Below, one piece after another: positions 1 through 64,000 of a DNA stretch of 64,000 nucleotides. Location: contig JAMASS010000024.1 in NCBI GenBank assembly GCA_024761205.1, positions 12,079 to 76,078 on the forward strand, read 5' to 3'. The notes beneath the pieces are model-generated. The model searched no databases and was not told the DNA's origin. It saw only the letters and a list, made by a program, of their open reading frames with translations. Both the position numbers and the translations under genes were made by a program. The stretch is from Limisphaerales bacterium. Lineage in GTDB: Bacteria; Verrucomicrobiota; Verrucomicrobiia; Limisphaerales; AAA164-E04. Numbering within the stretch: the first letter of the stretch is position 1; every line of letters begins with the position of its first letter.

Positions 1-297
1 TACGATCAAAAGCTGAAGAGAACGTTCTTTCTATAATGATGTCTGAGAGAAATGATCCCAGATTCTTCGAGTCAATGAAGGAGTGGAATCGCATAAAAAA
101 CCGCTACCATCCTCCTCAGCATTAACCGCCTCATTCCCCCTGCCCAACGCCGCCGAGCAGGCGTGCCTTCTTTCAAACCAGCCCAATTCATCTTCGACAG
201 CAAACCTTTGGCAAAATCGCCGACTTGCTAGCTCCTAGCCGCCACACCGATTCCCTGCCATACTCCGAAAGAACCAGACTAGAACCCGAGCAAACCG

Positions 298-594
298 ATG
301 AACCCGAATCTAGACAACTGCCACATGTGCGACCAATCCGTCGCATACAGCGCAACGACCTGCCCGCATTGCGGAGCAGAAGGAGAACGCCATTACTTTC
401 GGCCATCCTTCAAGGAGGCTTTTGACCTTTCTTGTCCCTATTACTACGATATACCGATTGGCAAACATGCTCGCGTAGAAGCGCAGCGTTACATGGATGA
501 AAAAAACACACCCAAACCTCACGGGGTCATTTTAGGTCTTATCATCTTTATTCTTATAATCATCGGTCTCATTGACATCGTAAAGAACCTATAG
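298..594 (+). CDS. small zinc-ribbon protein with C-terminal transmembrane helix (hypothetical)
   Basis: 98-aa ORF. It has CxxC...CxxC ('CHMCDQ...CPHCG') and a hydrophobic tail 'GVILGLIIFILIIIGLIDIV'. No family recognised. Confidence 0.45.
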   Translation: MNPNLDNCHMCDQSVAYSATTCPHCGAEGERHYFRPSFKEAFDLSCPYYYDIPIGKHARVEAQRYMDEKNTPKPHGVILGLIIFILIIIGLIDIVKNL

Positions 595-708
595 TCATTC
601 CGCGCTCATCCGTGAAAAATTTCTCTTGCCCTATTTATGCTTTCTGTACCTCAAATCCTTATTCTCAACTCTTTGCATTCCCTGTTCAAATTATAATTCT
701 TCATTGAC

Positions 709-1353
709 ATGCCTCGCCCGCTCGCGGATTGCCGCCTCTATACTTTTATCGACACAGCGTATCTCGACGGACGCTCACCGGTCGGAGTCACTCGACAGCT
801 TTGCGACGGCGGCAGCGACCTGATCCAACTCAGAGCCAAGAACCTACCCAAGGCGGAAGTCCGGGCCATCGTTGAATCCATGGCACCGGTCACGGAAGAC
901 GCCGGCGTGCATCTAATCATTAACGATTATCCGGACATTGCCCAATCACTGCCCTCGCCTTTCGTTCATCTCGGACAGGAGGACTTCTTTGAACACGGCT
1001 ATTCCCAAGCATCCGACCTTTTTCCCGACTCTCCTCGTCCAATGATTGGGCTCAGTACCCATGAGCCAAGCCAATGCCAACGAGCGATCGAAGCGGGTGC
1101 GGACTATGTGGCAATCGGCCCCGTATATGCCACCGGCACAAAGCCAACTGCGAAGCCTGCCACCCTAAACTATGTCCGTTGGGCAGCGGCACACGTCAAC
1201 ATTCCCTGGTTCGCAATCGGTGGCATTAACCTCGAGACACTATCGGAAGTTCTATCTGCAGGCGCCCGGCGCATCTGCATTGTTTCCGCCATCCTTCAAC
1301 ACGAACACCCAGACAAGGCTTGTCAATCGATTCGCCAATTACTACCGTCCTGA
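709..1353 (+). CDS. thiE: thiamine-phosphate synthase
   Basis: 214 aa with typical ThiE motifs: 'IQLRAK', 'HLGQEDF', 'GLSTH', 'GADYVAIGPVYATGTK', 'FAIGGI'. TGA stop. Confidence 0.9.
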   Translation: MPRPLADCRLYTFIDTAYLDGRSPVGVTRQLCDGGSDLIQLRAKNLPKAEVRAIVESMAPVTEDAGVHLIINDYPDIAQSLPSPFVHLGQEDFFEHGYSQASDLFPDSPRPMIGLSTHEPSQCQRAIEAGADYVAIGPVYATGTKPTAKPATLNYVRWAAAHVNIPWFAIGGINLETLSEVLSAGARRICIVSAILQHEHPDKACQSIRQLLPS

Positions 1354-1407
1354 CCCCGAATCCGTTTGATTTCTAATCACTGCGAAGCAATTCGAACTAA
1401 GACACCT

Positions 1408-2310
1408 ATGAGCGTACTCGTCATCGGCACCATCGCCCTGGACTCGATCAAAACTCCCTACAGCGAAAACCCGAGACTCCTCGGAGGATCCGCCAGCCAT
1501 GCGGCCGTCGCCGCCAGTTTCTTCTCCTCGGTCAGCTTGGTAGGTGTCGTCGGCAGCGACTTTCCGGAAAATTACCTTGAGCTTTACAACAAACACAGCA
1601 TTGACATCCGAGGCTTGGAACGCAAAGAGGGCCAGACGTTCTTCTGGGCAGGCGAATACGAAGTCAATATGAACAACCGCCAGACTCTCGAAACCATCCT
1701 CGGAGTCATTGAGAACTGGTTGCCTGACATCCCCGACGAGCTCAAAGAGAAGCCCTATGTACTGCTGGCGAACTGTGAGCCCAAACTCCAACGTCACATC
1801 CTGCAACAGGTCAGCAACAGCAAGTCACTCGTGGTCGCCGACACCATGGACCTGTGGCTCAACATCGCTCGAGACGAGCTGCTCGCACTTCTCAAAGAGA
1901 TCGATTGCCTGGTCCTCAACGATTCCGAAGCCCGCCAACTCACCAAGGAAAACAACGCGGTAGTGGCAGCAAAACATATCCACGAGCTGGGACCGAAGTA
2001 TGTCATCGTCAAAAAAGGCGAACATGGTGCGATTCTCTCCGCCCCGAAGGGACTGTTCATCGCTCCGGCATTCCCCCTTTCCAAACTCACAGATCCAACC
2101 GGTGCCGGCGATTCCTTTGTCGGCGGGTTGATCGGTTATCTTGCGGCCGCCGGAGGCGACATCGAAGACCACTTTCGCAAAGCCGTCATTCACGGCAGTG
2201 TGACAGCTTCCTTCTGCTGCGAAGGCTTTGGACTCAGCGCCACCACCGACACCACCCGAGAAGCCATTGACGCCCGAGTGGCGAAACTAGAAACATTGGT
2301 TAAATTCTGA
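1408..2310 (+). CDS. PfkB/ribokinase-family carbohydrate kinase
   Basis: N-terminus 'MSVLVIGTIALD' and the C-terminal PfkB signature 'DPTGAGDSFVGG'. The ORF opens at a TTG at 1366; the ATG at 1408 is the preferred start. Confidence 0.85.
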   Translation: MSVLVIGTIALDSIKTPYSENPRLLGGSASHAAVAASFFSSVSLVGVVGSDFPENYLELYNKHSIDIRGLERKEGQTFFWAGEYEVNMNNRQTLETILGVIENWLPDIPDELKEKPYVLLANCEPKLQRHILQQVSNSKSLVVADTMDLWLNIARDELLALLKEIDCLVLNDSEARQLTKENNAVVAAKHIHELGPKYVIVKKGEHGAILSAPKGLFIAPAFPLSKLTDPTGAGDSFVGGLIGYLAAAGGDIEDHFRKAVIHGSVTASFCCEGFGLSATTDTTREAIDARVAKLETLVKF

Positions 2311-2392
2311 TCGGCGTTTTTATGTTTAGATACTCAAACAAGCATTGCCAAATCCGAAGCCGATGCCCTAAAATCTCCATTTCCGTTCCATT

Positions 2393-2466
2393 GCGGGTGT
2401 AGTTCAATGGTAGAACGGCAGCTTCCCAAGCTGCATACGAGGGTTCGATTCCCTTCACCCGCTCCA
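2393..2466 (+). tRNA. tRNA-Gly (anticodon CCC)
   Basis: Hand-folded 74-nt cloverleaf. Acceptor GCGGGTG/CACCCGC, D arm GTTC..GAAC, anticodon stem GCAGC/GCTGC with loop TTCCCAA, T arm GAGGG-TTCGATT-CCCTT, encoded CCA. Confidence 0.9.
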
Positions 2467-2624
2467 CTTTTTGCCAGCGGCGAAGAGGTGGGCATCTGAC
2501 TCTCTTCAAGCAGGATAGGAAACAAGGCGTTCAGTTCATCAGGCGCGGAATGAGCCTTGAGTTCATCGATGCCCAACGTGTCAAAGTGGATACCGACACG
2601 AAATCCCCCCACCTTTTTGCCAGC
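2464..2624 (+). repeat. short direct repeat of the tRNA 3' end (2464-2478 and 2609-2624)
   Basis: 'ccactttttgccagc' overlaps the tRNA CCA end and recurs as 'ccacctttttgccagc' about 145 bp downstream. This looks att-like, but it is only 15-16 bp. Confidence 0.35.
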
Positions 2625-2719
2625 TGACCACACTAAGATGGAAACCTGCGACTAGGATAGCGACAGCGTCTGGGATTCAGTCTACGGCTGCAATCGCGTG
2701 AACGCTGCCGGAGCACTTC

Positions 2720-3226
2720 GTGGCGACGCTCTATCTGTTGAAAAACGTTGGGACCAATGAGGAACCAGCATTCGAGAAACCGAAGAACATCCGATCTCAA
2801 GGCGAGATTCTTAATCTAGGTCTCCACCCCTGGGCTCCGGCCGTGGCCGACATTGATGCAGACGGCCAAGAGGAGTTCATCATTGGCAATGAAGACGGAC
2901 GGCTCACAATCTATCAGCGGGAAGATCTCGACATCGCTATCCAAAGACCAGCGAGCGCACCGATCAAGAGGGAACGACTAACAACCGAAGCAGAAAGATC
3001 GGGCAAGCAGGAGTGGCGTCCTATGTTAAAATACCTTGCCGACATGCCATCGGCGGGGGCTCACCCTGCACGTCACCTTTTCCTATTCCCGGGAGAAGAT
3101 CGGCCTAAGATACCACGCCCTCCCCCCTTCGGTCACTGGGATATCACTTATTGCATCATCGATGTCCTCCCCACGCTACGGAATCATGCCAAGCATCAGC
3201 CCCCCAATAACCTCGCTAATCAGTAG
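2720..3226 (+). pseudogene. FG-GAP/VCBS-repeat protein fragment
   Basis: 'LYLLKNVGTNEEPAFEKP...WAPAVADIDADGQEEFIIGNEDGRLTIYQ' is a single FG-GAP-type repeat. There is no plausible N-terminus, and the remainder of the ORF is low complexity. Confidence 0.4.
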
Positions 3227-3229
3227 CCG

Positions 3230-3700
3230 GACGGTCCGATCCCATTTATCTCGATCGAGCGCCCGCAAGGACAATCACCAAAGCGCCGCTCGTTCGATTC
3301 AGTCGCCCATCCTCCGACCTGGGTGGATACAACCTACTATGTCTTTTCGATGCTCGACCTCGCCTCAGAGTGGGCTACACGCCTCAATCAAGATGCGGAA
3401 CCGACACATTACCGAGCGAAAGCGGAACAACTTCAAGCGATTCATCCAGGATCGCCATTTTGATAACCGGTCAAGGTGCTTCTATGATCTTGTCGGCATC
3501 TGGCATCACTCGGAACTCGGCTGGGTGCACTGTGAGCTGTCCACAACAACGGTATCGATCACTCAAAGCCCTTTATTCATACGAAAAAGACGGTGCTCGA
3601 CGACTCCCTCATCTCTCGCCGATCTATTCTGCCACATTCACGCGTTCGGCAACAACTTCACCCATTGCAACCAAGTGAGTGAGGAAGGAATTGTGTCGCA
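3230..3700 (+). pseudogene. glycoside-hydrolase-like remnant ((alpha/alpha)6 type, GH63/trehalase-like)
   Basis: 'WVDTTYYVFSMLDLASEWATRLNQDAEPTHYRAKAEQLQAI' sits in one frame and '..DRHFDNRSRCFYDL' in another. This resembles the '...A..L...I...WDe..g.fyD' region of such hydrolases. Frameshifted. Confidence 0.3.
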
Positions 3701-3959
3701 TTTCCAGGAATATCGCGCGGCGATTAAGACGGACGTACCGACCCAACATTCGGAGCACCGGGGATTCCGCCGTTAGCTTCAAACTAAAGCCCTCCGCAGG
3801 ATGGCCTTGGTTTGGTCCAGAGCGGCGGCTTCGGTGATATTCATTGCGAGCAAAGCCTTTCCCATGCTGAGGCGGACGGCGATGACTATCATCTCACCCA
3901 GCTTGCAAGCCGGGCGTCACTTTATCGAGATACGGGAAGCCCAAAAACAGCCTGGTGAA

Positions 3960-4830
3960 AGCCCCCTTGATGGGCATCATGCTAGGATTCCATCTCACCA
4001 CCGGCCCTTGAGTCACTTGTGAGGGCGTGACCAAATCCATCGGGCACTCCGCATCACAGAGCGCGCGATGCCGGAGATCGTCAAGGACTGCTGATCCTCC
4101 TTTACACCGCTCGATGCAGCAACCCATGCTTTCGTGAGAGCGACAACCTCCCGAGGAATAGGGAGAGGTGTTCAATGGTGCCGCTCCATCCGTGCTGGCG
4201 GATGATGTTGATGACGCCGACGGGATGGACGAAACGAAGGATCCGTTGGCGCCGGCGCTCGGCGTCGTCCCAGCCAGTCCATTAAGATCGACGACTCGAG
4301 GCCTCGCGACGCTCTGCCTATGGTCGAAGGAGGGGTGGCCCAGCCGGCGGATTACCGCCCGCCGGCGGCAATTGGACTGTCGTGAGCGAACTAGTTGCCC
4401 CGGCCCCCGGCCAATGCGGTCCAAAACCGCGCCGGCAAGAGGACGCTGGAGGGGAGATCAAACGCCGCTTGCCGCTCGCTCGTTCGCCAGCGGATCTCGT
4501 CAAGGGTGATGGATGCCAGGTTGGGCAATCTTCGCTCGCTCTTGAAATGAGACAAGCGGCTCGCCAACCCTCCCCTAGACTTGCCGATGGGGACGACCCT
4601 CGCTTGGGCGAGCCGCCAAGCTGAGCCCACCAATCGGTGTTGGCTCAATCATGTTAAAGTAGCTGATGCGAATCCCGTACTACCGCTCCCATAAGACATC
4701 ACCTTTCGGATCCAACTTAACCACTCATGGATGCAGTTACCGGCTCGCAATAAAGCCACCATCCAGTTCAAGCAACGGTGGCTCCGAATCCGGTAGATTG
4801 GCAAAGTTCTGAATGCCTTCGCAGTCAAGG
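3960..4830 (-). mobile_element. IS5-family (IS427/IS1031-like) transposase remnant, multiply frameshifted
   Basis: Minus-strand pieces lie in different frames: 'LPDSEPPLLEL' and 'LLRAGNCIHEWL' (DUF4096-like N-terminus), 'PIGKSRGGLASR' (the GRSRGGxxTK motif) and 'CIERCKGG..LRHRALCDAE' (IERxFxxLKxxRRIATRYDK-like). Element boundaries are approximate. Confidence 0.45.
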
Positions 4831-5400
4831 CTGATCGTTGTCCTGCCAACAGGTAGATTGACGTATTGTTGCCGCCATTTGTTCGCCCCACCCCACATCC
4901 ACTTTGACACACAAGACATCAAGGCAACCATCAAATATAAAGATTCTTCCCAACCCGGAAAAATCATCGCTCGACCCCACCAAGAAATAAAATACTCTCC
5001 GTTGGCCAGTCGGGTCGTATCCCAAAAGCCTTCCCGGTTCTCATAGTCGTAAAGGCGTTCCCATTCAATCGCTCCCCCCTCACTGATATTCACCGTCCAA
5101 ATGCCCACACTCACACCGACGAGCGATTGCTTGGTGCCGCTAGTCTCCGAGGTGGAAGCCCCACCCAATAACAATAGGAATCGGCCACGATGATTTGCAG
5201 CCGATTATCATCCTCGCCGCCGCAAATCGCTTCCCAAAGCTTGATCACCCCCGACATCCGTTCAGACCATCCAATAATCGAAGTCATCGTAGTCAACCGA
5301 CGGTGCCATCAGTGAAAATTCAAACTGTCCAATTTATAAATTCGCGCAATCGAGTCACGCACATCGTTCTTCTTTCCGTTCATGGGTATTAGAGCCTGTG
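4800..5400 (-). pseudogene. unknown-function gene remnant, apparently truncated by the IS5 remnant
   Basis: Protein-like translation 'GIWTVNISEGGAIEWERLYDYENREGFWDTTRLANGEYFISWWG...'. It continues upstream only after frame changes (ORFs 5111..5296 and 5309..5545). Confidence 0.3.
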
Positions 5401-5477
5401 CAAAATCAGGCGAAGCCATTCCCTTCCGGGTTAGCCCATCCATATCCCAGAGCCTACAAGGCAGGGCGCTCGTCATC

Positions 5478-5905
5478 CTACAACCGGATGTACCACCCAT
5501 ACCGCCTCCACCCGCAGAAACTGCTCTTCCAAATGGCGATAGCAATTCTTCCCGTAGGATCGAATCGCTGAAAGGTAACGCTCAACAATCCACTGCATCC
5601 CTGGTCATCCCGGCAACTCAAGCGCCTGATGCACGCGCTCCAGCTCAGCCGCCGGTTCCTTTTCAAGCGCTTCAAAGCGCACTTCACAAAATTGATTTGG
5701 CGGCAACACAGCCGTGTTACGATACAATCGATCCAATATTCGCGGATACATCTCCTTGCGCCCGACATCGAGCCGCTCAACCTTTTGCATCGCGAGATCA
5801 GGCATCATCTTCGAAAAATAGTGCACCGAAGAGGCGAATACATCATAAGGATTCCGATGAATGTGAATAAACTTGGCGTCCGGTCAGATTTTTCAAATGC
5901 AATGA
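5478..5905 (-). pseudogene. sulfotransferase remnant (N-terminal PAPS-binding part missing, frameshifted)
   Basis: Verified translation: 'DAKFIHIHRNPYDVFASSVHYFSKMMP...NQFCEVRFEALEKEPAAELERVHQALELPG'. This is a typical sulfotransferase C-terminal half. No 5' P-loop region is present. Confidence 0.55.
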
Positions 5906-5924
5906 CAAGTTAGGGGCATGGAGA

Positions 5925-6147
5925 GCCTTCGGCGGGGAGGGAAAGTTGCGTCTGTCTGGAACCGCAGCCAGCGGGCGCGTCCGGTAGCTCGAAGCAGCGC
6001 CCCTCCAATATGTCCGGCACGCTCAGGAGTTGCAGGCGGGGGCAGCGTTTGCCATTGGCTTTCATCTCTCCGACCGTCGCCATCTCGCGGCTGAAGGTGG
6101 TTGCCTGCTGCAGCTTCAGTTTGTGCATGAGGATCAGGCCGACCATG
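5925..6147 (-). repeat. copy 1 of a ~225-bp dispersed repeat (partner at 32181..32414)
   Basis: By eye, roughly four-fifths of positions are identical to the partner. The translation '..LILMHKLKLQQATTFSREMATVGEMKANGKRCPRLQLLSVPDILEGRCFELP' resembles the Mrr-like C-terminal tail of some DNA methyltransferases ('..RLQILTIEELLEG...P'). Confidence 0.4.
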
Positions 6148-6149
6148 TC

Positions 6150-7125
6150 GGCGTAGTAGAGCTGATTGATCCGGCTCACGCGAGCGCCCTCCGCATCAAG
6201 CAAGCAAAGGTGATCCCCTTTCGATGGTTGTATCTCTAAGACCGCCTCAGCGATGAAAAGCAGCATCCGACGTTTGCTGTAGTGGTGGTGCGAGCCGTGC
6301 CCGTTTTATCAAGGGCTTAGCCTTCAATCGTGTTGACGAGCCCTTCCGCATAAGCGAGGGCATGATTGATAACGGCGCGCCGAAAACCAGAGCGGGGCGA
6401 TAGGCTCGGTTATTCATTGGTAATCGGAAGGGTGCCCTACTTTTCAACAGCCCCTTGCCGGACAAGGACTCGGCAACGCGGGGCGACAACCCCTTCCGCC
6501 CCGTTCTACAGCAGCAATGACCGGAGTTTTACGGATGCCTCGGCCTCGTCTCGGAGGGGGGGAAGGGGTATTAGTAGCAGAACTCTTGGGGCTGCTCCCT
6601 TTGCGCGGTTTGCCGCCCACGTAAGTTTCGTCGGTCTCGGCGATGCCTTGCAAGACGGGCGCTGCTTCCCCCGACCTGGAAGCCCGAATGCGCCGTTGCA
6701 AGCGCAGGGCGGCAGGCTGCGTCAGCCCGAGGTCGCGGGCCAATTGGTGGCTAGACAAGCTCTTCTTGGCGTTGATCGGGGTGCCCATAGCCATGAACCA
6801 TTTCTGGAGCGGGACCCTGGTTTTCTTGAAAAGGGTTCCCGCCAAGACGTTAAAACCGGACTTGCAGACATGGCAGGGCCAGCGTCCAATACGGAGATTG
6901 TCGGCTTTTCTGGCCACCTTGCCACTAGCGCAATGGGGACAGCGGGGGTTCATCACCCCAGCGCACCCGCTCCCAATGCGCAAGGCAGGCTTCCTGATCC
7001 GGAAAGCGTTGGAATATGGCCAACAGATTCACAAGCGCGCCCTCATCCGCGCGCCCGAGGTGAAGCATCGCCCACTGCCAGCCATGCTTCTGACTTATCA
7101 TTGCGCAGACTTTTTGAGACGCCAC
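6150..7125 (-). mobile_element. IS1595-family (ISXO2-like) transposase remnant, frameshifted with an internal stop
   Basis: 'FPDQEACLAHWERVRWGDEP', zinc ribbon 'CPHCASGK..CHVCKSGF', 'ETDETYVGGKPRKG...KTPVIAAVERGG', then 'FRRAVINHALAYAEGLVNTIEG*' in another frame. Confidence 0.6.
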
Positions 7126-7289
7126 TAGCGTGCCGGCAATTTTGCGCCTTGAGATCGAACGCCGAATACTGGTTCAGGATTCTCTAGGAATGGTCGTGTC
7201 AACGCATTGAGCGAGCCCTGAGCTTGAGGGATTCCATTTTTGAAGGGCGCAGTCGGAGACACGCTAAAGCGTGAGATCCAAGGGGGCTT

Positions 7290-8040
7290 AGCTAGTGACA
7301 TTGATGGTTGGGTGCGTTAGCGAATGTGGCACGATTACTGACAATAGCGACAAACTTGCCCCCCTTTGGACCGTGATCGGCACAGGGATGGTCTTGGTTT
7401 GACTGGAGTTGTTCGGTTCCGGGGACCGCTGATTGTGTGGGGATGAGGATCGCCTTGAGTTTTCAGGATTTTCGGTCGGTAAGCAAGGGACTGCGTCCAG
7501 TATCTCTGGGGGGGGAGTGCAGTTTTTGATCATGCCACTTTTGGGGTGGGCGATCGGTAGAGGACTGAATTTTTCTCCTGACTTCGCTGTTGGTCTGATT
7601 TTGGTTTCCTGTTATCCGGGGGGAACCTCTTTAAACGGCATGACCTGTCTGGCTCACGCGAATCTGCCACTTTCGGTTTTGATGATGATGTGATTGACCT
7701 TTGCTGTGGTCATGATGACGCCGCTGCTGACAAAGGCCTTGGCAGATGAGATTTTGAAGGGCGGGTGCTGCTGCTGTTGTTGGTGGTGACCCTAATGCAT
7801 GGGTTAGTCTTTGTGCTGGGATATTTTTCGGCGAGGCTTTTCCGCTATGAGGAAGCGATCCGATGAACGGTTTTTATTGAAGTCGACATGCAGAACTCGG
7901 GTTTGGGTTCAGTGCTTGTGACCAGACACTTCAATCTTTCGACTGTGACGCTCTGTGCCATCTCGTCCGTGATGCATTGCATTCTTAGCCGGATATTGAC
8001 GGTGACAATCGACGCATGGCCAGGAGCGGTTCGTCCCAGA
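7290..8040 (+). pseudogene. bile acid:Na+ symporter (BASS) family transporter remnant
   Basis: 'QFLIMPLLGWAIGRGLNFSPDFAVGLILVSCYPGGTSLNGMTCLAHANLPLSV' and 'VDMQNSGLGSVLVTRHF' lie in different frames. The middle of the protein is missing or garbled. Confidence 0.55.
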
Positions 8041-8342
8041 GACAGGCGATGTTTTTGTCTCATCCAGTTCGGAGTAAACCACGGCACCGGCAGTTCCAAA
8101 ACGTGGTATGGACCATACTATAAGTCATATTACGAGATCGATTCCAGGCTCCTTAGAAAGATGGTACTGATGTGGCTACATGGATCGCAAGAACTGCGCA
8201 CAGAGCGGATCGGAACTCGTGATTGATGGCGCGTCTGAAGCCTCGGTAGACTTTGTAGTTCTTGAGGGGGTGCGGCTGAAAAGAGTTCCAACGCACCATT
8301 GACTCGCGAGTCCTCCCACAAGGCGAGTGGTCTTGGCAGCGA

Positions 8343-9180
8343 TCATGAGCTTGAAGATGGTTTTGACGAGCAAGGCAATCGTGCTGTAGCGCAAGATTGC
8401 CTTCCGGCGATTGATGCCAGTTTTGGGAGTACTATCCATAGGGGGCGGGCAGGACAGTCAGCCCGTTGAGCAATCCAGGGTTCCATTCTGGCCATCCATT
8501 CCGGCGGGTTGCGTCGAAGTTGCTGATAGCAGATATCTGAGTTGATTTGTGATCGCGTTGGTTCGGCGGTTTTTGGTCGGCAGAATTGGCATTTTTCGAT
8601 GCAAGTTTGAGGCAACCTGTGAAATGCTAGGCCAAAGAAGCCTAGGCTCAGAACGACAGGTGACTGAATCGATGCGACGAATAAGGCGTTCGAGTTGATG
8701 AGAGGGAAATCCGAAGCTAGGAGAAATCCCTGGATCATTCCCGGCATGAGGTAAAGAGAAGAGATTGGGAATAATGGAGACAATGAGCGAGGAGGAGGTT
8801 CAGGGAAAGTGATTCGCTTGTCAGAGTGCCGATGATGAAAGCGGTCGTTGCAGCGGCCAGCACGGGGAATGCGCCGGTGAGGATTTGGAAGCCGCATTGG
8901 TATGGGAGAAGATCTTTCCCAGGAGAATCTTCAGAGGGCCAACATCGGTCAAGAGGAGCAGTTCCGAGCATGCGGGTGGATTTTTTTTCGCGAAGCAAGA
9001 GATTGGCCAACAATGAGCCCGAAAGGCAACAAAATACCATGGTGACACTGCTGACAGTCAAGAAAATCCAGCGTCCGGTGGTGGATGCCGTCGAGAAAGC
9101 CGTCGCCAAAGAAAAGGCCAGAGCCGCAAACAGCCGGGAGGCTACTGCGGCCACGATCCGAATCCCATGCGGTCATCATC
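8343..9180 (-). pseudogene. membrane-protein remnant (possibly MotA/TolQ/ExbB-like)
   Basis: Overlapping minus-strand ORFs carry hydrophobic segments ('ILTGAFPVLAAATTAFIIGTL'). No continuous frame exists and the family call is weak. Confidence 0.2.
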
Positions 9181-9429
9181 TGCGCTTCAGCACGTGGCTC
9201 AGCCTATGCTCAATAATGGGAGGATGACCATGAGTCTGTAGCAATGACCTGTTCAGACGATTTTCGCTATATGGGACAAAAGATTTTCACGAATGGGTAA
9301 AAGTGGCGTGCCCGGTGTTTGGTGAAAAATTGTTTTCCTGATTTGCCAAGCTGGCGTGGAGTTCGCCATACTGCCGGTTCCCGCGATTGAATCAATCGAT
9401 GAGGTTCTGCAATCGGATAGTTTTTGTAG

Positions 9430-10542
9430 ATGCAGGCAGTTGGCGTATATCCCTCCAAGAAGGCAGTGGGGATTCTGGAACATTTAAGGCCGGAGATCCA
9501 GCATGATGACGTCGTCAAGGTACGAAGTCTTGAGGTTGGCATTTGTGGCACGGATCGCGAGATCTGCACTTTCGTGTATGGCGAACCTCCGGAGGGATCG
9601 GAGTATTTGATTTTGGGGCATGAATCATTGGGTGAAGTGGGTGAAGTGGGTTCGGCCGTTCAGAACATAAAGGTGGGCGATTTGGTCGTTCCGTCGGTGC
9701 GGCGTCCCTGTGATTTTGAGACGTGTCAACCGTGCCAGGCGGGTTTCCAGGATTTCTGTGCAACGGGCGAATTTGTCGAACGCGGAATCAAGGCCAGGCA
9801 TGGCTTTATGACCGAGGAATATGCGGAGCACGAGCAATTTCTCTACGTCGCTCCCCAGCATTTGCGGGATATTGCTGTGCTTGTTGAGCCGTTGACGATT
9901 GCTGAAAAGGCTCTGGCGCACGTTTGGCAGATGCAGTTGCGACTTCCCTGGATCAAGGAAGGGCTTGGGGACGTGCCGAAGGGGACCGGTCTAAAGGCGG
10001 TTGTTCTCGGGGCGGGGTCAATAGGCATTCTCGGGGCGATGAAGCTGGTCAGCGAGGGATTCGAGACTTACGTCTATTCGCGCTCGAAGAAACCGAACCC
10101 CAAGGCGGAATTGGTTGAGGCTGTCGGCATCAAGTATATTTCAAACTTGGAATACTCCGTCGAAGAGTTCGCTGAGATGGTTGGTAACATCGATTTAGTG
10201 TATGAGGCAGTGGGCGTCTCCCGAGTTGCGTATGATGTGTTGAGAGTGCTGGGTGACAATGGCATCTTTGTCTTCACGGGGATTCCCGTGCCAAATCCAC
10301 CAATCGAAATCGACGCCGATCTTATCATGCGTAATGTCGTGCTCAAAAACCAACTGATTGTCGGAACGGTCAATGCCGATAGCGCTGCGTTTGAGGCTGC
10401 GCTGGCTGATTTGGATGTGTTCTTGGATCGCTGGCCGGATGCCATTCGGTCGGTGATTACCGGCCGATTTGGGATAGAAGATTGTCACGAGCTGCTATTG
10501 GGTAAAGCGCAGGGCATCAAGAATGTGATCCAGTTTTCCTAG
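9430..10542 (+). CDS. zinc-dependent MDR dehydrogenase (glucose/threonine dehydrogenase-like)
   Basis: 370 aa. It has 'VGICGTDREI', 'GHESLGEVGEVGSAV' and the Rossmann motif 'VLGAGSIGILG'. Confidence 0.85.
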   Translation: MQAVGVYPSKKAVGILEHLRPEIQHDDVVKVRSLEVGICGTDREICTFVYGEPPEGSEYLILGHESLGEVGEVGSAVQNIKVGDLVVPSVRRPCDFETCQPCQAGFQDFCATGEFVERGIKARHGFMTEEYAEHEQFLYVAPQHLRDIAVLVEPLTIAEKALAHVWQMQLRLPWIKEGLGDVPKGTGLKAVVLGAGSIGILGAMKLVSEGFETYVYSRSKKPNPKAELVEAVGIKYISNLEYSVEEFAEMVGNIDLVYEAVGVSRVAYDVLRVLGDNGIFVFTGIPVPNPPIEIDADLIMRNVVLKNQLIVGTVNADSAAFEAALADLDVFLDRWPDAIRSVITGRFGIEDCHELLLGKAQGIKNVIQFS

Positions 10543-12013
10543 CGAGCGCCGGAGTGATTGGTGCTAACTTTCGTTCTCTCACCTTCAACGCATCATTGGT
10601 TGCCGTGGTTGGGGTCTCCGAAACCGCAGGAATGGTGATTCTGAAAGTTGATCCCTGATCAGGCACACTGTGAAGTGTGATTGTACCGTTGTGCGCTTCC
10701 ACGATGGCTTTTACTAAGCTCAGTCCGAGACCTAAACCTCGTTGTGAACGACTTCGATCCGCTCTGAAAAGGCGTTCCCAGATCCTTGATTGATCAACTT
10801 CTGTGATACCTTGTCCAGTATCGTGAATTTTGACGATGATCGCTTCGCCTTTTTTGGAGGCTGACACGTCGATTGAACCATTGGGGGTGTTGTATTTTAC
10901 GGCGTTGTCCAACAGGTTGGCGATTACTTGACGCATTCGTTGTCCGTCGATATTGGCTTCAATTGGATTGGGATAATCCCGGTTGATGCGAATGCCTTGT
11001 TCGTCGGCGACGTAGCCGTACATTTCTGTGGTGTTATCGAGAATCTGGCTGAGATTGGTGGGTTTGATATCCAAATGCATCATTCCAGCTTCGGCCTCGG
11101 CGAGAGACATGAGGGTGTTGATCAAGGTCAATAGCCGGTCGGATTCTTCCAGGCAATCGGCCAGTGCCTCGGACTGTGCGGACTTGCCCGGTTGCGACTG
11201 CAGAGCCATCTCTGCGGTGCCTCGGAGCCCGGTCAAAGGAGTTCTCAGATCATGAGCGACATTGTCCAGGGACTCACGCATGTTGCGGATTAGCGATTGA
11301 TTTTGATCGAGCATTTGGTTGAAGAGATGGGCGAGCTCGTCGAGTTCGTCCGCCGTGTTTGAGATGGGAACCCTAGCGTCCAAATTGCGGGTCTTGATAA
11401 TCGACTGCACTGTGGAAATGATTTGCCGAATCGAGCTGAGGGTTCGGTGGGTAAAGATGGAACCACCGATGAAACCCAGGAGAATGATCGGGATGAGGGA
11501 GGCAATAAAGACCTGCCGGAATGGTTCCAGTAGGTGGTCACGACTGTTGGTGACTTTTCCGACGACCATGGTACTTCCGTCAGCGAGAAGCGTTCGATGG
11601 AAAATCAGGTCTCGTTCGTCATCTTCCGGAATCCGTAGCCAACTCGGGCTGCGTAGGATCAGGGGCCCGAGTCGAACGACATCGAACTGAATCCAATTGT
11701 CTGACGCTTCCAGGAAAATCTCGGCGCCTTGAGCCGTCGTGATTCGGACGAAGAACGAATTCAATTTGCGGGATCGTTGTTGTTGATTGATCCAGCTTTT
11801 CAATTTTCTCGGACCGCCGTCGTAGTAGACTTGGGCGTAGTCTTGAACTTGGGCCTTGAGGGATTCGCGATCTCGAGCGGCGATGAGGTAGCTGAGGAGA
11901 AAGTAGAGAACGATAAACAGGGCGATAGCACTCAAAGAAAAGAGGCCACCGTACCAGAGATTGAGCCGAAAGCTGGTGGTCCTGAAGTAGCGACTAGCTT
12001 TACTTAAGGACAT
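10517..12013 (-). CDS. sensor histidine kinase (HAMP-HisKA-HATPase, CusS-like architecture)
   Basis: Two N-terminal TM helices, H-box 'NVAHDLRTPLT', N-box 'LLDNAVKYN' and G-boxes 'DTGQGI' and 'GLGLGLSLV'. The start is taken at the ATG at 12013; an alternative GTG lies at 12025. It overlaps the 3' end of the response regulator gene. Confidence 0.85.
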   Translation of the reverse strand: MSLSKASRYFRTTSFRLNLWYGGLFSLSAIALFIVLYFLLSYLIAARDRESLKAQVQDYAQVYYDGGPRKLKSWINQQQRSRKLNSFFVRITTAQGAEIFLEASDNWIQFDVVRLGPLILRSPSWLRIPEDDERDLIFHRTLLADGSTMVVGKVTNSRDHLLEPFRQVFIASLIPIILLGFIGGSIFTHRTLSSIRQIISTVQSIIKTRNLDARVPISNTADELDELAHLFNQMLDQNQSLIRNMRESLDNVAHDLRTPLTGLRGTAEMALQSQPGKSAQSEALADCLEESDRLLTLINTLMSLAEAEAGMMHLDIKPTNLSQILDNTTEMYGYVADEQGIRINRDYPNPIEANIDGQRMRQVIANLLDNAVKYNTPNGSIDVSASKKGEAIIVKIHDTGQGITEVDQSRIWERLFRADRSRSQRGLGLGLSLVKAIVEAHNGTITLHSVPDQGSTFRITIPAVSETPTTATNDALKVRERKLAPITPALARKTGSHS

Positions 12014-12662
12014 AGCCAACTCCACGAATCGTGTGGATGAGTGTTTTTTCTTTATCGATCTTGTTTCTCAGCCGGGATACCAGGACGTCGACGATGTTCG
12101 TTTGCGGGTCAAAACTATAGTCCCAGACATGCTCGAGAATCATCGTCTTGGTTACCACCCGTCCCGCGTTTCTGGCCAGAAATTCGAGGAGAGAGAACTC
12201 ACGCGGTTGCAAATCGTAGGATTCTTGGCGACGCTTGACCTCGCGAGTGAGAAGGTCGATCTCGAGGTCTCGAAGCGTCAGCCGTGTTGGTTCCTCGGCG
12301 TGAGAGGCTCTTCTCAACAGCGCTTGGACTCGAGCCAGCAGCTCAGAGAAAGCGAAGGGTTTGGTCAAGTAATCGTCCGCGCCCGACTGCAGGCCTTTAA
12401 CGCGATCGTCGACCGCCGACTTAGCGCTGAGAATGATTACGGGGACAGACACATTGTGCCCGCGAAGTGCCTTGAGAAAGGAAAGGCCATCCAGTTTTGG
12501 CAGCATCAAGTCCAAAACAATGATGTCGTAGTCAACTGTGCGGGCAAGGGTCAGGCCGATTTCTCCATCGGCCGAGTGGTCCACAGCGAAACCGTTCTCT
12601 TTGAGCCCTTTAACGATAAATGAGGCAATCTTGTCATCGTCCTCTACGACCAGCGTGCGCAT
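12000..12662 (-). CDS. OmpR-family response regulator (CusR/CopR-like)
   Basis: Receiver domain 'RTLVVEDD...DLMLPKLDG...ADDYLTKPF' plus a winged-helix C-terminus '..IHTIRGVGYVLK'. Confidence 0.9.
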   Translation of the reverse strand: MRTLVVEDDDKIASFIVKGLKENGFAVDHSADGEIGLTLARTVDYDIIVLDLMLPKLDGLSFLKALRGHNVSVPVIILSAKSAVDDRVKGLQSGADDYLTKPFAFSELLARVQALLRRASHAEEPTRLTLRDLEIDLLTREVKRRQESYDLQPREFSLLEFLARNAGRVVTKTMILEHVWDYSFDPQTNIVDVLVSRLRNKIDKEKTLIHTIRGVGYVLK

Positions 12663-12974
12663 ACCTGTAGTTCGAGTTTAGCGATCGGGTTGGTTTTGGG
12701 CGATATTTTCATCGTGGCCTCCGTCCGGGGAGGGTGTGATTGAAAAAGGTTGCTGAGACAGCACAGTTTTCTGCTATCCTTCACCAAGGTTTCGGATGGC
12801 AGGCAGAAACCTAGCGGCATCTCATCGCCTCCCGATAACGCAGTAGCGTCCTGGAGCGCGGTGATTTTTCGCTGCTTCCTCTCATTCAAAACTTCCGATG
12901 TTTCAAATGCACTCCTCCTCTATCACACTCCCGAGCAACTCAGGCCTTACCAATACGGCAATCTTGGAATAAAG

Positions 12975-13003
12975 CTCGCCTGAAGGAGCACCCTTCAGGC
13001 GAG
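12975..13003 (-). terminator. Rho-independent terminator candidate downstream of htrA
   Basis: Perfect 12-bp stem ctcgcctgaagg/ccttcaggcgag with a 5-nt loop, 35 nt after the htrA stop. On the minus strand it is followed by 'cuuuauucc'. Confidence 0.6.
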
Positions 13004-13037
13004 TGATAGGATCCAGCCCTGAGGTGAGGGACGGACG

Positions 13038-14540
13038 TTAGCCAAGCTCGCTTTCGTCTACTGTCATGAAGAAGGAGGATCCGTTGCGCCAGATCCAAAG
13101 AAGAATGATATCGCCATCGAGTGTCTCACTTTTTGCGATTGCAGCGTCTGCATCGGAAATGCGGGTTCCGTTGATTTCGCGAATGACATCCCCTAGGCGT
13201 AGTCCCGCTCGCCAAGAGGGAGATTGGCGGTCGACTTTCGTTACCAATGCCCCTCGCAGCGAGCGAGGTGCTCGAAGCCGCTGCCGAGTGTAGAAGTCTA
13301 GATCGGATACGGTGACACCATCAAGACCGCCTTCTGATTCCGGTACGAAAGAGTTACGAGAGAGCACGGGCTGGTCATCTGCCAGCTCGTCGAGGCTAAC
13401 CATGATGGATTTGAGTTTATTGTTTCGGAGGACCAGAAGATCATGGTTCGTTTGTGGGTCGGATTCTCCAATCAGTAGCTTTAGTTGGCGACTGTCTTTG
13501 ATCCGGGTGTCGTTGAATTTCGTGATCACGTCCCCGACTCGGAGGCCGGCGCGCTCGGCGGGGCCGTTGGGTGCGACGTCGGCAACGAGTGCTCCTTCTG
13601 AGTTTTCGATATCGAAGTATTCAGCGAGCTGCGGGTTGATATCTTGGATCCCCACGCCGAGGAATCCTCTGACCACCCGTCCTTTCTCGATCAGGTCTTC
13701 TATAACGTTCCGGGCGAGGTTAGTAGGAATCGCGAAACCGATTCCTTGGTTGGCACCGGTCTTGGAAAGGATGGCCGTATTGATTCCAACCAAGCGTCCT
13801 TCGATATCGACGAGTGCGCCTCCCGAATTCCCGGGATTGATGGCGGCATCCGTCTGAATGAAGTCTTCGTAGTCCAGGCCCATACTGGCTCGTCCGGTGG
13901 CACCCACAATTCCCATGGTGACCGTTTGCCCGACGCCAAATGGGTTTCCGACGGCCAGCACGATATCACCGACTTCAATCTGATCGCTATCCCCAATTCG
14001 AATGTAGGGGAGAGCGGTCGCACCAATCTTAAGCACGGCCAGATCGCTTTTGGGATCCGTGCCGACGAGTTCGGCCTGGTATTCCCGTTCGTTCGTACTG
14101 AGAATGACCTTGATTCGATCGACTCCGTCGACCAGGTGGTTGTTGGTCAGGATGTAACCATCCTCGGAAATGATCACTCCGGATCCGAGACCCTTCCGAA
14201 TGGGACCTTCAAAGCGAGGAGGAACCGGCAGATCATCAAAGAACCACCAAGGCCAGCCAAAGGGTGTTGTGCGAATTTCGCGTGAAACCGTTTTACTTGT
14301 CGTATTAATCCGCACTACGCTGGGAGAGACCTCTTTAACCACGTCTGAGAAGCTTGCTGGCACCTGACCAGTCCGCTGGATCGGGGTATCGTCGATCACG
14401 AGGTTTACGAGAGGGTGATTTGCGCCTCCGTTGGCATAGGTGAACCAGCCGAGCATAGCACCGGATCCAATGAGTGCGCTGAGGAGAGACAATAAGGTTA
14501 AATGTCCCGTTGTTCTGATGTTTCGAATGATTTTTTTCAT
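13038..14540 (-). CDS. htrA: periplasmic serine endoprotease, DegP/DegQ/HtrA family, two PDZ domains
   Basis: Signal anchor at the N-terminus. Catalytic triad contexts are 'TNNHLVDG', 'DLAVLKI' and 'GNSGGALV'. Two PDZ-like segments follow. Confidence 0.9.
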   Translation of the reverse strand: MKKIIRNIRTTGHLTLLSLLSALIGSGAMLGWFTYANGGANHPLVNLVIDDTPIQRTGQVPASFSDVVKEVSPSVVRINTTSKTVSREIRTTPFGWPWWFFDDLPVPPRFEGPIRKGLGSGVIISEDGYILTNNHLVDGVDRIKVILSTNEREYQAELVGTDPKSDLAVLKIGATALPYIRIGDSDQIEVGDIVLAVGNPFGVGQTVTMGIVGATGRASMGLDYEDFIQTDAAINPGNSGGALVDIEGRLVGINTAILSKTGANQGIGFAIPTNLARNVIEDLIEKGRVVRGFLGVGIQDINPQLAEYFDIENSEGALVADVAPNGPAERAGLRVGDVITKFNDTRIKDSRQLKLLIGESDPQTNHDLLVLRNNKLKSIMVSLDELADDQPVLSRNSFVPESEGGLDGVTVSDLDFYTRQRLRAPRSLRGALVTKVDRQSPSWRAGLRLGDVIREINGTRISDADAAIAKSETLDGDIILLWIWRNGSSFFMTVDESELG

Positions 14541-14671
14541 GTTTCGATGGGTTGTTGTTGTGTTGTTCCTTCAGGAACCATGACCGAAATATGGCATCGA
14601 ATCCTGACTTCAACCTTTCCGGTACATTACAAAAATGAAAGATTACAACCAGGAGATCAAAGAGAGAACTG

Positions 14672-15073
14672 ATGAAACGTTGGCAGTTTAGCGTGGCGCT
14701 ATTGGTGGGGTATTTGGCGGTCTTTCAGCTCTGGATTGGTGCTGACCGGGCCTTCATCGTGTCGAGTGGGGTCCTGTGGACCACCGCTTTTTTGATTTGG
14801 TGTGCCGTGGCGGCACGAAGGGGTTATTTTCTCAACCGAATCGACCTTGGGACGCATCTGCTGGTGATCCTCGATGTCCTCTTGGAATCTCTGCTGTTAG
14901 AGGACCATAGCCATATGAGATTTTGGTTATGCGCCCTGGGTTTTGGGATGGTCATGGGCGGTTACCGCTGGTATCTCCTAGGTTCGTTGAGCCAGGCGAA
15001 GATTCCTCCACAGACAGAAAAAACCTGCCTCAATGAGACAGGTTTAAACCGGGGGGAAGAACGGGGTAGATAA
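14672..15073 (+). CDS. hypothetical small integral membrane protein
   Basis: 133 aa with about four hydrophobic helices. No family recognised. Confidence 0.45.
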   Translation: MKRWQFSVALLVGYLAVFQLWIGADRAFIVSSGVLWTTAFLIWCAVAARRGYFLNRIDLGTHLLVILDVLLESLLLEDHSHMRFWLCALGFGMVMGGYRWYLLGSLSQAKIPPQTEKTCLNETGLNRGEERGR

Positions 15074-15076
15074 GCT

Positions 15077-15923
15077 CCTACGGTGTTTCTTGGGTGATGA
15101 CTCGAACGAAGAAAGCTCGGTTTAGACGGGTGCGTTCGGTGTAAACCGCTTGTCCGTCTTCACCGATCTCGATATCGTTGCCATCGTGTTGCCACTGATA
15201 ATTTAGGCCACTGGCTCTGGTGACGGTAAGCATGAGGCTGTCGTCTTCGTTGGGCAAAGCGCCTTGTGAGGCTGCTCGACGACTCAGAGTGGATTGTCAT
15301 CCTCAACGATCACAAAATCTTTATTCCGCACGGTGCGCTAGAAGGGCGCAGTCACGAGCACTGAAGTTCCAATGGCCAGGGCGCCGGCTCCTTCTCCTTG
15401 GGTTGCCAAGCACAGTTCGCATAGGTCGTGGAGATCAAGGAATTACCATTGGCATCGACTGTCGAGAGGGTGATCGGCGGTGGGAAATCCAAGACTCATC
15501 GAGCTCAGTCCCGAAAGCAGCAGAATACTGGCATGTAATTTTCCAGCATGCCCGTCACGGGCTTTCCGATACTGTTCCACGTGGAGGTTGTCGGACTTGA
15601 TACCAGCGCCACTCACCTGGAGTTAAGGCCATGTCCGGAATGGAGCATCCGTTAGTATCCGCAGTGCAGCGATTGGTCTGCCACACTCCCCCGATGACTT
15701 TGATGAGTCAAAAACCATCTGGAGCATTCATGATCAGATACTGGACCCGGTTCGCCTCGGTGGCTAAGGGATTCGAGACCAGCGAAACCCCTTGGGGGAT
15801 ATCGATCGGTACAAACCCAACGCCAACGCTTTGGCCTGATAAATTCAAAGGGCAAATGTTCAGGCCGATGGCATTTGCAACAGTCAGTAGTATAGTTTGA
15901 TTTCGAGTTTTTTGTTGCTCCAT
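15077..15923 (-). pseudogene. secreted protein remnant (Ig-like C-terminal domain), multiply frameshifted
   Basis: A signal-peptide-like start 'MEQQKTRNQTILLTVANAIG' is followed by pieces in all three frames. The 3' end reads 'LMLTVTRASGLNYQWQHDGNDIEIGEDGQAVYTE'. Confidence 0.3.
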
Positions 15924-16066
15924 TGCTGGGGATCTTTCTGCGGCATGATTGATGAGAAGTGTCGTATCAGGATGTTAGCTGTTGTCAAAGCCATTCACAG
16001 AGCTGACGTCCCGGGTTGAAAAATGAATTTTCTTCGTCGTGTTTACCCAGTATTACCTAGTGAATT

Positions 16067-17353
16067 ATGATCAGTAGAATGTGTCATTCTTTCGTTGCTT
16101 TTGGAGCAGTCTGCGTTGCTTCTGCAGCTACGGATATCAGTCATGCAAATTGGCCACAGTTTCGAGGTCCTACGGGACAGGGCATTTCTAAGGCAGAAAA
16201 TCTGCCAATTTTTTGGTGCGAGGATGTGAATGTTGGATGGAAGACGGCGATTCATGGGAAGGCTTGGTCCTCTCCCGTGGCATACGGAGATATGGTTTGG
16301 CTAAGTACCGCCACCGAGGATGGACGGCGCTTGTCTGGTCTTTGTGTCGATGTGATGTCCGGCGCAATTGAGTTTGACGAAGTGTTGTTCCAGGTAGATA
16401 AGCCTCAATTTACTCACAAATTCAATTCGTACGCATCGCCAACGCCGGTAATCGACGGTAAGAGAGTTTATATCACTTTCGGTTCTGAAGGGACTGTGTG
16501 CCTAGATATGGCTTCAAAGAAGGTGCTTTGGGCGCGTGAAGATATCGAGTGCAATCACTTTCGAGGAGCAGGGTCTTCACCTATTATTTATGAGAACCTG
16601 CTGATTATGAACTTTGATGGTAGTGACTATCAGTTCGTCATCGCTTTGGACAAGTATAGTGGCAGAACGGTTTGGCGAACGAAGCGCAGCGTTGATTTTC
16701 AGGATTTAGACGAAAATGGACTCCCTGAACGGGATGGCGATTGGCGAAAGGGCTTTTCAACTCCCCATGTGGGCTTCTTTGATGGTGTTCCGGTTCTATT
16801 ATCTCTCGGTTCCATGTGCTTGTACAGTTACGAACCGTTAAGTGGGCGGGAGCTATGGCGAGTCGAATCTCGAGTGGGTCACTCGGGGAGCACTCGACCG
16901 ACGGTAAGCTATGACCGAATCTTTTACTGTACGGGTTTTGCCAAAGGGGAGTTGTGGTGTGTCAAACCCGGTGGTGTTGGGGATGTTACGGAATCCCATG
17001 TTCTTTGGAAGCTGAAGCGAAGCGTGTCGAATAAGCCCTCATTGATACTCTCAAAGGGTTTGATTTTTATGATTCACGACGGAGGGGTTGCCTCGTGCGT
17101 GGAGGCCGAGTCGGGTCAGCCGATCTGGCAGGAGCGTGTTGGCGGTAACTACTCGGCGTCCTCGCTGTTGAACGATGGGAAGATTTATTTCTTTAGCGAA
17201 GAAGGCAAGACCACGGTGATTTCGGCATCCAAAGAGTTCGAAGTGTTGGCAACGAACCAGTTAGATGACGGATTCATGGCGTCACCAGCTGTGATCGGAA
17301 ACTCGCTAATCCTCCGAACAAAATCACACCTTTACCGTATCATCGGGGATTAG
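16067..17353 (+). CDS. PQQ-like beta-propeller repeat protein (BamB-family fold)
   Basis: 428 aa. After a signal peptide comes 'ANWPQFRGPTGQG', then repeated 'G.v..ld..tG...W' blades. Confidence 0.8.
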   Translation: MISRMCHSFVAFGAVCVASAATDISHANWPQFRGPTGQGISKAENLPIFWCEDVNVGWKTAIHGKAWSSPVAYGDMVWLSTATEDGRRLSGLCVDVMSGAIEFDEVLFQVDKPQFTHKFNSYASPTPVIDGKRVYITFGSEGTVCLDMASKKVLWAREDIECNHFRGAGSSPIIYENLLIMNFDGSDYQFVIALDKYSGRTVWRTKRSVDFQDLDENGLPERDGDWRKGFSTPHVGFFDGVPVLLSLGSMCLYSYEPLSGRELWRVESRVGHSGSTRPTVSYDRIFYCTGFAKGELWCVKPGGVGDVTESHVLWKLKRSVSNKPSLILSKGLIFMIHDGGVASCVEAESGQPIWQERVGGNYSASSLLNDGKIYFFSEEGKTTVISASKEFEVLATNQLDDGFMASPAVIGNSLILRTKSHLYRIIGD

Positions 17354-17470
17354 TTTCTTAGAGCAGACGTCAATCTGACCGTGGCAACTCTGCTAAACGG
17401 TCACAGAAACCTCACATCGTCATGTCCGAGACACAGCATGTGTACTTAGTGATTGCTTGCATCACTAATT

Positions 17471-19630
17471 TCAGGCCTTTTCCATGGTGGGATTTGACTT
17501 CGGTCGTTTCTCGGCGCCCTCTTTATATCGTTCGTTCTGATAATGGGAGGCGTAGTAGCGGTTCTGATAGTAGCAGTAGTAGTAGTAATAGGAATCTCTG
17601 CCTTCGAAATCGATATCGTTGATGATTGCTCCAATTATTTTGACTCCAGCGTCCTGAACCCTTTGCACGGATCGTCTAGCGTGATCGCGTCTTATTTTGT
17701 TAAATTTGATCACCATGATTGCGCTATCACAGAGTGAAGCGATCACGAGTGGATCACTCACAGCGGAGACGGGAGGGCAGTCGAGAATAATACGATCATA
17801 CTTCTTTCGGACTTCGGCGATGAACGATTTCATCTCCTCGGAACCGACGAGCTCAGACGGACTAGTGGGTACGGTTCCACTGCAAATGATATCCAAGCTA
17901 GGTAATTCGGTGGAATGAGTAATTTCATCAATTGAAGCAACTCTTCCGAATAGGTATTGGGTGAGCCCCACAGGACTCGGCAGTTGAAAGGCATTATGGA
18001 TGGAAGGGCGCCGGAGATCCGTATCCAGCAACAGCGTCTTTAGGCCTGTCTGAGCGGTCACGATAGCGTAGTTACATGCGGTCAGGGTTTTTCCTTCAGA
18101 CGGGATCGTGCTGGTAATGGCCGTCACCCGAAGACTGTCCTCTGGATGAGCCAGGGAGACGGAGGCCCGAATGGTTCGAAAACCTTCCGAACTAGTTGAC
18201 TGCGGGTGTAGGTGGGCCTGGAGGTCCCGTTCGATAACGCTCTTCATGCGAATGTTGGGCACGTAGCCAAGGAGATTCAAACGGAGGTAAATCTCAACAT
18301 CGTCCTGCGATTTAATGGAATCATCGAGGAAGTTCACAAAAAACGCCAATCCAATACCCACACCAATACCTCCGATGACACTCAAAATTAATGTAAGAAC
18401 CCTATTGGGTTTGAATGGCTTAAAGGGTGCTGTGGCGCGATCAACGATGCGCATGTTTTGCATCGACTCCTTCGAGCTGAGATTCATTTCTTTCGCCTCC
18501 CCCAACACCAATTCATAGAAAAACTTACTTCTCTTGGCTTTTCTCACCAAAACGTCGTATTCGACTTTCTTTTCTGAAAGCTGATGCTGCTCCGCCTCAA
18601 CCATTCTGAGATTTTCCAGAGCTGCCGATTCTTGTTCTCTGCTGATGGCAAGGCGTTGCTTCAGAGTGGCAATGACCTTTTGGGCTTCGGTCTTGATGCT
18701 GTCTTTCTGATTCTGAATTTTCTGCCTTAGTCCAATTATAGCTGGAAACTTGTCTTTGTAGCGTTTGAGGAGTCTTGCCAGTTCGGCTTGATCAATAGCC
18801 AGTTGGGCTCTCAACTGGCTGATGAGTTTAGAATCGGCCACGTAAGGAATCGTTTCGACATCGACCCCATCTCTCTCAGCCTCGTTGACTTTGAGGGCGA
18901 GTCGGGACATATCATTGGCAAATTTCTTTGCCGCGTCGTGGTCTTGTTGGGCCTGACGCAATGCTTGTGCAATGATGTTTTGGTTTTCCTCGAGAGAAAC
19001 CATAGCATGGCGCACACGATATCTGTGAACCTCTAAATCTGCGTTCTGTACCTCGCGTTCGAGGGCTTCGACTTCATTCTGTAGCCAGAGAAACGATTCC
19101 CAGGCCTTTTCTTTCCGCTGATCGAGATTGTCGGCAAGAAAGAGTTCGGCCAGGGTATTTGCGATCTTGGCAGCTTGCTTGGAACTCGGGTGCTGAACTC
19201 TTATGTCAACCAGTCGGCTGAGCCGAATTGGCACGATGCTAATGTCCTCTAGGACCGCTCCCAGCGGGTCGTCTTGGTCGTATCTCTCGTCTTCGCGCAG
19301 GTCGAGCTTGTTGACAACTTTTTGAATCAACGTGCGGCTCAAAAGATTTTTGTACTGGGTTTGGAGATAGTCATGGTCCCTGTAATTCAACGACAAAGTC
19401 GGACCTCCGAGGTTCAACAGTCCGCTTGAGAGGCGCTCGATTTCGAGTCGTGCCACAGCAAGATAGATTGGGGTGGCATTGAGGACATAGAACACGGCCA
19501 GCGTCAGTACTAAGAAAAAAGCGATTATCACTAGCCAACGTCTCTCAAGGATAACGTGCCAGTAGTGGCGAAAGCTGGAGATCTCAGATTGGTCTGAGAA
19601 TGTTCCCTCGGCTACTGATTCTTTTTCCAT
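17471..19630 (-). CDS. polysaccharide co-polymerase / tyrosine autokinase (Wzc/GumC/EpsG type)
   Basis: 719 aa. It has a Wzz-like N-terminus with coiled coil, a second TM helix, a P-loop 'TSTIPSEGKT', and a C-terminal tyrosine cluster 'DSYYYYYCYYQNRYYASHY'. Confidence 0.9.
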   Translation of the reverse strand: MEKESVAEGTFSDQSEISSFRHYWHVILERRWLVIIAFFLVLTLAVFYVLNATPIYLAVARLEIERLSSGLLNLGGPTLSLNYRDHDYLQTQYKNLLSRTLIQKVVNKLDLREDERYDQDDPLGAVLEDISIVPIRLSRLVDIRVQHPSSKQAAKIANTLAELFLADNLDQRKEKAWESFLWLQNEVEALEREVQNADLEVHRYRVRHAMVSLEENQNIIAQALRQAQQDHDAAKKFANDMSRLALKVNEAERDGVDVETIPYVADSKLISQLRAQLAIDQAELARLLKRYKDKFPAIIGLRQKIQNQKDSIKTEAQKVIATLKQRLAISREQESAALENLRMVEAEQHQLSEKKVEYDVLVRKAKRSKFFYELVLGEAKEMNLSSKESMQNMRIVDRATAPFKPFKPNRVLTLILSVIGGIGVGIGLAFFVNFLDDSIKSQDDVEIYLRLNLLGYVPNIRMKSVIERDLQAHLHPQSTSSEGFRTIRASVSLAHPEDSLRVTAITSTIPSEGKTLTACNYAIVTAQTGLKTLLLDTDLRRPSIHNAFQLPSPVGLTQYLFGRVASIDEITHSTELPSLDIICSGTVPTSPSELVGSEEMKSFIAEVRKKYDRIILDCPPVSAVSDPLVIASLCDSAIMVIKFNKIRRDHARRSVQRVQDAGVKIIGAIINDIDFEGRDSYYYYYCYYQNRYYASHYQNERYKEGAEKRPKSNPTMEKA

Positions 19631-19645
19631 ATTACTTCTACTCTT

Positions 19646-20224
19646 CTAGTACCACCGCTCGGGGACTCTGATGACGTCACCTAGCTTGACCAGGATTCGT
19701 TTCTTTGGGTCGCTCTTATTTTTCAGCAGGTCATCAAGGTCGTGCTTGGACTTCTTCCCATCTCGATACAACTCAATCCTTCCCTTCCTGGCATTCGGTG
19801 TCAATCCACCGGCTCGGGCAATGGCTTCGGTGATATCGATGGGTTGCTCCGCAGGCAATGGGTACGCGCCGGGGCGCTTGACCTCGCCCATAATGGAAAA
19901 TGTTTTTTCTTTGTACACCAGAATGTTGATCGAGACTTGGGGATTGACTAGATAATCTTTGGCTAAGAGCTCTCTGATTTTGTGTTCCACTTCTTTCGTC
20001 GTTTTGCCACCGACTTCGATGGAACCCAATAGCCAATAGGTTATGGCCCCACTGCCTGGGACGCGGGTTTCCATCGTAAGCTCCGGCTCGCCGAAGACGT
20101 TAATCTTGATTACGTCCTCTGCCTGTATTTTGTAGTCCGAGGTGGCTGCGTGGGTGTTTGGAGAGGTTTCAATGACTCTGACGAGCATTGATGCAGCTAG
20201 ACAGAAAATCGTGAGGTTGCGCAT
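19646..20224 (-). CDS. polysaccharide export protein (Wza-like: Poly_export plus SLBB)
   Basis: 192 aa with a signal peptide. Motifs 'YKIQAEDVIKINVFGEPELT' and 'GEVKRPGAYPL' fit the family. It lies 15 nt upstream of the Wzc-like gene. Confidence 0.8.
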   Translation of the reverse strand: MRNLTIFCLAASMLVRVIETSPNTHAATSDYKIQAEDVIKINVFGEPELTMETRVPGSGAITYWLLGSIEVGGKTTKEVEHKIRELLAKDYLVNPQVSINILVYKEKTFSIMGEVKRPGAYPLPAEQPIDITEAIARAGGLTPNARKGRIELYRDGKKSKHDLDDLLKNKSDPKKRILVKLGDVIRVPERWY

Positions 20225-20251
20225 AATGTCTTGTTTTTTGCTTCAACGTTT

Positions 20252-21628
20252 CTAGTAACCAACTTTGATGGATAATCTAACCGTGTTGACGTCATAGTCA
20301 ACGATTCCGAACCTTCCCGGTTGCTGGATTCGGTGCAAAGATCGGTTGGAAGAAAACATCTGCGAAGAGTAAGATAAGCTAGAACTGAGCCACTCTTGAA
20401 TCTTGTGTTGAATTGAAAAAGTTCCGGTGAAGAAATCTTCTGATCGATCGCTGGAAGGACCCGTTCCGATCTCCCAGTTTTGGAAGCTCAGGCTGCCCGA
20501 AGCGGTGACGCGCCAGTTCTTCCGCCGACCGAATGGCTTGCTGACAGCAATCCGAACGCTGTCACTCACTCCCGACGAGTTCTCGGATTGGAGATCCACA
20601 AAGGTAGACCGAATGTAGGATATATCGGAGACGATGTCTCGTCCCATCCAGTATTCCAGAGAAAACTCGACAACCGGGGTGATGAAAGATGCGGAAACCT
20701 CGCTGTATGAGAGTCTTTGAATGCCAAAACTAACCTCTCCTGTAATGCGATTCGTGAACTTGCCCTTCGCGGAAAATCCACCGCCAACATAGGGTTGGCG
20801 GCTCGGGATAAGACTCTCAGCAAAACCGGGATTATTGACAAGGAAGCGAGTATTTACGCTAGTGGTCCTTCTACCGATGATGCCGTACGCACTGAGGGAA
20901 ACCTTGGGACGGATATGGAATCCCAATCCCTGTTGAAAGCTGATGTTGTCCGAATCAAGGATGGGGGTGTTGGATCCAAAATCGGTTAAGGAATACTGGC
21001 CCGTGGTTGTGGTGAAAGTTTTTGGGGTAAATTTGACCATTGCGACTATTGTTCCACCCAGAATCGAGCGTTCAACGAGAGTGCTGTCGTCTGGTGAAGT
21101 GGCCCTGGTCGCACCCGAAAGGGGAGAGAAATCATTATCGAAATTGAAACTGGGCGCCAAACTTACTTTCCCACGGTTCAGGGTTCCCCCAAAGCCAAAG
21201 TGGTGCCGGCCGGCGTTTTGGTCTGAATGGTTTAGAAAAAACCTGTGCGTATAGGAGTAATCTATGGAAAGCCAGTTTTTCGAGGGATTTCCAAGGACTA
21301 CCGTCGCACCTCCAGTGGCGGACGTGATTAAATCACCTTCCTTTTTGGCGGTGGGTATTCTCTCGCCTCCAAAAAAGATTGGCGTATCTGTCCGATAAAA
21401 GATGTTATCGTTGTATGTTTCGATGATTTCAAAACTGGGGCGAAGACTGACGTTTCCAATACGGTGAAAAAGGATGTCATCCGGTTCAATAGCCCATAAC
21501 CCATTCGCACTGAGCAAGATCGGCAGGAGGCACGAGCACCAAATTGTTGATGAGAGCGGAAGCCATGAGGATTTGATTGCCCGATCTAACCTCCCTGGGT
21601 CTGAATAAAAAATGGAATTAACACTCAC
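20252..21628 (-). CDS. putative outer-membrane beta-barrel protein associated with EPS export
   Basis: 458 aa with alternating beta-strand-like sequence and a C-terminal aromatic ending '...LSIKVGY'. It is the first gene of the three-gene export operon. Confidence 0.55.
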   Translation of the reverse strand: MSVNSIFYSDPGRLDRAIKSSWLPLSSTIWCSCLLPILLSANGLWAIEPDDILFHRIGNVSLRPSFEIIETYNDNIFYRTDTPIFFGGERIPTAKKEGDLITSATGGATVVLGNPSKNWLSIDYSYTHRFFLNHSDQNAGRHHFGFGGTLNRGKVSLAPSFNFDNDFSPLSGATRATSPDDSTLVERSILGGTIVAMVKFTPKTFTTTTGQYSLTDFGSNTPILDSDNISFQQGLGFHIRPKVSLSAYGIIGRRTTSVNTRFLVNNPGFAESLIPSRQPYVGGGFSAKGKFTNRITGEVSFGIQRLSYSEVSASFITPVVEFSLEYWMGRDIVSDISYIRSTFVDLQSENSSGVSDSVRIAVSKPFGRRKNWRVTASGSLSFQNWEIGTGPSSDRSEDFFTGTFSIQHKIQEWLSSSLSYSSQMFSSNRSLHRIQQPGRFGIVDYDVNTVRLSIKVGY

Positions 21629-21654
21629 GAAGTGAGGTGGTTATGCGGATTATT

Positions 21655-22026
21655 TTAAGTTAATTGCGATTCCAGTTTGCCAAGAATCATCTCCGAATTG
21701 AGAACTGATATAGCAGGAATATCTAGTATTGCAATCTTACAATGGGCTCCAAAGGCTTTTTTCAGTGCTTTGGGGAGCAAAAGCAAAGGGCAGGACCCCG
21801 CAGTCCAGAGGAAAGGAAGTGAGGTATTGGGAAGATAGATGATGAAAGAGACATCAGGTCCCGGGTAGCCGAAACAAGCCACCAATGGAATCACTTCTTC
21901 GATGAGATTACCGATGCTATGCGAGAGGCTAGCACCCCCCGCGTTTGCAAAGCCGTCAATCATTGCGACCTCGCTCGCGTTGTCGTGCGTGGTCCCGGCT
22001 ACACTGGGGCTGTGCCCACCATCCAC
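21655..22026 (-). CDS. hypothetical protein, possibly the 3' remnant of a disrupted gene
   Basis: 123-aa GTG-initiated ORF. The same frame is open upstream to an in-frame TGA ('..LVLVTAGAGVFRQQRPH*ISNGDLEANV..'). No family recognised. Confidence 0.25.
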   Translation of the reverse strand: MDGGHSPSVAGTTHDNASEVAMIDGFANAGGASLSHSIGNLIEEVIPLVACFGYPGPDVSFIIYLPNTSLPFLWTAGSCPLLLLPKALKKAFGAHCKIAILDIPAISVLNSEMILGKLESQLT

Positions 22027-22289
22027 ATCTAGGGTTGCATGTCTTACATTGGCTTCAAGGTCTCCGTTGCTGATTCAATGCGGTCTTTGCTGGCGAAATA
22101 CCCCGGCCCCGGCAGTCACAAGCACCAAAGATCAGTTCACACGATCTCTCTCATACACTCCGATAGTTAGTGGGCAGATGCGTCATCTTCACCGATTGAC
22201 AGGAAATGTGTGGGATGGGTTTCATGATTTGTAACTAGTTTATGGACAAAGAGTTAATAATTTTTTTGGCCAAGTCAGTGGGTGAAATG

Positions 22290-23397
22290 GCTTGGCCAAA
22301 TTTATGCTCTCTCTGCTTAAAGAATGGATATCTTCTAGGCCCCGACCGTCGCTATCCTCGAAATCATTGATTCGAATCTTTTTTGCGAGCCATTATTGCG
22401 GAGACGGGACCCGAGCTGATCTCCCCGAATGCGAAGCAGTCGGCCTCTTGGCCGTTTCTGACGAAGATTCGATCTGAAGATACGGATGGGTGGCTCCAGC
22501 ATTTGCCCAAAAGGGAGACGAATTCCAAGTCTTCCGTAACGAATCAGGGCTAGCGTGAACGATGACTCGGATCGCCATAGACAAGTGGCGATCCAGCCAT
22601 GCCCCATTTGAGATTGACCGCCCCGACGTTCTCCAAAATCTATCGCGTCCAGACAAGTCGACCGGTCCTTGCCTCTAAACAATCAAGGATTTCGTTTGCG
22701 CCCAAGGCATAGACATAGCCACCGCTAAAGATGAGGGTTACCCGAGGCCCATCCCCGCCCATTCGTTCTGAGAATATGACTTCGCTTTTGTGAATTCACC
22801 GCAGTTGTCCGGTTCGGGCCGAGTAGCACGAGATGGTTTCGTAGTTGACTCGCTGCTCTTGGGTGACGGCGTAGTCGTCAACAACGGAGAAGGACGGCCA
22901 CTCGAGACCGACGGGGGACTCCAGAGGGGTTTGTCCCGGAGCCCAGTCTTCAGGAATGGTGACTCCAAGGACGATCCCATCGCGATTCGGACCGCTGAAT
23001 TGAGGCCAGTCCCTAGCTTAGCCCACCAATAACGAATCTGGATCGTCTTCGAAAACCGGTGACTCCACTTAGCCGGTCGGATGATTCAGGAGTACCGCCG
23101 CTCGCTCCTCAGCCGTCTGGGGCCAACGAAAGGCAAACTTTCGGAATCATTTCTTCCGACACGCCGTCAAATCGAAAAACGAGTCTTATTGGATCAATAA
23201 TCGCGCCTTCACAGTGCCCGCCTGCAGAGCAACCACCAAACGAGGAGGAGGACGAGCGTTATGACCGCCGTCCCCATCAGTGAGAGGGTCCTTGCAGGGT
23301 TCTTTCGCCCATGATCGTTCCGTGAACGAAATACGTAATCAGTTCCAGGATGCCGATGGTGAAAGCAGGCCACCATCAAATTCCAGTGCTGTGTCAT
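22290..23397 (-). pseudogene. PQQ-like beta-propeller (BamB-family) paralogue, decayed
   Basis: Verified translation: 'WPQFSGPNRDGIVLGVTIPEDWAPGQTPLE..SFSVVDDYAVTQEQR..ETISCYSARTGQLR*IHKSEVIFSERMGGDGPRVTLIFSGGYVYALGANEILDCLEARTGRLVWTR*'. It contains TGA and TAG stops and further frameshifts downstream ('WGMAGSPLVYGD'). Confidence 0.55.
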
Positions 23398-23478
23398 CGC
23401 CTTCCCACTATTCTTGAATTATTAGGCCACGCCAAGAATTGATATGTGACGTTTGTGGAACAAGGTCGTTCGCCGAGA

Positions 23479-24288
23479 CTACTCAGGAATTGGCCAGGCC
23501 CAACCAGCGGTAAAGCCCCCGTCAACGTATAAAATCTGTCCGGTCATGAAGGCTGAGGCCGGGCTCGCAAGAAAGACTGCCGTCCCCACCATGTCGATGG
23601 GCCGTCCGAGTCGCCCCATCGGAGTGTTCGTGCGTCCCCATTCCTGCATAGTTGGATCGGACCAAAGTTTCTCTGTGAGGTCAGTGAGAATGAAACCAGG
23701 CGCCAAGGCGTTGACCCGAATCCCGCGATCGCCCCATTCCATCGCGAGAGATCGCGTCATTTGACCGAGCGCCGATTTGCTCATGGCATAGGGCAAAACG
23801 TTTTTGAGAGGCCGATCGGTGTTGAGCGAGGCAATGTTAATCTGGCAACCCCCACCCTGCGCAATCATTTGCAGCCCGGCTTTCTGGCTGAGTTGAAAGG
23901 CTCCCTTGAGGTTAATATCCAGAATGAAGTCATAATCGTCCTCGGTAACGGTCTCAGCTGGTTTCCGGCGATTTACCCCAGCGACATTGATTAGGGTGTC
24001 GATGCGGCTAAAACGGGACACGACGGTCTCAATCAACTGGCTGGTTTCGGCCCCGGCGGCCACGTCGCACTGAATGGCAGTCACTCGCTGATCGGTCGCA
24101 CCGATCTTGGTGGCTACCGCCTCCAGCGGTGGAATATTCCGTCCGGTGATGATCACTTGAGCGTTCCTTTCAGCGAATGCCTGGGCGATCGCTCGCCCGA
24201 TGCCTCGGCTCGCCCCGGAAATCAGGACGACTTGGTCTTTTACGGAGAATAGCGGATCGTTCATGAACTTCAGTTTGTTGCCGAGCAT
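23479..24288 (-). CDS. SDR-family oxidoreductase (gluconate 5-dehydrogenase/FabG-like)
   Basis: 'ISGASRGIGRAIA', 'NVAGV', 'YAMSKSAL', 'RVNALAPG'. An alternative start ATG lies at 24264. Confidence 0.9.
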   Translation of the reverse strand: MLGNKLKFMNDPLFSVKDQVVLISGASRGIGRAIAQAFAERNAQVIITGRNIPPLEAVATKIGATDQRVTAIQCDVAAGAETSQLIETVVSRFSRIDTLINVAGVNRRKPAETVTEDDYDFILDINLKGAFQLSQKAGLQMIAQGGGCQINIASLNTDRPLKNVLPYAMSKSALGQMTRSLAMEWGDRGIRVNALAPGFILTDLTEKLWSDPTMQEWGRTNTPMGRLGRPIDMVGTAVFLASPASAFMTGQILYVDGGFTAGWAWPIPE

Positions 24289-24831
24289 GAAGAGCCCAAA
24301 GAGCGGGCGTCAATCTCATTCCGATTGTGCAGACGGCATGCTTGAGTCACGCTCCGAAGATTAGCTGAACTGTTGAGTCAATTGGATTCCCTGAAACAGG
24401 CGATCGGTTTGCCGAAGAGACCGTTTGTTGTGGATAAAACGAGTTTTTCACGCTGCTACTAAGCATGCGATCTTTCGGCGTGTGAAGGGAGGTGTTGCTA
24501 TGACGGCGTCTATTTGGAAGCGGCGAAAGTCACGCCCATGGAAAGGCTGTTAGGCGAATATGCCAAATTGCTGAGAACATGGGGGATGAATCTTAGCGAA
24601 TCGTCTTTGAATTAGATCGATGAGAAGGGCGGCAACCCCCGGGTTCGGACCCGCTTGCGCCCCATCCTTACGCCTCGAATGCCGAAATACCTGACCATTT
24701 CACCGCAACTAGCTGCGTGTTTCGTGGTTCCGACGGCAAATGCGCCTTGCTGTAGTTGTCGGTTGAGTTAGGGCAGAATCCATGGTTCTACAAACCGATT
24801 TAAGGATGGGATTTTGTTCTGCACCGAGGGC

Positions 24832-24841
24832 GGGGGGGGGG
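24832..24841. repeat. G10 homopolymer in a ~1-kb non-coding gap
   Basis: Ten consecutive G read directly from the sequence ('gagggc gggggggggg aaag'). Confidence 0.8.
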
Positions 24842-25105
24842 AAAGTAGTATTAACCGGAGTCCAGACGGAGGGGGCTTAAGTTCGAGTAACATTGAACGG
24901 TAACGTGGATCGGGGATGGTGACTTGGCGGCCATTACGGCCCAGAAGGCTTTGAGGGGAGCACCCGGAAATCCGGCGACCAAGGGGGCGCATTGGTTTCC
25001 TTGGGCATAACGACTATGGCGAGTTCCGCAAACGACGCATCAAGGAATTCCCTGCTCCGAATCGATCTTTGAGGCATCTTGCAAAGATGTTGGCAGCGTC
25101 TTAAA

Positions 25106-25264
25106 TCAAGTGCGGCCTTTGTCTTCCGGACTGAACTTTCTTTCTTTGCCGAAAGGCTGTCGGACTTGTTCGTAACGGCGCGCCCCAACCGTGGTACCAA
25201 TCATCAATCCGACGATTAGGCCGATGGTGAGATTATCGAAGAGAACACCGAATACGATCCCCAT
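25106..25264 (-). CDS. possible 52-aa glycine-zipper membrane peptide
   Basis: 'MGIVFGVLFDNLTIGLIVGLMIGTTVGARRYEQVRQPFGKERKFSPEDKGRT'. It is below the ORF-track length cutoff and is supported only by its protein-like composition. Confidence 0.25.
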   Translation of the reverse strand: MGIVFGVLFDNLTIGLIVGLMIGTTVGARRYEQVRQPFGKERKFSPEDKGRT

Positions 25265-25362
25265 GGTGGTGAGCCGTCCAGATGTCTATTTCTTCCTCGC
25301 CACTTATGTCATTGAGCATCATTCGCGAAGCTGGACGGGGGAACCTGATTCATCTTTAGCAA

Positions 25363-28068
25363 CTAAACTGCCGTGACGCGCACGGGACAGACTTTCAGTT
25401 CGGCAGTTTCGGTGACGGGATCATAACCGGATCCCGTAAGAACATTTATCGGAACGTTGCTGAAGCTGAAACTGGCAAAGACCGTGCCACGTGGGGAACG
25501 ATCAGTCACTGCGGCTTTGATACGAATGCTGCCCCGAGCGCTGCTGAGTTCGCACCAACTACCGTCTTCAAGCGCCCATTCTTGGGCATCCTCAGGATGC
25601 ACTTCGAGCGATTCCTCGGCGAGGAGGTAGTCAATGCCCTGGGCGCGTCCGGTTTGAGTTCGCGTGTGATAAGCCTGAAGTCGTCGGCCAGTGGTTAACC
25701 AAACCGGGAACTCATCGGAAATCGTTTCGGCGGGATCACGATAGTTGATGACGCGGAAGATTCCACGGCCATTTTTAAACTCACCCTCATGCAATATGGG
25801 CGTGCCGGGATGATCTTTGTCAGGGACGGGCCAGTGGTATTTGCCCTTGTCAATACGTTCCCAATCGAGCCCGGCGTAGATGGGGGAAAGGCTGCACAGC
25901 TCGTTAAAGACTTCCTGAGGAGAGCGGAAGTTGAATCCCTGGAAGCCGAGCCGCTGGCTGATTTGGCTGATGATCCACCAATCAGGTCTGGAACTACCCG
26001 CAGGGGGCACGGCCGCTCGGAGCCGCTGCACACGCCGTTCGGTATTGGTGCACACGCCGTCGGTCTCGGCCCAAGCGGTTGCGGGCAGGACAACATCGGC
26101 GAGTGCCGCCGTTTCCGTCAGGAATATATCAATGACCACCAGATGATCTAATGCCTTGAGGGCGTGCTCACAGTGCTCGCGGTCGGGATCCGAGATCAGC
26201 GTGTTCTCGCCGTCGATGAGCATGGCTTTGATATCTTTGCCGCATTGATTGAGCGCCGTCACCTTGGTGATTCCCTTCTCGGCATCCATGGCACGGCCAT
26301 AAAGCTCCTCGAATTTTGCCTGCGCCTTCGGGTCAGTGACCGGTTGAAAGCCGGGGTAATTCGCCGGAACCGCGCCTGCGTCCCCCGCGCCCTGAATATT
26401 GTTCTGCCCGCGCATCGGATTGATGCCCGCCCCCTCGCGACCGACATTGCCGGTCATAAGGGCGAGGTTGCAAAGGCTTTGTACGTTGTCGACCCCGCAG
26501 ATGTGTTCGGTAATTCCTAGGGTGTAATAAATCGCGGAACGATCCGCCTCCCCGTACCACAGGGCTGCTTGCTCAATATCTCTTGCCGAAACTTCGGTGA
26601 TCGCCGCCGCCCACTCGGGTGTGAATGTTTGGATATGTTCAAGGAATTCCGACCCTCCCGCGGTGCGATGCTCAATGAAGGCCGGATCGATCAAATTCTC
26701 ACGAGCGATGACATGCGCCATGGCCAGGAGAAGAGCAACGTCGGAGCCGACCCTGATCGGCAGATAGAGGCCGGCCATCTCGGCCAAGGCAATGCGGCGG
26801 GGATCGGCCACGATCAGGCGAGAGCCCCGTCGAAGCGCCTTCTTGATTCCAGTCGCGGCGACCGGATGGCACTCGGTCATGTTCGTGCCGATGCAGAAAA
26901 TGACATCGGGTTTCTGCATGTCGACGAGAGGATTCGACATGGCTCCCCTACCAATGGTGGCTGCCAGACCGGCAACCGTCGGGGCGTGTCAAGCACGGCT
27001 GCAGTTATCAATCTGGTGAGTGCCGAAACCCGCCCGAATAAACTTCTGCATCATATAGTCCGCTTCCGACGGCGTTCGTCCCGAAGCGACACCGTAGATG
27101 CTGCGGCGTCCGTGTTTCTCCAATACCCTGCGGAAGCCATCGGCCGCTCGATCAAGCGCTTCCTCCCAAGTCGCTTCGTGAAGCTTTCCATCGTCGCGAC
27201 GAACCATCGGTGTTTTCAGACGATCCGGGTGTTGGACAAAATCAAAAGCGAATTGGCCTTTGATACAGAGCGCCCCCTGATTTGCCGGGCCGTCCATGGC
27301 AGGTTGAACCCCGACTAGTCGATCACCCTTGGTTAAGAGATCGACCGAGCACCCCACGCCACAGTAAGGACAGACCGTTCGTGTCTTCTTGATGACACCC
27401 GGAACCGTTTCAGCGCGCATCGCTTTTTTGTCAGCTAATGCGCCAGTGGGGCAGGTTTGAACGCACTGGCCACAAAAGGTGCAGGATGATTCTTTTAGAG
27501 TGCCGGAGAATTCGGTGGTAATCTGCGTGTTGAACCCGCGTCCGCGAATGCTGATGGCGTGATCACCTTCTTGCTCGGCGCAGACTCGCACACACCGGTA
27601 GCAGGAAATGCAACGGTCATAGTCTCTTAAAATGAACGGATTCTCATCTTCGACATGAGAGCGGCCGGATTGTCGCCCCTGAAATCGTCCGGTATCAGCA
27701 CGATATTCATCAAGCAGGGTTGACAATTCTTGAGAAGCGTAACCGCGTAGCGGATCGACGGCGATATCCGGATTTTCCGAGGCCACCATTTCGAGCAACA
27801 CTTTACGATGTTTCTTGATGCTCTCGGTGACCGTGTGAACCATCATGCCGGGCATTGCTTTGGTCGTGCATGAAGCCACCGGGTTTCTAATGTCCCCGAT
27901 TTCCACCATGCAGAGGCGGCAGCCACCAAAGGCTTCCAAACGCGGATCATAGCAAAGCGTCGGAATGGTCCTTTCGTGGCGCTGAGCAATCTCGTAGATG
28001 GTCTCGCCTTCGTTGAAGGCGACGATCTCACCGTCGAGTGTGATTTTGCTGGCCTTAATACTGACCAT
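25363..28068 (-). CDS. fdhA: selenocysteine-containing formate dehydrogenase alpha subunit (NAD-linked FdhA/FdsA type), read through UGA at 26989-26991
   Basis: ORFs 26989..28068 and 25363..26940 are in the same frame and are separated only by a TGA: '..HQIDNCSRA-U-HAPTVAGLAATIGRGAMSNP..'. The N-terminus has 2Fe-2S and 4Fe-4S Cys clusters ('CISCYRCVRVC', 'CTFCGQCVQTCP', 'CPYCGVGCS'). The C-terminal part is a molybdopterin oxidoreductase. Confidence 0.85.
26959..26977 (-). promoter_or_regulatory. SECIS-like hairpin for fdhA
   Basis: On the mRNA, GGUUGCC-GGUCU-GGCAGCC (7-bp stem) starts 11 nt after the UGA. As I recall it, this is nearly the same as the E. coli fdhF SECIS apical stem-loop GGUUGCAGGUCUGCACC. 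Confidence 0.7.
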
Positions 28069-28090
28069 TGATCCTGATGAGCATATTGAT

Positions 28091-29770
28091 TTAGGACCGG
28101 TTTTGCACGTGTTTTGTGATTTGGTCCGGGAAATACTTGGCCAGACTTTTCGTGATGTTGGGCGCAGCCATCCCGAGCCCGCAGGCGCTCGCAGCCATCA
28201 TGGTCATGCCCATATCGTCCACTTCAAGATTCCAAGCCTCGAGGTCTTTGGAACCCGTCTGACCGGCGAGGTACTCTGTGAGGCGTTCGGTACCGATGCG
28301 GCAAGGGAAACATTTGCCGCAAGATTCCTCAGCGAAGAAGGCCATCGCTTCATGAGCGGCTGCGACCATGTTACGGGTGTTGTCGTAGACGATGATTCCG
28401 CCAGCGCCAAGGAAAGAACCCTTACTTCGGATGGAGGGATCGTCCAATGTGACCTCCAGATCGTCGCCTGCAAGATACCCCCCGGACAAGCCTGCCATGG
28501 TGACGGCTTGAATGGAGTTGCCATCAGGCGGACCGCCCGCCCAATCGTAGAGCAACGTTCGCAGCGGCAGGCCGAGAGGAACCTCGTAATTGCCCGACCT
28601 TCGAATGTCACCTGAAAGGCTGATCACTTTCGTCCCGGCGTGATCGTTAAGACCGAGACCTCGGTACCAATCGGCTCCTTTCAGGACGATTTGAGGCACT
28701 GCGGCGAGGGTTTCAACATTGTTCACAACCGTTGGTCGGTCGTGGTAGCCATGGGTCACGGGAAACGGCGGGCGGTTGCGGGGAAAGGGATGTTTGCCTT
28801 CGAGCGAATTCAACAGAGATCCCTCCTCGCCGCAAATGTAGGCTCCGGCGCCTCTGCGGAGGTAAAGATCAAAATGAATATCTTTTTCTCCACTATGATC
28901 GCCGAGGTATCCGGCTGAATAGGCTTCATCTATTGCCTGTTGCAGCAGGCCAAGCGTCCGAGGGTATTCGTAACGAAGATACAGGAAACCTTGGGTGGCG
29001 CCTGCGGCATAGGCGGCGATGAGCATGCCTTCAATGACGGCGTGGGGATCGTAGTCCAGGACCGCTCGATCTTTGAAGCAGCCGGGTTCACCTTCGTCGG
29101 CATTGCATACGACGGTCTTTGGTTCGCCCGGAGCTTCGGCAACCGCTTTCCATTTTGTGCCGGTGGGAAAGCCGGCGCCCCCGCGTCCGGCTAACTTGCT
29201 TTCCGAAATCAACGTGATGACGTCGCCCGGACTGTGGGTGGCAAGAATTTTGTCCATTGCGGCATAACCTCCGGAATCACGGTATCCAGAAATCGTGGCT
29301 CGATTCGGCTCTCGGATCTTGGCGAAGATACATTCTTCAACATTTCCGGGATTGGGGACCGGCAAGGGAGCCGGTCTTTCCGCCAAAGCTCCGGCTGCGT
29401 TGCCGACCAAGGCTCGATGGCCTTTTAAGACGGGAATCGGATCGTCGCAACGCCCCGCGCACGCCATGGTGCTGGCCCCGAGATCGGCAAGTGATGCCAG
29501 CAGTTGAGCACTGCCTTTGAGATAGCAAACAGGCCCCGCGCAGACACGTGGAGCTGATTGACCGGGCGGTTCTTGGGAAAGATGATGGTAAAACGTGATC
29601 GTCCCGTAGAGCTCGGCCAGGGGAATCTTCAATCCGGCAGCTATGTCCCGGATGACCGGTTCGCTGAGATGGCCGTCCCGATCATGAAAGGCATGGAGAA
29701 CCGAAAGCAATGGAGCCGGTTCCTGCTTCCACTGATCGATAATCGACTGGTTGGTTGCCTGAGTATCCAC
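28091..29770 (-). CDS. formate dehydrogenase beta subunit (fused NuoE-like and NuoF-like NAD/FMN/FeS protein)
   Basis: 559 aa. It has a NuoE-like N-terminus, 'GRGGAGFPTG', 'GAGAYICGEEGSLLNSLEG' and the 4Fe-4S motif 'ESCGKCFPCRIG'. Confidence 0.85.
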   Translation of the reverse strand: MDTQATNQSIIDQWKQEPAPLLSVLHAFHDRDGHLSEPVIRDIAAGLKIPLAELYGTITFYHHLSQEPPGQSAPRVCAGPVCYLKGSAQLLASLADLGASTMACAGRCDDPIPVLKGHRALVGNAAGALAERPAPLPVPNPGNVEECIFAKIREPNRATISGYRDSGGYAAMDKILATHSPGDVITLISESKLAGRGGAGFPTGTKWKAVAEAPGEPKTVVCNADEGEPGCFKDRAVLDYDPHAVIEGMLIAAYAAGATQGFLYLRYEYPRTLGLLQQAIDEAYSAGYLGDHSGEKDIHFDLYLRRGAGAYICGEEGSLLNSLEGKHPFPRNRPPFPVTHGYHDRPTVVNNVETLAAVPQIVLKGADWYRGLGLNDHAGTKVISLSGDIRRSGNYEVPLGLPLRTLLYDWAGGPPDGNSIQAVTMAGLSGGYLAGDDLEVTLDDPSIRSKGSFLGAGGIIVYDNTRNMVAAAHEAMAFFAEESCGKCFPCRIGTERLTEYLAGQTGSKDLEAWNLEVDDMGMTMMAASACGLGMAAPNITKSLAKYFPDQITKHVQNRS

Positions 29771-29857
29771 TCGTGATTCTCCTGCCTCAAAACGTTCGTT
29801 GGTTGACAGGCAAGACGATAGGGGTCGGTTGGGTTCTCGCGCAAACCAAATATGGCT

Positions 29858-30400
29858 CTACTTCAGACTGTTGAGAACTTCCGCAAGGTCGGCAACTTGC
29901 CTCAGGATCATGTCTTTCAAGAGCAGCTCGGGGCATGACGGAGAGTTGACTGGCAGGAAGCGTTCAATCTGCAAAGCCGGAATGGTCACTTGCTGGTTGT
30001 TGACTTTGCGAAGGGTGATTGGGTCTTTGGCATGAGCCGAGAGAAAACCGGAGAGGTATCCGCCATCATACGTGCCAAGGTTGTAAGTGATGCCTTCCGG
30101 GGCAATCTTCCGTAATGCAGCGTTCGCACCAATCGCGGATAGCGGGATTGTGGTGTTCGCTCGCACGAGTCACAAGAGCCGCAGCAATCTTCGTGGGTAG
30201 TTTTCATCTCGCATGATTACCTGCGTCAGCAAGGCTTTGCTGAGAGTGGCCAAACAAGTGTCTAGTGCGTTCGGTTTAGGCTTCGCCGGTGAACTTTGGA
30301 GCTGGAAAAGGGCCTGAACAACCGCTAAGTCGAGATCGACGGTTTTGCCCAGGAGAAAGCTGTCGCATCCAAGCATGGATTAGTTTCAGACCTCTTTCTA
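29858..30400 (-). pseudogene. cytochrome c / PVC-type haem-binding domain remnant
   Basis: The C-terminal part 'IGANAAL..YDGGYLSGF...ITLRKVNNQQVTIPALQIERFLPVNSPSCPELLLKDMILRQVADLAEVLNSL' matches the usual haem-binding-domain tail. The CxxCH site reads 'CGSCD' and is frameshifted relative to it. Confidence 0.4.
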
Positions 30401-30899
30401 AAAATCCAAGGCTCCGGTTTTCGATCGTTTTCCGCCAGTGTTCCGTTCGTGTAGCCCGAACGTTTGATCGCTCATAAAACCTCCTCCGCGACGGCCTCCT
30501 GCCGGGTCGCATAACTCTGGCGGGTTCGTTCTCGAAGTATGCCTTCCAGTCGGGACCGGTCTGGCTTTGCACTCGTGCTGCCCATGCTTTGCCAAATGCC
30601 TTTCCACTTCGCTTCAATGCTTCGCGCCCCAAGAGATTGAACAAGTTGGCCATTGCCTGTTCTTGAGGGGTCATGGCGTCGTATTCCACGAGTTCGCTTT
30701 GCAGTCTGGCAACTTGCTCGGTGTTACCCTCTTCCTCGTAGTAGGCCATGAGTCGGAGTAGATTTTCCAGGAATACTCCTTGCGAGCGGTTAAGGTAGGC
30801 TTCGTGTTTCCGGTTTCCTTCGCGGAATGCTTTTTTCCGAGCCAGAATTTCCGGCAATATTTCCATCAGTTCAGCTTTTTGCTCCGGCGTCAGGTTGCG

Positions 30900-31330
30900 A
30901 CTTGCTCCGGCGTTAGCTCCGGAAAAAAGTAGCGGAAAGAGTCGCCGAACCTTTTAACAGCGGCTACGGCTGCTCGCTTTTTCGCAGCGGCTTCTTGCGC
31001 CGTGGGCAAGAGTGCGGGGGCGGCGGGAAAGACCGGGTGACGCATCAGATTCGGGCGAAAGCGGCGGGGTGCTTCACCTCGGCAGCGCTTCAAGGATTCG
31101 TCATTTGAGCACACGGCTCCGGGGGGCGGCGGTGCACGGACGAGGCAGCGGCTTATGCAGGATTCACCCATGAAAAGATCAATCACTCCGAATACGAGCG
31201 CGGCACGGTGCACCCGAACGGCGTGGAATCCTTCTGGCCCATGCTGAAACGGGCGTGCCGGAAGAATTGCGCCACCGCAGTCTAGTGATACCGGGCGGCT
31301 ATCGGCGTCACCAATGGTTCATGCCCGAGA
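30900..31330 (+). mobile_element. second IS1595-family transposase remnant (DDE half only, frameshifted)
   Basis: Verified plus-strand translation: 'EAAAYAGFTHEKINHSEYERGTVHPNGVESFWPMLKRACR'. Upstream are 'GKSAGAAGKTG' and 'AALQGFVI*'. The frame is broken in a G-run. Confidence 0.55.
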
Positions 31331-31599
31331 TTGGCCGCCCGAAATTGAAGGGGTATTTTGGTGTTCCAGCGGCGGTATTGATGCGAGCAGATCCGATTGG
31401 GAACCTTTCTTTCCGACGTCGGCTTGACCGGGTCTTGCCGAAGCTCTATGGAACGATCTCGCTTGCTATTGGACGATTAACCCGCCCCCCGAGGCGATGG
31501 CGAGAAATCGAGTGGACAATGCCCGCTATCCCGCAAAGACTTTTGCTGCTAAATCAAGTGTATAATCCGCACTATAAGCCGGTGCAAGGCTTTCACTGA

Positions 31600-31960
31600 C
31601 CAATCGTGCCAAATGAAATAGGTGGCCCCAGGCAATCCAGCAACTCGGGATGGCTCGGCCGGTTGCCGCGGACACCGAAATCGTTCGTCGTTTCGACCAA
31701 CTCTTTGATGAAATGATGGTGCCAGACGCGATTGATCATGACACGGGGCAGCCAGGGAATTGGATTTGCTGACGCTTCAGTCGGCGAGTTGCTTTCTGCC
31801 GCTGCCGGTTTCGGTCGGAGGAAGTAGCTGCCCGCCCAGAATGCTGAGAAAACCGCGTGTTACTTGCTCTCGCTGCGACTGTTTATTGGGGGCGCCACCA
31901 GCCTGGATATAGGTGTTTTGGGAGGGGTTTCGTCCTGAATGGCGGAGGTGATTTCGAGAT
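31600..31960 (-). pseudogene. DUF1553-domain protein fragment
   Basis: Verified translation: '[35 protein letters not shown]'. This is the hallmark DUF1553 motif of PVC bacteria. Only a short internal piece remains. Confidence 0.5.
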
Positions 31961-32180
31961 CGGGGAAGGTCTCGGCGACTTGCCTTCGTTACTCTCGAAT
32001 TCTCAGCCGATCCCCTCCACGTGATCTTTCGAGTAAGTTCGGGCGTGGTGATCGGTTCGGTTTGAAAGGCACGGTATAGAGTTTCGGAGCCCTTCGTGCT
32101 CTTTGGTATCCCATGGAATCCAGGGCTGCCCGATAGGACGCCAATATTTTATCCGGAATGATAAGTCGGAGGCTTGAAGG

Positions 32181-32414
32181 GCCTTCGGAGGCGAGGGGAA
32201 GCTGCGTCTGTCTGGAACCGAGGGCCGCAGACAGGTCCGGTAGCTCGAAGCGGCGTCCCTTTAATATGTCTATATGTCCGGCACGCTCAGGAGTTGCATG
32301 CGTAGGTAGCGTTTGCCATTGGCTCTCATGTCTCTGGCCATCGCCATCTCGAGGCCGAGGGTGGTTGCTTGGTGCTTCCTCAGTTTGTGCATGATGAATC
32401 ACAGGCCGTCCATG
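32181..32414 (-). repeat. copy 2 of the ~225-bp dispersed repeat (partner at 5925..6147)
   Basis: Translation '..FIMHKLRKHQATTLGLEMAMARDMRANGKRYLRMQLLSVPDI..LKGRRFELP'. It carries an 8-bp tandem duplication ('tatatgtc') relative to copy 1 that shifts the frame. Confidence 0.4.
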
Positions 32415-33502
32415 GCTCTAATGCACCACGCAGCTAGCGCACGACGCTAATATTGACAGTCTTGGTTCTAGTTGGGGTGCACTTGGTTGAACAGGAATTG
32501 GATGTTAAGATTTTGCGGGCGTTGGGGGTAAGTCTGCTTTATGCCCAATCCATCTCTCCGGTATCTTGGTGCTGCTCAACGTGTATCGTCCTCACGGGTT
32601 GAGGCGGGCGCATTTTCGTTGAGCCCCGGGGGTTGCCGGAATGCTGCGGCGCCAGATGTTTTGGTTCTTGCCGGTCGTCATTGCTTGTAGCGTTGTGGTC
32701 GATCTCTCCGAGGAATTGACCGATGAGTTTCATCAAACCGAGTTGGGGCGGGTGGCGCAGATTACCTTGCTGATTGCAGTCACGGCTTTCGCTTATCGAG
32801 CGATGCGGCCGGACGACGGAGTGCTTTCCGGGGGTGCTGTCGCATCACTGGGAGGATGAATGGTGCGTCTTCAGCGTCTTTGGTATTGGGGATTGACTCA
32901 ATGGCTTCCGGTTGGAGTCGGTTTGCTCTCTGCGATCAGTGACCACCATCCGGCCGTGCAGAAATGCAGGAAATCACGATTTGCCGGTGACATCGCCACG
33001 CCCTTCCCTCCTCCCTCGCTAACACTTTAGCGGTGCTCCAAAGTCGGGCTGCCTGCTGAATACAACAGTCTAAATCAAGGCATTGGGGGGGAGATTGCAA
33101 CTCTCCCCAAATGCTCAGGCAAACAGGCGGGAAACTTTTCGCGTTTACTGTAAGAGTGTTAGCGGCGGCCCGGCATCAGGCGTTGAGTAATGCCCCGTTT
33201 CCTGCTAAGCCGTTGGGAATACATGCGACTGCACGGTTGAGGCGTTCCCAGTCTCTTCTCTCTGGAGCAACTTTAACGAAATAGACCATTTCAAACATGG
33301 CAACGATCAATCAATGGTAGTAGCAGTCTGCACCTATGTTGCCGGTCATGGCTACACTATCCCTCCCGTATATCGGGATGGTTCGTGGGAATGGACGGCG
33401 GATTCCTACTATTTCCCAATCTATACCTCAATAGAGCCTTTGTGGGAGTACTGAGCCGTTAAAAACACGCGGGGCAGGCATTGCTTGGTTGGTTACGGCA
33501 GC

Positions 33503-34320
33503 ATGAAAGCCTTTTCTCGAAACGCTTTCACTCTCGTCGAATTGCTAGTGGTGATTGCTATCATCGGCATTCTCGCCGGCCTGCTGCTGTCTGCCCTCGG
33601 CAAAACCAAAGAGCTGCGCGGTGCATCCACTGTCCACTGCGTCGGCAATCTCAAACAGATCGGCACGGCGGTGTATCTTCACGCCAGCGACTATGAAGAC
33701 TGGCTGCCGCCGATCTCTATGCCTTTGCGCCCAGAGACATGTGGTCTTCGCCAAATAAGCCTAGCTACTGGGGATGGAGCGGGATTCTACGGTGATATTA
33801 TCTGGATGGGAACACGAACGTCTGGCTGTGCGCTGGTAACCGGAAACTTCGGCAGAAATTAATTCTCGGCGCGAAGACTCATCCGCCATTTGCCGCAAGG
33901 TGGTTTGCGCAATGGAATTTCAGCTATGGCATGAATATGGCAGGCACTCTTGATAACACGGGAATCTTGAAAGAGTTAATATCAAGAGGAATAGCGCAAA
34001 CTCTTGCTCAAGCCGGCGCTGATGCTCCTTATCTTCATCACCTTTATCATCGGAAGGCGAGCCAACTCCGCGCGCCCTCCGAGATAATCGCGATCGGCGA
34101 CAAGGCGGCTTATTTTGACCGCACGAGTAGCGACCACGAAAACCCTTATCAGTTCATTGATTATTTTGATACCGGCGTTGAAGAGATCAGTATTGCTTGT
34201 ATTGATAGAGAACTTTTTGAAGCAGAAACACGTCGAATAACGGTCAGTCGGCGGCATAACAAAGGGACGAACATGTTGCTGTAGGACGAGCACGCCGAGA
34301 GCAACACTTTATATAATTAG
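33503..34320 (+). pseudogene. prepilin-type N-terminal cleavage/methylation protein (DUF1559/H-X9-DG class), disrupted
   Basis: 'MKAFSRNAFTLVELLVVIAIIGILAGLLLSALGKTKE'. There is a frameshift near 33860-33930 and a TAG inside the C-terminal motif ('RRHNKGTNMLL*DEHAES'). Confidence 0.55.
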
Positions 34321-34470
34321 ACGGCGCCCCAGCCGGAAAACGCCGACGCTGGAATTACGACAACCTGTCCCCCGGGAAGACTGGACCGGCCAACGCCCGG
34401 AGAACTGGACGAACATTGCTGGCGCCGACGAAGAATAACTTGGACAACCTTGTCCCTATTCCCTTCTCGT

Positions 34471-35350
34471 ATGATGAATCGAAAGAATCTTCTGTTTATA
34501 TCAGCCGCCTTTTTATTTCTTTTGGCTGTGCTTTGGCTTGCCTTTGCCCCGCATCCCGCCGGCGCGGCGCCCTTAGCGTAAGAGCATCTCAAAGAACCGG
34601 AAATGGCGTCCGCCTATTCCCGGCTGAACGTGCCCCCGGCGAGGGAAATGCAGACGGCCAAGGAAGCACCGTTGAGGGAGCGCGAACGCCGGGCGCGGCT
34701 GCTCACCGAGTTCCCCGATGATTACTTTGACCCGACGCGCTATCTCTGCAGCGGCGATTGGGGGCTATCAAGAGAAGGTGCGGCGGCATTTTTCCATCGC
34801 CGCCTGGGCTTATTCCAATCGGGAGGGCGATCCCGGTTTGCGCCAAGTGATGACCCTGCTCCTGGAGAACGGCTACGGCATTGAAGATTACGCCAAGGTA
34901 ATGCCTCCGTTGGCGCGGTATTCGTCGGAAGTTGCGGCGTTGCGGGAGCGGTATAGGAAAGTCGGATTTTATACGGAAGCTGAAATAGACGTGTCGCTTG
35001 AGGAGCGGAGGGCATTTCACCGGCAAGAAGCGCATTTGAAGAGTTTGGAGTTTGTTCTTTCGATGTATGGAATCACGGATGAGCGATTGATCGGCGAGTT
35101 GTCGTCGGTGGACCTTGGCATCATTCGGGAAGGGGACGGGGCGATTGGCGAGGGGAAGGTGGAAACGCTGTGGGGCGACCGTTTGCTGGGCAAGGCGGAT
35201 TGGCTGGATGCGGATTTTCAGGCGGCGCGGACGTGTTATCGGGGCGCGCCTCGGGGTAGCGCCGAAGAACGTTTGACGGATTGGCACAAACAACGCCGCA
35301 GGGAAAGAGAGCAGCGGCAGGCAAGACGGTTGGCGCCCTCCGTAGGATAA
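34471..35350 (+). pseudogene. secreted hypothetical protein with an in-frame TAA and a frameshift
   Basis: Signal peptide 'MMNRKNLLFISAAFLFLLAVLWLAFA', then a TAA at 34579 in frame with ORF 34603. A frame change near 34740 leads into ORF 34718..35350. Confidence 0.35.
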
Positions 35351-35599
35351 GGTCAAACACATGAAGCCGTGAAGAGGCTGGAGGGAGTGCCTGCGTGACT
35401 GTCTTGAGCGTTGCGTTCAACCGAAAGCCAAGAAAACGGCAGTCCGGGGCTGGCCCTAGTTGCCAAGTTGTGTGAACAGGATGCTGTTCGGATCGTTAGT
35501 GGTCTGTTGACGAGCGGTCGAGGAATTCACGGAGAGTCCAGCCTCAAACGTATCCGAATGACCATTGACATTTAGGGCAAGTCCTTTACTAGTGGCCCT

Positions 35600-36451
35600 A
35601 TGGGTGGTCCTGTGGAAGTGGAAGCAGCATTCTCTGGACACGCGGAATTTGCACCTCATTTCAAGCCGCGAAAGACGATCTCCTATGTTGTCTTTGACTT
35701 TGATGGCACGCTGTCCTTGATCCGCCAGGGCTGGCCTGAAGTTATGCTGCTCATGTTTGTCGAGATGTTGCCCCGAAAGGATGGTGTCACCGTGGAGAGC
35801 GATGAGCAGATGCTCCTCGACGATATCATGAAACTGAACGGCAAGCAGACGGTCTATCAAATGATGCAGCTGGCTGAACGGATCAAAGAGCGCGGAGGCG
35901 AGCCGAAGGAGCCGCTGTGGTACAAGCATGAATATCACCGCCGGCTCGATGAGCGAATTCAATCACGGCATCGGCGCATCGAGGAAGGTGCCTGCGTCGA
36001 GGACGAGTTTTTGGTCTTTGGTGCCCGGTACTCGCTCGAAAAATTGAAGTCGCTCGGTTTGCCGATGTGTTTGGCTAGTGGAACGGATGAGCCGTTTGTG
36101 AAGAGGGAAGCGGCACTTTTGGGAATCGCCGCCTATTTTGATGGGCGCATCTATGGTGCGTTGGATGATCACAAGTCTTTCTCCAAGAAGATATTGATTG
36201 AACGAATCCTGCGCGAGAACAACATTCCTGGAGAATCGCTCCTCTCCTTTGGCGACGGTTACGTTGAGATCGAAAACACCAAAGAGGTCGGAGGATTGGC
36301 GATCGCCGTTGCGAGTAATGAGGCCAATAACGGTTCCGGTAAGGTTGATGAGTGGAAACGGAAGCAACTGCTCGGTGTTGGTGCGGACGTGGTGATCTCC
36401 GATTATCGTGATATCGATCCGTTGATCGATGTGGTTTGGGAACGCGCGTAA
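35600..36451 (+). CDS. HAD-superfamily hydrolase (capped, phosphatase-like)
   Basis: Motif I 'VVFDFDGTL', 'ASGT', and the late acidic motif 'FGDGYVEI'. 283 aa. Confidence 0.8.
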   Translation: MGGPVEVEAAFSGHAEFAPHFKPRKTISYVVFDFDGTLSLIRQGWPEVMLLMFVEMLPRKDGVTVESDEQMLLDDIMKLNGKQTVYQMMQLAERIKERGGEPKEPLWYKHEYHRRLDERIQSRHRRIEEGACVEDEFLVFGARYSLEKLKSLGLPMCLASGTDEPFVKREAALLGIAAYFDGRIYGALDDHKSFSKKILIERILRENNIPGESLLSFGDGYVEIENTKEVGGLAIAVASNEANNGSGKVDEWKRKQLLGVGADVVISDYRDIDPLIDVVWERA

Positions 36452-36467
36452 ACTTTTCGAACGGACC

Positions 36468-37580
36468 ATGCCCAGTTATCCAGAACCTTTGGATCTCTCG
36501 CGATTGCGTGTTTATCCGCTGGATCAGCGAAAGAGCTTGACCACGGCAGATGAGATACTCATCGACCCGGACTCACAACCGGCACCGATTGATGAGCGAA
36601 TCGTTGGCATTGTTGGACACTGTGCCCGGAAGATCCTTTTGGCCCGTCAGCAAGGTGCCACCGTGATGCTCGCGTACGGGGCGCATCTTTTGCGCAATGG
36701 GGCGGCAGCGATTCTGGAAAAAATGATGGAGCGCGGCTGGTTGACTCATCTGGCTACAAACGGCGCCGGAACAATCCACGATTGGGAGTATGCGTTTCTG
36801 GGGCGCTCTACTGAAAGCGTCCGCGACAACGTCGCCACCGGTACTTTTGGAACTTGGGATGAGACCGGCCGCTACTTGCACTTAGCTATGATGGTCGGGG
36901 GACTAGAGGAAATGGGCTATGGTCAGTCTCTGGGGCGTTTTATTCATGAGGACGGCGTTGATGCCCCGCATGCTGAAGCCCTGACGATGGCGATAGAGGC
37001 AAATCCCCAAGATCCTCAGACAGCGGCTCGGGCTGATTTGCTGCAGGCAATGATCAAACACGCCATTCCATCGGGGCGTATGACGATCCGGCACCAGTGG
37101 AAGCAGGCCTCTATTCTGAGCCAGGCTTTTCGGCTTCAGGTTCCGGTATCCATACATCCAGGAATCGGTTACGACATCATTTCGAACCATCCCATCTTTA
37201 ACGGAGCGGTGATTGGACGAGCGGCCACCATCGACTTTCGGCTGTTTTCGCGTGCGGTAGAAGGCCTTGAGGGCGGTGTAATGCTGTCAGTCGGTTCCGC
37301 TATCATGGCGCCCCAGGTCTTTGAGAAAAGCTTGAGCTGTGTCAACAACCTGCGGTTGCAGAACGGTCGACAGATTGTGCATGACCACGAGATTTACGTG
37401 GTCGATATCCAAGACGGGGGGGGCTGGGATTGGTCCCAGGGCGAACCGCCCAAAACTAATCCGGCCTACTACCTGCGATTCTGTAAGAGCTTTTCACGCA
37501 TGGGTGGTAAGATGCATTATGCCCAGTGCGACAATCTCGCCTTCATGCATCATCTTTATCGAGCGCTGCTTGCCGGATGA
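36468..37580 (+). CDS. deoxyhypusine-synthase-like (DHS-fold) protein of unknown function
   Basis: 'VMLAYGAHLLRNGAAAILEKMMERGWLTHLATNGAGTIHDWE' and 'VPVSIHPGIGYDII...GGVMLSVGSAIMAPQVFEK' follow the DHS topology pattern. The assignment is from memory of the family and has not been searched. Confidence 0.55.
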   Translation: MPSYPEPLDLSRLRVYPLDQRKSLTTADEILIDPDSQPAPIDERIVGIVGHCARKILLARQQGATVMLAYGAHLLRNGAAAILEKMMERGWLTHLATNGAGTIHDWEYAFLGRSTESVRDNVATGTFGTWDETGRYLHLAMMVGGLEEMGYGQSLGRFIHEDGVDAPHAEALTMAIEANPQDPQTAARADLLQAMIKHAIPSGRMTIRHQWKQASILSQAFRLQVPVSIHPGIGYDIISNHPIFNGAVIGRAATIDFRLFSRAVEGLEGGVMLSVGSAIMAPQVFEKSLSCVNNLRLQNGRQIVHDHEIYVVDIQDGGGWDWSQGEPPKTNPAYYLRFCKSFSRMGGKMHYAQCDNLAFMHHLYRALLAG

Positions 37581-38638
37581 ACACTGTTAGATTTCAGGAA
37601 ATCACGAAGTGCTACCCGGATTTGCGCATTGCCGTCGTCGGAGATTTCTGTCTGGACCGTTATTTCGAAATCGATCCGCGTCTGTCCGAATTCTCGATCG
37701 AGACGGGACTTGAGGTCCATAACGTCACCCGAGTGCGAACGCAACCGGGAGCGGCCGGAACGATCTTGAATAACCTTTCGGCGCTCGGAATCGGTGAGAT
37801 CACTGCCATCGGTTTCTATGGCCAAGACGGCGAAGGCTGGCTGCTTGAACGAGCCCTCCGCGAGCGAACCCATGTCAACCTCGACCATTTTCTAAGCACC
37901 AGCGAACGCGCCACGTTCACCTACTCAAAGCCGCTGGTGATGGAGGCGCTAAAACCCCCGCGTGAATTAAATCGGCTGGATCAGAAAAACTGGACACAAA
38001 CGCCAGAATCGGTGTCCTCACAAATCTGCGATTCCCTACGAGCGGTGATCGACCAGGTAGATGCCGTGATCGTCATGGATCAGGTGGACCGGCCCTTCAC
38101 TGGGGTGGTTACATTGCCGGTTCGCAGATTACTGATAAATATTGGTCAGACGCGCCCTAACATTCCGATTCTAGCGGATAGCCGCCAGAGTTTGGTTGGC
38201 TATGAATCTGTCTCGATGAAAATGAATGCGGCTGAGCTGAAACGCATGGTCAAGAGAAACGAGCCGCTTTCGCTGGATATGATCAAAGAGCAGACTCAGG
38301 ATTTAGCAGTGCGTCATAAACGTCCGGCGTTCATCACACTGTCTGAGAGGGGGATTATTGGCGCGGAAGCGGGACAAGCCGCAGAGCATGTTCCCTGCTT
38401 TCCCGTAACAGGGGAAAGCGACATCGTTGGAGCTGGGGATGCCGTCATGGCTAATCTCGTAGCCGGCCTGGCGGCGGGAGCTACGGTCGGAGAAGCGATG
38501 CAGCTGGCCATGGCTGCGTCATCCATTGTGATTCATCAGCTTGGGACCACCGGCACAGCTACGTGTGAACAAATTCTTGAATTATTTCAAACTAACCCTC
38601 CTGAACAGATCATGACCCATAGGAGTGAGTTTGTCTAA
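37577..38638 (+). CDS. PfkB-family sugar(-phosphate) kinase, HldE/RfaE kinase-domain-like
   Basis: 'IAVVGDFCLDRYFEIDP...PGAAGTILNNLSALG' and 'VGAGDAVMANLVAGLAAG'. The start ATG overlaps the upstream stop (ATGA). Confidence 0.8.
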   Translation: MNTVRFQEITKCYPDLRIAVVGDFCLDRYFEIDPRLSEFSIETGLEVHNVTRVRTQPGAAGTILNNLSALGIGEITAIGFYGQDGEGWLLERALRERTHVNLDHFLSTSERATFTYSKPLVMEALKPPRELNRLDQKNWTQTPESVSSQICDSLRAVIDQVDAVIVMDQVDRPFTGVVTLPVRRLLINIGQTRPNIPILADSRQSLVGYESVSMKMNAAELKRMVKRNEPLSLDMIKEQTQDLAVRHKRPAFITLSERGIIGAEAGQAAEHVPCFPVTGESDIVGAGDAVMANLVAGLAAGATVGEAMQLAMAASSIVIHQLGTTGTATCEQILELFQTNPPEQIMTHRSEFV

Positions 38639-38707
38639 AACCACTCGTCTGAACCATACCGGAATACTACTAGATTTCAGTTCCTACTCGTCTGTGATTT
38701 CCGCTAG

Positions 38708-39292
38708 TCAAGTATGCCGACCTTTTTTGTCTTCACCAGAGTTGTCAAAAACGTAGGCGCGATTGCTTACATGGATTGCGTCGAGCAAGAGTCCAATTGA
38801 CCGGTGATAGCACGATGTTATTTTATCTTCTGGCACGGGATGACCGTCTAGGTAAACGCGATTGCAAACCCTTAAAATATTGATCTCCGTATCTACTTTA
38901 TTCGGGTGTGATATGACGGTTGCAAATGTAAATGAGATTTTCCTTCTGAGCAGCTTCTCACGGAGAAAATTCACCAAGACGGATGCCAGGTAGGAATTCG
39001 CTACCACCTATGAGTGAATTCAATTCGGCCGTTTCTATAATTCAGCCAATCGGCAGCTTTAGATTGTCCAGTCTCCAGCAGGAATTTAAAGTCCTTGAAA
39101 ACTATAATACCTCCTCCTCGGTTATCTGGATGTGTAGGACGTCAGGTCCAAGCATCCATAGTTTCGAGTGCTGTTCTTAAACTCGTCGGGGTTGAGATAG
39201 GCACCGAGAAGTGCTTGTCTCAGATACTCCTTCAGGGTGCTCTTGCCCGAACCATTTAGCCCGGCAAACATTCGCAGCCGAGGTGTGGCCAT
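38708..39292 (-). pseudogene. zeta-toxin-like P-loop kinase (COG4185-type) remnant
   Basis: Verified N-terminus 'MATPRLRMFAGLNGSGKSTLKEYL..YLNPDE'. After frame breaks comes 'SFTFATVISHPNKVD-TEINILRVCNRVYLDGHPVPEDKITSCYHRS...AYVFDNSG', with an internal deletion. Confidence 0.5.
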
Positions 39293-39293
39293 T

Positions 39294-39522
39294 CTAAGGC
39301 AGCTTGTATTTGCTGCCGAGCAACACAGGCGCGGATGACTCGATGTACTTGGCCTTTATTCGGCCGCCTTTTGGGGTTATCCGGTAGAGGCTTTCCTCCG
39401 TCGGAAACGAGAATACTCTGCCCTGAATTAGGGACCTTGTCGCGTGCATCAGCAAACGCTTCGCCAGAAATGAGCGGGACCGCTTTCTCAAGACTTGAGA
39501 TCTGTTCCCCTTGGTCTGACAT
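39294..39522 (-). pseudogene. cognate antitoxin-like small gene, frameshifted
   Basis: 'MSDQGEQISSLEKAVPLISGEAFADARDKV.NSGQSILVSDGG' is followed, after a 1-nt shift, by 'ESLYRITPKGGRIKAKYIESSAPVLLGSKYKLP*'. Its stop lies 1 nt before the toxin ATG. Confidence 0.35.
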
Positions 39523-40047
39523 ATTAATCCTTTTGATCATACATTAACCACGGAAAGAGGCGACGGCAAAAGAATCCTTTTTTAACTTCTGTATTGGCTA
39601 CGCTATAGTCTGGAGATGACTAGTGGTGAAATCGTGTAAAACGATCATCTGCAAGTACCTGCGGTGTGGATCAAAAGGTCCGATAGGAGCGGCAACGAGG
39701 CTTGCACATCTGCAGCATTTCAGCTACGAACGATACGCGAATCATCTACCGTCAAAACGGATAGATTGAAGAACATTGATATGAGGAAGGCGATCAAAGA
39801 TAGCCGGGACGTTTGAGATATGATGTCTTTTCAGCTGCCCTAGCGCGGGATCCTACGGTGCGGGAGTTGCGCGGAGCGACTGAAGGAGGATAGGTTGCGG
39901 GTATAATTTGATGAGTGAGTGATCAACGATTCGCTCAAGCAATTCGCCTATGTCGATTGGCGAGCAAGTCTTTCGCGTTGGGTTGGTAACGCATCTCGGA
40001 AAGACGATAATCAATCACAAACAGACATTGATCAAAGGTATGGAACC

Positions 40048-40935
40048 ATGCAGGCTACGCACGTTAGAGTGTTCAAAAATGACACACATCGCATTTACCA
40101 CGGCGAGGCGTTGGAGGTATTGAACAGTGAAATCCCCGACGGCTCGGTCGATCTTATCTTTGCTGACCCACCGTACAACATTGGCAAACGCTTCGTTGAC
40201 TTCGAAGACAAATGGCCATCAGATGCCGAATATGCCAAGTGGTGCGAAAAGTGGTTGAACGCCTGCATCAGCAAGCTGAAAGCCAATGGCAGTCTCTACA
40301 TTATGACCAGTACGCAATGCATGCCATATTTGGATATTTATCTTCGTGATCGGCTGTCGATCCTTGCGCGGATCGTGTGGCACTACGACAGCTCCGGCGT
40401 GCAAGCCAAAAAGAAATTCGGATCGATGTATGAGCCGATTCTCTTCTGCGTGAAGGATGAAGGCAACTACACCTTCAACGGCGCCGACATTAAGGTCGAA
40501 GCGCGAACCGGTGCAACACGTAAGCTCATAGACTATCGAAAACCGCAGCCGACTCAATACAACACGACAAAGATCCCAGGCAATGTATGGCCGTTCCCAC
40601 GAGTGCGTTACCGGATGCCAGAGTACGAAGAGCATCCATCTCAGAAACCCGAAGCCCTGCTGGAAAGAATTATCAAGGTCAGCAGTAATCCCGGTGATGT
40701 CATACTCGATCCTTTTTCTGGTACATTCACAACAGGCGCTGTCGCTAAACGCCTTGGAAGGCAGAGCATCGGCATTGAACGGGAATTGCAATATATAAAG
40801 ATCGGTCTGCGGCGATTGGGAATCTGCTCGGAATTGGACGGCGAACTGCTCAAGGCGCTTGACAAGAGTTATGTGCGTCGCAACAGCCTGTCATCTCGCT
40901 TTACAGACAATCAGCAGTCGCTCTTCGAGGAATAA
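40048..40935 (+). CDS. site-specific DNA methyltransferase (beta-class N6-adenine/N4-cytosine)
   Basis: Motif IV 'IFADPPYN' precedes motif I 'DPFSGTFTTGAVAKRLGR', and 'HPSQKPEALLERII' is also present. The ORF is open from a GTG at 39919; the ATG at 40048 is preferred. Confidence 0.85.
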   Translation: MQATHVRVFKNDTHRIYHGEALEVLNSEIPDGSVDLIFADPPYNIGKRFVDFEDKWPSDAEYAKWCEKWLNACISKLKANGSLYIMTSTQCMPYLDIYLRDRLSILARIVWHYDSSGVQAKKKFGSMYEPILFCVKDEGNYTFNGADIKVEARTGATRKLIDYRKPQPTQYNTTKIPGNVWPFPRVRYRMPEYEEHPSQKPEALLERIIKVSSNPGDVILDPFSGTFTTGAVAKRLGRQSIGIERELQYIKIGLRRLGICSELDGELLKALDKSYVRRNSLSSRFTDNQQSLFEE

Positions 40936-40940
40936 CCACT

Positions 40941-42031
40941 GTGGAACACGAATTTACGCCCAAGATTCTGCAGATACTCGAAGAGGAGTTTGGTGCTCAC
41001 GGCAAGGATTTGTTCCAAGCGAGCGAATTGCTCCAATACCTGAACATCAAAACAAAAGCAGCATCACGTGGTTCAAAATCTCGTGCTTCGTTCGGGAACC
41101 TGTATGCGGTGTATGTGTTAGTCGAAGATTATTTGGGCAAGTCGTTTCATGAGTCCGGCAATTACAAGGAATACGAAGGAGCACGGTTCACTGACCTACT
41201 GCGACGAATGCGCGAACTGCCATTCGGAAGCAAACTGCAAAACTACACCCTTAACCATCGAATCAAGAATTCAGGAGGTATCTCACAATATGTGAATTCA
41301 TTCCGATACTCCGTGACGTACAGACTAGAAAATACTGGATTAATGAGAATCTTCTTATCATAGAAATCATCAGCAACAAATTTAGCATTGCAAAATCCGT
41401 AATTTCAATTGTCGAGGCAAAGCGTGATGCGTTCGAGGCGTTCATCGCGACATGCCAAAATATGCAGTATAGTAAAAACCGACGATCCAGACGCAGTGCG
41501 TCAATTCGTTGCATCGATGCTTCGGCCAAAGGTGGACGCACATATTTTCGAAATCGCCAGTTTTGCAATTTTAAAGGAGTACTTCGCCAACCAGTCAAAT
41601 CTACTGGGGCCGGACACTCGAAGAAGTCTCGGAGGAGTTCTTACTGCTGTACAAGACGGGGCGATGCAACGCGAATGATGGTGGGATCGACTTCGTGATG
41701 CGTCCATTAGGGCGGTTCTTCCAAGTGACGGAAACAACCGATGTCAAAAAGTACTTTCTCGACATCGACAAGGTGCAGCGATATCCTATCACCTTTGTGG
41801 TCAAATCGTCAGAGCCCGCCGATGTCCTGCGCGATAAAGATAGAGCAACAGGCTAGAAGGGTATTCAGCGTTGCGAAAGTAGTTCAAAGGTACATGGACT
41901 GCGTTGAAGAAGTCATCAACATTCCAACTCTACTTAAGCGCTTCAATGAAATCGCCGTCGATGACAGAGTTGGTCCCGTCATCGACGAGCTCCTTCTTCA
42001 AAGTCGTGTCGAGTTTAACTACGACAACTAA
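40941..42031 (+). pseudogene. cognate type II restriction endonuclease, inactivated by at least two frameshifts
   Basis: It starts 6 nt after the methyltransferase stop. Coding-like pieces lie in three frames: 'ASRGSKSRASFGNLYAVYVLVEDY', 'RYWINENLL', 'YKTGRCNANDGGIDFVMRPLGRFFQVTETTDVKKYFLDIDKVQRYPITFVVKS' and 'VVQRYMDCVEEVINIPTLLKRF'. Confidence 0.5.
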
Positions 42032-42639
42032 TCATCCGGTTTACGGATAAGGGCTTCACGTCGCTGCGGATGAGCAAACTGAAGCAGCAGCGCAAAATGA
42101 GGCTGTCTGGTATGCGTTCATCTACGAGTGACTCAGGGCCGTCGTGGGGCTGTTAGCCAAGAGATGTCTGGCAGCTTGAATTCTGGCAGTGCGTGCTGCT
42201 GTATCTGGAGCGGATCAACTCCTACGCCACGCCGGTTGAGCGGAGTGTCTCGCTCGCACCTGCAGCAGATCGAGGTGATTCACAAGTCCGCCATGCTCAC
42301 CGGGCAGTTGAATTTCGGGGGGACATCCAGCGATTGCCGCCTCATGAAGAAAAGACCGTGCTGCGGGCCATGCATCAGACGCTGGTCGATCACGGATTTT
42401 ATCTCATGCAGGAGACCGATGCCAGACACTGCTGGTGATTCCATTTTGCTTCAACCGGGAACGGCGAGATTAAATCGACCATTCCCGTATCTTCGGCACA
42501 TTCCGGTGCAGCGGAGCACTGGAACTGTGCGCGACGCTAGTCGTCAATCTGCACCACACGCGGGCCTTCGAGACTGAAGAGCTGTGGCGGTATGCAACGG
42601 ATTTTATCGCTGATGGCGACAAGGTGGGACTGAATCAGA

Positions 42640-43074
42640 TTGGATGAGGGAGATGGCGGAAGTCTCTCGTAAGGGAATCAAGCGTGAGAGTCGCGACCTC
42701 ATGCTCGAGTATCATGCGGTTGTCATTGCTGAGGAAGCGGGCCAGCGGCTATACCTTCCGGGGGTGCAAGTCCGGATGTGCATGCCCGAATCGATCTGCA
42801 AGCTTTCTCTGGGAGGGAGGGCAATCGTTCTCTGCGCTGATAGTTGCGTTCTTCCGCTGTCTACAAATCCGTATTCACCAATTGTGATGATCAAGTCATG
42901 TTCGCTGCCGTCACGAAAAAGTTGGTCGATGACTGGCAGCGATCCAAACCTCCCGTGATGCTGGTGCATCGCACGGACGACGGGTCCATTCGATGGGTGG
43001 ATGTTGGTGCTTATCTCAGGACAGAAAACGAGGATCGAAGGACAGCGGTTAAGCAAATTGTTTTCGCTGGATAA
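42640..43074 (+). pseudogene. unclassified remnant (possibly DUF4365/nuclease-like)
   Basis: Only the last ~70 codons look coding ('DQVMFAAVTKKLVDDWQRSKPPVMLVHRTDDGSIRWVDVGAYL'). Upstream frames are broken and the family guess is weak. Confidence 0.2.
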
Positions 43075-43224
43075 CCATTTACGCGTTGAGCTTGCATCGG
43101 ATGAGGGATCGACTGTTTTCCGGTGCTGAGTCCTAGTTCGTTCGGTTGTGGTTTGGCAAAGCGGATGAGGGAAAACGTGGCTGTTGGCATGGTACGTGGC
43201 GATTGAAGTTTGAGTATGGGCTTA

Positions 43225-43482
43225 TGGGAATCATCACGATCAAGCCTGGCAAGTGAGGCGGAAGCCGTATATTCGCGGGTTTCGAATTACGATTGGTGAT
43301 GTGTTTGAATACTTGGCATCTGGAGTGTGGAGGCTGAGATTCTCGCAGGTTCTCATGGCTTCACATGTGCGGATATCTGTGCGTGTCTTTGTTATGCTGC
43401 GGATGGCGAGAGGAAGTTCACCGCTAGGGTCGGCGTGAAGTTTCTCATCGATCACAATTTTTCCCATTGGTTGGTCACATAA
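43225..43482 (+). pseudogene. DUF433 antitoxin-like gene (frameshifted) plus a truncated DUF5615/PIN-like partner
   Basis: 'RKPYIRGFRITIGDVFEYLASG' is followed, after a shift, by 'SVEAEILAGSHGFTCADICACLCYAADGERK'. Then 'VKFLIDHNFSHWLVT*' retains only about 15 codons of the partner gene. Confidence 0.4.
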
Positions 43483-43528
43483 TCACGTTTCCGTTGCTGC
43501 AACAAGCCTCGGAGGCTAGAACACCCCA

Positions 43529-44410
43529 ATGACCAGATTTCAGGCGGAGTGTGTGTATAGTGGTAAAGCCGTGTTGGCGGAGGGGCCGGTTTGGGATGAG
43601 GTGGCGCAGTTGCTCTATTGGCTGGATATCGAAAGAGGGAAGATTTGTCGTTTTGATCCCGCTTCAAAGGGCAATGAGGAATGGATATTGGGAACCCGTG
43701 TTGGCTTTGCGGTGAACACTGAGAAGGGGGATATGTTGGCCGGGACTCAGGAGGGGCTGATTCGATTTTCTTGCGGAACGGGAACCAGCACGCCTTTTGC
43801 GAAGCCGGAGGCCGAGCTCCCTGATAATCGGTTTAACGACGGGAAGTGTGATCTCCAAGGGCGGCTATGGGCTGGGACGATGTCGATGGACGAGACCAAG
43901 ACAGCCGGAAGCCTATATCGTGTGGACGAGGATGGTTCGTTGAGTCAGCATGCGGATATGGTGAGGATCTCAAATGGCCTCGCTTGGTCCTCTGATTCCA
44001 GGAAGATGTACTACATCGACTCTCCTACACAGCGGGTAGATGTATTTGATTACGATGCTGCCGGTGGTGAGAACTCGAACCGGCGACCCGTAATCGATTT
44101 GACTGGGGAATCATTCTTTCCTGATGGAATGACTATCGACGTCGAGGACAAGCTTTGGGTGGCGCTTTGGGAGGGCTGGGGTGTCGGACGGTTCGATCCG
44201 GCAACTGGGGAAATGATCGCGAAGGTTGAGGTGCCCGTGGCGTGCGTGACGTCATGCTGCTTTGGTGGACCGGACTTGGAAGATTTGTATATCACGACGG
44301 CTAGTCGTAGCATGAAGGTGGAGGATTGGAATCAACAGCCGGATGCTGGAGGGATTTTCATAGCGCGACCGGATGTTAAGGGAACGCCGAGTATTCGCTT
44401 CAAGGGCTAG
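43529..44410 (+). CDS. SMP-30/gluconolactonase/LRE-family protein
   Basis: 'LAEGPVWDEVAQLLYWLDIERGKICRFDP', 'RFNDGKCD', 'SNGLAWS' and 'PDGMTIDVEDKLWVA'. Confidence 0.85.
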   Translation: MTRFQAECVYSGKAVLAEGPVWDEVAQLLYWLDIERGKICRFDPASKGNEEWILGTRVGFAVNTEKGDMLAGTQEGLIRFSCGTGTSTPFAKPEAELPDNRFNDGKCDLQGRLWAGTMSMDETKTAGSLYRVDEDGSLSQHADMVRISNGLAWSSDSRKMYYIDSPTQRVDVFDYDAAGGENSNRRPVIDLTGESFFPDGMTIDVEDKLWVALWEGWGVGRFDPATGEMIAKVEVPVACVTSCCFGGPDLEDLYITTASRSMKVEDWNQQPDAGGIFIARPDVKGTPSIRFKG

Positions 44411-44413
44411 TCG

Positions 44414-45232
44414 GTGTCGATGAATGAGTCAGCGCCGACGATTGTCGATATTGGCCTCAATCTGACGCATAAGTCATTTTGGGCGGATTTACCTGGTGTT
44501 GTCGCTCGTGGTCGAGAGGCTGGTGTACGTCAGATGGTGCTGACCGGAACGACTGTTGAAAGCAGTCGTGAAGCACTTGAGTTGGCGAGGAGCTATTCAG
44601 GCGCGATGTTTTCTACGGCTGGGATTCATCCGCATCACGCTTCGAATTTTGAACCCGGTTCTTTGACGGCCCTGAAGGATTTGGCGGCTGAACCGCAAGT
44701 GGCGGCAATTGGGGAATGTGGGCTCGATTTCTATCGCAACTTTTCGCCTCGGAGTGCACAGCAAGAATGTTTGCGGGAGCAACTGGGATTGGCGGTTGAA
44801 CTTGGACTGCCGGTTTTTCTCCACGAGCGAGATGCTCATGTTTCGTTTGTGGCGATTCTCAGAGAGGCTGTGGCGAATCTGAAGGCTGCGGTGGTGCATT
44901 GTTTTACTGGGAGCCGACGGGCTCTTGAAGCCTATCTGTATCTAGGCTGTTTTATCGGCATCACGGGCTGGGTCTGTGATGAGCGGCGCGGTGGTAAACT
45001 GCGGGAACTGGTGCCGTCGATCCCGCTGGATCGGTTGATGATTGAGACTGATGCGCCTTACTTGCTGCCGCGTGATTTGAAGCCGAAGCCCAAGACGACT
45101 CGAAATGAGCCATGTCATCTGGCGCATATCGGACGAGCCGTCGCTGATATCCGAGGCATCCCATACGAGGATCTCGCTGCTGCGACGACTGAGAATGCGC
45201 GGCGATTCTTTGGTCTGCCGGCCGTTGATTGA
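44414..45232 (+). CDS. TatD-family metal-dependent hydrolase/DNase
   Basis: 'AGIHPHHA', 'IGECGLDF', 'FLHERDA', 'VVHCFTG' and 'IETDAPY'. The GTG at 44414 or the ATG at 44420 could be the start. Confidence 0.85.
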   Translation: MSMNESAPTIVDIGLNLTHKSFWADLPGVVARGREAGVRQMVLTGTTVESSREALELARSYSGAMFSTAGIHPHHASNFEPGSLTALKDLAAEPQVAAIGECGLDFYRNFSPRSAQQECLREQLGLAVELGLPVFLHERDAHVSFVAILREAVANLKAAVVHCFTGSRRALEAYLYLGCFIGITGWVCDERRGGKLRELVPSIPLDRLMIETDAPYLLPRDLKPKPKTTRNEPCHLAHIGRAVADIRGIPYEDLAAATTENARRFFGLPAVD

Positions 45233-45240
45233 AAGGCTTT

Positions 45241-45999
45241 ATGAAATTGGTGTCGTGGAATGTGAATGGGATCCGAGCGGCCTTGAAGAAAGGCTTCTTG
45301 GATCAACTGGACAAGTTTGGCGCGGATGTGATTTGCCTCCAGGAAACCAAAGCCATGCAGGAGCAGGTGGCGGATGTGGATTGGCCACCGGGGTATCACC
45401 AGTTCTGGAACGCTGCGGAGAAGAAGGGTTATTCTGGAACGGCGGTGTTCGCCAAGGAGAAGCCGGAGGATGTCACTTTCGGCATGGGAGTGAAGGCTCA
45501 CGATCAGGAAGGACGAGTGATTAACGTGGAGTACGGAGATTTTTATTTGGTTAATGTCTACACGCCCAACTCACAGAATGAGTTGGCTCGATTGGACTAC
45601 CGCACGCAGGAGTGGGATGTGGCGTTTCGAGAGCATGTCAAGAAGCTGGAGAAGAGGAAGCCCGCGATATTCTGCGGTGACCTGAATGTGGCGCATCAGG
45701 AAATCGACTTAGCGCGGCCAAAGTTCAACACCCGCAACGCCGGGTTCACCCAGGAAGAGCGGGATTCGTTTGCGAAGCATCTTGAAGCCGGGTTCGTGGA
45801 TACCTTTCGAGAGTTCGAAAAAGATGGGGGGCATTACTCCTGGTGGAGTTATCGGGCGAATGCTCGGGCTAAAAACATTGGGTGGCGGATTGACTACTTT
45901 TGTGTGTCTGAGTCGTTGCGGTCTCGGTTGGAAAGCGCGGCTATCATGCCGGAAGTCATGGGGTCGGACCATTGTCCGGTGGTTTTGGAACTTTCCTAG
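45241..45999 (+). CDS. xth: exodeoxyribonuclease III
   Basis: 'MKLVSWNVNGIRA', 'ICLQETK', 'NVYTPN', 'GDLNVAH', 'SWWSYR' and 'GSDHCPV'. Confidence 0.9.
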   Translation: MKLVSWNVNGIRAALKKGFLDQLDKFGADVICLQETKAMQEQVADVDWPPGYHQFWNAAEKKGYSGTAVFAKEKPEDVTFGMGVKAHDQEGRVINVEYGDFYLVNVYTPNSQNELARLDYRTQEWDVAFREHVKKLEKRKPAIFCGDLNVAHQEIDLARPKFNTRNAGFTQEERDSFAKHLEAGFVDTFREFEKDGGHYSWWSYRANARAKNIGWRIDYFCVSESLRSRLESAAIMPEVMGSDHCPVVLELS

Positions 46000-46155
46000 G
46001 GTGGGGTGAGAGTCCTCTTGAAGCGTCAGGGGCGGGTGAATCCCAGATTCGTGTAAGGTAATACGGGTGCGTGGCTCTGAAGGTGAGGCATGGCAACCTA
46101 GCTGTTGCCCTGCTCCACGGAGTGTCGCCCCGCCTGTCTTTTGGGTTAGCTGGCG

Positions 46156-47301
46156 CTAACTCCAATCGAGGTCTACTGGAAGGTCGGGGTTGAGGCTTTG
46201 GCAGCCGTCTGATGTGACGACCACTAAGTCTTCGACTCTCACGCCGCCGATCTTCGGAGAGTAGAGTCCGGGTTCGATGGTCAATGCGTCCCCAACCACC
46301 AGTTCCGGCCCTTTGAAGTCCAGCAAGGGCGGCTCGTGCGTTTCCAGACCGATTCCGTGACCGGTCCCGTGAGTCATAGAAGGAACATCACCGGTCAAAG
46401 GGCCGGCGGGGCGGTCGGTGCGAAAGCCGTGTTGTTCGATGACTTGAATCGTGGCGAGGTGGACGGCTTCTCCGGTGATTCCGGGTTTTGTCGCCACCGT
46501 TCCGGCCGCATTGGCGGCGACGATTGCTTGGTGCATGGCGGCGACTTCTTCCGGGATGTCACCGTGGACAACCGTCCGGGTACAGTCGCCATTGTAATTC
46601 GTGGCTTTGTCGCAGGGAAAAATATCGATGATGATGGGCTGACTGGTGAAGAGGGGACCGCTGCCGTGGAAATGACAATCAGCGGCTTGCGGCCCACCGG
46701 CAACGATACTACCGGGATTGCTAAAACCTTCCTCCAAGAGCCACACATCGATGAGCGATTGCAAGCGTTCCGAGGTCAATGGTGATCCGCCCACTTGAAG
46801 GCTGCCCTCCGGTGTGGCCGTGGCTTTAGCCACCATTTGACAGGCGCGGGTCATCGTTGCAGCGGTGATCTTTTGCGCTTTGCATAACCATTCGATTTCC
46901 TGAGCGTCTTTGGAACGGCGTTCCATCACCCCTAGGGCCGGATTGTAGATGAGAGATATTCCATGACTTCTGAGCTCTTCTGCAAAACTCAGTGGGAATG
47001 ATCTGTCGGCTTCAACTTGGCTGATTCCTTCCCGCGCAAGAAATTCTGCCAAGGCCTGGGCCGTTGCGGTCTCGCGATCACCGGACAATCCTTCTGCGGG
47101 CGGAAAGTCCGCCGGGCAGTGAACGTGGTGCACCTGCGCATTTCGGCGGGCGCGTTCCATTTCAATGTCTCGCAGAATCAGCGTTTTGCCTTTCTCCTGT
47201 TCGATGAGAGCGACCGGATCACCGACGCTGAAGCACAGGCGGTGATATAGGGTTCGATTGATCGCGGGGATTCCGGCAAAGACACGAGTAGGGGGTGGCA
47301 T
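46156..47301 (-). CDS. M24-family Xaa-Pro aminopeptidase/creatinase-like metallopeptidase
   Basis: 'IIDIFPC..YNGDCTRT', 'HGTGHGIGLETHEPP' and 'LTIEPGLY..GGVRVEDLV'. Confidence 0.85.
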   Translation of the reverse strand: MPPPTRVFAGIPAINRTLYHRLCFSVGDPVALIEQEKGKTLILRDIEMERARRNAQVHHVHCPADFPPAEGLSGDRETATAQALAEFLAREGISQVEADRSFPLSFAEELRSHGISLIYNPALGVMERRSKDAQEIEWLCKAQKITAATMTRACQMVAKATATPEGSLQVGGSPLTSERLQSLIDVWLLEEGFSNPGSIVAGGPQAADCHFHGSGPLFTSQPIIIDIFPCDKATNYNGDCTRTVVHGDIPEEVAAMHQAIVAANAAGTVATKPGITGEAVHLATIQVIEQHGFRTDRPAGPLTGDVPSMTHGTGHGIGLETHEPPLLDFKGPELVVGDALTIEPGLYSPKIGGVRVEDLVVVTSDGCQSLNPDLPVDLDWS

Positions 47302-47573
47302 TTGTTTGGTCGTTTATTGCTGAGCCTGAGCATAGAGCAACGACTCCACCGGCTCAGCATAAAACTGAGTTGCGGTTACAGGCTATTTCGGTCAGGTGAC
47401 TTTCGATGGGGGTGACATCAAAGTAAGTTGTCCATCGCTGGGAATCCAAAGCGGCGAAGGCTAAGGGTGCGGTGATGCTTCACCGCTTTCTTTAGTCTCT
47501 GTGAGTCTCCTGAAACACATCAATTGCTCCCGCTTGGCACCAATCCGCTTGCACCCTAGGCTAGCCAGCATTT

Positions 47574-48686
47574 ATGGTGTCAACCATGAGTTCGGAAGTG
47601 GTTGACGCAACAAATTCACAACGGATTCGCCAGTTTGGCCATCGGGCGATCGCTGGTGAACAGCTGACTCGCGACGAGGCCCTATGGCTATTTGGCCTTG
47701 AGAGCTCGGCGGATATTCTGGACCTCTTGTCGGCTGCGAATCGAGTGCGGGAGCACTTTAAGGGGAACAAGATTCATTTGTGTTCTATCGTCAACGCCAA
47801 GGCGGGGGGATGCAGCGAAAATTGCAAGTTTTGCGCGCAGTCGACGGCCTACCAGGGAGATTCTCCGCGTTATGGATTTATTGACCGCGGGCCGGTTAAG
47901 GAGGCCGCCAACGAAGCGGAGCGCAATGGGGTGACTGCTGTGGGATTAGTCGCTGCTTGGAGGGGGTTGAAGGAGGGGCTCGTCTTGGATGCGGTCTGCG
48001 ATCGAATCAAAGAAATGGCGGCCGATGGGAAGACCCGTCCGGATGCCTCGTTGGGATTGATTGAAAGTCAAGCCGTGGCCGATCGACTGAAGGAGGCCGG
48101 GCTTGAATGCTATGGCCACAATTTGGAAAGCTCGCGAAATTTTTTCCCTAACCATTGCACGACACACACCTACGAGGATCGTTTGCAAACAATCCAATAT
48201 TTGAAGAATGCCGGGATCAAGATTTGTTCGGGAGGCATCATTGGGATGGGTGAAACTCGAGAAGATCGTTGCGATCTGGCATTGGCGGTGCGTGAGATCG
48301 GCGCCCACGTTGTACCGATTAACATTTTGAATCCGATTCCTGGGACGCCTTACGAAAACAATGAACCGTTGCCACCGTTCGAGATTCTCAAGACGATTGC
48401 GTGTTTCAGACTGATCAATCCACGCAAGGAAATCATGATCGCAGGGGGGCGAACGGTGAATCTGCGTGATCTGCAAAGCATGGTCTTTATGGCGGGTGCC
48501 AGCGCGTTGATGGTGGGGAACTACTTGACCACACTCAATCAACCGGTTGAGAAAGACCTTCAGATGCTCAAGGATCTCGGTCTCGATTCGGACTGGGATC
48601 ACCATGGTTTCGATGACCAAGAAACGGGCTGTGGTTGTTCCACGAATGCTGATTTGCGCGACGGAGAGTTGGTCGAGGCTGTTTGA
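47574..48686 (+). CDS. bioB: biotin synthase
   Basis: Radical-SAM motif 'GGCSENCKFCAQS' and an overall BioB layout ('YGHNLESS', 'CSGGIIGMGE'). Confidence 0.9.
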   Translation: MVSTMSSEVVDATNSQRIRQFGHRAIAGEQLTRDEALWLFGLESSADILDLLSAANRVREHFKGNKIHLCSIVNAKAGGCSENCKFCAQSTAYQGDSPRYGFIDRGPVKEAANEAERNGVTAVGLVAAWRGLKEGLVLDAVCDRIKEMAADGKTRPDASLGLIESQAVADRLKEAGLECYGHNLESSRNFFPNHCTTHTYEDRLQTIQYLKNAGIKICSGGIIGMGETREDRCDLALAVREIGAHVVPINILNPIPGTPYENNEPLPPFEILKTIACFRLINPRKEIMIAGGRTVNLRDLQSMVFMAGASALMVGNYLTTLNQPVEKDLQMLKDLGLDSDWDHHGFDDQETGCGCSTNADLRDGELVEAV

Positions 48687-48698
48687 GCTCATTGATGG

Positions 48699-49517
48699 GT
48701 GGACGGTTACAGAATAGTTGATTTTGGAGACGGATGTGTCAGCGGTGGTGCAACTCTTGGGACTGAATCGCGATGGTTATCGGGGGCAAACGGTCGCGAT
48801 TGCGCCGATTCTGGCCGATATCTTGGAGGGGCTCAGGCCAAAGGGTGGTTGATTGAAAAGTTAACTATGAGGAGTGATCTGGTTTTCCATGCCCTTTATC
48901 GACGTTTTCCTCAGGTCGAACGACGATTCTATCTTTCATCTGGAATTCACGAAGATGAAACGGCGGGACCACTAGCGATCCGCGCGCTTTTACAGCAAGA
49001 TGATTTTCATGATGATGCGGAGTGTTGGCTCTTGCCATGTTTGAACCCAACCGGCTTTGCAAAAAATCGGCGGGAGAACGTCGCTGGGATCGATTTGAAC
49101 CGGGATTACCGAAAGCCAAAAAGCGAGGAGTTTAGGGCACATCTGGCCTGGCCGAAAGATAAGAGACGCTTAAATTGTGCAGTGTGTCTCCACGAGGGTT
49201 GGGAAGCGCAGGGATTTTATCTTTATGCGGTTACCCCGCAGGCTTTTGACTGGGTGAGTGGGTCGATCATTGCGGCCGTGAGTCGGGTTTTTCCAATCGA
49301 GGCATCGAATGGGACCGAAGGGTTCCCCGCTCTTTGGAGGAATTATTCGCCCGCTTCTGAGTCGAATGGATTGTCCGGTGTGCCGGAATCACTTTACCTG
49401 GCTCAACATCATTGTGGTCTGGGCTATACTCTGGAAACCTCGTCCGACTTTCCTTTGGATGTGCGTGTCAATGCGTTGGCGGCAGAGGTTCGGGCGGTTT
49501 GGGCTTCAGTTGCTTAG
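48699..49517 (+). CDS. M14-like zinc carboxypeptidase/deacylase-family protein
   Basis: 'SSGIHEDETAG' (HxxE zinc site), 'NPTGF', 'DLNRDY' and 'CLHEGW'. The start is uncertain (GTG at 48699, or the ATG at 48867). Confidence 0.6.
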   Translation: MDGYRIVDFGDGCVSGGATLGTESRWLSGANGRDCADSGRYLGGAQAKGWLIEKLTMRSDLVFHALYRRFPQVERRFYLSSGIHEDETAGPLAIRALLQQDDFHDDAECWLLPCLNPTGFAKNRRENVAGIDLNRDYRKPKSEEFRAHLAWPKDKRRLNCAVCLHEGWEAQGFYLYAVTPQAFDWVSGSIIAAVSRVFPIEASNGTEGFPALWRNYSPASESNGLSGVPESLYLAQHHCGLGYTLETSSDFPLDVRVNALAAEVRAVWASVA

Positions 49518-49537
49518 TCTGACCAGGAGGAGGACTG

Positions 49538-51586
49538 ATGCATAAGTCTAATCGATTGGCTAAAGAAAAGTCGCCTTACTTGCTGCAGCATCAATACAAC
49601 CCGGTGGATTGGTTTCCTTGGGGCGAGGCGGCCTTTGAAAAGGCGCGAGCCGAAGATAAGCCCCTTTTTCTGAGCATTGGTTACTCTACTTGCCACTGGT
49701 GCCACGTGATGGAGCGTGAATCGTTTGAGGATGAACGGGTGGCTGATTTTCTGAACGAGCATTTTGTCAGTATCAAAGTTGATCGGGAAGAACGGCCTGA
49801 TGTGGACAAGATCTACATGACATCGGTACAGGCGCTTTCAGGGCAAGGGGGTTGGCCATTGAGTGTTTTTCTGACCGGTGATTTAAAGCCGTTCTATGGC
49901 GGCACCTATTTCCCGCCGTCGGATGTACACGGCCGCCCTGGTTTTCTGAATTTACTTCACGGTCTGAACAACCTGTGGTGCAACAAACGAAATGAAGTGA
50001 CTCGGTCCTCGGGGAAGCTCCATCAGCGTTTGGCCGAGCTCTGCGAGCAAGCACCGGTGACAGGCTATCCGCTGAATGCAGGGACCTTGGACAAAGCCGC
50101 TGAGTTATTTCGTCAGGAATACGATCCGATCGACGGGGGTTTTGGGCGTGCGCCGAAGTTTCCACGTCCGAGCCAACCGGCGTTCTTATTGCGGTATGGA
50201 GTTCGTCAGAATAATGAAGCGGCTATCAAGATGGTTCTACACACGTGCGAACGCATGTCACGGGGAGGCATGTATGATCAGATCGGGGGTGGATTTGCTA
50301 GGTATTCAGTGGACTCAAAGTGGTTGGTGCCTCACTTCGAAAAGATGCTCTACGATAATGCCCAACTGATTCATTTGTATCTGGATGCCTATCTCGTCTC
50401 GGGCGAAGAGCGGTTCGTCCGCACCGTTCGCGAGACTTTGGACTATGTGCGACGGGATATGACGCATCCCGAGGGTGGGTTTTATTCCGCCGAGGATGCC
50501 GACAGTGAGGGTAAGGAGGGGAAATTCTATTGTTGGACTCTGAGGGAGCTAAAGTCTCTTTTGCAAAAGGCGGAGGTTGAGGTGTTTATTCGGCATTATG
50601 GAGTGACGGAGAAAGGGAATTTCATCGACCACAGCGATCCCGACCCTCTCCTTCAGCAAAATGTCTTGAGTGTGGTTGATGACCAGCTTTCAGACGAGGA
50701 ACGGAAGATCTTGCAGAGTGCAAAGGCTAAGGTATTCGCGGCTCGAGGCAAGCGGGTCCGCCCTCATCTTGACGATAAGATTTTGGTCTCCTGGAACGGT
50801 CTCATGCTGGGGGCGGTCGCGCGGACTTACGGAGTTTTGGGAGCAACACAAGACCTCGAGGTTGCGGAGCGAAATTTTGAATTCCTTTGGCACAATTTTT
50901 GGGATGAGGATGCGGGGTGTTTGCATCACCGTTGGCGGGAAGGTGAACGGGACACCGTTCAGTTATTTCAGGGATATGCCTATTTCCTTTCGGGAGTGAT
51001 CGATCTCTATGAGGTGACCATCGATCCGGTGTATCTTAAAGTGGCCATTGCTGTCGCCGACGCAATGATCGAACGGTTCTTTGATCATGAGCACGGAGGC
51101 TTTTGGCAGAGCGACGGTGGAGGGGCGGATTTGATTTTGCGGATGAAGGAGGACTACGACGGGGCGGAGCCCTCAGGGAACTCGGTTGCGATGCTTTCGT
51201 TGCAGAAATTGGCGGCGATGTGTGACCGCACGGACTACATTGAGGTGGTGGAGAAGTGTTTTGTGGCCTTTGCCGAACGGTTGGATCAACTCCCTCAGGC
51301 GGTTCCTTTGATGTTGTTGGCGCTGGATTCTCAACTCGAAACGCCACGTCGGATCGTTATTCACGGCGACCGAACCGGTAACGAGACCCAGGCTCTGATT
51401 CGGGCGGCTCAATCCGTCTATCAACCGAATAAAGTCGTTCTAGGCATCGAAGGTGCTGTGGCTGGATTTGTCGCGAGTTTGCCAGGGAGTAAAAAGTCCA
51501 CTGAGATTGCCTATCTCTGCACCGGGCAATCATGCCAGGAGCCCACTAGCAATCCAGCGGTTGTTCAGCAGTTTCTGAGATCGTAG
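49538..51586 (+). CDS. thioredoxin-domain protein (DUF255/YyaL, N-acylglucosamine-epimerase-like C-terminus)
   Basis: '[29 protein letters not shown]...[19 protein letters not shown]'. 682 aa. Confidence 0.9.
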
Positions 51587-51685
51587 AACTGGAAATTTTT
51601 GGCGACCGGACTCAGGCTTTTTGCAGCTTCAGCGCTAGACCCGATGGTGAGAAGGCTGCGCCGAGGCATTGGGAAGGAACCGGCG

Positions 51686-53194
51686 ATGAATCAAGAGATC
51701 AGGGATTACAGTCGAGTGCTCTTGGGTGAGGAGTCGTTTGATGGCTTGTCGGAAAAGCAGTTTGAGAAACGGATTTGCAAGCTGCGAACAGGCCTAATAA
51801 AAGTGCAGCGTAAGTTGCAGAATGCGCCCAATCCGATAATCATTATTATCGCTGGCGTTGACGGCGCCGGGAAAGGACAGGCGATTCAACTGCTAAACGA
51901 GTGGCTGGATCCAAGAGATCTAAGCACACATAGCTTTTGGGATCTCTCGGATGAGGCGTTGCAGCGGCCGCATTACTGGCGGTACTGGGATGCGCTCCCT
52001 CGACGAGGCAAACTGGCCATTTGGTTTGGCGGTTGGTATTCAGTGCCGCTGATCGAGAGCGTTCTCAAACGCCTCACGAGCGCCGAACTTGATGAGTGCC
52101 TCACGGATATTCAAAAGCAGGAGGTTGCCTTGACGATGGATGGGGCTGTGATTCTCAAGTTCTGGTTTCATCTTACGAAGTCAGAGCAGGAGCAACGATT
52201 GCGCCATTTGTATGAGAACCCGAAGGAACATTGGCGGGCAATGAGTGATGATTGGAAGCATCACAGCCTTTACGAAAGGTTTGAGTCTTTTGCGACCATT
52301 GTTTTGAGTCGGACCCATCACGAGACGAGGCCCTGGTTTTTTGTCCCCTCTGCCGATCCCCAAAGGCGCGATCTTGTCTTTGCAACGCTGCTGTCCCGGG
52401 CGCTGGAAAAGATGGTGATCGATGGTGCGGATCGGTCTGATAGTAGGGCTTCGCCAATGGTTCGCTATCAGCCCTCCCCGTATCGGGCATTGGCAGAGGT
52501 GGACTTGGATCAAAGGTTGTCTCGGGAGGATTACGACTTGCAACTGGTTGAAGCGCAGTCGCGTCTGCACCATTTATTCTGGGCGGCCTATGAAAAGAAA
52601 GTTTCGACCATCCTGGTCTCTGAGGGTTGGGATGCTGCTGGAAAGGGCGGGGCCATTCGACGCGTCACGGCGACAATTGATCCCCGTTTATTTCGAATCG
52701 TACAGGTCGGTCCGCCGTCCTTGGAAGAACATGCCTACCACTATTTATGGCGGTTTTGGCGGGACTTACCTAGGGATGGGCGGATTACGATCTTTGATCG
52801 CTCCTGGTACGGTCGAGTTCTGGTTGAGCGCATCGAGGGTTTTGCCACGGAATCGGAGTGGCAACGGGCTTATGCCGAGATCAATGACTTTGAGAAGGAA
52901 ATCTCGCAACACGGGACACTGCTTTTGAAGTTTTGGATCCATATTAGTAAAGATAAGCAATTAAACCGTTTTCGTAGTCGGGAAGAGATTGCTCTGAAAC
53001 GGCACAAGATCACGAAGGAAGACTGGCGAAATCGGGAGCGATGGGATGATTACGAGGTCGCTGTCAATGACATGGTGGCTTATACGAATTCCAGTCACGC
53101 GCCTTGGAAATTGGTTGCAGGGAACAACAAACGATTTGCTAGGATCCAGATGATTGAGACGATATGCGAGCGGTTGAAAGCAGCCGTGGGCTGA
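51686..53194 (+). CDS. ppk2: two-domain polyphosphate kinase 2 (polyphosphate:AMP/ADP phosphotransferase type)
   Basis: Two PPK2 modules, each with a Walker-A-like site ('AGVDGAGKG' and 'EGWDAAGKGG') and 'DRSWY'. The ORF is open from a TTG at 51599; the ATG at 51686 is preferred. Confidence 0.85.
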   Translation: MNQEIRDYSRVLLGEESFDGLSEKQFEKRICKLRTGLIKVQRKLQNAPNPIIIIIAGVDGAGKGQAIQLLNEWLDPRDLSTHSFWDLSDEALQRPHYWRYWDALPRRGKLAIWFGGWYSVPLIESVLKRLTSAELDECLTDIQKQEVALTMDGAVILKFWFHLTKSEQEQRLRHLYENPKEHWRAMSDDWKHHSLYERFESFATIVLSRTHHETRPWFFVPSADPQRRDLVFATLLSRALEKMVIDGADRSDSRASPMVRYQPSPYRALAEVDLDQRLSREDYDLQLVEAQSRLHHLFWAAYEKKVSTILVSEGWDAAGKGGAIRRVTATIDPRLFRIVQVGPPSLEEHAYHYLWRFWRDLPRDGRITIFDRSWYGRVLVERIEGFATESEWQRAYAEINDFEKEISQHGTLLLKFWIHISKDKQLNRFRSREEIALKRHKITKEDWRNRERWDDYEVAVNDMVAYTNSSHAPWKLVAGNNKRFARIQMIETICERLKAAVG

Positions 53195-53199
53195 GGCGG

Positions 53200-53850
53200 A
53201 CGGTTCCGATGGCACTTGGTGATGCCGACAGGAAAGGCGCCCTGAGGTTGCGGTTAGTGATGCTGTTCGTAGTCGCGTCGCTTGCGCCGGCTCCGTCTGC
53301 GATGGCTTTTCAAAGAGCCTCGCATTTAGTAGGTGCGATACAACTTATTTTAGATCAACATATGCGCAAACGATCTGAAGCGGTCCCTTTAGTTCCTCGA
53401 CTAGCGCGCTCCGTAAGCGTTCAGCCCACAGGGTGTCAAAGCGGTTGTGTAGTCGATTATGCCAAATGCTAAACCGTGGTTTGATATCCTTTAAGGAAAC
53501 AGGAAGTATCCCTCATTTTGCCAGGTATTTATTACGAAGGTTCTCCGGGGAGATGTCCGTCACGATCAATGAGTTCAGTCACGAGCTTGGTTCTTTCGTG
53601 TTTCTTGCCGTGGCGAGGTGTTATTCGACGAACAAGTTTTATATCGGTGGAGTTGTTGTCAGCGGGTATTTTTACAAGCAGATGAAAATGATTGGACATG
53701 ATGCAGTAGATCAGGACTTCCATACAAAAATCAGTGTAAAGCCGTATTAGCGATCGGAAATGTTCTTTTCTATACCGCCGAGGAGAAACTCGCCTCCGAT
53801 TACTCGGGAGACATAGTGATAAGACCACATCTCGTCCCGTTGGTTTGATC
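53200..53850 (-). mobile_element. IS200-like/REP-associated tyrosine transposase (RAYT-like) remnant
   Basis: 'YHYVSRVIGGEF' (frame a), 'VLIYCIMSNHFHLLVKIP' (frame b) and the verified 'LKDIKPRFSIWHNRLHNRFDTLWAERLRSALVEE...AYVDLK*' (frame c). Confidence 0.55.
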
Positions 53851-54031
53851 TGTGCCATCCTTATGAGGAGTATAATTATGAAAAAAGTCAACAGACCATT
53901 AACCTGTCCCTGTTTTAGAATCGCGTACAGTGGGAGATTCTTGGTGCGGTTTTTTTGTGAGAGTCTTAGGATGTCTTTCGGGCAGAGGTTGCCGAGCGTT
54001 GTTCTCGGGTTGGAGGGGTTGACCACAAGAA

Positions 54032-54541
54032 GTGGATGAATGGATTATGGATTGCGAAATTGAAATACGGTGCCTGTTTGTAGCGGCTGGGCATCAGTTT
54101 GTCGGAAGGCATGGTAAAGAGCCGCTGACTTATGTGATGGAAGCGCGCGAGACGATCGAGTGTGTTGCCGGAAAAGGGATCATGGGTGACCGTTTTTTTG
54201 ACTATAAGCCGAATTATAAGGGGCAGCTGACGTTTTTTTCTGAGGAGGTCTATCTGAAATTGAAGCGACAACTTTCAGTGGAGATGAAGTCTTCTGCGGT
54301 TTTTCGGCGGAATGTGCTCGTTTCCGGGATTGACTTGAATCCGTTGATTGGGAAGCGCTTTGGGTTGGGTGAGGTTGAGTTCGAAGGCGTGGAGGAGGCG
54401 AGTCCGTGTTATTGGATGGATCGCGCTTTCGGTGAAGGGGCGGCGGCGGCTCTTCGTGGGCAGGGAGGGCTCCGTGTTCGGATTTTGAGCGATGGTAAGC
54501 TGTCTCGGGGCGTTCAGAGATTGTGTGTGTTCGATGTATAA
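54032..54541 (+). CDS. MOSC-domain protein
   Basis: 'RRNVLVSGIDLNPLIGKRFGLGEVEFEGVEEASPCYWM' and 'GGLRVRILSDGKLSRG'. The ATG at 54047 is an alternative start. Confidence 0.8.
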   Translation: MDEWIMDCEIEIRCLFVAAGHQFVGRHGKEPLTYVMEARETIECVAGKGIMGDRFFDYKPNYKGQLTFFSEEVYLKLKRQLSVEMKSSAVFRRNVLVSGIDLNPLIGKRFGLGEVEFEGVEEASPCYWMDRAFGEGAAAALRGQGGLRVRILSDGKLSRGVQRLCVFDV

Positions 54542-54547
54542 AAGTAA

Positions 54548-54571
54548 AGAGCAAGCTCGAAAGCTTGCTCT
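54548..54571. terminator. bidirectional terminator hairpin between convergent genes
   Basis: Perfect 10-bp stem agagcaagct/agcttgctct with loop cgaa. It lies between the MOSC stop (54541) and the peroxiredoxin stop (54607). Confidence 0.6.
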
Positions 54572-54606
54572 TCTGTCGATTTCTCGAATTTTGCTGGTCG
54601 ATTGTC

Positions 54607-55140
54607 CTATCTTTTGCTGATTCCGAGATCTTTCAGTTTTCCGTAGATATCGGCGCCGTGTGAGCCTGCTTTGACTGACTTGTCAACGTGGAGAATTTTT
54701 CCTTTTTTGCTGATGTAGTAAGTCCAGCGAAAGGGGAAGGGATGACTATCGTTGACGACTCCAAAGGCCTTCGCGGTTTCCTTACCGGGATCACTTAGGA
54801 TAGGGTAGTCCAACTCCAGGGATTCAGCGAATCGACGGTTGGTGCTGGCATCATCACAGCTAGCCGTAAAGTACGCGACATCGAACTCACGAAGCTTCTT
54901 GCCACTCTCACGGAGTGACTTGCATTCGCGCGTTCAACCTCCGGTAAAGGCCTTCGGATACCAGGCGATGACGATGGCTTGCTTTCCAGCAAAATCAGAT
55001 AGTTTGTAGGTTTTGCCGTCGCTTCCAGGTAGAGAAAAGTCTGGGACTTTATCCCCCGCCTTGAGCTCGGCATGCGTTGGGGATGCGAATCCGGCGAGCC
55101 CTATTAAAAGGGCCGCCATCCGAATGATTGTCTTCTTCAT
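54607..55140 (-). CDS. candidate selenocysteine-containing periplasmic peroxiredoxin (AhpC/TSA-Bcp-like), read through UGA at 54934-54936
   Basis: ORFs 54934..55140 and 54607..54813 share one frame. I translated the gap codon by codon and the TGA is the only interruption. The product is '[99 protein letters not shown]...'. The U falls on the Cys of the universal PxxxTxxC motif. Confidence 0.65.
54901..54919 (-). promoter_or_regulatory. SECIS-like hairpin for the peroxiredoxin
   Basis: On the mRNA, GUCACUC-CGUGA-GAGUGGC (7 bp including one G-U, with GU in the loop) begins 14 nt after the UGA. Confidence 0.5.
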
Positions 55141-55404
55141 GGTTCTCTTCAGTTCATGAGTTCGAGAAATCGAACCGACTATGGGAAAGTAAGTTTTATC
55201 AGTGGAATGTCCAAGGGGAATCTTGAAGACTCAATGGTCTTTGGTAAGGAAGATAGCGGACCAAGAGTTAGTCGAAACGATTCGTTGAGGTCGCCTTGAT
55301 TGCTCAGTGGTTTCATCGACTGTCACGATTCAGTCCGAGGAGGTAGTTTCATCACGCACTCTCCAGACAGTTTCCTAACGGTGTTCGACCGGTTTCGTTG
55401 GGAT

Positions 55405-56690
55405 TCAAACTAGTTGCGGAAAGTTGAGCGGCAAGTTTGCAAGGAGATTACTTGACCGTTCTGACTTCATAGAAGCGGTGTCGGGACCTGTGGATAGGGC
55501 GGTGAGCTCGATGGTGGTGCCAGTGCCGGTCACTTGGTTCACCGCCCGGAGCTCAGTCACCTGCTGTGACGTCGGGTATAGAGTTGATAGGTCGCTCCAT
55601 TGGTGTGAGAGAAATTTGGAGAATGGAAAAGGGACCGCCGGAGGGGGCGGTTGGATTTGTTCCGGCTGCTTCTGCTTTTGCATTAGTCATTCCGTCCTCA
55701 TCAGGGTCGGCATCAGGAGCTGCGTCAGGTCCGGTAAAGGGATCGAAATGTTCACAGTGAAAGCTATCGGAGAGGCTATCGTAGTTAATATCCAGAGCTC
55801 TCTGGGTCTGACTTTGAAGAAACCGTTGGCAGAGGCGATGTCTTCGCCCCGCCTAACGATGAATGATCGCAGATCTGGGGTGGCATTTTCAGCAATGGAA
55901 GCCGTTTGAAAGATGTACAGATACCCGTAAAAACTGCGTTGAAACTTGAGCAGGATTCAGGGTAAAGCATCTCCAGTGACGAGGTGCTTTACGCCGGAAG
56001 TGGGAAGGCTTGATCTGAAAAACGTCAAGGGCGACATCTTGAGTACCTTGCGTGATGCCCCGTGGATTGGAGCTAGTTCCAAGGAATCCGGGTTTGAGAT
56101 CTGCCGGGCGAATTTGTGCGATACGAAACGGAGGTAGCGTCAGAATGACTGCGGAATTGACGGTCGCCGTGCCGTCAAGGGCAAGTTCGACGGAGGCGCT
56201 CATCGTGGGTCTAAAGTTGACCTCGGTTTGTTCGAAACGTGCAAAGAGGATGCCGCGATCCTTCACCCAGAAGGAAGAGGCCGCTGCTGGATCGAGGGGT
56301 GCGACTCAAACATAGTAATTTCCCGCGGGAGTTCCTTGAATCTCGTAGAAGCCTTGAGGATGGGTGTCGGTTTCTTCAAGGGAAACCGGTTCTGGCAATG
56401 AGTTCAGCAGACTCGTTTCGAGAAAGACTGCCCACCCGGGATGCCTTCGCCATTGGCGGTGACGGAGACCTCCACACGGGTGAGGTTGCTCGCGAACTGG
56501 GAATCGCCATAGTTTGATTGCTAATTTCGTCCAGCGGTAGCCCGGTTTCCAACTCGGGCTCGAAGCCTTCTCGGGCGAATATAATCGCGCGCGCCTATCG
56601 GGGAATGCTGCAGGCCAATCGCGTGTCCGAACAATGGAGGGCGGAGGTAATTTGGTTTTTAATGCAATCATAGGCATGGCCATGTGAGGG
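55405..56690 (-). pseudogene. large secreted protein remnant (CarboxypepD_reg-like and Asp-rich 'DxDxDG..N..E..GTNP' segments)
   Basis: 'THPQGFYEIQGTPAGNYYV*VAPLD' carries an in-frame TGA. 'PDADPDEDGMTNAKAEAAGTNP' and other pieces lie in different frames. Confidence 0.3.
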
Positions 56691-57900
56691 CTGTTACGGA
56701 TCATTGTGTTTGCGGTCCATGATTCGTGACATGGTGCGTACCGAGGCCGGGTGGTTGCGTGGCTAGATTGTCGGTTTCCGCAGGATCGGAGACCAAATTG
56801 TAGAGTTCGATTTCCGCTTGAAAATCAGTGCTGAAGTTTCGTTTGACGGCCTTCTAGTTTTCTTGCGGTACGAAGATCTTGCCGCCGCATTCGTAGAATT
56901 CCCAATAGCGATAAGGATGGGTGATTTGTGCAGTCGTATTACCGATCGGTGCTAGCGAAATGCCATCAATGGATGCGGAGGGCGAGTTCCGGCCAATTCC
57001 ACAAAGGTGGGGAAGATGTCCTGAAATCCGGAGATGAGGTCACTGTTTTTTCTCGCCGGGAAATGTTTGGGCCAGCGGACGATGAAGGGGCCGCGGATAC
57101 CTCTCTCGTAGATATCCCGCTTCATGCCCTTGAGGGGCCGTTGTCGTTGCTGAAGAAAATCTCGGTTTTCTCTTCGAGATACAATTGCTTGAGCAAGGAC
57201 AGGATGGTGCCGAGGTGGTCATCGATGATTCGGATCATTTGGGCGAATCTTTTTCTTGGATGAGCTAGTCTTGGTTTTCAAATTTGCCAAGGTTCGGGAC
57301 GTGCATTCCGTTGCGGGCGATACGAGTCTCTCGGCCTCCTTGGTTGTTCGCATGCGGGATGTTCAGGGTGTAGAACAGGAAGAAGGGCTCTTCTCAGTTG
57401 GTTCGAATGAAGTCTAGTGCCTGATTAAAAATCAGTTGTGGCGTGTAATCGCCTCCGATCTCCGAGATTTCTGCATCTTCTTAAGCTGAGTTTTCTTTGG
57501 CCTTCCATTTGGGATGTATAATCGATTTCTTAGTGGCTCTTTCTTGCCGTTCCCAACGAGAAACTCCGGATAAAATTGTGAGCTTGAAACAGGTTGATGT
57601 AGCCGCAAAACGCGTCAAGGCCGGGCCGGGAATGCAAGTCGAGCCATGCTAGGTGCCTGATCGTGTTGAGCACGGAGGTCAATGTAGCCGTAGTTGAGCG
57701 TTCAGACAAACGTCTCGGGCATTTTCTGCCCGAGCGGGAGCACACTAGTCTGTAACGGGTGTCGATCATCTTCCTTCTGTAGGAACGAGTGCTGGATGCT
57801 GCTTGTCGAATGGGTTCTTTACAATCGCAGGGATCACGAATCTTTTTGGGTTGTTCCAGTGCTCCAATTCTCTTTTTGGGGCGAGAATTGAGTCGCGAAA
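56690..57900 (-). pseudogene. arylsulfatase remnant
   Basis: Verified pieces: '[15 protein letters not shown]', '[19 protein letters not shown]', 'FFLFYTLNIPHA' and 'ELYNLVSDPAETDNLA'. They are spread over all three frames with several stops. Confidence 0.6.
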
Positions 57901-57905
57901 TCGAA

Positions 57906-58420
57906 TTAGCTTCTGCGTTGGTCAAGGGTGTGTTCGAGTTTGCTGTGAAGCTCCTCAAAGGAACCGTTACTGAAGATGCAGACGGCGTTTTCAGGACATC
58001 CCTCCTTTGCTAGGAACGTGCGGATTAGGTCCCCGGTATCGAGACATTCGCAGTTCTTTCCTTGGAGGCGTATGTCGATCGCGAGGAATGATCCACTCGC
58101 CATTTGGTGAAGCGGGCCCCTGCAGCCGAAATTATGCGGCGTGCCGCCGATGAGGAAACTTGGGTTGAGTCCAACGGATTCGAAGACCCATGCCATCAGG
58201 GAAGTTGTGGTGCTCTTGCCGTGTGTGCGCTAACACCGAGGTCGGGGCCATGAGCCAGATTTTTTCGGCGTGGGGAGAGCGTATCGCGATGTCTTGCGTC
58301 TCGAGGAAGGTAGCCATTGGTGAATAGGCTCCCTGATCAAAGCCGGTTACCTTGCAGCTCTTTGATTTGAGAGCTGCGGTGCAGGACACCATTGCAGTGT
58401 CACAGATGCCGCTAAAGTGG
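57906..58420 (-). pseudogene. Mpl/Mur-ligase (murein peptide ligase-like) remnant with a large internal deletion
   Basis: 'KVTGFDQGAYSPMATFLETQDIAI', then the verified P-loop 'THGKSTTTSLMAWVFESVGLNPSFLIGG'. This is joined almost directly to a C-terminal-like 'AVCIFSNGSFEELHSKLEHTL'. Confidence 0.5.
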
Positions 58421-58501
58421 ATGGATTTTAGTATTCTCGATCACGAGGTCGTGGCGGACGGAGGCTTACAGGCTAGGCAGCACGATTTTGCGCTTGCGGG
58501 T

Positions 58502-59953
58502 TTAGTTGGAGAGTTTCTTCTCCAGAATTTCACCGACTAGATTGGGGTTGGCTTTCCCTTGGCTGAGCTTCATGACTTGGCCTTTGAGGAAGTTGAGCGC
58601 CGCCTTCTTGCCCGCACGGAAATCGCCGGCAGACTTCGGGTTTTCGGCGATTGCTTGATCGCAGAACGAATCGATCGCGCCTGTGTCGCTCACCTGAGCG
58701 AGATCTTTTTCGTCGACGGTTGCTCCCGGCGACTTTCCCGACTCGAACATTTCGCTAAAGACTTCCTGGGCGATCTTGGAGCTGATTTTCCCGCTCTCGA
58801 CGATTCTGATGAGTTCGTTGATGCCCTCGGGCTCAAATTTCAGGTCCTCGATGTCGGTGTTGCTTTCAGCCAGCTTGGCACGGAGATTGTTGATGACCCA
58901 ATTGGCAACGGCTTTCGGTGACTTGGAGGCCTTGGCGATCGGCTCGAAATAGTCGCCAAGAGCGACGTCGTTGACGAACACCTCAGCATCTCCGGGGGGA
59001 AGGCTGTAATCGGAAATGAAACGACGTTTTCTGGCGAGTGGAAGTTCCATGACTTGTTCAGCGACCGAGGCCATCCATTCGTCGTTGGGCTCGAAAGGCA
59101 TCAGGTCGGGGTCGGGAAAGTAACGATAGTCGTGAGCGTCTTCCTTGGTGCGCATGGTCTCGGTGATGCCTCCGATATCGTCCCATCGGCGGGTTTCCTG
59201 AGTGAGGGATTCGCCATTGGTCAGAGTGCGAATTTGACGATCGACTTCGTAGTTGATCGCTCGTCGGACCCCACTGAAGGTGTTCATGTTTTTGATCTCG
59301 ATCTTGGCGCCGAGTTCGGTCTGTCCTTTGGGGCGGACACTGACATTGACATCGCATCGGACCATTCCTTTTTCCATATCACAGTCGCTGACTTTGCCGT
59401 AGGTCAAGATGTTGACGAGGGCATTGAGGTAGGCATACGCCATGTCGGCACTGCGAATGTCCGGTTCGGAAACGATCTCCAGAAGCGGCACGCCGGCGCG
59501 GTTGTAGTCGACACCGCTATGTCGATCAAAGTGGAAACTTTTGCCCACGTCTTCCTCAAGATGGGCACGGGTGATTCGGACCTTAGCAATATCTTCTTCA
59601 AACTCGAATTCAACATAGCCCTCTTCCGTGGAGGGGTGCGCTAGTTGGGTGATTTGGTAGTTCTTGGGGACGTCGGGATAGAAATAGTTTTTGCGATCGA
59701 AGCGGGCATGGCGAGCAACATGACAATTGAGCAGCATGCCGGTGAGGGCGGTCAGGCGGAGGGCTTCCTCGTTTGCAACGGGCAGCACCCCGGGCAGGCC
59801 AAGGCAGACGGGACACACGTTTGTATTGGGGGGCGCTCCGTACTCGTTGGCGCAGCCACACCACATTTTGGACAGCGTCTTCAGTTGAACGTGGGTTTCT
59901 AGGCCGATGACCGCTTCGTAATCCATTAAAGAGTGGGAAGGAGTTTGCCTCAA
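58502..59953 (-). CDS. gatB: Asp/Glu-tRNA(Asn/Gln) amidotransferase subunit B
   Basis: 'YEAVIGLETHVQLKT..KMWCGC', 'VCPVCLGLPGVLPV' and a GatB/YqeY C-terminal domain. 483 aa. Confidence 0.95.
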   Translation of the reverse strand: MRQTPSHSLMDYEAVIGLETHVQLKTLSKMWCGCANEYGAPPNTNVCPVCLGLPGVLPVANEEALRLTALTGMLLNCHVARHARFDRKNYFYPDVPKNYQITQLAHPSTEEGYVEFEFEEDIAKVRITRAHLEEDVGKSFHFDRHSGVDYNRAGVPLLEIVSEPDIRSADMAYAYLNALVNILTYGKVSDCDMEKGMVRCDVNVSVRPKGQTELGAKIEIKNMNTFSGVRRAINYEVDRQIRTLTNGESLTQETRRWDDIGGITETMRTKEDAHDYRYFPDPDLMPFEPNDEWMASVAEQVMELPLARKRRFISDYSLPPGDAEVFVNDVALGDYFEPIAKASKSPKAVANWVINNLRAKLAESNTDIEDLKFEPEGINELIRIVESGKISSKIAQEVFSEMFESGKSPGATVDEKDLAQVSDTGAIDSFCDQAIAENPKSAGDFRAGKKAALNFLKGQVMKLSQGKANPNLVGEILEKKLSN

Positions 59954-60699
59954 GGTGGCTCAGACACGCAAATAGGAAAGGTTTGCAGTTGGGGATGCCA
60001 CTGAATACGGCCGAGCTTGCTACCGATTAATTGAGATACATCGGCGTTGAGGAGGGATGGTAATTGAAAAGCGGTGCCAACAAGACCGGAACCATGCTTT
60101 CCTATGGCAGCAATAGCTTGAAAGTGTAGAAAGGATCTTAGTCCCTTTTTCTTGGGGCGCAGCAGGCTGCCGCAACCCAGGATGATCTTCGGGTGGGAGT
60201 GTGCTGTCTTTTTCATTCACGCCGCATTTGAGGTGGATACGTTGTCTGCTTGTAATTTTTTTGAACAGTTTATGTTCCAATGTCTGAGTGCGGGGTGTCT
60301 ATGTTTGAGGGATTGGCATTCGAATGTCTGAATCTGTCTTATGGTTTCGCAAGCCTACAGAGAAGAGGGAACGGATGATGTCTTCCTTAAGTGAAACCGC
60401 CGGAATGTTACTCCGTAGGCCCGCTTGGGCTTTCAGTATTGGGCTCGTATGGTAGAGCGTTTGCCTCTCTTTTTGTTTCGAAATTTCCTAGACATAGCTT
60501 TACACCCCAACCGCACTGAAATCGACTGGAGCACCATTCCCTGATTCCGCATTTTTCGAGTGTTCCGTAGTTCCCAAGGGTTGGTCCCATTCGTTCGTCC
60601 GGGTTCGTCTAGCAAATCCGCCTATGATCGGTCGCCTCTGCTTAACAGGCCGGAAGATTTTAACGATTTCTAGCCGGTAATTTCGTTGAGAAGTAGTTT

Positions 60700-62428
60700 G
60701 GACTCATTGCCATGTACACAACCAGACAAGGAAATCGCCTCTGGAATCAAGCAGCCGCCTAATGCGTTAATTCCACCGTGCTTGGAGACCGTCACCGGAT
60801 AATTCATCGGGTGACCGTGCTGCAAAGTCTTGGATTTGAGATAACTGTCCCAATTCTACTCTTTCGCAAACTGGACTACTAGAGTCTTGGTTTTGTCAGA
60901 TTGCAGATCCTTTCAAGCCTCCCCATAAACCGGCTGTCGAGGATGCGATTCCAGGTGCTTGAGCCATAAATCGTTCTGGAAATTCACCACCGCACCTGGA
61001 CCTTCGCCGTGCAATCTCCCAGAGTGAGCTCGAACCATTTCGACTGATAGGCACTAAGACAGATATCGGTATCCCGTAAACCGCTCATACTGCGCTCATT
61101 CAAGTCCACCGAACCGATTAAAGGAAACGCTCAGCCTCAGTGACCAGCTTAAGGCAGAGCCATTACAAATTTTGGGTTCACCTTTCCGCTGTTGCGGCAT
61201 TCCCCATCCATAAAGCGGTGAACCTAACAACCAGAAATGGAATGCTCGGGGCTGTCCCATCGACCAGGCGCCAAATCCAGCCTGCCAACAAGGGCAATGG
61301 GAGAGACTCGGTCACCATTCACTCCGCCATCACAAATAACTGTCTCCTGATGATAGCTGAAGCACCTAATCACATTCACCATTCCCCTCAACTAGGATTC
61401 AACCACCCTCTGCGCTCCCCACGGCCGCATTGGCTGCGATTGCTCTGAAGTTCACACTGTTTAGTGATTGCCCGACGGATCCGCGCTGACGACTTTGACC
61501 TTTGAGCTTCCAAAGGCCTCTAGCGTATCGTCGTCAACGTTTCAAATCCTTGGCCCATTATATTGGTGCCATCCCAGACCAGCACCCGGACAACAACATT
61601 TTCCTCCGCCCTGTTGATCAGAAGTCTACGCAATAACATTCACGCATAACCGTCGTCCCCTCGAACAAGATCGACCCCTGGCCACAGGGATCACCCCATG
61701 ATATAGACGAAACGCCGTGCATTCTTGATCGCCTCGCCAATATCTTCAAAACATGTGCTGCCATCAAGAACCCCATGAGCATCCCTGTACAATTTCACAA
61801 AATTTTTCCCGCTCGCCAGCTTCGCTGCGTCGCCTAGCCCGGATGAAGATCCCCGTAGGGTAGCAATAACGCGGCATACGGCTTTGACCGAAACAGATTG
61901 ACTCCCGCAACCGACGGCTCCCACAAGAGGAGGGAAGCAAGCTCCAACATGCCCACTTCACCGAGGAAAATTTCCCCAGGAACTCGCAAGAGAACGGCCC
62001 GGTAAACGTATCTCTCCTTCCGCCCAAGCGCGAATTGCCCCCCCAGATTCTTGGCACGATCCCTCCCCGCTTAGCCTAAATTCAGCGACCACCATCAGAC
62101 GCTTCACCAAATTCCCCTTCCCTCCCTTGTACACGGGAATCCACGGCGATCGTTTCGTAATTAAACTCCCTTCCTTGCGTGGAAAGATCACTAACTTGCC
62201 GTTCTCCAACAGAACCTTCACATCGATATCCCCCCAGCGAATCACCATAGGACTTCACCATACTCTGTTTGTCGGTGCCCGAATCCACTCCCTGAATGCG
62301 CAATCATCCCTTTAAGGGAAACTTCATTCCCTTAGGCGGCGGCACCAAATAGGGTTCGTAAACGGGTCGGTTCTTTCCGTTCACCTTCTTCATTCGGGTT
62401 CGAATTTCTAGCGCAAACTTCTTACTCA
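60700..62428 (-). pseudogene. phospholipase D (plant/eukaryote-like two-HKD type) remnant
   Basis: 'NFVKLYRDAHGVLDGSTCFEDIGEAIKNARRFVYIMGW', and the verified 'FSYHQETVICDGGVNGDRVSPIALVGRLDLAPGR' (HKD degraded to H-Q-E). The second motif region reads 'IGSVDLNERSMSGLRDTDI'. Many stops and frameshifts are present. Confidence 0.45.
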
Positions 62429-62478
62429 TGTTTCACCTCACTCTTATCTTCCCGCCATTCATTGCTTCGCCATTGGAA

Positions 62479-62844
62479 TCAAACCTCGTGACCCACTTCG
62501 ACATCACCATCCGCCAGAGGTTCGAAAGCACTCAGCACAAGAGCGGACTCCCTCAAGGAAAATTCCAGCGGAGGAAACGTCCACCTTCCCCGATGGCCTC
62601 TTGTCCAATGCGGCCCCCAGTCCCGCCTCTCATCAAGCACCGCCTCAGTGACCACTTCGACCAACGAGGAAAAGCGCCGTTGCAAGGCTCGTTGCACCTC
62701 CGATTCCACCCCGAGATTCGCGTTTGACTGTTCGTTTATGATTCCTTTCAATTTTAGGAGATTTCCCGAGCCCTGCGACCACCACCGCCCGCGACAGAAC
62801 ATCCGGCGCCTCACTCCGAGAATTTTGCGCTGCACCTGTTTCAT
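62479..62844 (-). mobile_element. IS66-family accessory TnpB (orf2)-like remnant with an internal deletion
   Basis: '..VQRALQRRFSSLVEVV..' and '..WTRGHRGRWTFPP..LRESALVLSAFEPL' parallel 'DMRKGFDGL..LV' and 'KRLEKGRFSWP..L...EL..LL.GID'. No adjacent IS66 transposase gene is present. Confidence 0.3.
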
Positions 62845-64000
62845 CGTTCCACAACCTGCTGAAGCCTCGAAAACGAAACGTCATCCGGTGAACCAATCAG
62901 AGACCGCAAACGGGACTCTTGCCAAAAACAGCGCTAGTCCATCTATGACTGCGGCCCCGAGAAAGCCAACCCATCAGATATTCATCTCTACTTACTTCGA
63001 TGCCGGAGACTCCCTGCCTCGAAAGCCTTCCTACCTTTCATGGCAATGGAGTCAGGAATATCACCTATCAACACCCAACAAGCGAAGCTCAATGAAAACA
63101 AATCCGGTCCTCCCCGCAGCCACCTAGCAACTCGTGGCTCGGTGCGATCGTCACGGGGAAAACTGAAGACAATTTCGGAATCCTGAACCAGACACTCTGC
63201 TGATCCCGATTCCGCGTATTCCGCAGTCTTGCCTCCCCTCTCCTAGTCCTTTCATGCCTTGGTGTGGGGCCCCTCCTTACCACAAAAAATCATGGATCAA
63301 CAGGATGAAAAAGAATCCTGCACATCATGTTCATCCATGTCAAAAATGACCTCTGATAGATCGACTTTATGAAACGTAACCCATGCTCACCCCTCCTCGC
63401 CAAGTGATGCCACCTCGTGTTCGGTCTCTTCCTGAGCCCGTGGATTCTCATGTACGCCTGAGCACGATCACCTTTAACCATTCAGACTAGTCCGACAAAG
63501 GAAACGATCCCTACAATCCCTTGGCCCTTCCTGGACCAAGGTAAATTCCTGACCCTACACCCTACCCAACCCCACTGAAGATCGAATTCCAAAGTCCTTT
63601 GCCACCAAACCACTCAACATTGCCGGAACTGAAACCCATGCCTAAGGCACCTATCGCGCCAGATCGAATCGTATCGGAGTGTACTTTCTCATCTTTTTGG
63701 GAAACAAAGCGCCTAACGTACGATCTTGCGATTCAACGCGTGTCACTCTATCTCCGTCAACCTCACCTTCATAGCATTCCGATAGGTTCCACTCCCGAGC
63801 TAGTTGCTAACACGGCAGCATTCTGAACACCGCTTGAGCCATCTTGGTCGCCCTTGCCGTCACCGGTTCATCCTTTGAGTGATGCTCAGGGACCTTCATT
63901 TGGTGGCAGCAACCCAACATCCGGCTACTCCGAGCCGATGCCCTTACCATTAGCGCGGTATCGTTCGTTGCATTCAGTGATCCTGCTAGGAACCAACCGA

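Follow-up and report, generated by a model that had tools for sequence, protein, structure and literature searches.

The 64-kb stretch of DNA analysed here (the window) is, with a probability that we put at about 90%, a chromosomal segment of the sponge-associated 'Candidatus Thermopylae lasonolidus' (Pedosphaera/Limisphaerales lineage) in the course of reductive genome evolution. Assemblies of the Forcepia sponge metagenome runs SRR18966767 and SRR18966768 contain DNA identical to the window, the window's proteins were located only on NCBI assembly GCA_024761245.1 and on the Logan assemblies of these two runs, and the closest relatives are Limisphaerales/Pedosphaera metagenome-assembled genomes (MAGs) at 70-86% amino-acid identity. 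These runs yielded the bin of 'Ca. Thermopylae lasonolidus', a Pedosphaera-like verrucomicrobial symbiont (Uppal et al., mBio 2022, PMC9600693), which agrees with an earlier note on this DNA that had proposed a host-restricted lineage under relaxed selection; to judge by the run accessions, GCA_024761245.1 is probably that bin. Intact genes, 29 CDS and one tRNA-Gly, make up 33,204 nt or 51.9% of the window, very near the 30 or so CDS over about 33 kb counted earlier:

709-1353 (+), thiE (Pfam TMP-TENI, E 1.7e-47)
1366-2310 (+), PfkB-family kinase (Pfam PfkB, E 3e-32)
2393-2466, tRNA-Gly(CCC) (ARAGORN and Rfam tRNA)
9430-14540, glucose 1-dehydrogenase-like protein (+), HAMP histidine kinase (-), response regulator (-) and DegP/HtrA protease (-); Pfam domains in the gene calls, full-length tblastn to orthologues in relative L083 at 61-79% identity
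16067-21628, PQQ_2 propeller (+), Wzc-like tyrosine kinase (-), Wza-like exporter (-) and 458-aa outer-membrane protein (-); tblastn over full length, 47-72% identity
25363-29770 (-), NAD-linked formate dehydrogenase genes, 76-83% identity to orthologues: FdhA (25363-28068, -; in-frame TGA at codon 360) and a NuoE/F-like subunit (28091-29770, -)
35600-38638 (+), HAD hydrolase, 383-aa conserved protein and PfkB kinase; full length, 62-80% identity to L091
39919-40935 (+), type II DNA methyltransferase (PADLOC MTase_II, E 3.9e-125 over the full profile; Pfam N6_N4_Mtase)
43529-53194, SMP-30/gluconolactonase, TatD, exonuclease III, M24 peptidase (-), BioB, AstE-like protein, DsbH-like thioredoxin protein and two-domain PPK2; full-length tblastn, 67-86% identity (AstE-like only 51%)
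54032-54541 (+), MOSC-domain protein; with the next gene, 64-83% identity to relatives L001-L003
54610-55203 (-), secreted peroxiredoxin-like selenoprotein, in-frame TGA in 'AFTGG-U-TREC'
58502-59953 (-), gatB; full length, 85% identity to L001

Between and around these genes lie remnants of others, together with fragments of insertion sequences and one repeat:

2702-3223 (+), weak FG-GAP repeat protein fragment (Pfam FG-GAP_3, E 1.8e-4, below the gathering score)
5608-5883 (-), sulfotransferase, C-terminal 93 residues left (Pfam Sulfotransfer_3, E 1.1e-15, profile 121-213/216)
5888-6147 and 32144-32414, copies 1 and 2 of a dispersed repeat of about 270 nt (repeat search and blastn, 79-84% identity; nothing matching in Rfam or NCBIfam), perhaps a mobile-element end
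6447-7028 (-), dead IS1595-family transposase, N-terminal half only (NCBIfam NF033547, E 5.8e-20, profile 1-109/215)
7334-7998 (+), BASS/SBF (bile-acid:Na+ symporter family) transporter pseudogene (tblastn with the syntenic orthologue, L083 7239-8186, named by TIGR00841); four in-frame stops, at least one frameshift, internal deletion of about 70 aa
8268-9220 (-), pseudogene of a 534-aa conserved protein of unknown function (tblastn chain, 25-32% identity); two pieces in two frames, three stops
15096-16001 (-), pseudogene of a 437-aa protein (tblastn with L083 15387-16700); three pieces, at least two frame changes, five stops, 65% of the orthologue remaining
22574-23375 (-), pseudogene of a 541-aa PQQ/BamB-like propeller (tblastn with L089 17596-19221); three frames, four stops, C-terminal half missing
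24493-24809 (+), Rv0495c-like protein remnant (tblastn with L088 genes)
24802-25044 (+), 3-keto-disaccharide hydrolase remnant (tblastn with L088 genes); over 24493-25044 the relative's AraC regulator is deleted and the interval is 0.39 times the relative's length
31109-31282 (+), second dead IS1595 transposase fragment, C-terminal part (NF033547, E 1e-7, profile 139-191/215; Pfam DDE_Tnp_IS1595, E 9.5e-5)
31596-31859 (-), DUF1553 (PSD1) remnant (Pfam PF07587, E 8.8e-17; 43 of 244 profile positions)
32459-32976 (+), remnant of an MscK/MscS-type mechanosensitive channel, originally about 1150 aa (tblastn with the L091 orthologue; Pfam MscS_TM); about 20% left, two TGG-to-TGA stops, one frameshift
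33485-34341 (+), frameshifted prepilin-type N-methyl/DUF1559-like secreted protein (Pfam N_methyl, E 1.7e-5); tblastn to L089 and L005 ORFs falls in two frames
40941-42028 (+), broken type II restriction endonuclease (PADLOC REase_II, PDLC03455)
53535-54044 (-), IS200-like Y1 transposase fragment (Pfam Y1_Tnp, E 1.2e-4, profile 12-66/121)
55604-56437 (-), secreted M10-type metalloprotease pseudogene, originally 633 aa (tblastn with L001 14270-16168); 45% remaining, three stops
56725-57543 (-), sulfatase pseudogene (tblastn with L001 12903-14351; orthologue Pfam Sulfatase, E 1e-55); 60% remaining, six in-frame stops, two of them TGG-to-TAG
57915-58431 (-), mpl (murein peptide ligase) remnant (tblastn with L001 11358-12842; orthologue TIGR01081 mpl, 432 bits, above cut-off); only aa 31-97, 142-175 and 434-490 kept, internal deletion of about 260 aa
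61523-61957 (-), weak phospholipase-D-like fragment (Pfam PLD_C, E 0.0024)

Ten of the remnants can be set against intact orthologues by tblastn in conserved synteny. Between them they have 30 or more in-frame stops and 11 or more frame changes besides large internal deletions, bearing out the multiple lesions per remnant that had been claimed; 20-72% of each orthologue is still alignable. Identity per fragment is 25-79% in the remnants versus 47-86% in intact neighbours, which align with their orthologues over full length. The TGG-to-TGA changes noted earlier at conserved tryptophans are present at six sites (7400, opposite Trp in four orthologues, 9178, 22798, 32620, 32857, and 55555), and TGG-to-TAG changes at two more (56856 and 57267). 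Lesion density is about 6 per kb in the remnants and zero in the 33 kb of intact CDS, as the earlier note had described for genes of up to 901 codons (the longest is FdhA); under a pooled uniform lesion rate, 33 kb free of lesions has P ~1e-15. In four of six cases the decayed interval is 0.39-0.80 times the length of the same interval in relatives. In the restriction endonuclease, profile positions 5-123, 183-229, 226-307, and 307-369 match four separate, overlapping stop-free stretches, implying apparent frame changes between them, and about 60 profile positions are missing; the broken enzyme is the cognate of the methyltransferase at 39919-40935, which is now an orphan.

Remnants number at least 22, about 16 firmly and six weakly supported, where at least 25 had been claimed, and they cover 12.9 kb or 20% of the window. 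All the classes previously named are represented: enzymes (sulfatase, sulfotransferase, mpl, and 3-keto-disaccharide hydrolase), transporters (BASS/SBF and MscK), secreted proteins (M10 protease, PQQ propeller, DUF1559, and DUF1553), defence genes (the type II restriction endonuclease and possible toxin/antitoxin pieces), and insertion sequences, although the supposed five dead IS copies come down to two IS1595 copies and one IS200-like Y1 fragment, plus the two-copy repeat. The earlier statement that about half the sequence is remnants is thus demonstrable for only 20%; for a further 17.9 kb (28%), Pfam, NCBIfam, PADLOC, and syntenic relatives offer no homologue, though this DNA bears a faint codon-usage signal like that of verified remnants. 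Scored against shuffled controls for host codon usage, 300-nt windows exceed the 95th percentile in 89% of cases in intact genes, 41% in remnants, and 33% in unassigned DNA, and from this weak codon bias alone we infer an origin in former genes. It is unlikely, but a possibility of some weight, that the unassigned DNA never coded and instead represents expanded intergenic spacers, mobile or foreign DNA in decay, or elements with a regulatory or RNA function: Rfam and the relatives' flanks also gave no match, and 3.2-5.6 kb and 60-64 kb lack a syntenic counterpart. Against this stand the codon signal in a third of its windows, a GC content the same as in the rest of the window, and the short intergenic spacers at the same places in free-living relatives. 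The interval 59954-64000 comprises 4 kb without any intact gene, its sole match being the phospholipase-D-like fragment; it shows no synteny with relatives, the histidine kinases that flank their gatB have left no remnant, and its GC-skew polarity is reversed (-0.10 to -0.28).

The decay could also be mostly local; the window would then be a junkyard near IS insertions and rearrangement breakpoints and would not represent the genome fairly. At least three synteny blocks meet in the window whose counterparts are widely separated on the chromosome of a relative (4.9 Mb and 6.55 Mb of ptg000019l). The junctions contain dead IS1595 copies and a repeat, which suggests a role of IS elements in the rearrangements, GC-skew polarity flips at about 6 kb and about 60 kb, and the window is 52% intact versus a published coding density of 72-79% (72% when pseudogenes are excluded; PMC9600693). 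We nevertheless regard a mostly local process as improbable since remnants occur along the whole 64 kb, including the interior of conserved synteny blocks (15-16, 22-25, and 55-58 kb), and pseudogenes make up 16% of ORFs in the genome as a whole (PMC9600693). The published genome also has few transposases (PMC9600693). Given the genome-wide erosion reported there, the decay is not confined to the window within an otherwise normal genome. Part of the difference from the published figure is methodological: Uppal et al. called pseudogenes by length ratio on Prokka ORFs (PMC9600693), whereas our 52% comes from orthologue- and synteny-based inspection of 64 kb, and over 6647-31115 called genes take up 79% of the DNA, whereas orthologue-supported intact CDS take up only 64%. 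Local factors such as IS insertions and breakpoints may add to the general process.

Errors of sequencing or assembly in intact genes, such as homopolymer indels, are a very remote explanation of the stops and frameshifts, for which nothing speaks beyond the generic concern over MAGs, with frameshift sites here not localised to single bases. The NCBI MAG contig JAMASR010000078.1 reproduces positions 6647-31115, and Logan assemblies of the Illumina runs SRR18966767 and SRR18966768 match 7050-15423 and 33529-49720, all with zero indels; together these three other assemblies cover 40.7 kb (6647-31115 and 33529-49720) and 14 remnants without a gap. Identity is 100% except for four substitutions, all at 6781-7020 inside an IS remnant where the MAG contig ends. 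The data are Illumina MiSeq/NovaSeq short reads, the neighbouring 33 kb of CDS are lesion-free, and neither the internal deletions, from 70 to over 250 aa long, nor the lower identity of remnants could arise from errors. The error reading is effectively refuted, and the remnants are true pseudogenes, as the earlier note had argued.

That the remnants are translated through another genetic code or recoding of TGA (as Trp or Sec) is scarcely credible in spite of the six TGAs opposite conserved Trp and two genes that do read TGA as selenocysteine, because TGA terminates nine of 27 intact genes (TAG 11, TAA 7), the code is standard, and the same remnants also bear TAA and TAG stops, frame changes, and large deletions. 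The in-frame TGAs of FdhA and the peroxiredoxin-like protein are, on sequence context, selenocysteine codons rather than lesions: unlike the Trp-site TGAs, both sit at the catalytic Cys/Sec position and recur in relatives. In FdhA the context is 'NCSRA-TGA-HAPTV', and gene callers split the orthologues at the same codon; in the peroxiredoxin-like protein the TGA aligns to Cys in one homologue, and Pfam AhpC-TSA matches both halves of the orthologue.

Reductive evolution after host restriction would proceed in steps. Confinement to a host would relax selection, the probable cause of the decay, on many genes: transporters, sulfatase, sulfotransferase, secreted proteases, propellers, and PVC-specific DUF1553/DUF1559 proteins, as well as mpl (peptidoglycan recycling), the restriction enzyme, possible toxin-antitoxin pieces, and also the IS elements. 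Such genes would then build up nonsense mutations, frameshifts, and deletions, dead DNA would slowly be removed, as the shortened intervals may reflect, and still-needed genes would stay full length and evolve at ordinary rates. The lesions, their recurrence in other assemblies, the intact orthologues of relatives, and the shortened intervals are direct observations on the window, and the genome-wide extent of decay and the sponge association rest on the literature (PMC9600693). In three intact proteins the rate of evolution is not significantly raised, and intact and decayed DNA within the window are alike in GC content; the classical marks of a population that has long been small are therefore absent, which is compatible with a recent transition only.

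Eroded genomes with pseudogenes have been described in 'Ca. Didemnitutus mandela' and 'Ca. Synoicihabitans palmerolidicus', host-associated Verrucomicrobia and defensive symbionts with repeated trans-AT PKS clusters, although these belong to the order Opitutales and live in ascidians. Mycobacterium leprae and Sodalis glossinidius, the classical examples of pseudogene-rich genomes in recent host restriction, likewise have intact coding sequence in about half of their DNA; pseudogenes bearing frameshifts, stops, and deletions are interspersed with intact genes, as in the window, and the dead DNA has yet to be purged. IS expansion (in Sodalis relatives) or strong rate effects have been recorded for those genomes, whereas the window, from an unrelated phylum, has few and dead IS copies and no rate acceleration in the three proteins. 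Such decay had been called unusual for PVC bacteria, which is true relative to free-living relatives but less so among verrucomicrobial symbionts, since Uppal et al. list both of the ascidian symbionts named above as being of this type (PMC9600693).

The gene decay is real but already published: for the same organism, Uppal et al. reached the same conclusion, "early genome reduction" after probable host restriction (PMC9600693), so the earlier note's reading is supported and already known. What the window adds is a region more decayed (52% intact) than the published genome average, pseudogene pieces that gene callers count as hypothetical CDS, and a description of lesion types, interval shrinkage, two genes with selenocysteine TGA codons, and synteny breaks coinciding with dead IS1595 copies.

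The gene decay that the earlier note read from the raw sequence is real, was correctly interpreted, and is already known for this organism. Its estimate of about 30 CDS covering some 33 kb holds closely: 29 intact CDS and one tRNA-Gly gene account for 33,204 nt (51.9% of the window), the tRNA being all that an Rfam search of the window found. Those intact genes that could be compared align over their full length with orthologues in relatives, at 47-86% identity and with no stops or frameshifts, and a codon-usage model agreed with the annotated frame for all 27 long ORFs. Called genes are closely packed in the syntenic regions of relatives, as against the low intact density here.

Remnants were detected by fetching the flanks of orthologues from ERZ18545485 ptg000019l (a 9.77-Mb chromosome), OZ243981 (a 3.8-Mb chromosome), and the gatB loci of three relatives (L001-L003), and by aligning their proteins to the window. 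Profile searches were run on selected stop-free stretches and on 28 kb of gap DNA, condensed in six-frame translation to stop-free stretches of 35 aa or more. Three Pfam scans of the gap DNA gave only nine matches in total, so that a count of remnants based on Pfam by itself would fall far short; the syntenic comparison was much more sensitive, indeed the most sensitive test used. In all, 22 remnants occupy 12.9 kb (20.2% of the window), and about 16 are firmly supported. The ten syntenic remnants, whose orthologues are intact in relatives, together carry at least 30 stops, at least 11 frame changes, and large deletions.

Remnants identified by synteny and by profile search, with the restriction-modification genes
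7334-7998 (+), BASS/SBF transporter: 4 stops, at least 1 frameshift, deletion of about 70 aa
8268-9220 (-), 534-aa conserved protein: 3 stops, 2 pieces in 2 frames
15096-16001 (-), 437-aa protein: 5 stops, 3 pieces
22574-23375 (-), PQQ/BamB-like propeller: 3 frames, 4 stops, C-terminal half gone
24493-24809 (+), Rv0495c-like protein: 3 stops, 2 frames
24802-25044 (+), 3-keto-disaccharide hydrolase: 30% remaining, neighbouring AraC gene lost
32459-32976 (+), MscK-type channel: 20% remaining
55604-56437 (-), M10 metalloprotease: 45% remaining, 3 stops
56725-57543 (-), sulfatase: 60% remaining, 6 stops
57915-58431 (-), mpl: 32% remaining, internal deletion of about 260 aa, orthologue above the TIGR01081 cut-off
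5608-5883, sulfotransferase C-terminus (profile search)
31596-31859, DUF1553 fragment (profile search)
33485-34341, N-methyl/DUF1559-like gene, frameshifted (profile search)
39919-40935 (+), type II methyltransferase, intact (E 3.9e-125)
40941-42028 (+), type II restriction endonuclease, profile spread with a gap over four pieces in different frames

Weaker profile matches were to FG-GAP, zeta-toxin/AAA, DUF4365, DUF433, and phospholipase D. The TGG-to-TGA changes at conserved tryptophans that the earlier note had reported are present at 7400, 9178, 22798, 32620, 32857, and 55555, and TGG has become TAG at 56856 and 57267. The remnant adjoining the intact gatB gene was considered as gatA, an identity rejected on its orthologue, which is mpl; the destroyed neighbour thus encoded murein peptide ligase, of peptidoglycan recycling, and was neither gatA nor an essential Mur ligase. 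In relatives, gatB is flanked by two histidine kinase genes, of which no trace is left in the 60-64 kb stretch of the window. The restriction endonuclease lies in pieces directly downstream of its intact methyltransferase: decay has degraded this type II system and left an orphan methylase.

An alternative genetic code is dismissed, as dropping TGA as a stop lengthens ORFs equally in all six frames and 9 of 27 intact genes end in TGA (11 in TAG and 7 in TAA), in keeping with the standard code. Sequencing error fares little better. A second MAG contig, JAMASR010000078.1, matches window positions 6647-31115 with 0 indels and 4 substitutions, all of them at 6781-7020 inside the IS1595 fragment where that contig terminates, which is what a multi-copy element that interrupts assemblies would produce. 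Logan contigs from two separate Illumina runs match at 100% over 7050-15423 and 33529-49720, and, compared at the level of assemblies, the other Illumina data (MiSeq and NovaSeq libraries) show 0 indels against the window over 40.7 kb. The 6.6 kb of aligned remnants have about 6 lesions per kb, and the 33 kb of intact CDS have none; at one pooled rate, a lesion-free 33 kb would have a probability of about 1e-15. The remnants also have large deletions and an identity below that of their neighbours. The agreement of assemblies, the contrast in lesions, the deletions, and the standard stop codons together reject both artefact and recoding, and the broken genes are true pseudogenes, as the earlier note had argued.

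Two in-frame TGA codons should not be scored as lesions in annotation. The 901-codon gene singled out in the earlier note as intact is fdhA (25363-28068, minus strand), whose single in-frame TGA, at codon 360 of 901, falls in the catalytic motif NCSRA-U-HAPTV. In relatives, the FdhA orthologues are split by gene callers at this very codon, which argues that this TGA encodes selenocysteine and is no lesion; the product is accordingly predicted to be a selenocysteine-containing formate dehydrogenase alpha subunit. An AhpC/TSA-like peroxiredoxin gene with a signal peptide (54610-55203, minus strand) has a TGA in the motif AFTGG-U-TREC, where one homologue has cysteine, and this is predicted from sequence to be a second selenocysteine codon. 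Both in-frame TGA codons are common to relatives; the predicted selenocysteine trait has been kept in a decaying genome.

The remaining 17.9 kb (27.9% of the window) has no match in Pfam, NCBIfam, PADLOC, Rfam, or the flanks from relatives. Normal spacer DNA and a few small, possibly genuine ORFs (at 29858-31213, for example) fall in this fraction; for an ORF at 34676-35347, other Limisphaerales have homologues. Host codon-usage signal above the 95th percentile of shuffles was found in 33% of 300-nt windows of unassigned DNA, 41% of those in verified remnants, and 89% of those in intact genes, and this faint signal makes it plausible that most of the unassigned DNA is older gene debris. A seven-state codon-usage Viterbi segmentation of the gaps flickered between frames and gave no usable choice of frame. 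The earlier claim that half of the sequence is gene remnants therefore stands insofar as half is not intact gene, but only one fifth is demonstrably remnant.

The earlier note's count of five IS copies does not survive, as there are at most three transposase fragments and a repeat of about 270 nt in two copies.

Transposase fragments, repeat copies, and synteny blocks in the window
6447-7028, IS1595 transposase fragment (NCBIfam profile positions 1-109 of 215)
31109-31282, IS1595 transposase fragment (NCBIfam profile positions 139-191 of 215)
53535-54044, IS200-like Y1 fragment (profile search)
5888-6147 and 32144-32414, direct repeat of about 270 nt, 79-84% identity
7.3-29.8 kb, block matching ptg000019l at 4.89-4.93 Mb
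32.4-47.3 kb, block matching ptg000019l at 6.54-6.56 Mb
47.5-60 kb, the gatB block

Comparison of the window with itself (tblastx and blastn) gave this one repeat pair only, so the five cannot be five copies of one element. A complete IS1595 element, taken as a DDE transposase of about 215 profile positions flanked by terminal inverted repeats, was not found, and a search of the window gave no inverted repeats of 60 nt or more; both IS1595 copies are dead fragments, and no intact IS was seen in the window. The repeat, which has no match in Rfam, Pfam, or NCBIfam, may represent one end of a mobile element; both of its copies adjoin dead IS1595 fragments at the ends of synteny blocks. The window unites three blocks that are distant or otherwise arranged in a relative, with the dead IS1595 copies and the repeat at the block junctions. 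GC skew is negative in 1-6000 and 60000-64000 and positive in 6000-60000, and its flips near 6 kb and 60 kb fall where synteny to relatives is lost, a pattern suggestive of rearrangement, for example by inversion. Rearrangement mediated by IS elements would be a reasonable explanation. Mobile-element activity and rearrangements are typical of early reductive genome evolution but not obligatory in it.

The best relatives of the GatB, glucose-dehydrogenase-like, NuoE/F-like, and SMP-30-like proteins are Limisphaerales or Pedosphaera-type Verrucomicrobiota, at 70-86% amino acid identity, and exact copies of window proteins occur only in GCA_024761245.1 (contig JAMASR010000078.1) and in Logan assemblies of SRR18966767 and SRR18966768. 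These runs are Forcepia sp. sponge metagenomes (Uppal et al., mBio 2022; PMC9600693) that yielded the bin of 'Candidatus Thermopylae lasonolidus', a symbiont that produces lasonolide, and from the run accessions we infer that GCA_024761245.1 is that bin. The published genome has about 5 Mb and 53.8% GC, with Pedosphaera parvula as its closest cultured relative, 16.3-16.6% pseudogenes (0.5% in P. parvula), a coding density of 79% (72% without pseudogenes), and 6-15 transposase genes; its authors, who infer the symbiosis, concluded that early genome reduction followed a recent event such as host restriction (PMC9600693). The earlier note's reading of gene decay in a host-restricted lineage is thus correct and had already been published (PMC9600693). 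Among relatives with complete chromosomes, L003 (OZ245740.1) has 10.5 Mb and ERZ18545485 ptg000019l 9.77 Mb, and another relative has 3.8 Mb; since the closest complete relatives are very large, the roughly 5 Mb of the symbiont may reflect a bigger loss than is apparent against P. parvula (7.4 Mb).

Decay in the window exceeds the published genome average, a gap that is partly methodological. Over 6647-31115, the CDS called in the deposited and Logan assemblies take up 79% of the sequence, while orthologue-supported intact CDS make up 64%; the other called CDS are pseudogene pieces and small ORFs without support. Pseudogene pieces annotated as hypothetical CDS include 7888-8226, 8343-8897, 15078-15257, 15708-15923, and 22640-22762. 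An AstE/AspA-like ORF (48699-49517, plus strand) is open, with 51% identity to its orthologue against 67-86% for its neighbours; its codon-usage score is among the weakest, and it is missing at the same position in one relative. This gene may be in early decay.

An advanced, long-term reduced symbiont is a poor fit, for neither accelerated proteins nor AT richness was found: relative-rate tests of three intact proteins gave no significant acceleration (chi2 mostly below 3.8), and GC content is 0.532 in intact CDS and 0.523-0.524 in decayed DNA. Both absences are in keeping with a transition made recently, not with an old symbiont that passed through strong bottlenecks. The window does show the marks of early-stage reductive evolution, namely low intact density, lesioned copies of genes that are intact in relatives, reproducible lesions, and deletional bias. 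Of six decayed intervals, four measure 0.39-0.80 times their counterparts in relatives, and the other two are longer because their content differs. In such a course, selection would have been relaxed recently and dead DNA would be removed slowly by deletion. Mostly environmental and accessory functions have been lost (transport, use of sulfated polymers, secreted proteins, peptidoglycan recycling, restriction, mobile elements, and possibly toxin-antitoxin modules), and those kept include cofactor synthesis (thiE, bioB), gatB, the Sec-dependent formate dehydrogenase, DegP, EPS export, PPK2, and DNA repair nucleases. One joint reading, to which we give roughly one chance in three, is that decay goes considerably beyond what has been published: if the window is representative, some 50-65% of the chromosome, not 72-79%, would be functional coding, the published figure being inflated by gene callers that enter spurious ORFs and bits of pseudogenes as hypothetical proteins, with decay organised around IS1595-mediated rearrangements or inversions and the selenoprotein set (FdhA and the peroxiredoxin-like protein) selectively kept.

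With the organism and its early genome reduction already in print, little is added here to its biology, though reductive genome evolution proves recognisable to a reader of raw sequence. For MAG annotation the result has moderate practical value, as many 'hypothetical proteins' are pieces of dead genes. Cultivation of the lasonolide producer, or heterologous expression, would be helped by lists of functions lost (transporters, sulfatases, mpl, the restriction enzyme) and kept (Sec-dependent formate dehydrogenase, biotin synthase, EPS export). On the joint reading above, the retained FdhA and peroxiredoxin-like selenoproteins, if truly such, would hint that formate and peroxide metabolism matters inside the sponge.

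Follow-up and report, generated by a model that had tools for sequence, protein, structure and literature searches.

The TGA that interrupts a 177-codon reading frame in the window (by which we mean the whole 64,000-nucleotide stretch of DNA analyzed here) is very probably a real selenocysteine (Sec) codon in an intact gene for an exported peroxiredoxin (Prx) of the BCP/PrxQ type, with both Sec insertion and export predicted from the sequence. As the SECIS-like hairpin that follows the codon is not diagnostic of Sec, the case rests mainly on the conservation of the UGA and on the purifying selection acting past it. Together with the conservation of the hairpin, these data support the proposal of the preliminary description of this locus that it encodes a selenoprotein rather than being a pseudogene. 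What might be annotated as two short ORFs or a "pseudogene" would accordingly be read as one intact selenoprotein gene, and the organism would be a Sec user.

Gene structure and protein family

The gene lies on the minus strand, where reverse-complement translation of 54607-55140 gives 177 codons followed by TAG. The C-terminal end of the frame reads LGISKR before this stop, and its single internal stop is the TGA at 54934-54936, which is codon 69. A reading of the same interval on the plus strand meets many stops and was rejected. In the sole assembly that was checked, the gene is called as a 68-residue fragment. The genes near it encode a MOSC protein, PPK2, a DUF255 thioredoxin-domain protein and GatB. 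The features of the locus are as follows:

54607..55140, minus strand: predicted Sec-peroxiredoxin precursor, complete coding sequence (translation, Pfam, alignment with 24 homologues, Logan identity).
55069..55140, minus strand: predicted signal peptide, codons 1-24, with probable cleavage after ...THA and before ELKAGD (by eye and hydropathy).
54934..54936, minus strand: UGA, probable selenocysteine U69, the peroxidatic residue of P62-x3-T66-x2-U69 (Cys in this column in 24/24 homologues; TGA in at least 120 other genomes).
54922..54924, minus strand: TGC codon of Cys73, candidate resolving Cys in a U-x3-C arrangement (invariant in 24/24 homologues; putative role).
54901..54919, minus strand: candidate SECIS core that begins 14 nt past the UGA and consists of a 7-bp stem (GUCACUC/GAGUGGC) and the apical loop CGUGA at 54908-54912 (fold, conservation, compensation, codon bias).
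54882..54936, minus strand: extended stem formed by UGAAC and a GUUCG located about 50 nt downstream, within which the core hairpin lies (minimum-free-energy structure).
54546..54573, minus strand: intrinsic-terminator-like hairpin with a 12-bp stem and a T-run, 34 nt past the TAG (consensus scan).

The predicted protein matches the Pfam AhpC-TSA domain (PF00578) over residues 29-151, corresponding to profile positions 2-123 of 124 (E 6.5e-31; 107 bits, the cut-off being 26), and also the Pfam Redoxin domain (E 3.7e-22). A protein search at E <= 1e-10 recovered 3352 relatives, of which the best 120 are about 175-200 residues long and 59-70% identical, and the named ones among these 120 belong mainly to Planctomycetota, with one from Verrucomicrobiales. 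The closest solved structure by sequence is that of Sulfolobus solfataricus Bcp1 (3drn; E 3.5e-22, residues 2-137 of the mature protein), and the best PDB matches are BCP proteins. None of the NCBIfam profiles attains its curated cut-off for the window protein. The Bcp equivalog NF006960 scores 83.5 against 140 bits, which marks the protein as a relative and not an equivalog; PrxQ (NF053650) likewise falls below its cut-off with 69.3 against 260 bits, and PrxU (NF040737), with 39 against 270 bits, is a family of which the protein is not a member.

An alignment with 24 full-length homologues, picked by protein similarity alone, places the TGA in a column that is Cys in 24/24 of them (FTGGCTxEC), such that FTGG-U in the window corresponds to FTGG-C in the others. 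P62, T66, U/C69 and R138 are invariant in this alignment, and the combination of PxxxTxxC with a conserved Arg is a feature of the BCP/PrxQ proteins. The window protein also keeps every residue that is invariant after the TGA, namely C73, the catalytic R138 and the YPILSD block. We considered the UxxC Prx-like thiol:disulfide oxidoreductases, which are defined by a thioredoxin-like motif in place of TxxU (PMC1088965), and rejected this assignment, as T-G-G-U is here followed by T-R-E-C, giving U-x3-C. The preliminary description had proposed a single 177-codon frame interrupted only by this TGA, a complete AhpC/TSA-type sequence and a UGA lying exactly on the Cys of PxxxTxxC, and the minus-strand translation, the Pfam match over nearly the whole profile and the alignment column bear out all three.

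Phyletic distribution of the in-frame TGA

One genome per species was scanned for DNA encoding the pattern P-K-A-F-T-x-G-TGA-T-x-E-C. The pattern matches at least 120 species-representative genomes, compared with about 0.02 matches that we estimate to be expected by chance in 1.2e12 positions. Among the matches listed, in loci uncut by a contig end, the frame stays open for 101-118 codons after the TGA, reaches the usual C-terminus with the conserved motifs in place, and contains no other internal stop; the exceptions are L017, which is without its stop and runs on, and L088, where the stored locus ends before the frame does. Going by the labels that the submitters gave, the Sec-form loci among the matches listed are distributed as follows:

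Acidobacteriota: 65.
Gammaproteobacteria and other Pseudomonadota: 21.
Planctomycetota: 15.
Verrucomicrobiota: 8.
Others: 11.

The SECIS-like hairpin

A 7-bp hairpin 14 nt past the UGA, compatible with a bacterial SECIS, had been noted in the preliminary description along with the suggestion that its conservation be checked in relatives carrying UGA or Cys in this column; both its folding and its conservation agree with that assignment. The 61-nt fold has an energy of -25.1 kcal/mol (z = -4.2), with 0/200 shuffles as stable, and the UGA itself is paired. Of 118 distinct Sec-form sequences among the matches listed, 92 form the complete 7-bp stem and 103 at least 6 pairs, with the loop being CGUGA in 83 and CGUGC in 21 of these 118. 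Across the same set of listed Sec forms, compensatory two-sided pair types are seen at 4/7 pairs (G-C/A-U/C-G, G-C/A-U, C-G/U-A and C-G/G-C/U-A). Pairing in register accounts for 93.8% of cells, versus 29-67% once the 3' partner has been shifted by 1-3 nt. Earlier work describes a bacterial SECIS as a stem-loop directly past the UGA whose small apical loop contains G (PMC1088965). The Prx hairpin has this form, and some Cys forms keep the hairpin too. The outer 5 pairs of the extended stem are complete in 46/118 of the listed Sec forms and in 2/108 Cys forms, and the evidence for this outer stem is weaker than that for the core hairpin.

The hairpin is located inside the coding sequence for the peptide K-S-L-R-E-S-G, which itself favors pairing, with Ser and Leu codons facing Glu, Ser and Gly codons. 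It might hence be a mere by-product of this peptide, or serve some other function of the mRNA, with any read-through being independent of it. Such a reading could draw on the distant Cys forms, which reach 5-6 of the 7 pairs, on two close Cys forms with a perfect hairpin, and on Rfam, in which no SECIS family matches at gathering or permissive thresholds and the only hits are chance snoRNA matches with E above 5. We nevertheless regard it as very improbable, as the choice of codons at the hairpin departs strongly from that of the same genes elsewhere. In 75 genes encoding x-S-[LF]-R-[EAD]-S-G, with codon usage in the rest of the same genes as the internal control, CGU encodes the loop Arg in 68/81 cases versus 10% elsewhere (p 3e-42), CUC the Leu in 68/74 versus 41% (p 1e-18), and AGY the second Ser in all hairpin cases versus about 45%. 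The CGU in the loop is unpaired, and therefore pairing cannot account for its fixation; this is in keeping with a sequence-specific contact of the kind that SelB would make. The pairing is also specific to its register, and compensatory changes occur in the stems even where the encoded residues differ, e.g. from E-S-G to D-S-D with CUG/CAG. These observations indicate constraint on the hairpin at the level of the RNA.

Cys forms and Sec/Cys changes

Four close orthologues with Cys in place of Sec were compared at the DNA level: two of these form all 7 pairs with a CGUGA or CGUGC loop, one forms 6 pairs and one 3. As close Cys orthologues partly keep the hairpin, the rule that its presence means Sec is unusable within the clade; the hairpin accompanies Sec here without being diagnostic of it, and structure alone is no proof of Sec decoding. 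In a more distant set of Cys forms drawn from metagenome contigs, 7 pairs form in only 2/108, a contrast that is confounded because this 108-member control belongs mostly to a different subclade with the different peptide KSLAENG. For this reason the internal codon-usage control and the four close Cys orthologues were used in its place.

The Sec and Cys forms interleave: a rough NJ tree of 346 sequences gives, under Fitch parsimony, at least 25 changes between Sec and Cys, in agreement with the recurrent Cys-to-Sec events reported earlier for Prx (PMC1794560). We offer, tentatively and as a possibility that we would not favor at present, the idea that this clade of exported peroxiredoxins constitutes a reversible switch, in which UGA and UGY interchange to toggle between a seleno- and a thiol-peroxidase with the selenium supply or the oxidative load. 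The idea derives from the SECIS hairpin being written into the helix peptide K-S-L-R-E-S-G and persisting in Cys forms. If true, it would explain why changes between the two states are so numerous.

Selection past the UGA and the possibility of a pseudogene

A nonsense mutation at the active-site Cys would take a single step, from TGC or TGT to TGA, and would leave only a 68-residue fragment to be made. The preliminary description had raised this as a caveat, pointing to a genome rich in nonsense mutations, and in that respect it was fair: a sulfatase gene in the window is split over three frames, its stitched fragments matching PF00884 at 6.4e-12, and a DUF1553/PSD1 remnant is also present. 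Such decayed genes raise the prior for a nonsense mutation, and only one substitution separates Cys from a stop.

The caveat is overridden by the comparative data. The nearest relative among the Sec and Cys forms compared is itself a Sec form, from an uncultured Verrucomicrobiota MAG (L098); it has 86% amino acid identity in the mature part and keeps the TGA, whereas the best Cys forms are 66-71% identical to the window protein. Its locus is syntenic with the window (Prx-MOSC-PPK2) at about 71% nucleotide identity. Within the gene the two are 75% identical in nucleotides, with dS saturated, and past the UGA dN is 0.097 and dN/dS about 0.03. Purifying selection on the downstream half indicates that the TGA is not a truncating stop, as such a stop could not coexist with it. 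The persistence of the TGA across saturated synonymous divergence is matched by its presence at the same codon in at least 120 other species, and all invariant residues past it are kept. Thus, two comparisons proposed in the preliminary description, a search for orthologues with UGA in this column and a measure of selection past it, both come out on the side of Sec.

The layout of the transcript points the same way. The terminator-like site past the TAG coincides with the end of the full frame, and the consensus scan found no such site between the UGA and the TAG, the other site being upstream of the UGA; a full 177-codon transcript fits this arrangement, with the proviso that the scan is a pattern match only and that its 2 sites compare with 1.9 expected by chance. 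The pseudogene reading is already contradicted by these comparative sequence data, and we consider it very unlikely.

The Sec-decoding trait

The window additionally contains a Sec-type formate dehydrogenase gene, as the preliminary description had remarked in arguing that the decoding machinery is probably present:

25363..28068, minus strand: predicted Sec-type formate dehydrogenase alpha subunit (FdhA), with a TGA at 26989-26991 in the context NCSRA-TGA-HAPTVAG (TIGR01591).
26959-26977, minus strand: fdhA SECIS hairpin GGUUGCC-GGUCU-GGCAGCC, past the UGA.
28091-29770: NuoF-like partner gene adjoining fdhA.

FdhA scores 750.8 bits against the TIGR01591 equivalog cut-off of 666, and together with its hairpin this supports the earlier argument. 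We take the GGUUGCC-GGUCU-GGCAGCC hairpin to be a classical fdhF-type SECIS. The overall fold of this region is no more stable than shuffles (z -0.46), and only the local GGUCU hairpin is informative. Neither the annotated ORFs nor a tRNA search of the 64-kb window revealed selA, selB, selD or tRNA-Sec, the only tRNA being tRNA-Gly. The presence in the window of a Sec-type fdhA with a SECIS suggests that the organism decodes UGA as Sec, and on the evidence of this gene it very probably does so.

Five other long frames in the window are interrupted by a single TGA; none of the five has a Pfam match, and a genuine HAD hydrolase gene is encoded on the strand opposite one of them. Homology supports just two in-frame TGAs, those of prx and fdhA, and both fall on known Sec/Cys catalytic columns. 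An assembly or sequencing error, or a reassignment of UGA to another amino acid, has nothing specific in its favor and is extremely improbable, given that two independent Logan assemblies, built from separate sequencing runs, contain the locus DNA at 100% identity, that TGA ends ordinary window genes (e.g. ORFs 709-1353 and 1366-2310), which excludes a global reassignment, and that the homology-supported in-frame TGAs are confined to these two catalytic columns.

Predicted export and mode of action

The N-terminal leader has a basic n-region, a hydrophobic core whose best 10-mer reaches a Kyte-Doolittle mean of 2.33, and small residues in positions -3/-1, and T-H-A directly precedes the conserved ELKxGD start of the mature domain. 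This layout and the hydropathy heuristic are in line with the signal peptide that had been assigned earlier. The accompanying statement that a signal-peptide-bearing Sec-Prx would be unusual does not hold: among the matches listed, 119/119 Sec forms with a scorable leader have a hydrophobic 10-mer of at least 1.6 (median 2.44, Kyte-Doolittle), the 24 aligned Cys homologues have a similar N-terminal leader by eye, and a periplasmic BCP/PrxQ peroxiredoxin, PprX, is known from experiment (see below). The clade-wide occurrence of the signal peptide suggests a selenium-dependent peroxide defense in the cell envelope.

Taken together, these features suggest the following scheme. The mRNA would be translated through the UGA at codon 69, with the hairpin recruiting SelB-GTP-Sec-tRNA(Sec) as in other bacterial selenoprotein genes. 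The 177-residue precursor would then be exported via its N-terminal signal peptide, which is predicted to be cleaved after ...THA. Once in the cell envelope, Sec69, with Thr66 and Arg138 activating it in the PxxxTxxU pocket, would reduce H2O2 or organic hydroperoxides and be converted to a selenenic acid, which Cys73, in its putative resolving role, would resolve to a selenenylsulfide. By analogy with Caulobacter PprX, the enzyme may be regenerated by an envelope thioredoxin-like reductase, fed by a transporter of the DsbD/CcdA/ScsB type. In the window annotation, no ScsB, TlpA or DsbD was seen near the Sec-peroxiredoxin gene.

Relationship to known peroxiredoxins and SECIS elements

Sec-containing Prx (TxxU; PF00578/COG1225) is an established family of the Zhang-Gladyshev catalogues (PMC1088965, PMC2398784, PMC1794560, PMC13188914). 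The early genomes yielded 12 Sec-Prx genes (PMC1794560), the Sargasso Sea 43 Prx (TxxU) genes, which ranks it second in abundance among the selenoprotein families (PMC1088965), and the GOS data 253, making it the sixth most abundant (PMC2398784); the family is also listed in a 2026 review (PMC13188914). These figures run counter to the description of Sec-peroxiredoxins as rare. The GOS dataset contains the string KAFTGGU 21 times and AFTGGUT 22 times, the Sargasso dataset each of them 3 times, and the entries concerned are labeled Peroxiredoxin. Three Sargasso sequences (AACY01494158, AACY01800057 and AACY01089194) and 21 GOS reads share the core (x)ECK(S/A)LR(E/D)S with the window protein (PMC1088965, PMC2398784). 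As sequences of the same clade were printed in the Sargasso Sea (2005) and GOS (2008) supplements, both the family and the subclade were already known, and the claim of a novel selenoprotein cannot be sustained: the window gene is a correct Sec call and not a new kind of protein.

Three aspects may nonetheless be new: the universal signal peptide in the clade; the retention of a SECIS-like hairpin by Cys forms, combined with frequent switching between Sec and Cys; and the fact that no curated model attains its cut-off while one assembly calls a 68-residue fragment. The last two circumstances, the missing NCBIfam match and the short call, suggest that members of the clade may often be mis-annotated as truncated. 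An additional unreported point would be an envelope selenoenzyme common in Acidobacteriota, Planctomycetota-Verrucomicrobiota and marine Gammaproteobacteria; the term "signal peptide" has zero occurrences in the main texts of the Sargasso and GOS selenoproteome papers (PMC1088965, PMC2398784). No new principle is involved, as Sec-peroxiredoxins are established, and so are bacterial SECIS elements and periplasmic BCP-type peroxiredoxins.

The window protein has its domain, its predicted Sec position (the peroxidatic residue in PxxxTxxU) and a SECIS stem-loop directly after the UGA in common with the catalogued Sec-Prx, from which nothing fundamental sets it apart; the window copy comes from an uncultured bacterium, and its closest syntenic relative is labeled Verrucomicrobiota. 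Like the E. coli fdhF-type SECIS, the Prx element is a stem-loop a short way past the UGA and has G and U in its small apical loop, but that loop is CGUGA and no bulged U is evident. PrxU of Eubacterium acidaminophilum is not known to carry a signal peptide. That protein (NF040737) also has Sec at the peroxidatic position, but belongs to a different Prx subfamily with a profile length of 233. The active-site motif is the same as in E. coli Bcp (NF006960) and Bcp1 (3drn); however, the second Cys of the window protein lies 4 residues past the catalytic residue (U-T-R-E-C) versus 5 in the Bcp1 alignment, and unlike cytoplasmic Bcp the window protein is predicted to be exported and to use Sec. The best experimental model for how it might act after export is, by analogy, PprX (CC1673) of Caulobacter crescentus, a periplasmic BCP/PrxQ thiol-dependent peroxidase that is reduced via TlpA and ScsB (PMC3322552). 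The two have in common a signal sequence on a BCP/PrxQ peroxiredoxin (judged by hydropathy in the window protein), the PxxxTxxC/U motif and the conserved Arg, and they differ in that PprX uses Cys where the window protein would use Sec.

Relatives of the probable exported Sec-peroxiredoxin

Two close orthologues of the peroxiredoxin are Cys forms, in which the catalytic codon is TGC, and both carry a perfect 7-bp hairpin at the position corresponding to the SECIS of the Sec form (L243, 1198-1260; L244, 1204-1266), with either CGUGA or CGUGC in the loop. These hairpins are possibly 'fossil' SECIS elements left behind by a Sec-to-Cys change; it is also conceivable that the hairpin was pre-existing and eased a change in the opposite direction, from Cys to Sec. 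The L243 metagenome contig additionally shows a tandem of AhpC-TSA/Redoxin genes (172-804 and 1001-1531), in which a gene of 210 residues lies immediately upstream of the 176-residue Cys-form orthologue.

On the Candidatus Marinacidobacterales chromosome OZ253507.1 (10.2 Mb) the Sec-form gene occurs twice, as L057 and L062, at separate sites about 8.5 Mb apart. In an Acidobacteriota MAG (L017, CAWFSB010000003.1) the Sec-form gene is without the usual stop after ...LGVARR, and its frame extends for about 250 further codons of low-complexity, Arg/Gly-rich sequence.

Other genes and gene remnants in the window

The window also encodes a formate dehydrogenase pair, with FdhB preceding an FdhA of 901 codons (counted from the first ATG):

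25363-29770, minus strand: the FdhA and FdhB genes of this NAD-linked pair
26959-26977, minus strand: fdhF-like hairpin with a GGUCU loop, in the FdhA gene
26989-26991, minus strand: Sec UGA of FdhA
28091-29770, minus strand: NuoF-like FdhB, with 2Fe-2S, FMN-binding and 4Fe-4S domains

Three further loci are an ORF between PPK2 and MOSC, a HAD-family gene and a decayed sulfatase:

35600-36451, plus strand: HAD-family hydrolase (PF00702, 1.7e-11)
53532-54026, minus strand: 164-codon ORF containing ...SNHFHLLV...
about 56900-57420, minus strand: sulfatase pseudogene, with sulfatase motifs in all three minus-strand frames

The hydrolase is the true gene at 35459-36475, where two 168-codon minus-strand ORFs, in one frame and separated by a lone TGA, only mimic a split gene.

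The SNHFHLLV stretch looks like the motif of REP-associated/IS200-type tyrosine transposases, and a Pfam search of this ORF gave no match at E <= 1e-5. As the alignment of L098, the nearest relative of the window peroxiredoxin, flanks the ORF on both sides (54089-55116 and 52154-53172) yet skips it, the ORF may be an insertion.

No ORF with Pfam support was found at 55141-58501. The stitched sulfatase fragments from this region match PF00884 (6.4e-12). Two short-read assemblies made independently contain the same sequence, which means that the breaks do not stem from an artefact of one assembly. A region of 3.8 kb (30867-34702) lacks long ORFs. It contains a DUF1553/PSD1 remnant, whose 43 residues match positions 15-57 of the 244-position profile and whose frame includes stops, and a fragment of a gene for a prepilin-type N-terminal methylation motif protein (AFTLVELLVVIAIIGILAGLL). 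Proteins of these two kinds are typically found in Planctomycetota and Verrucomicrobiota.
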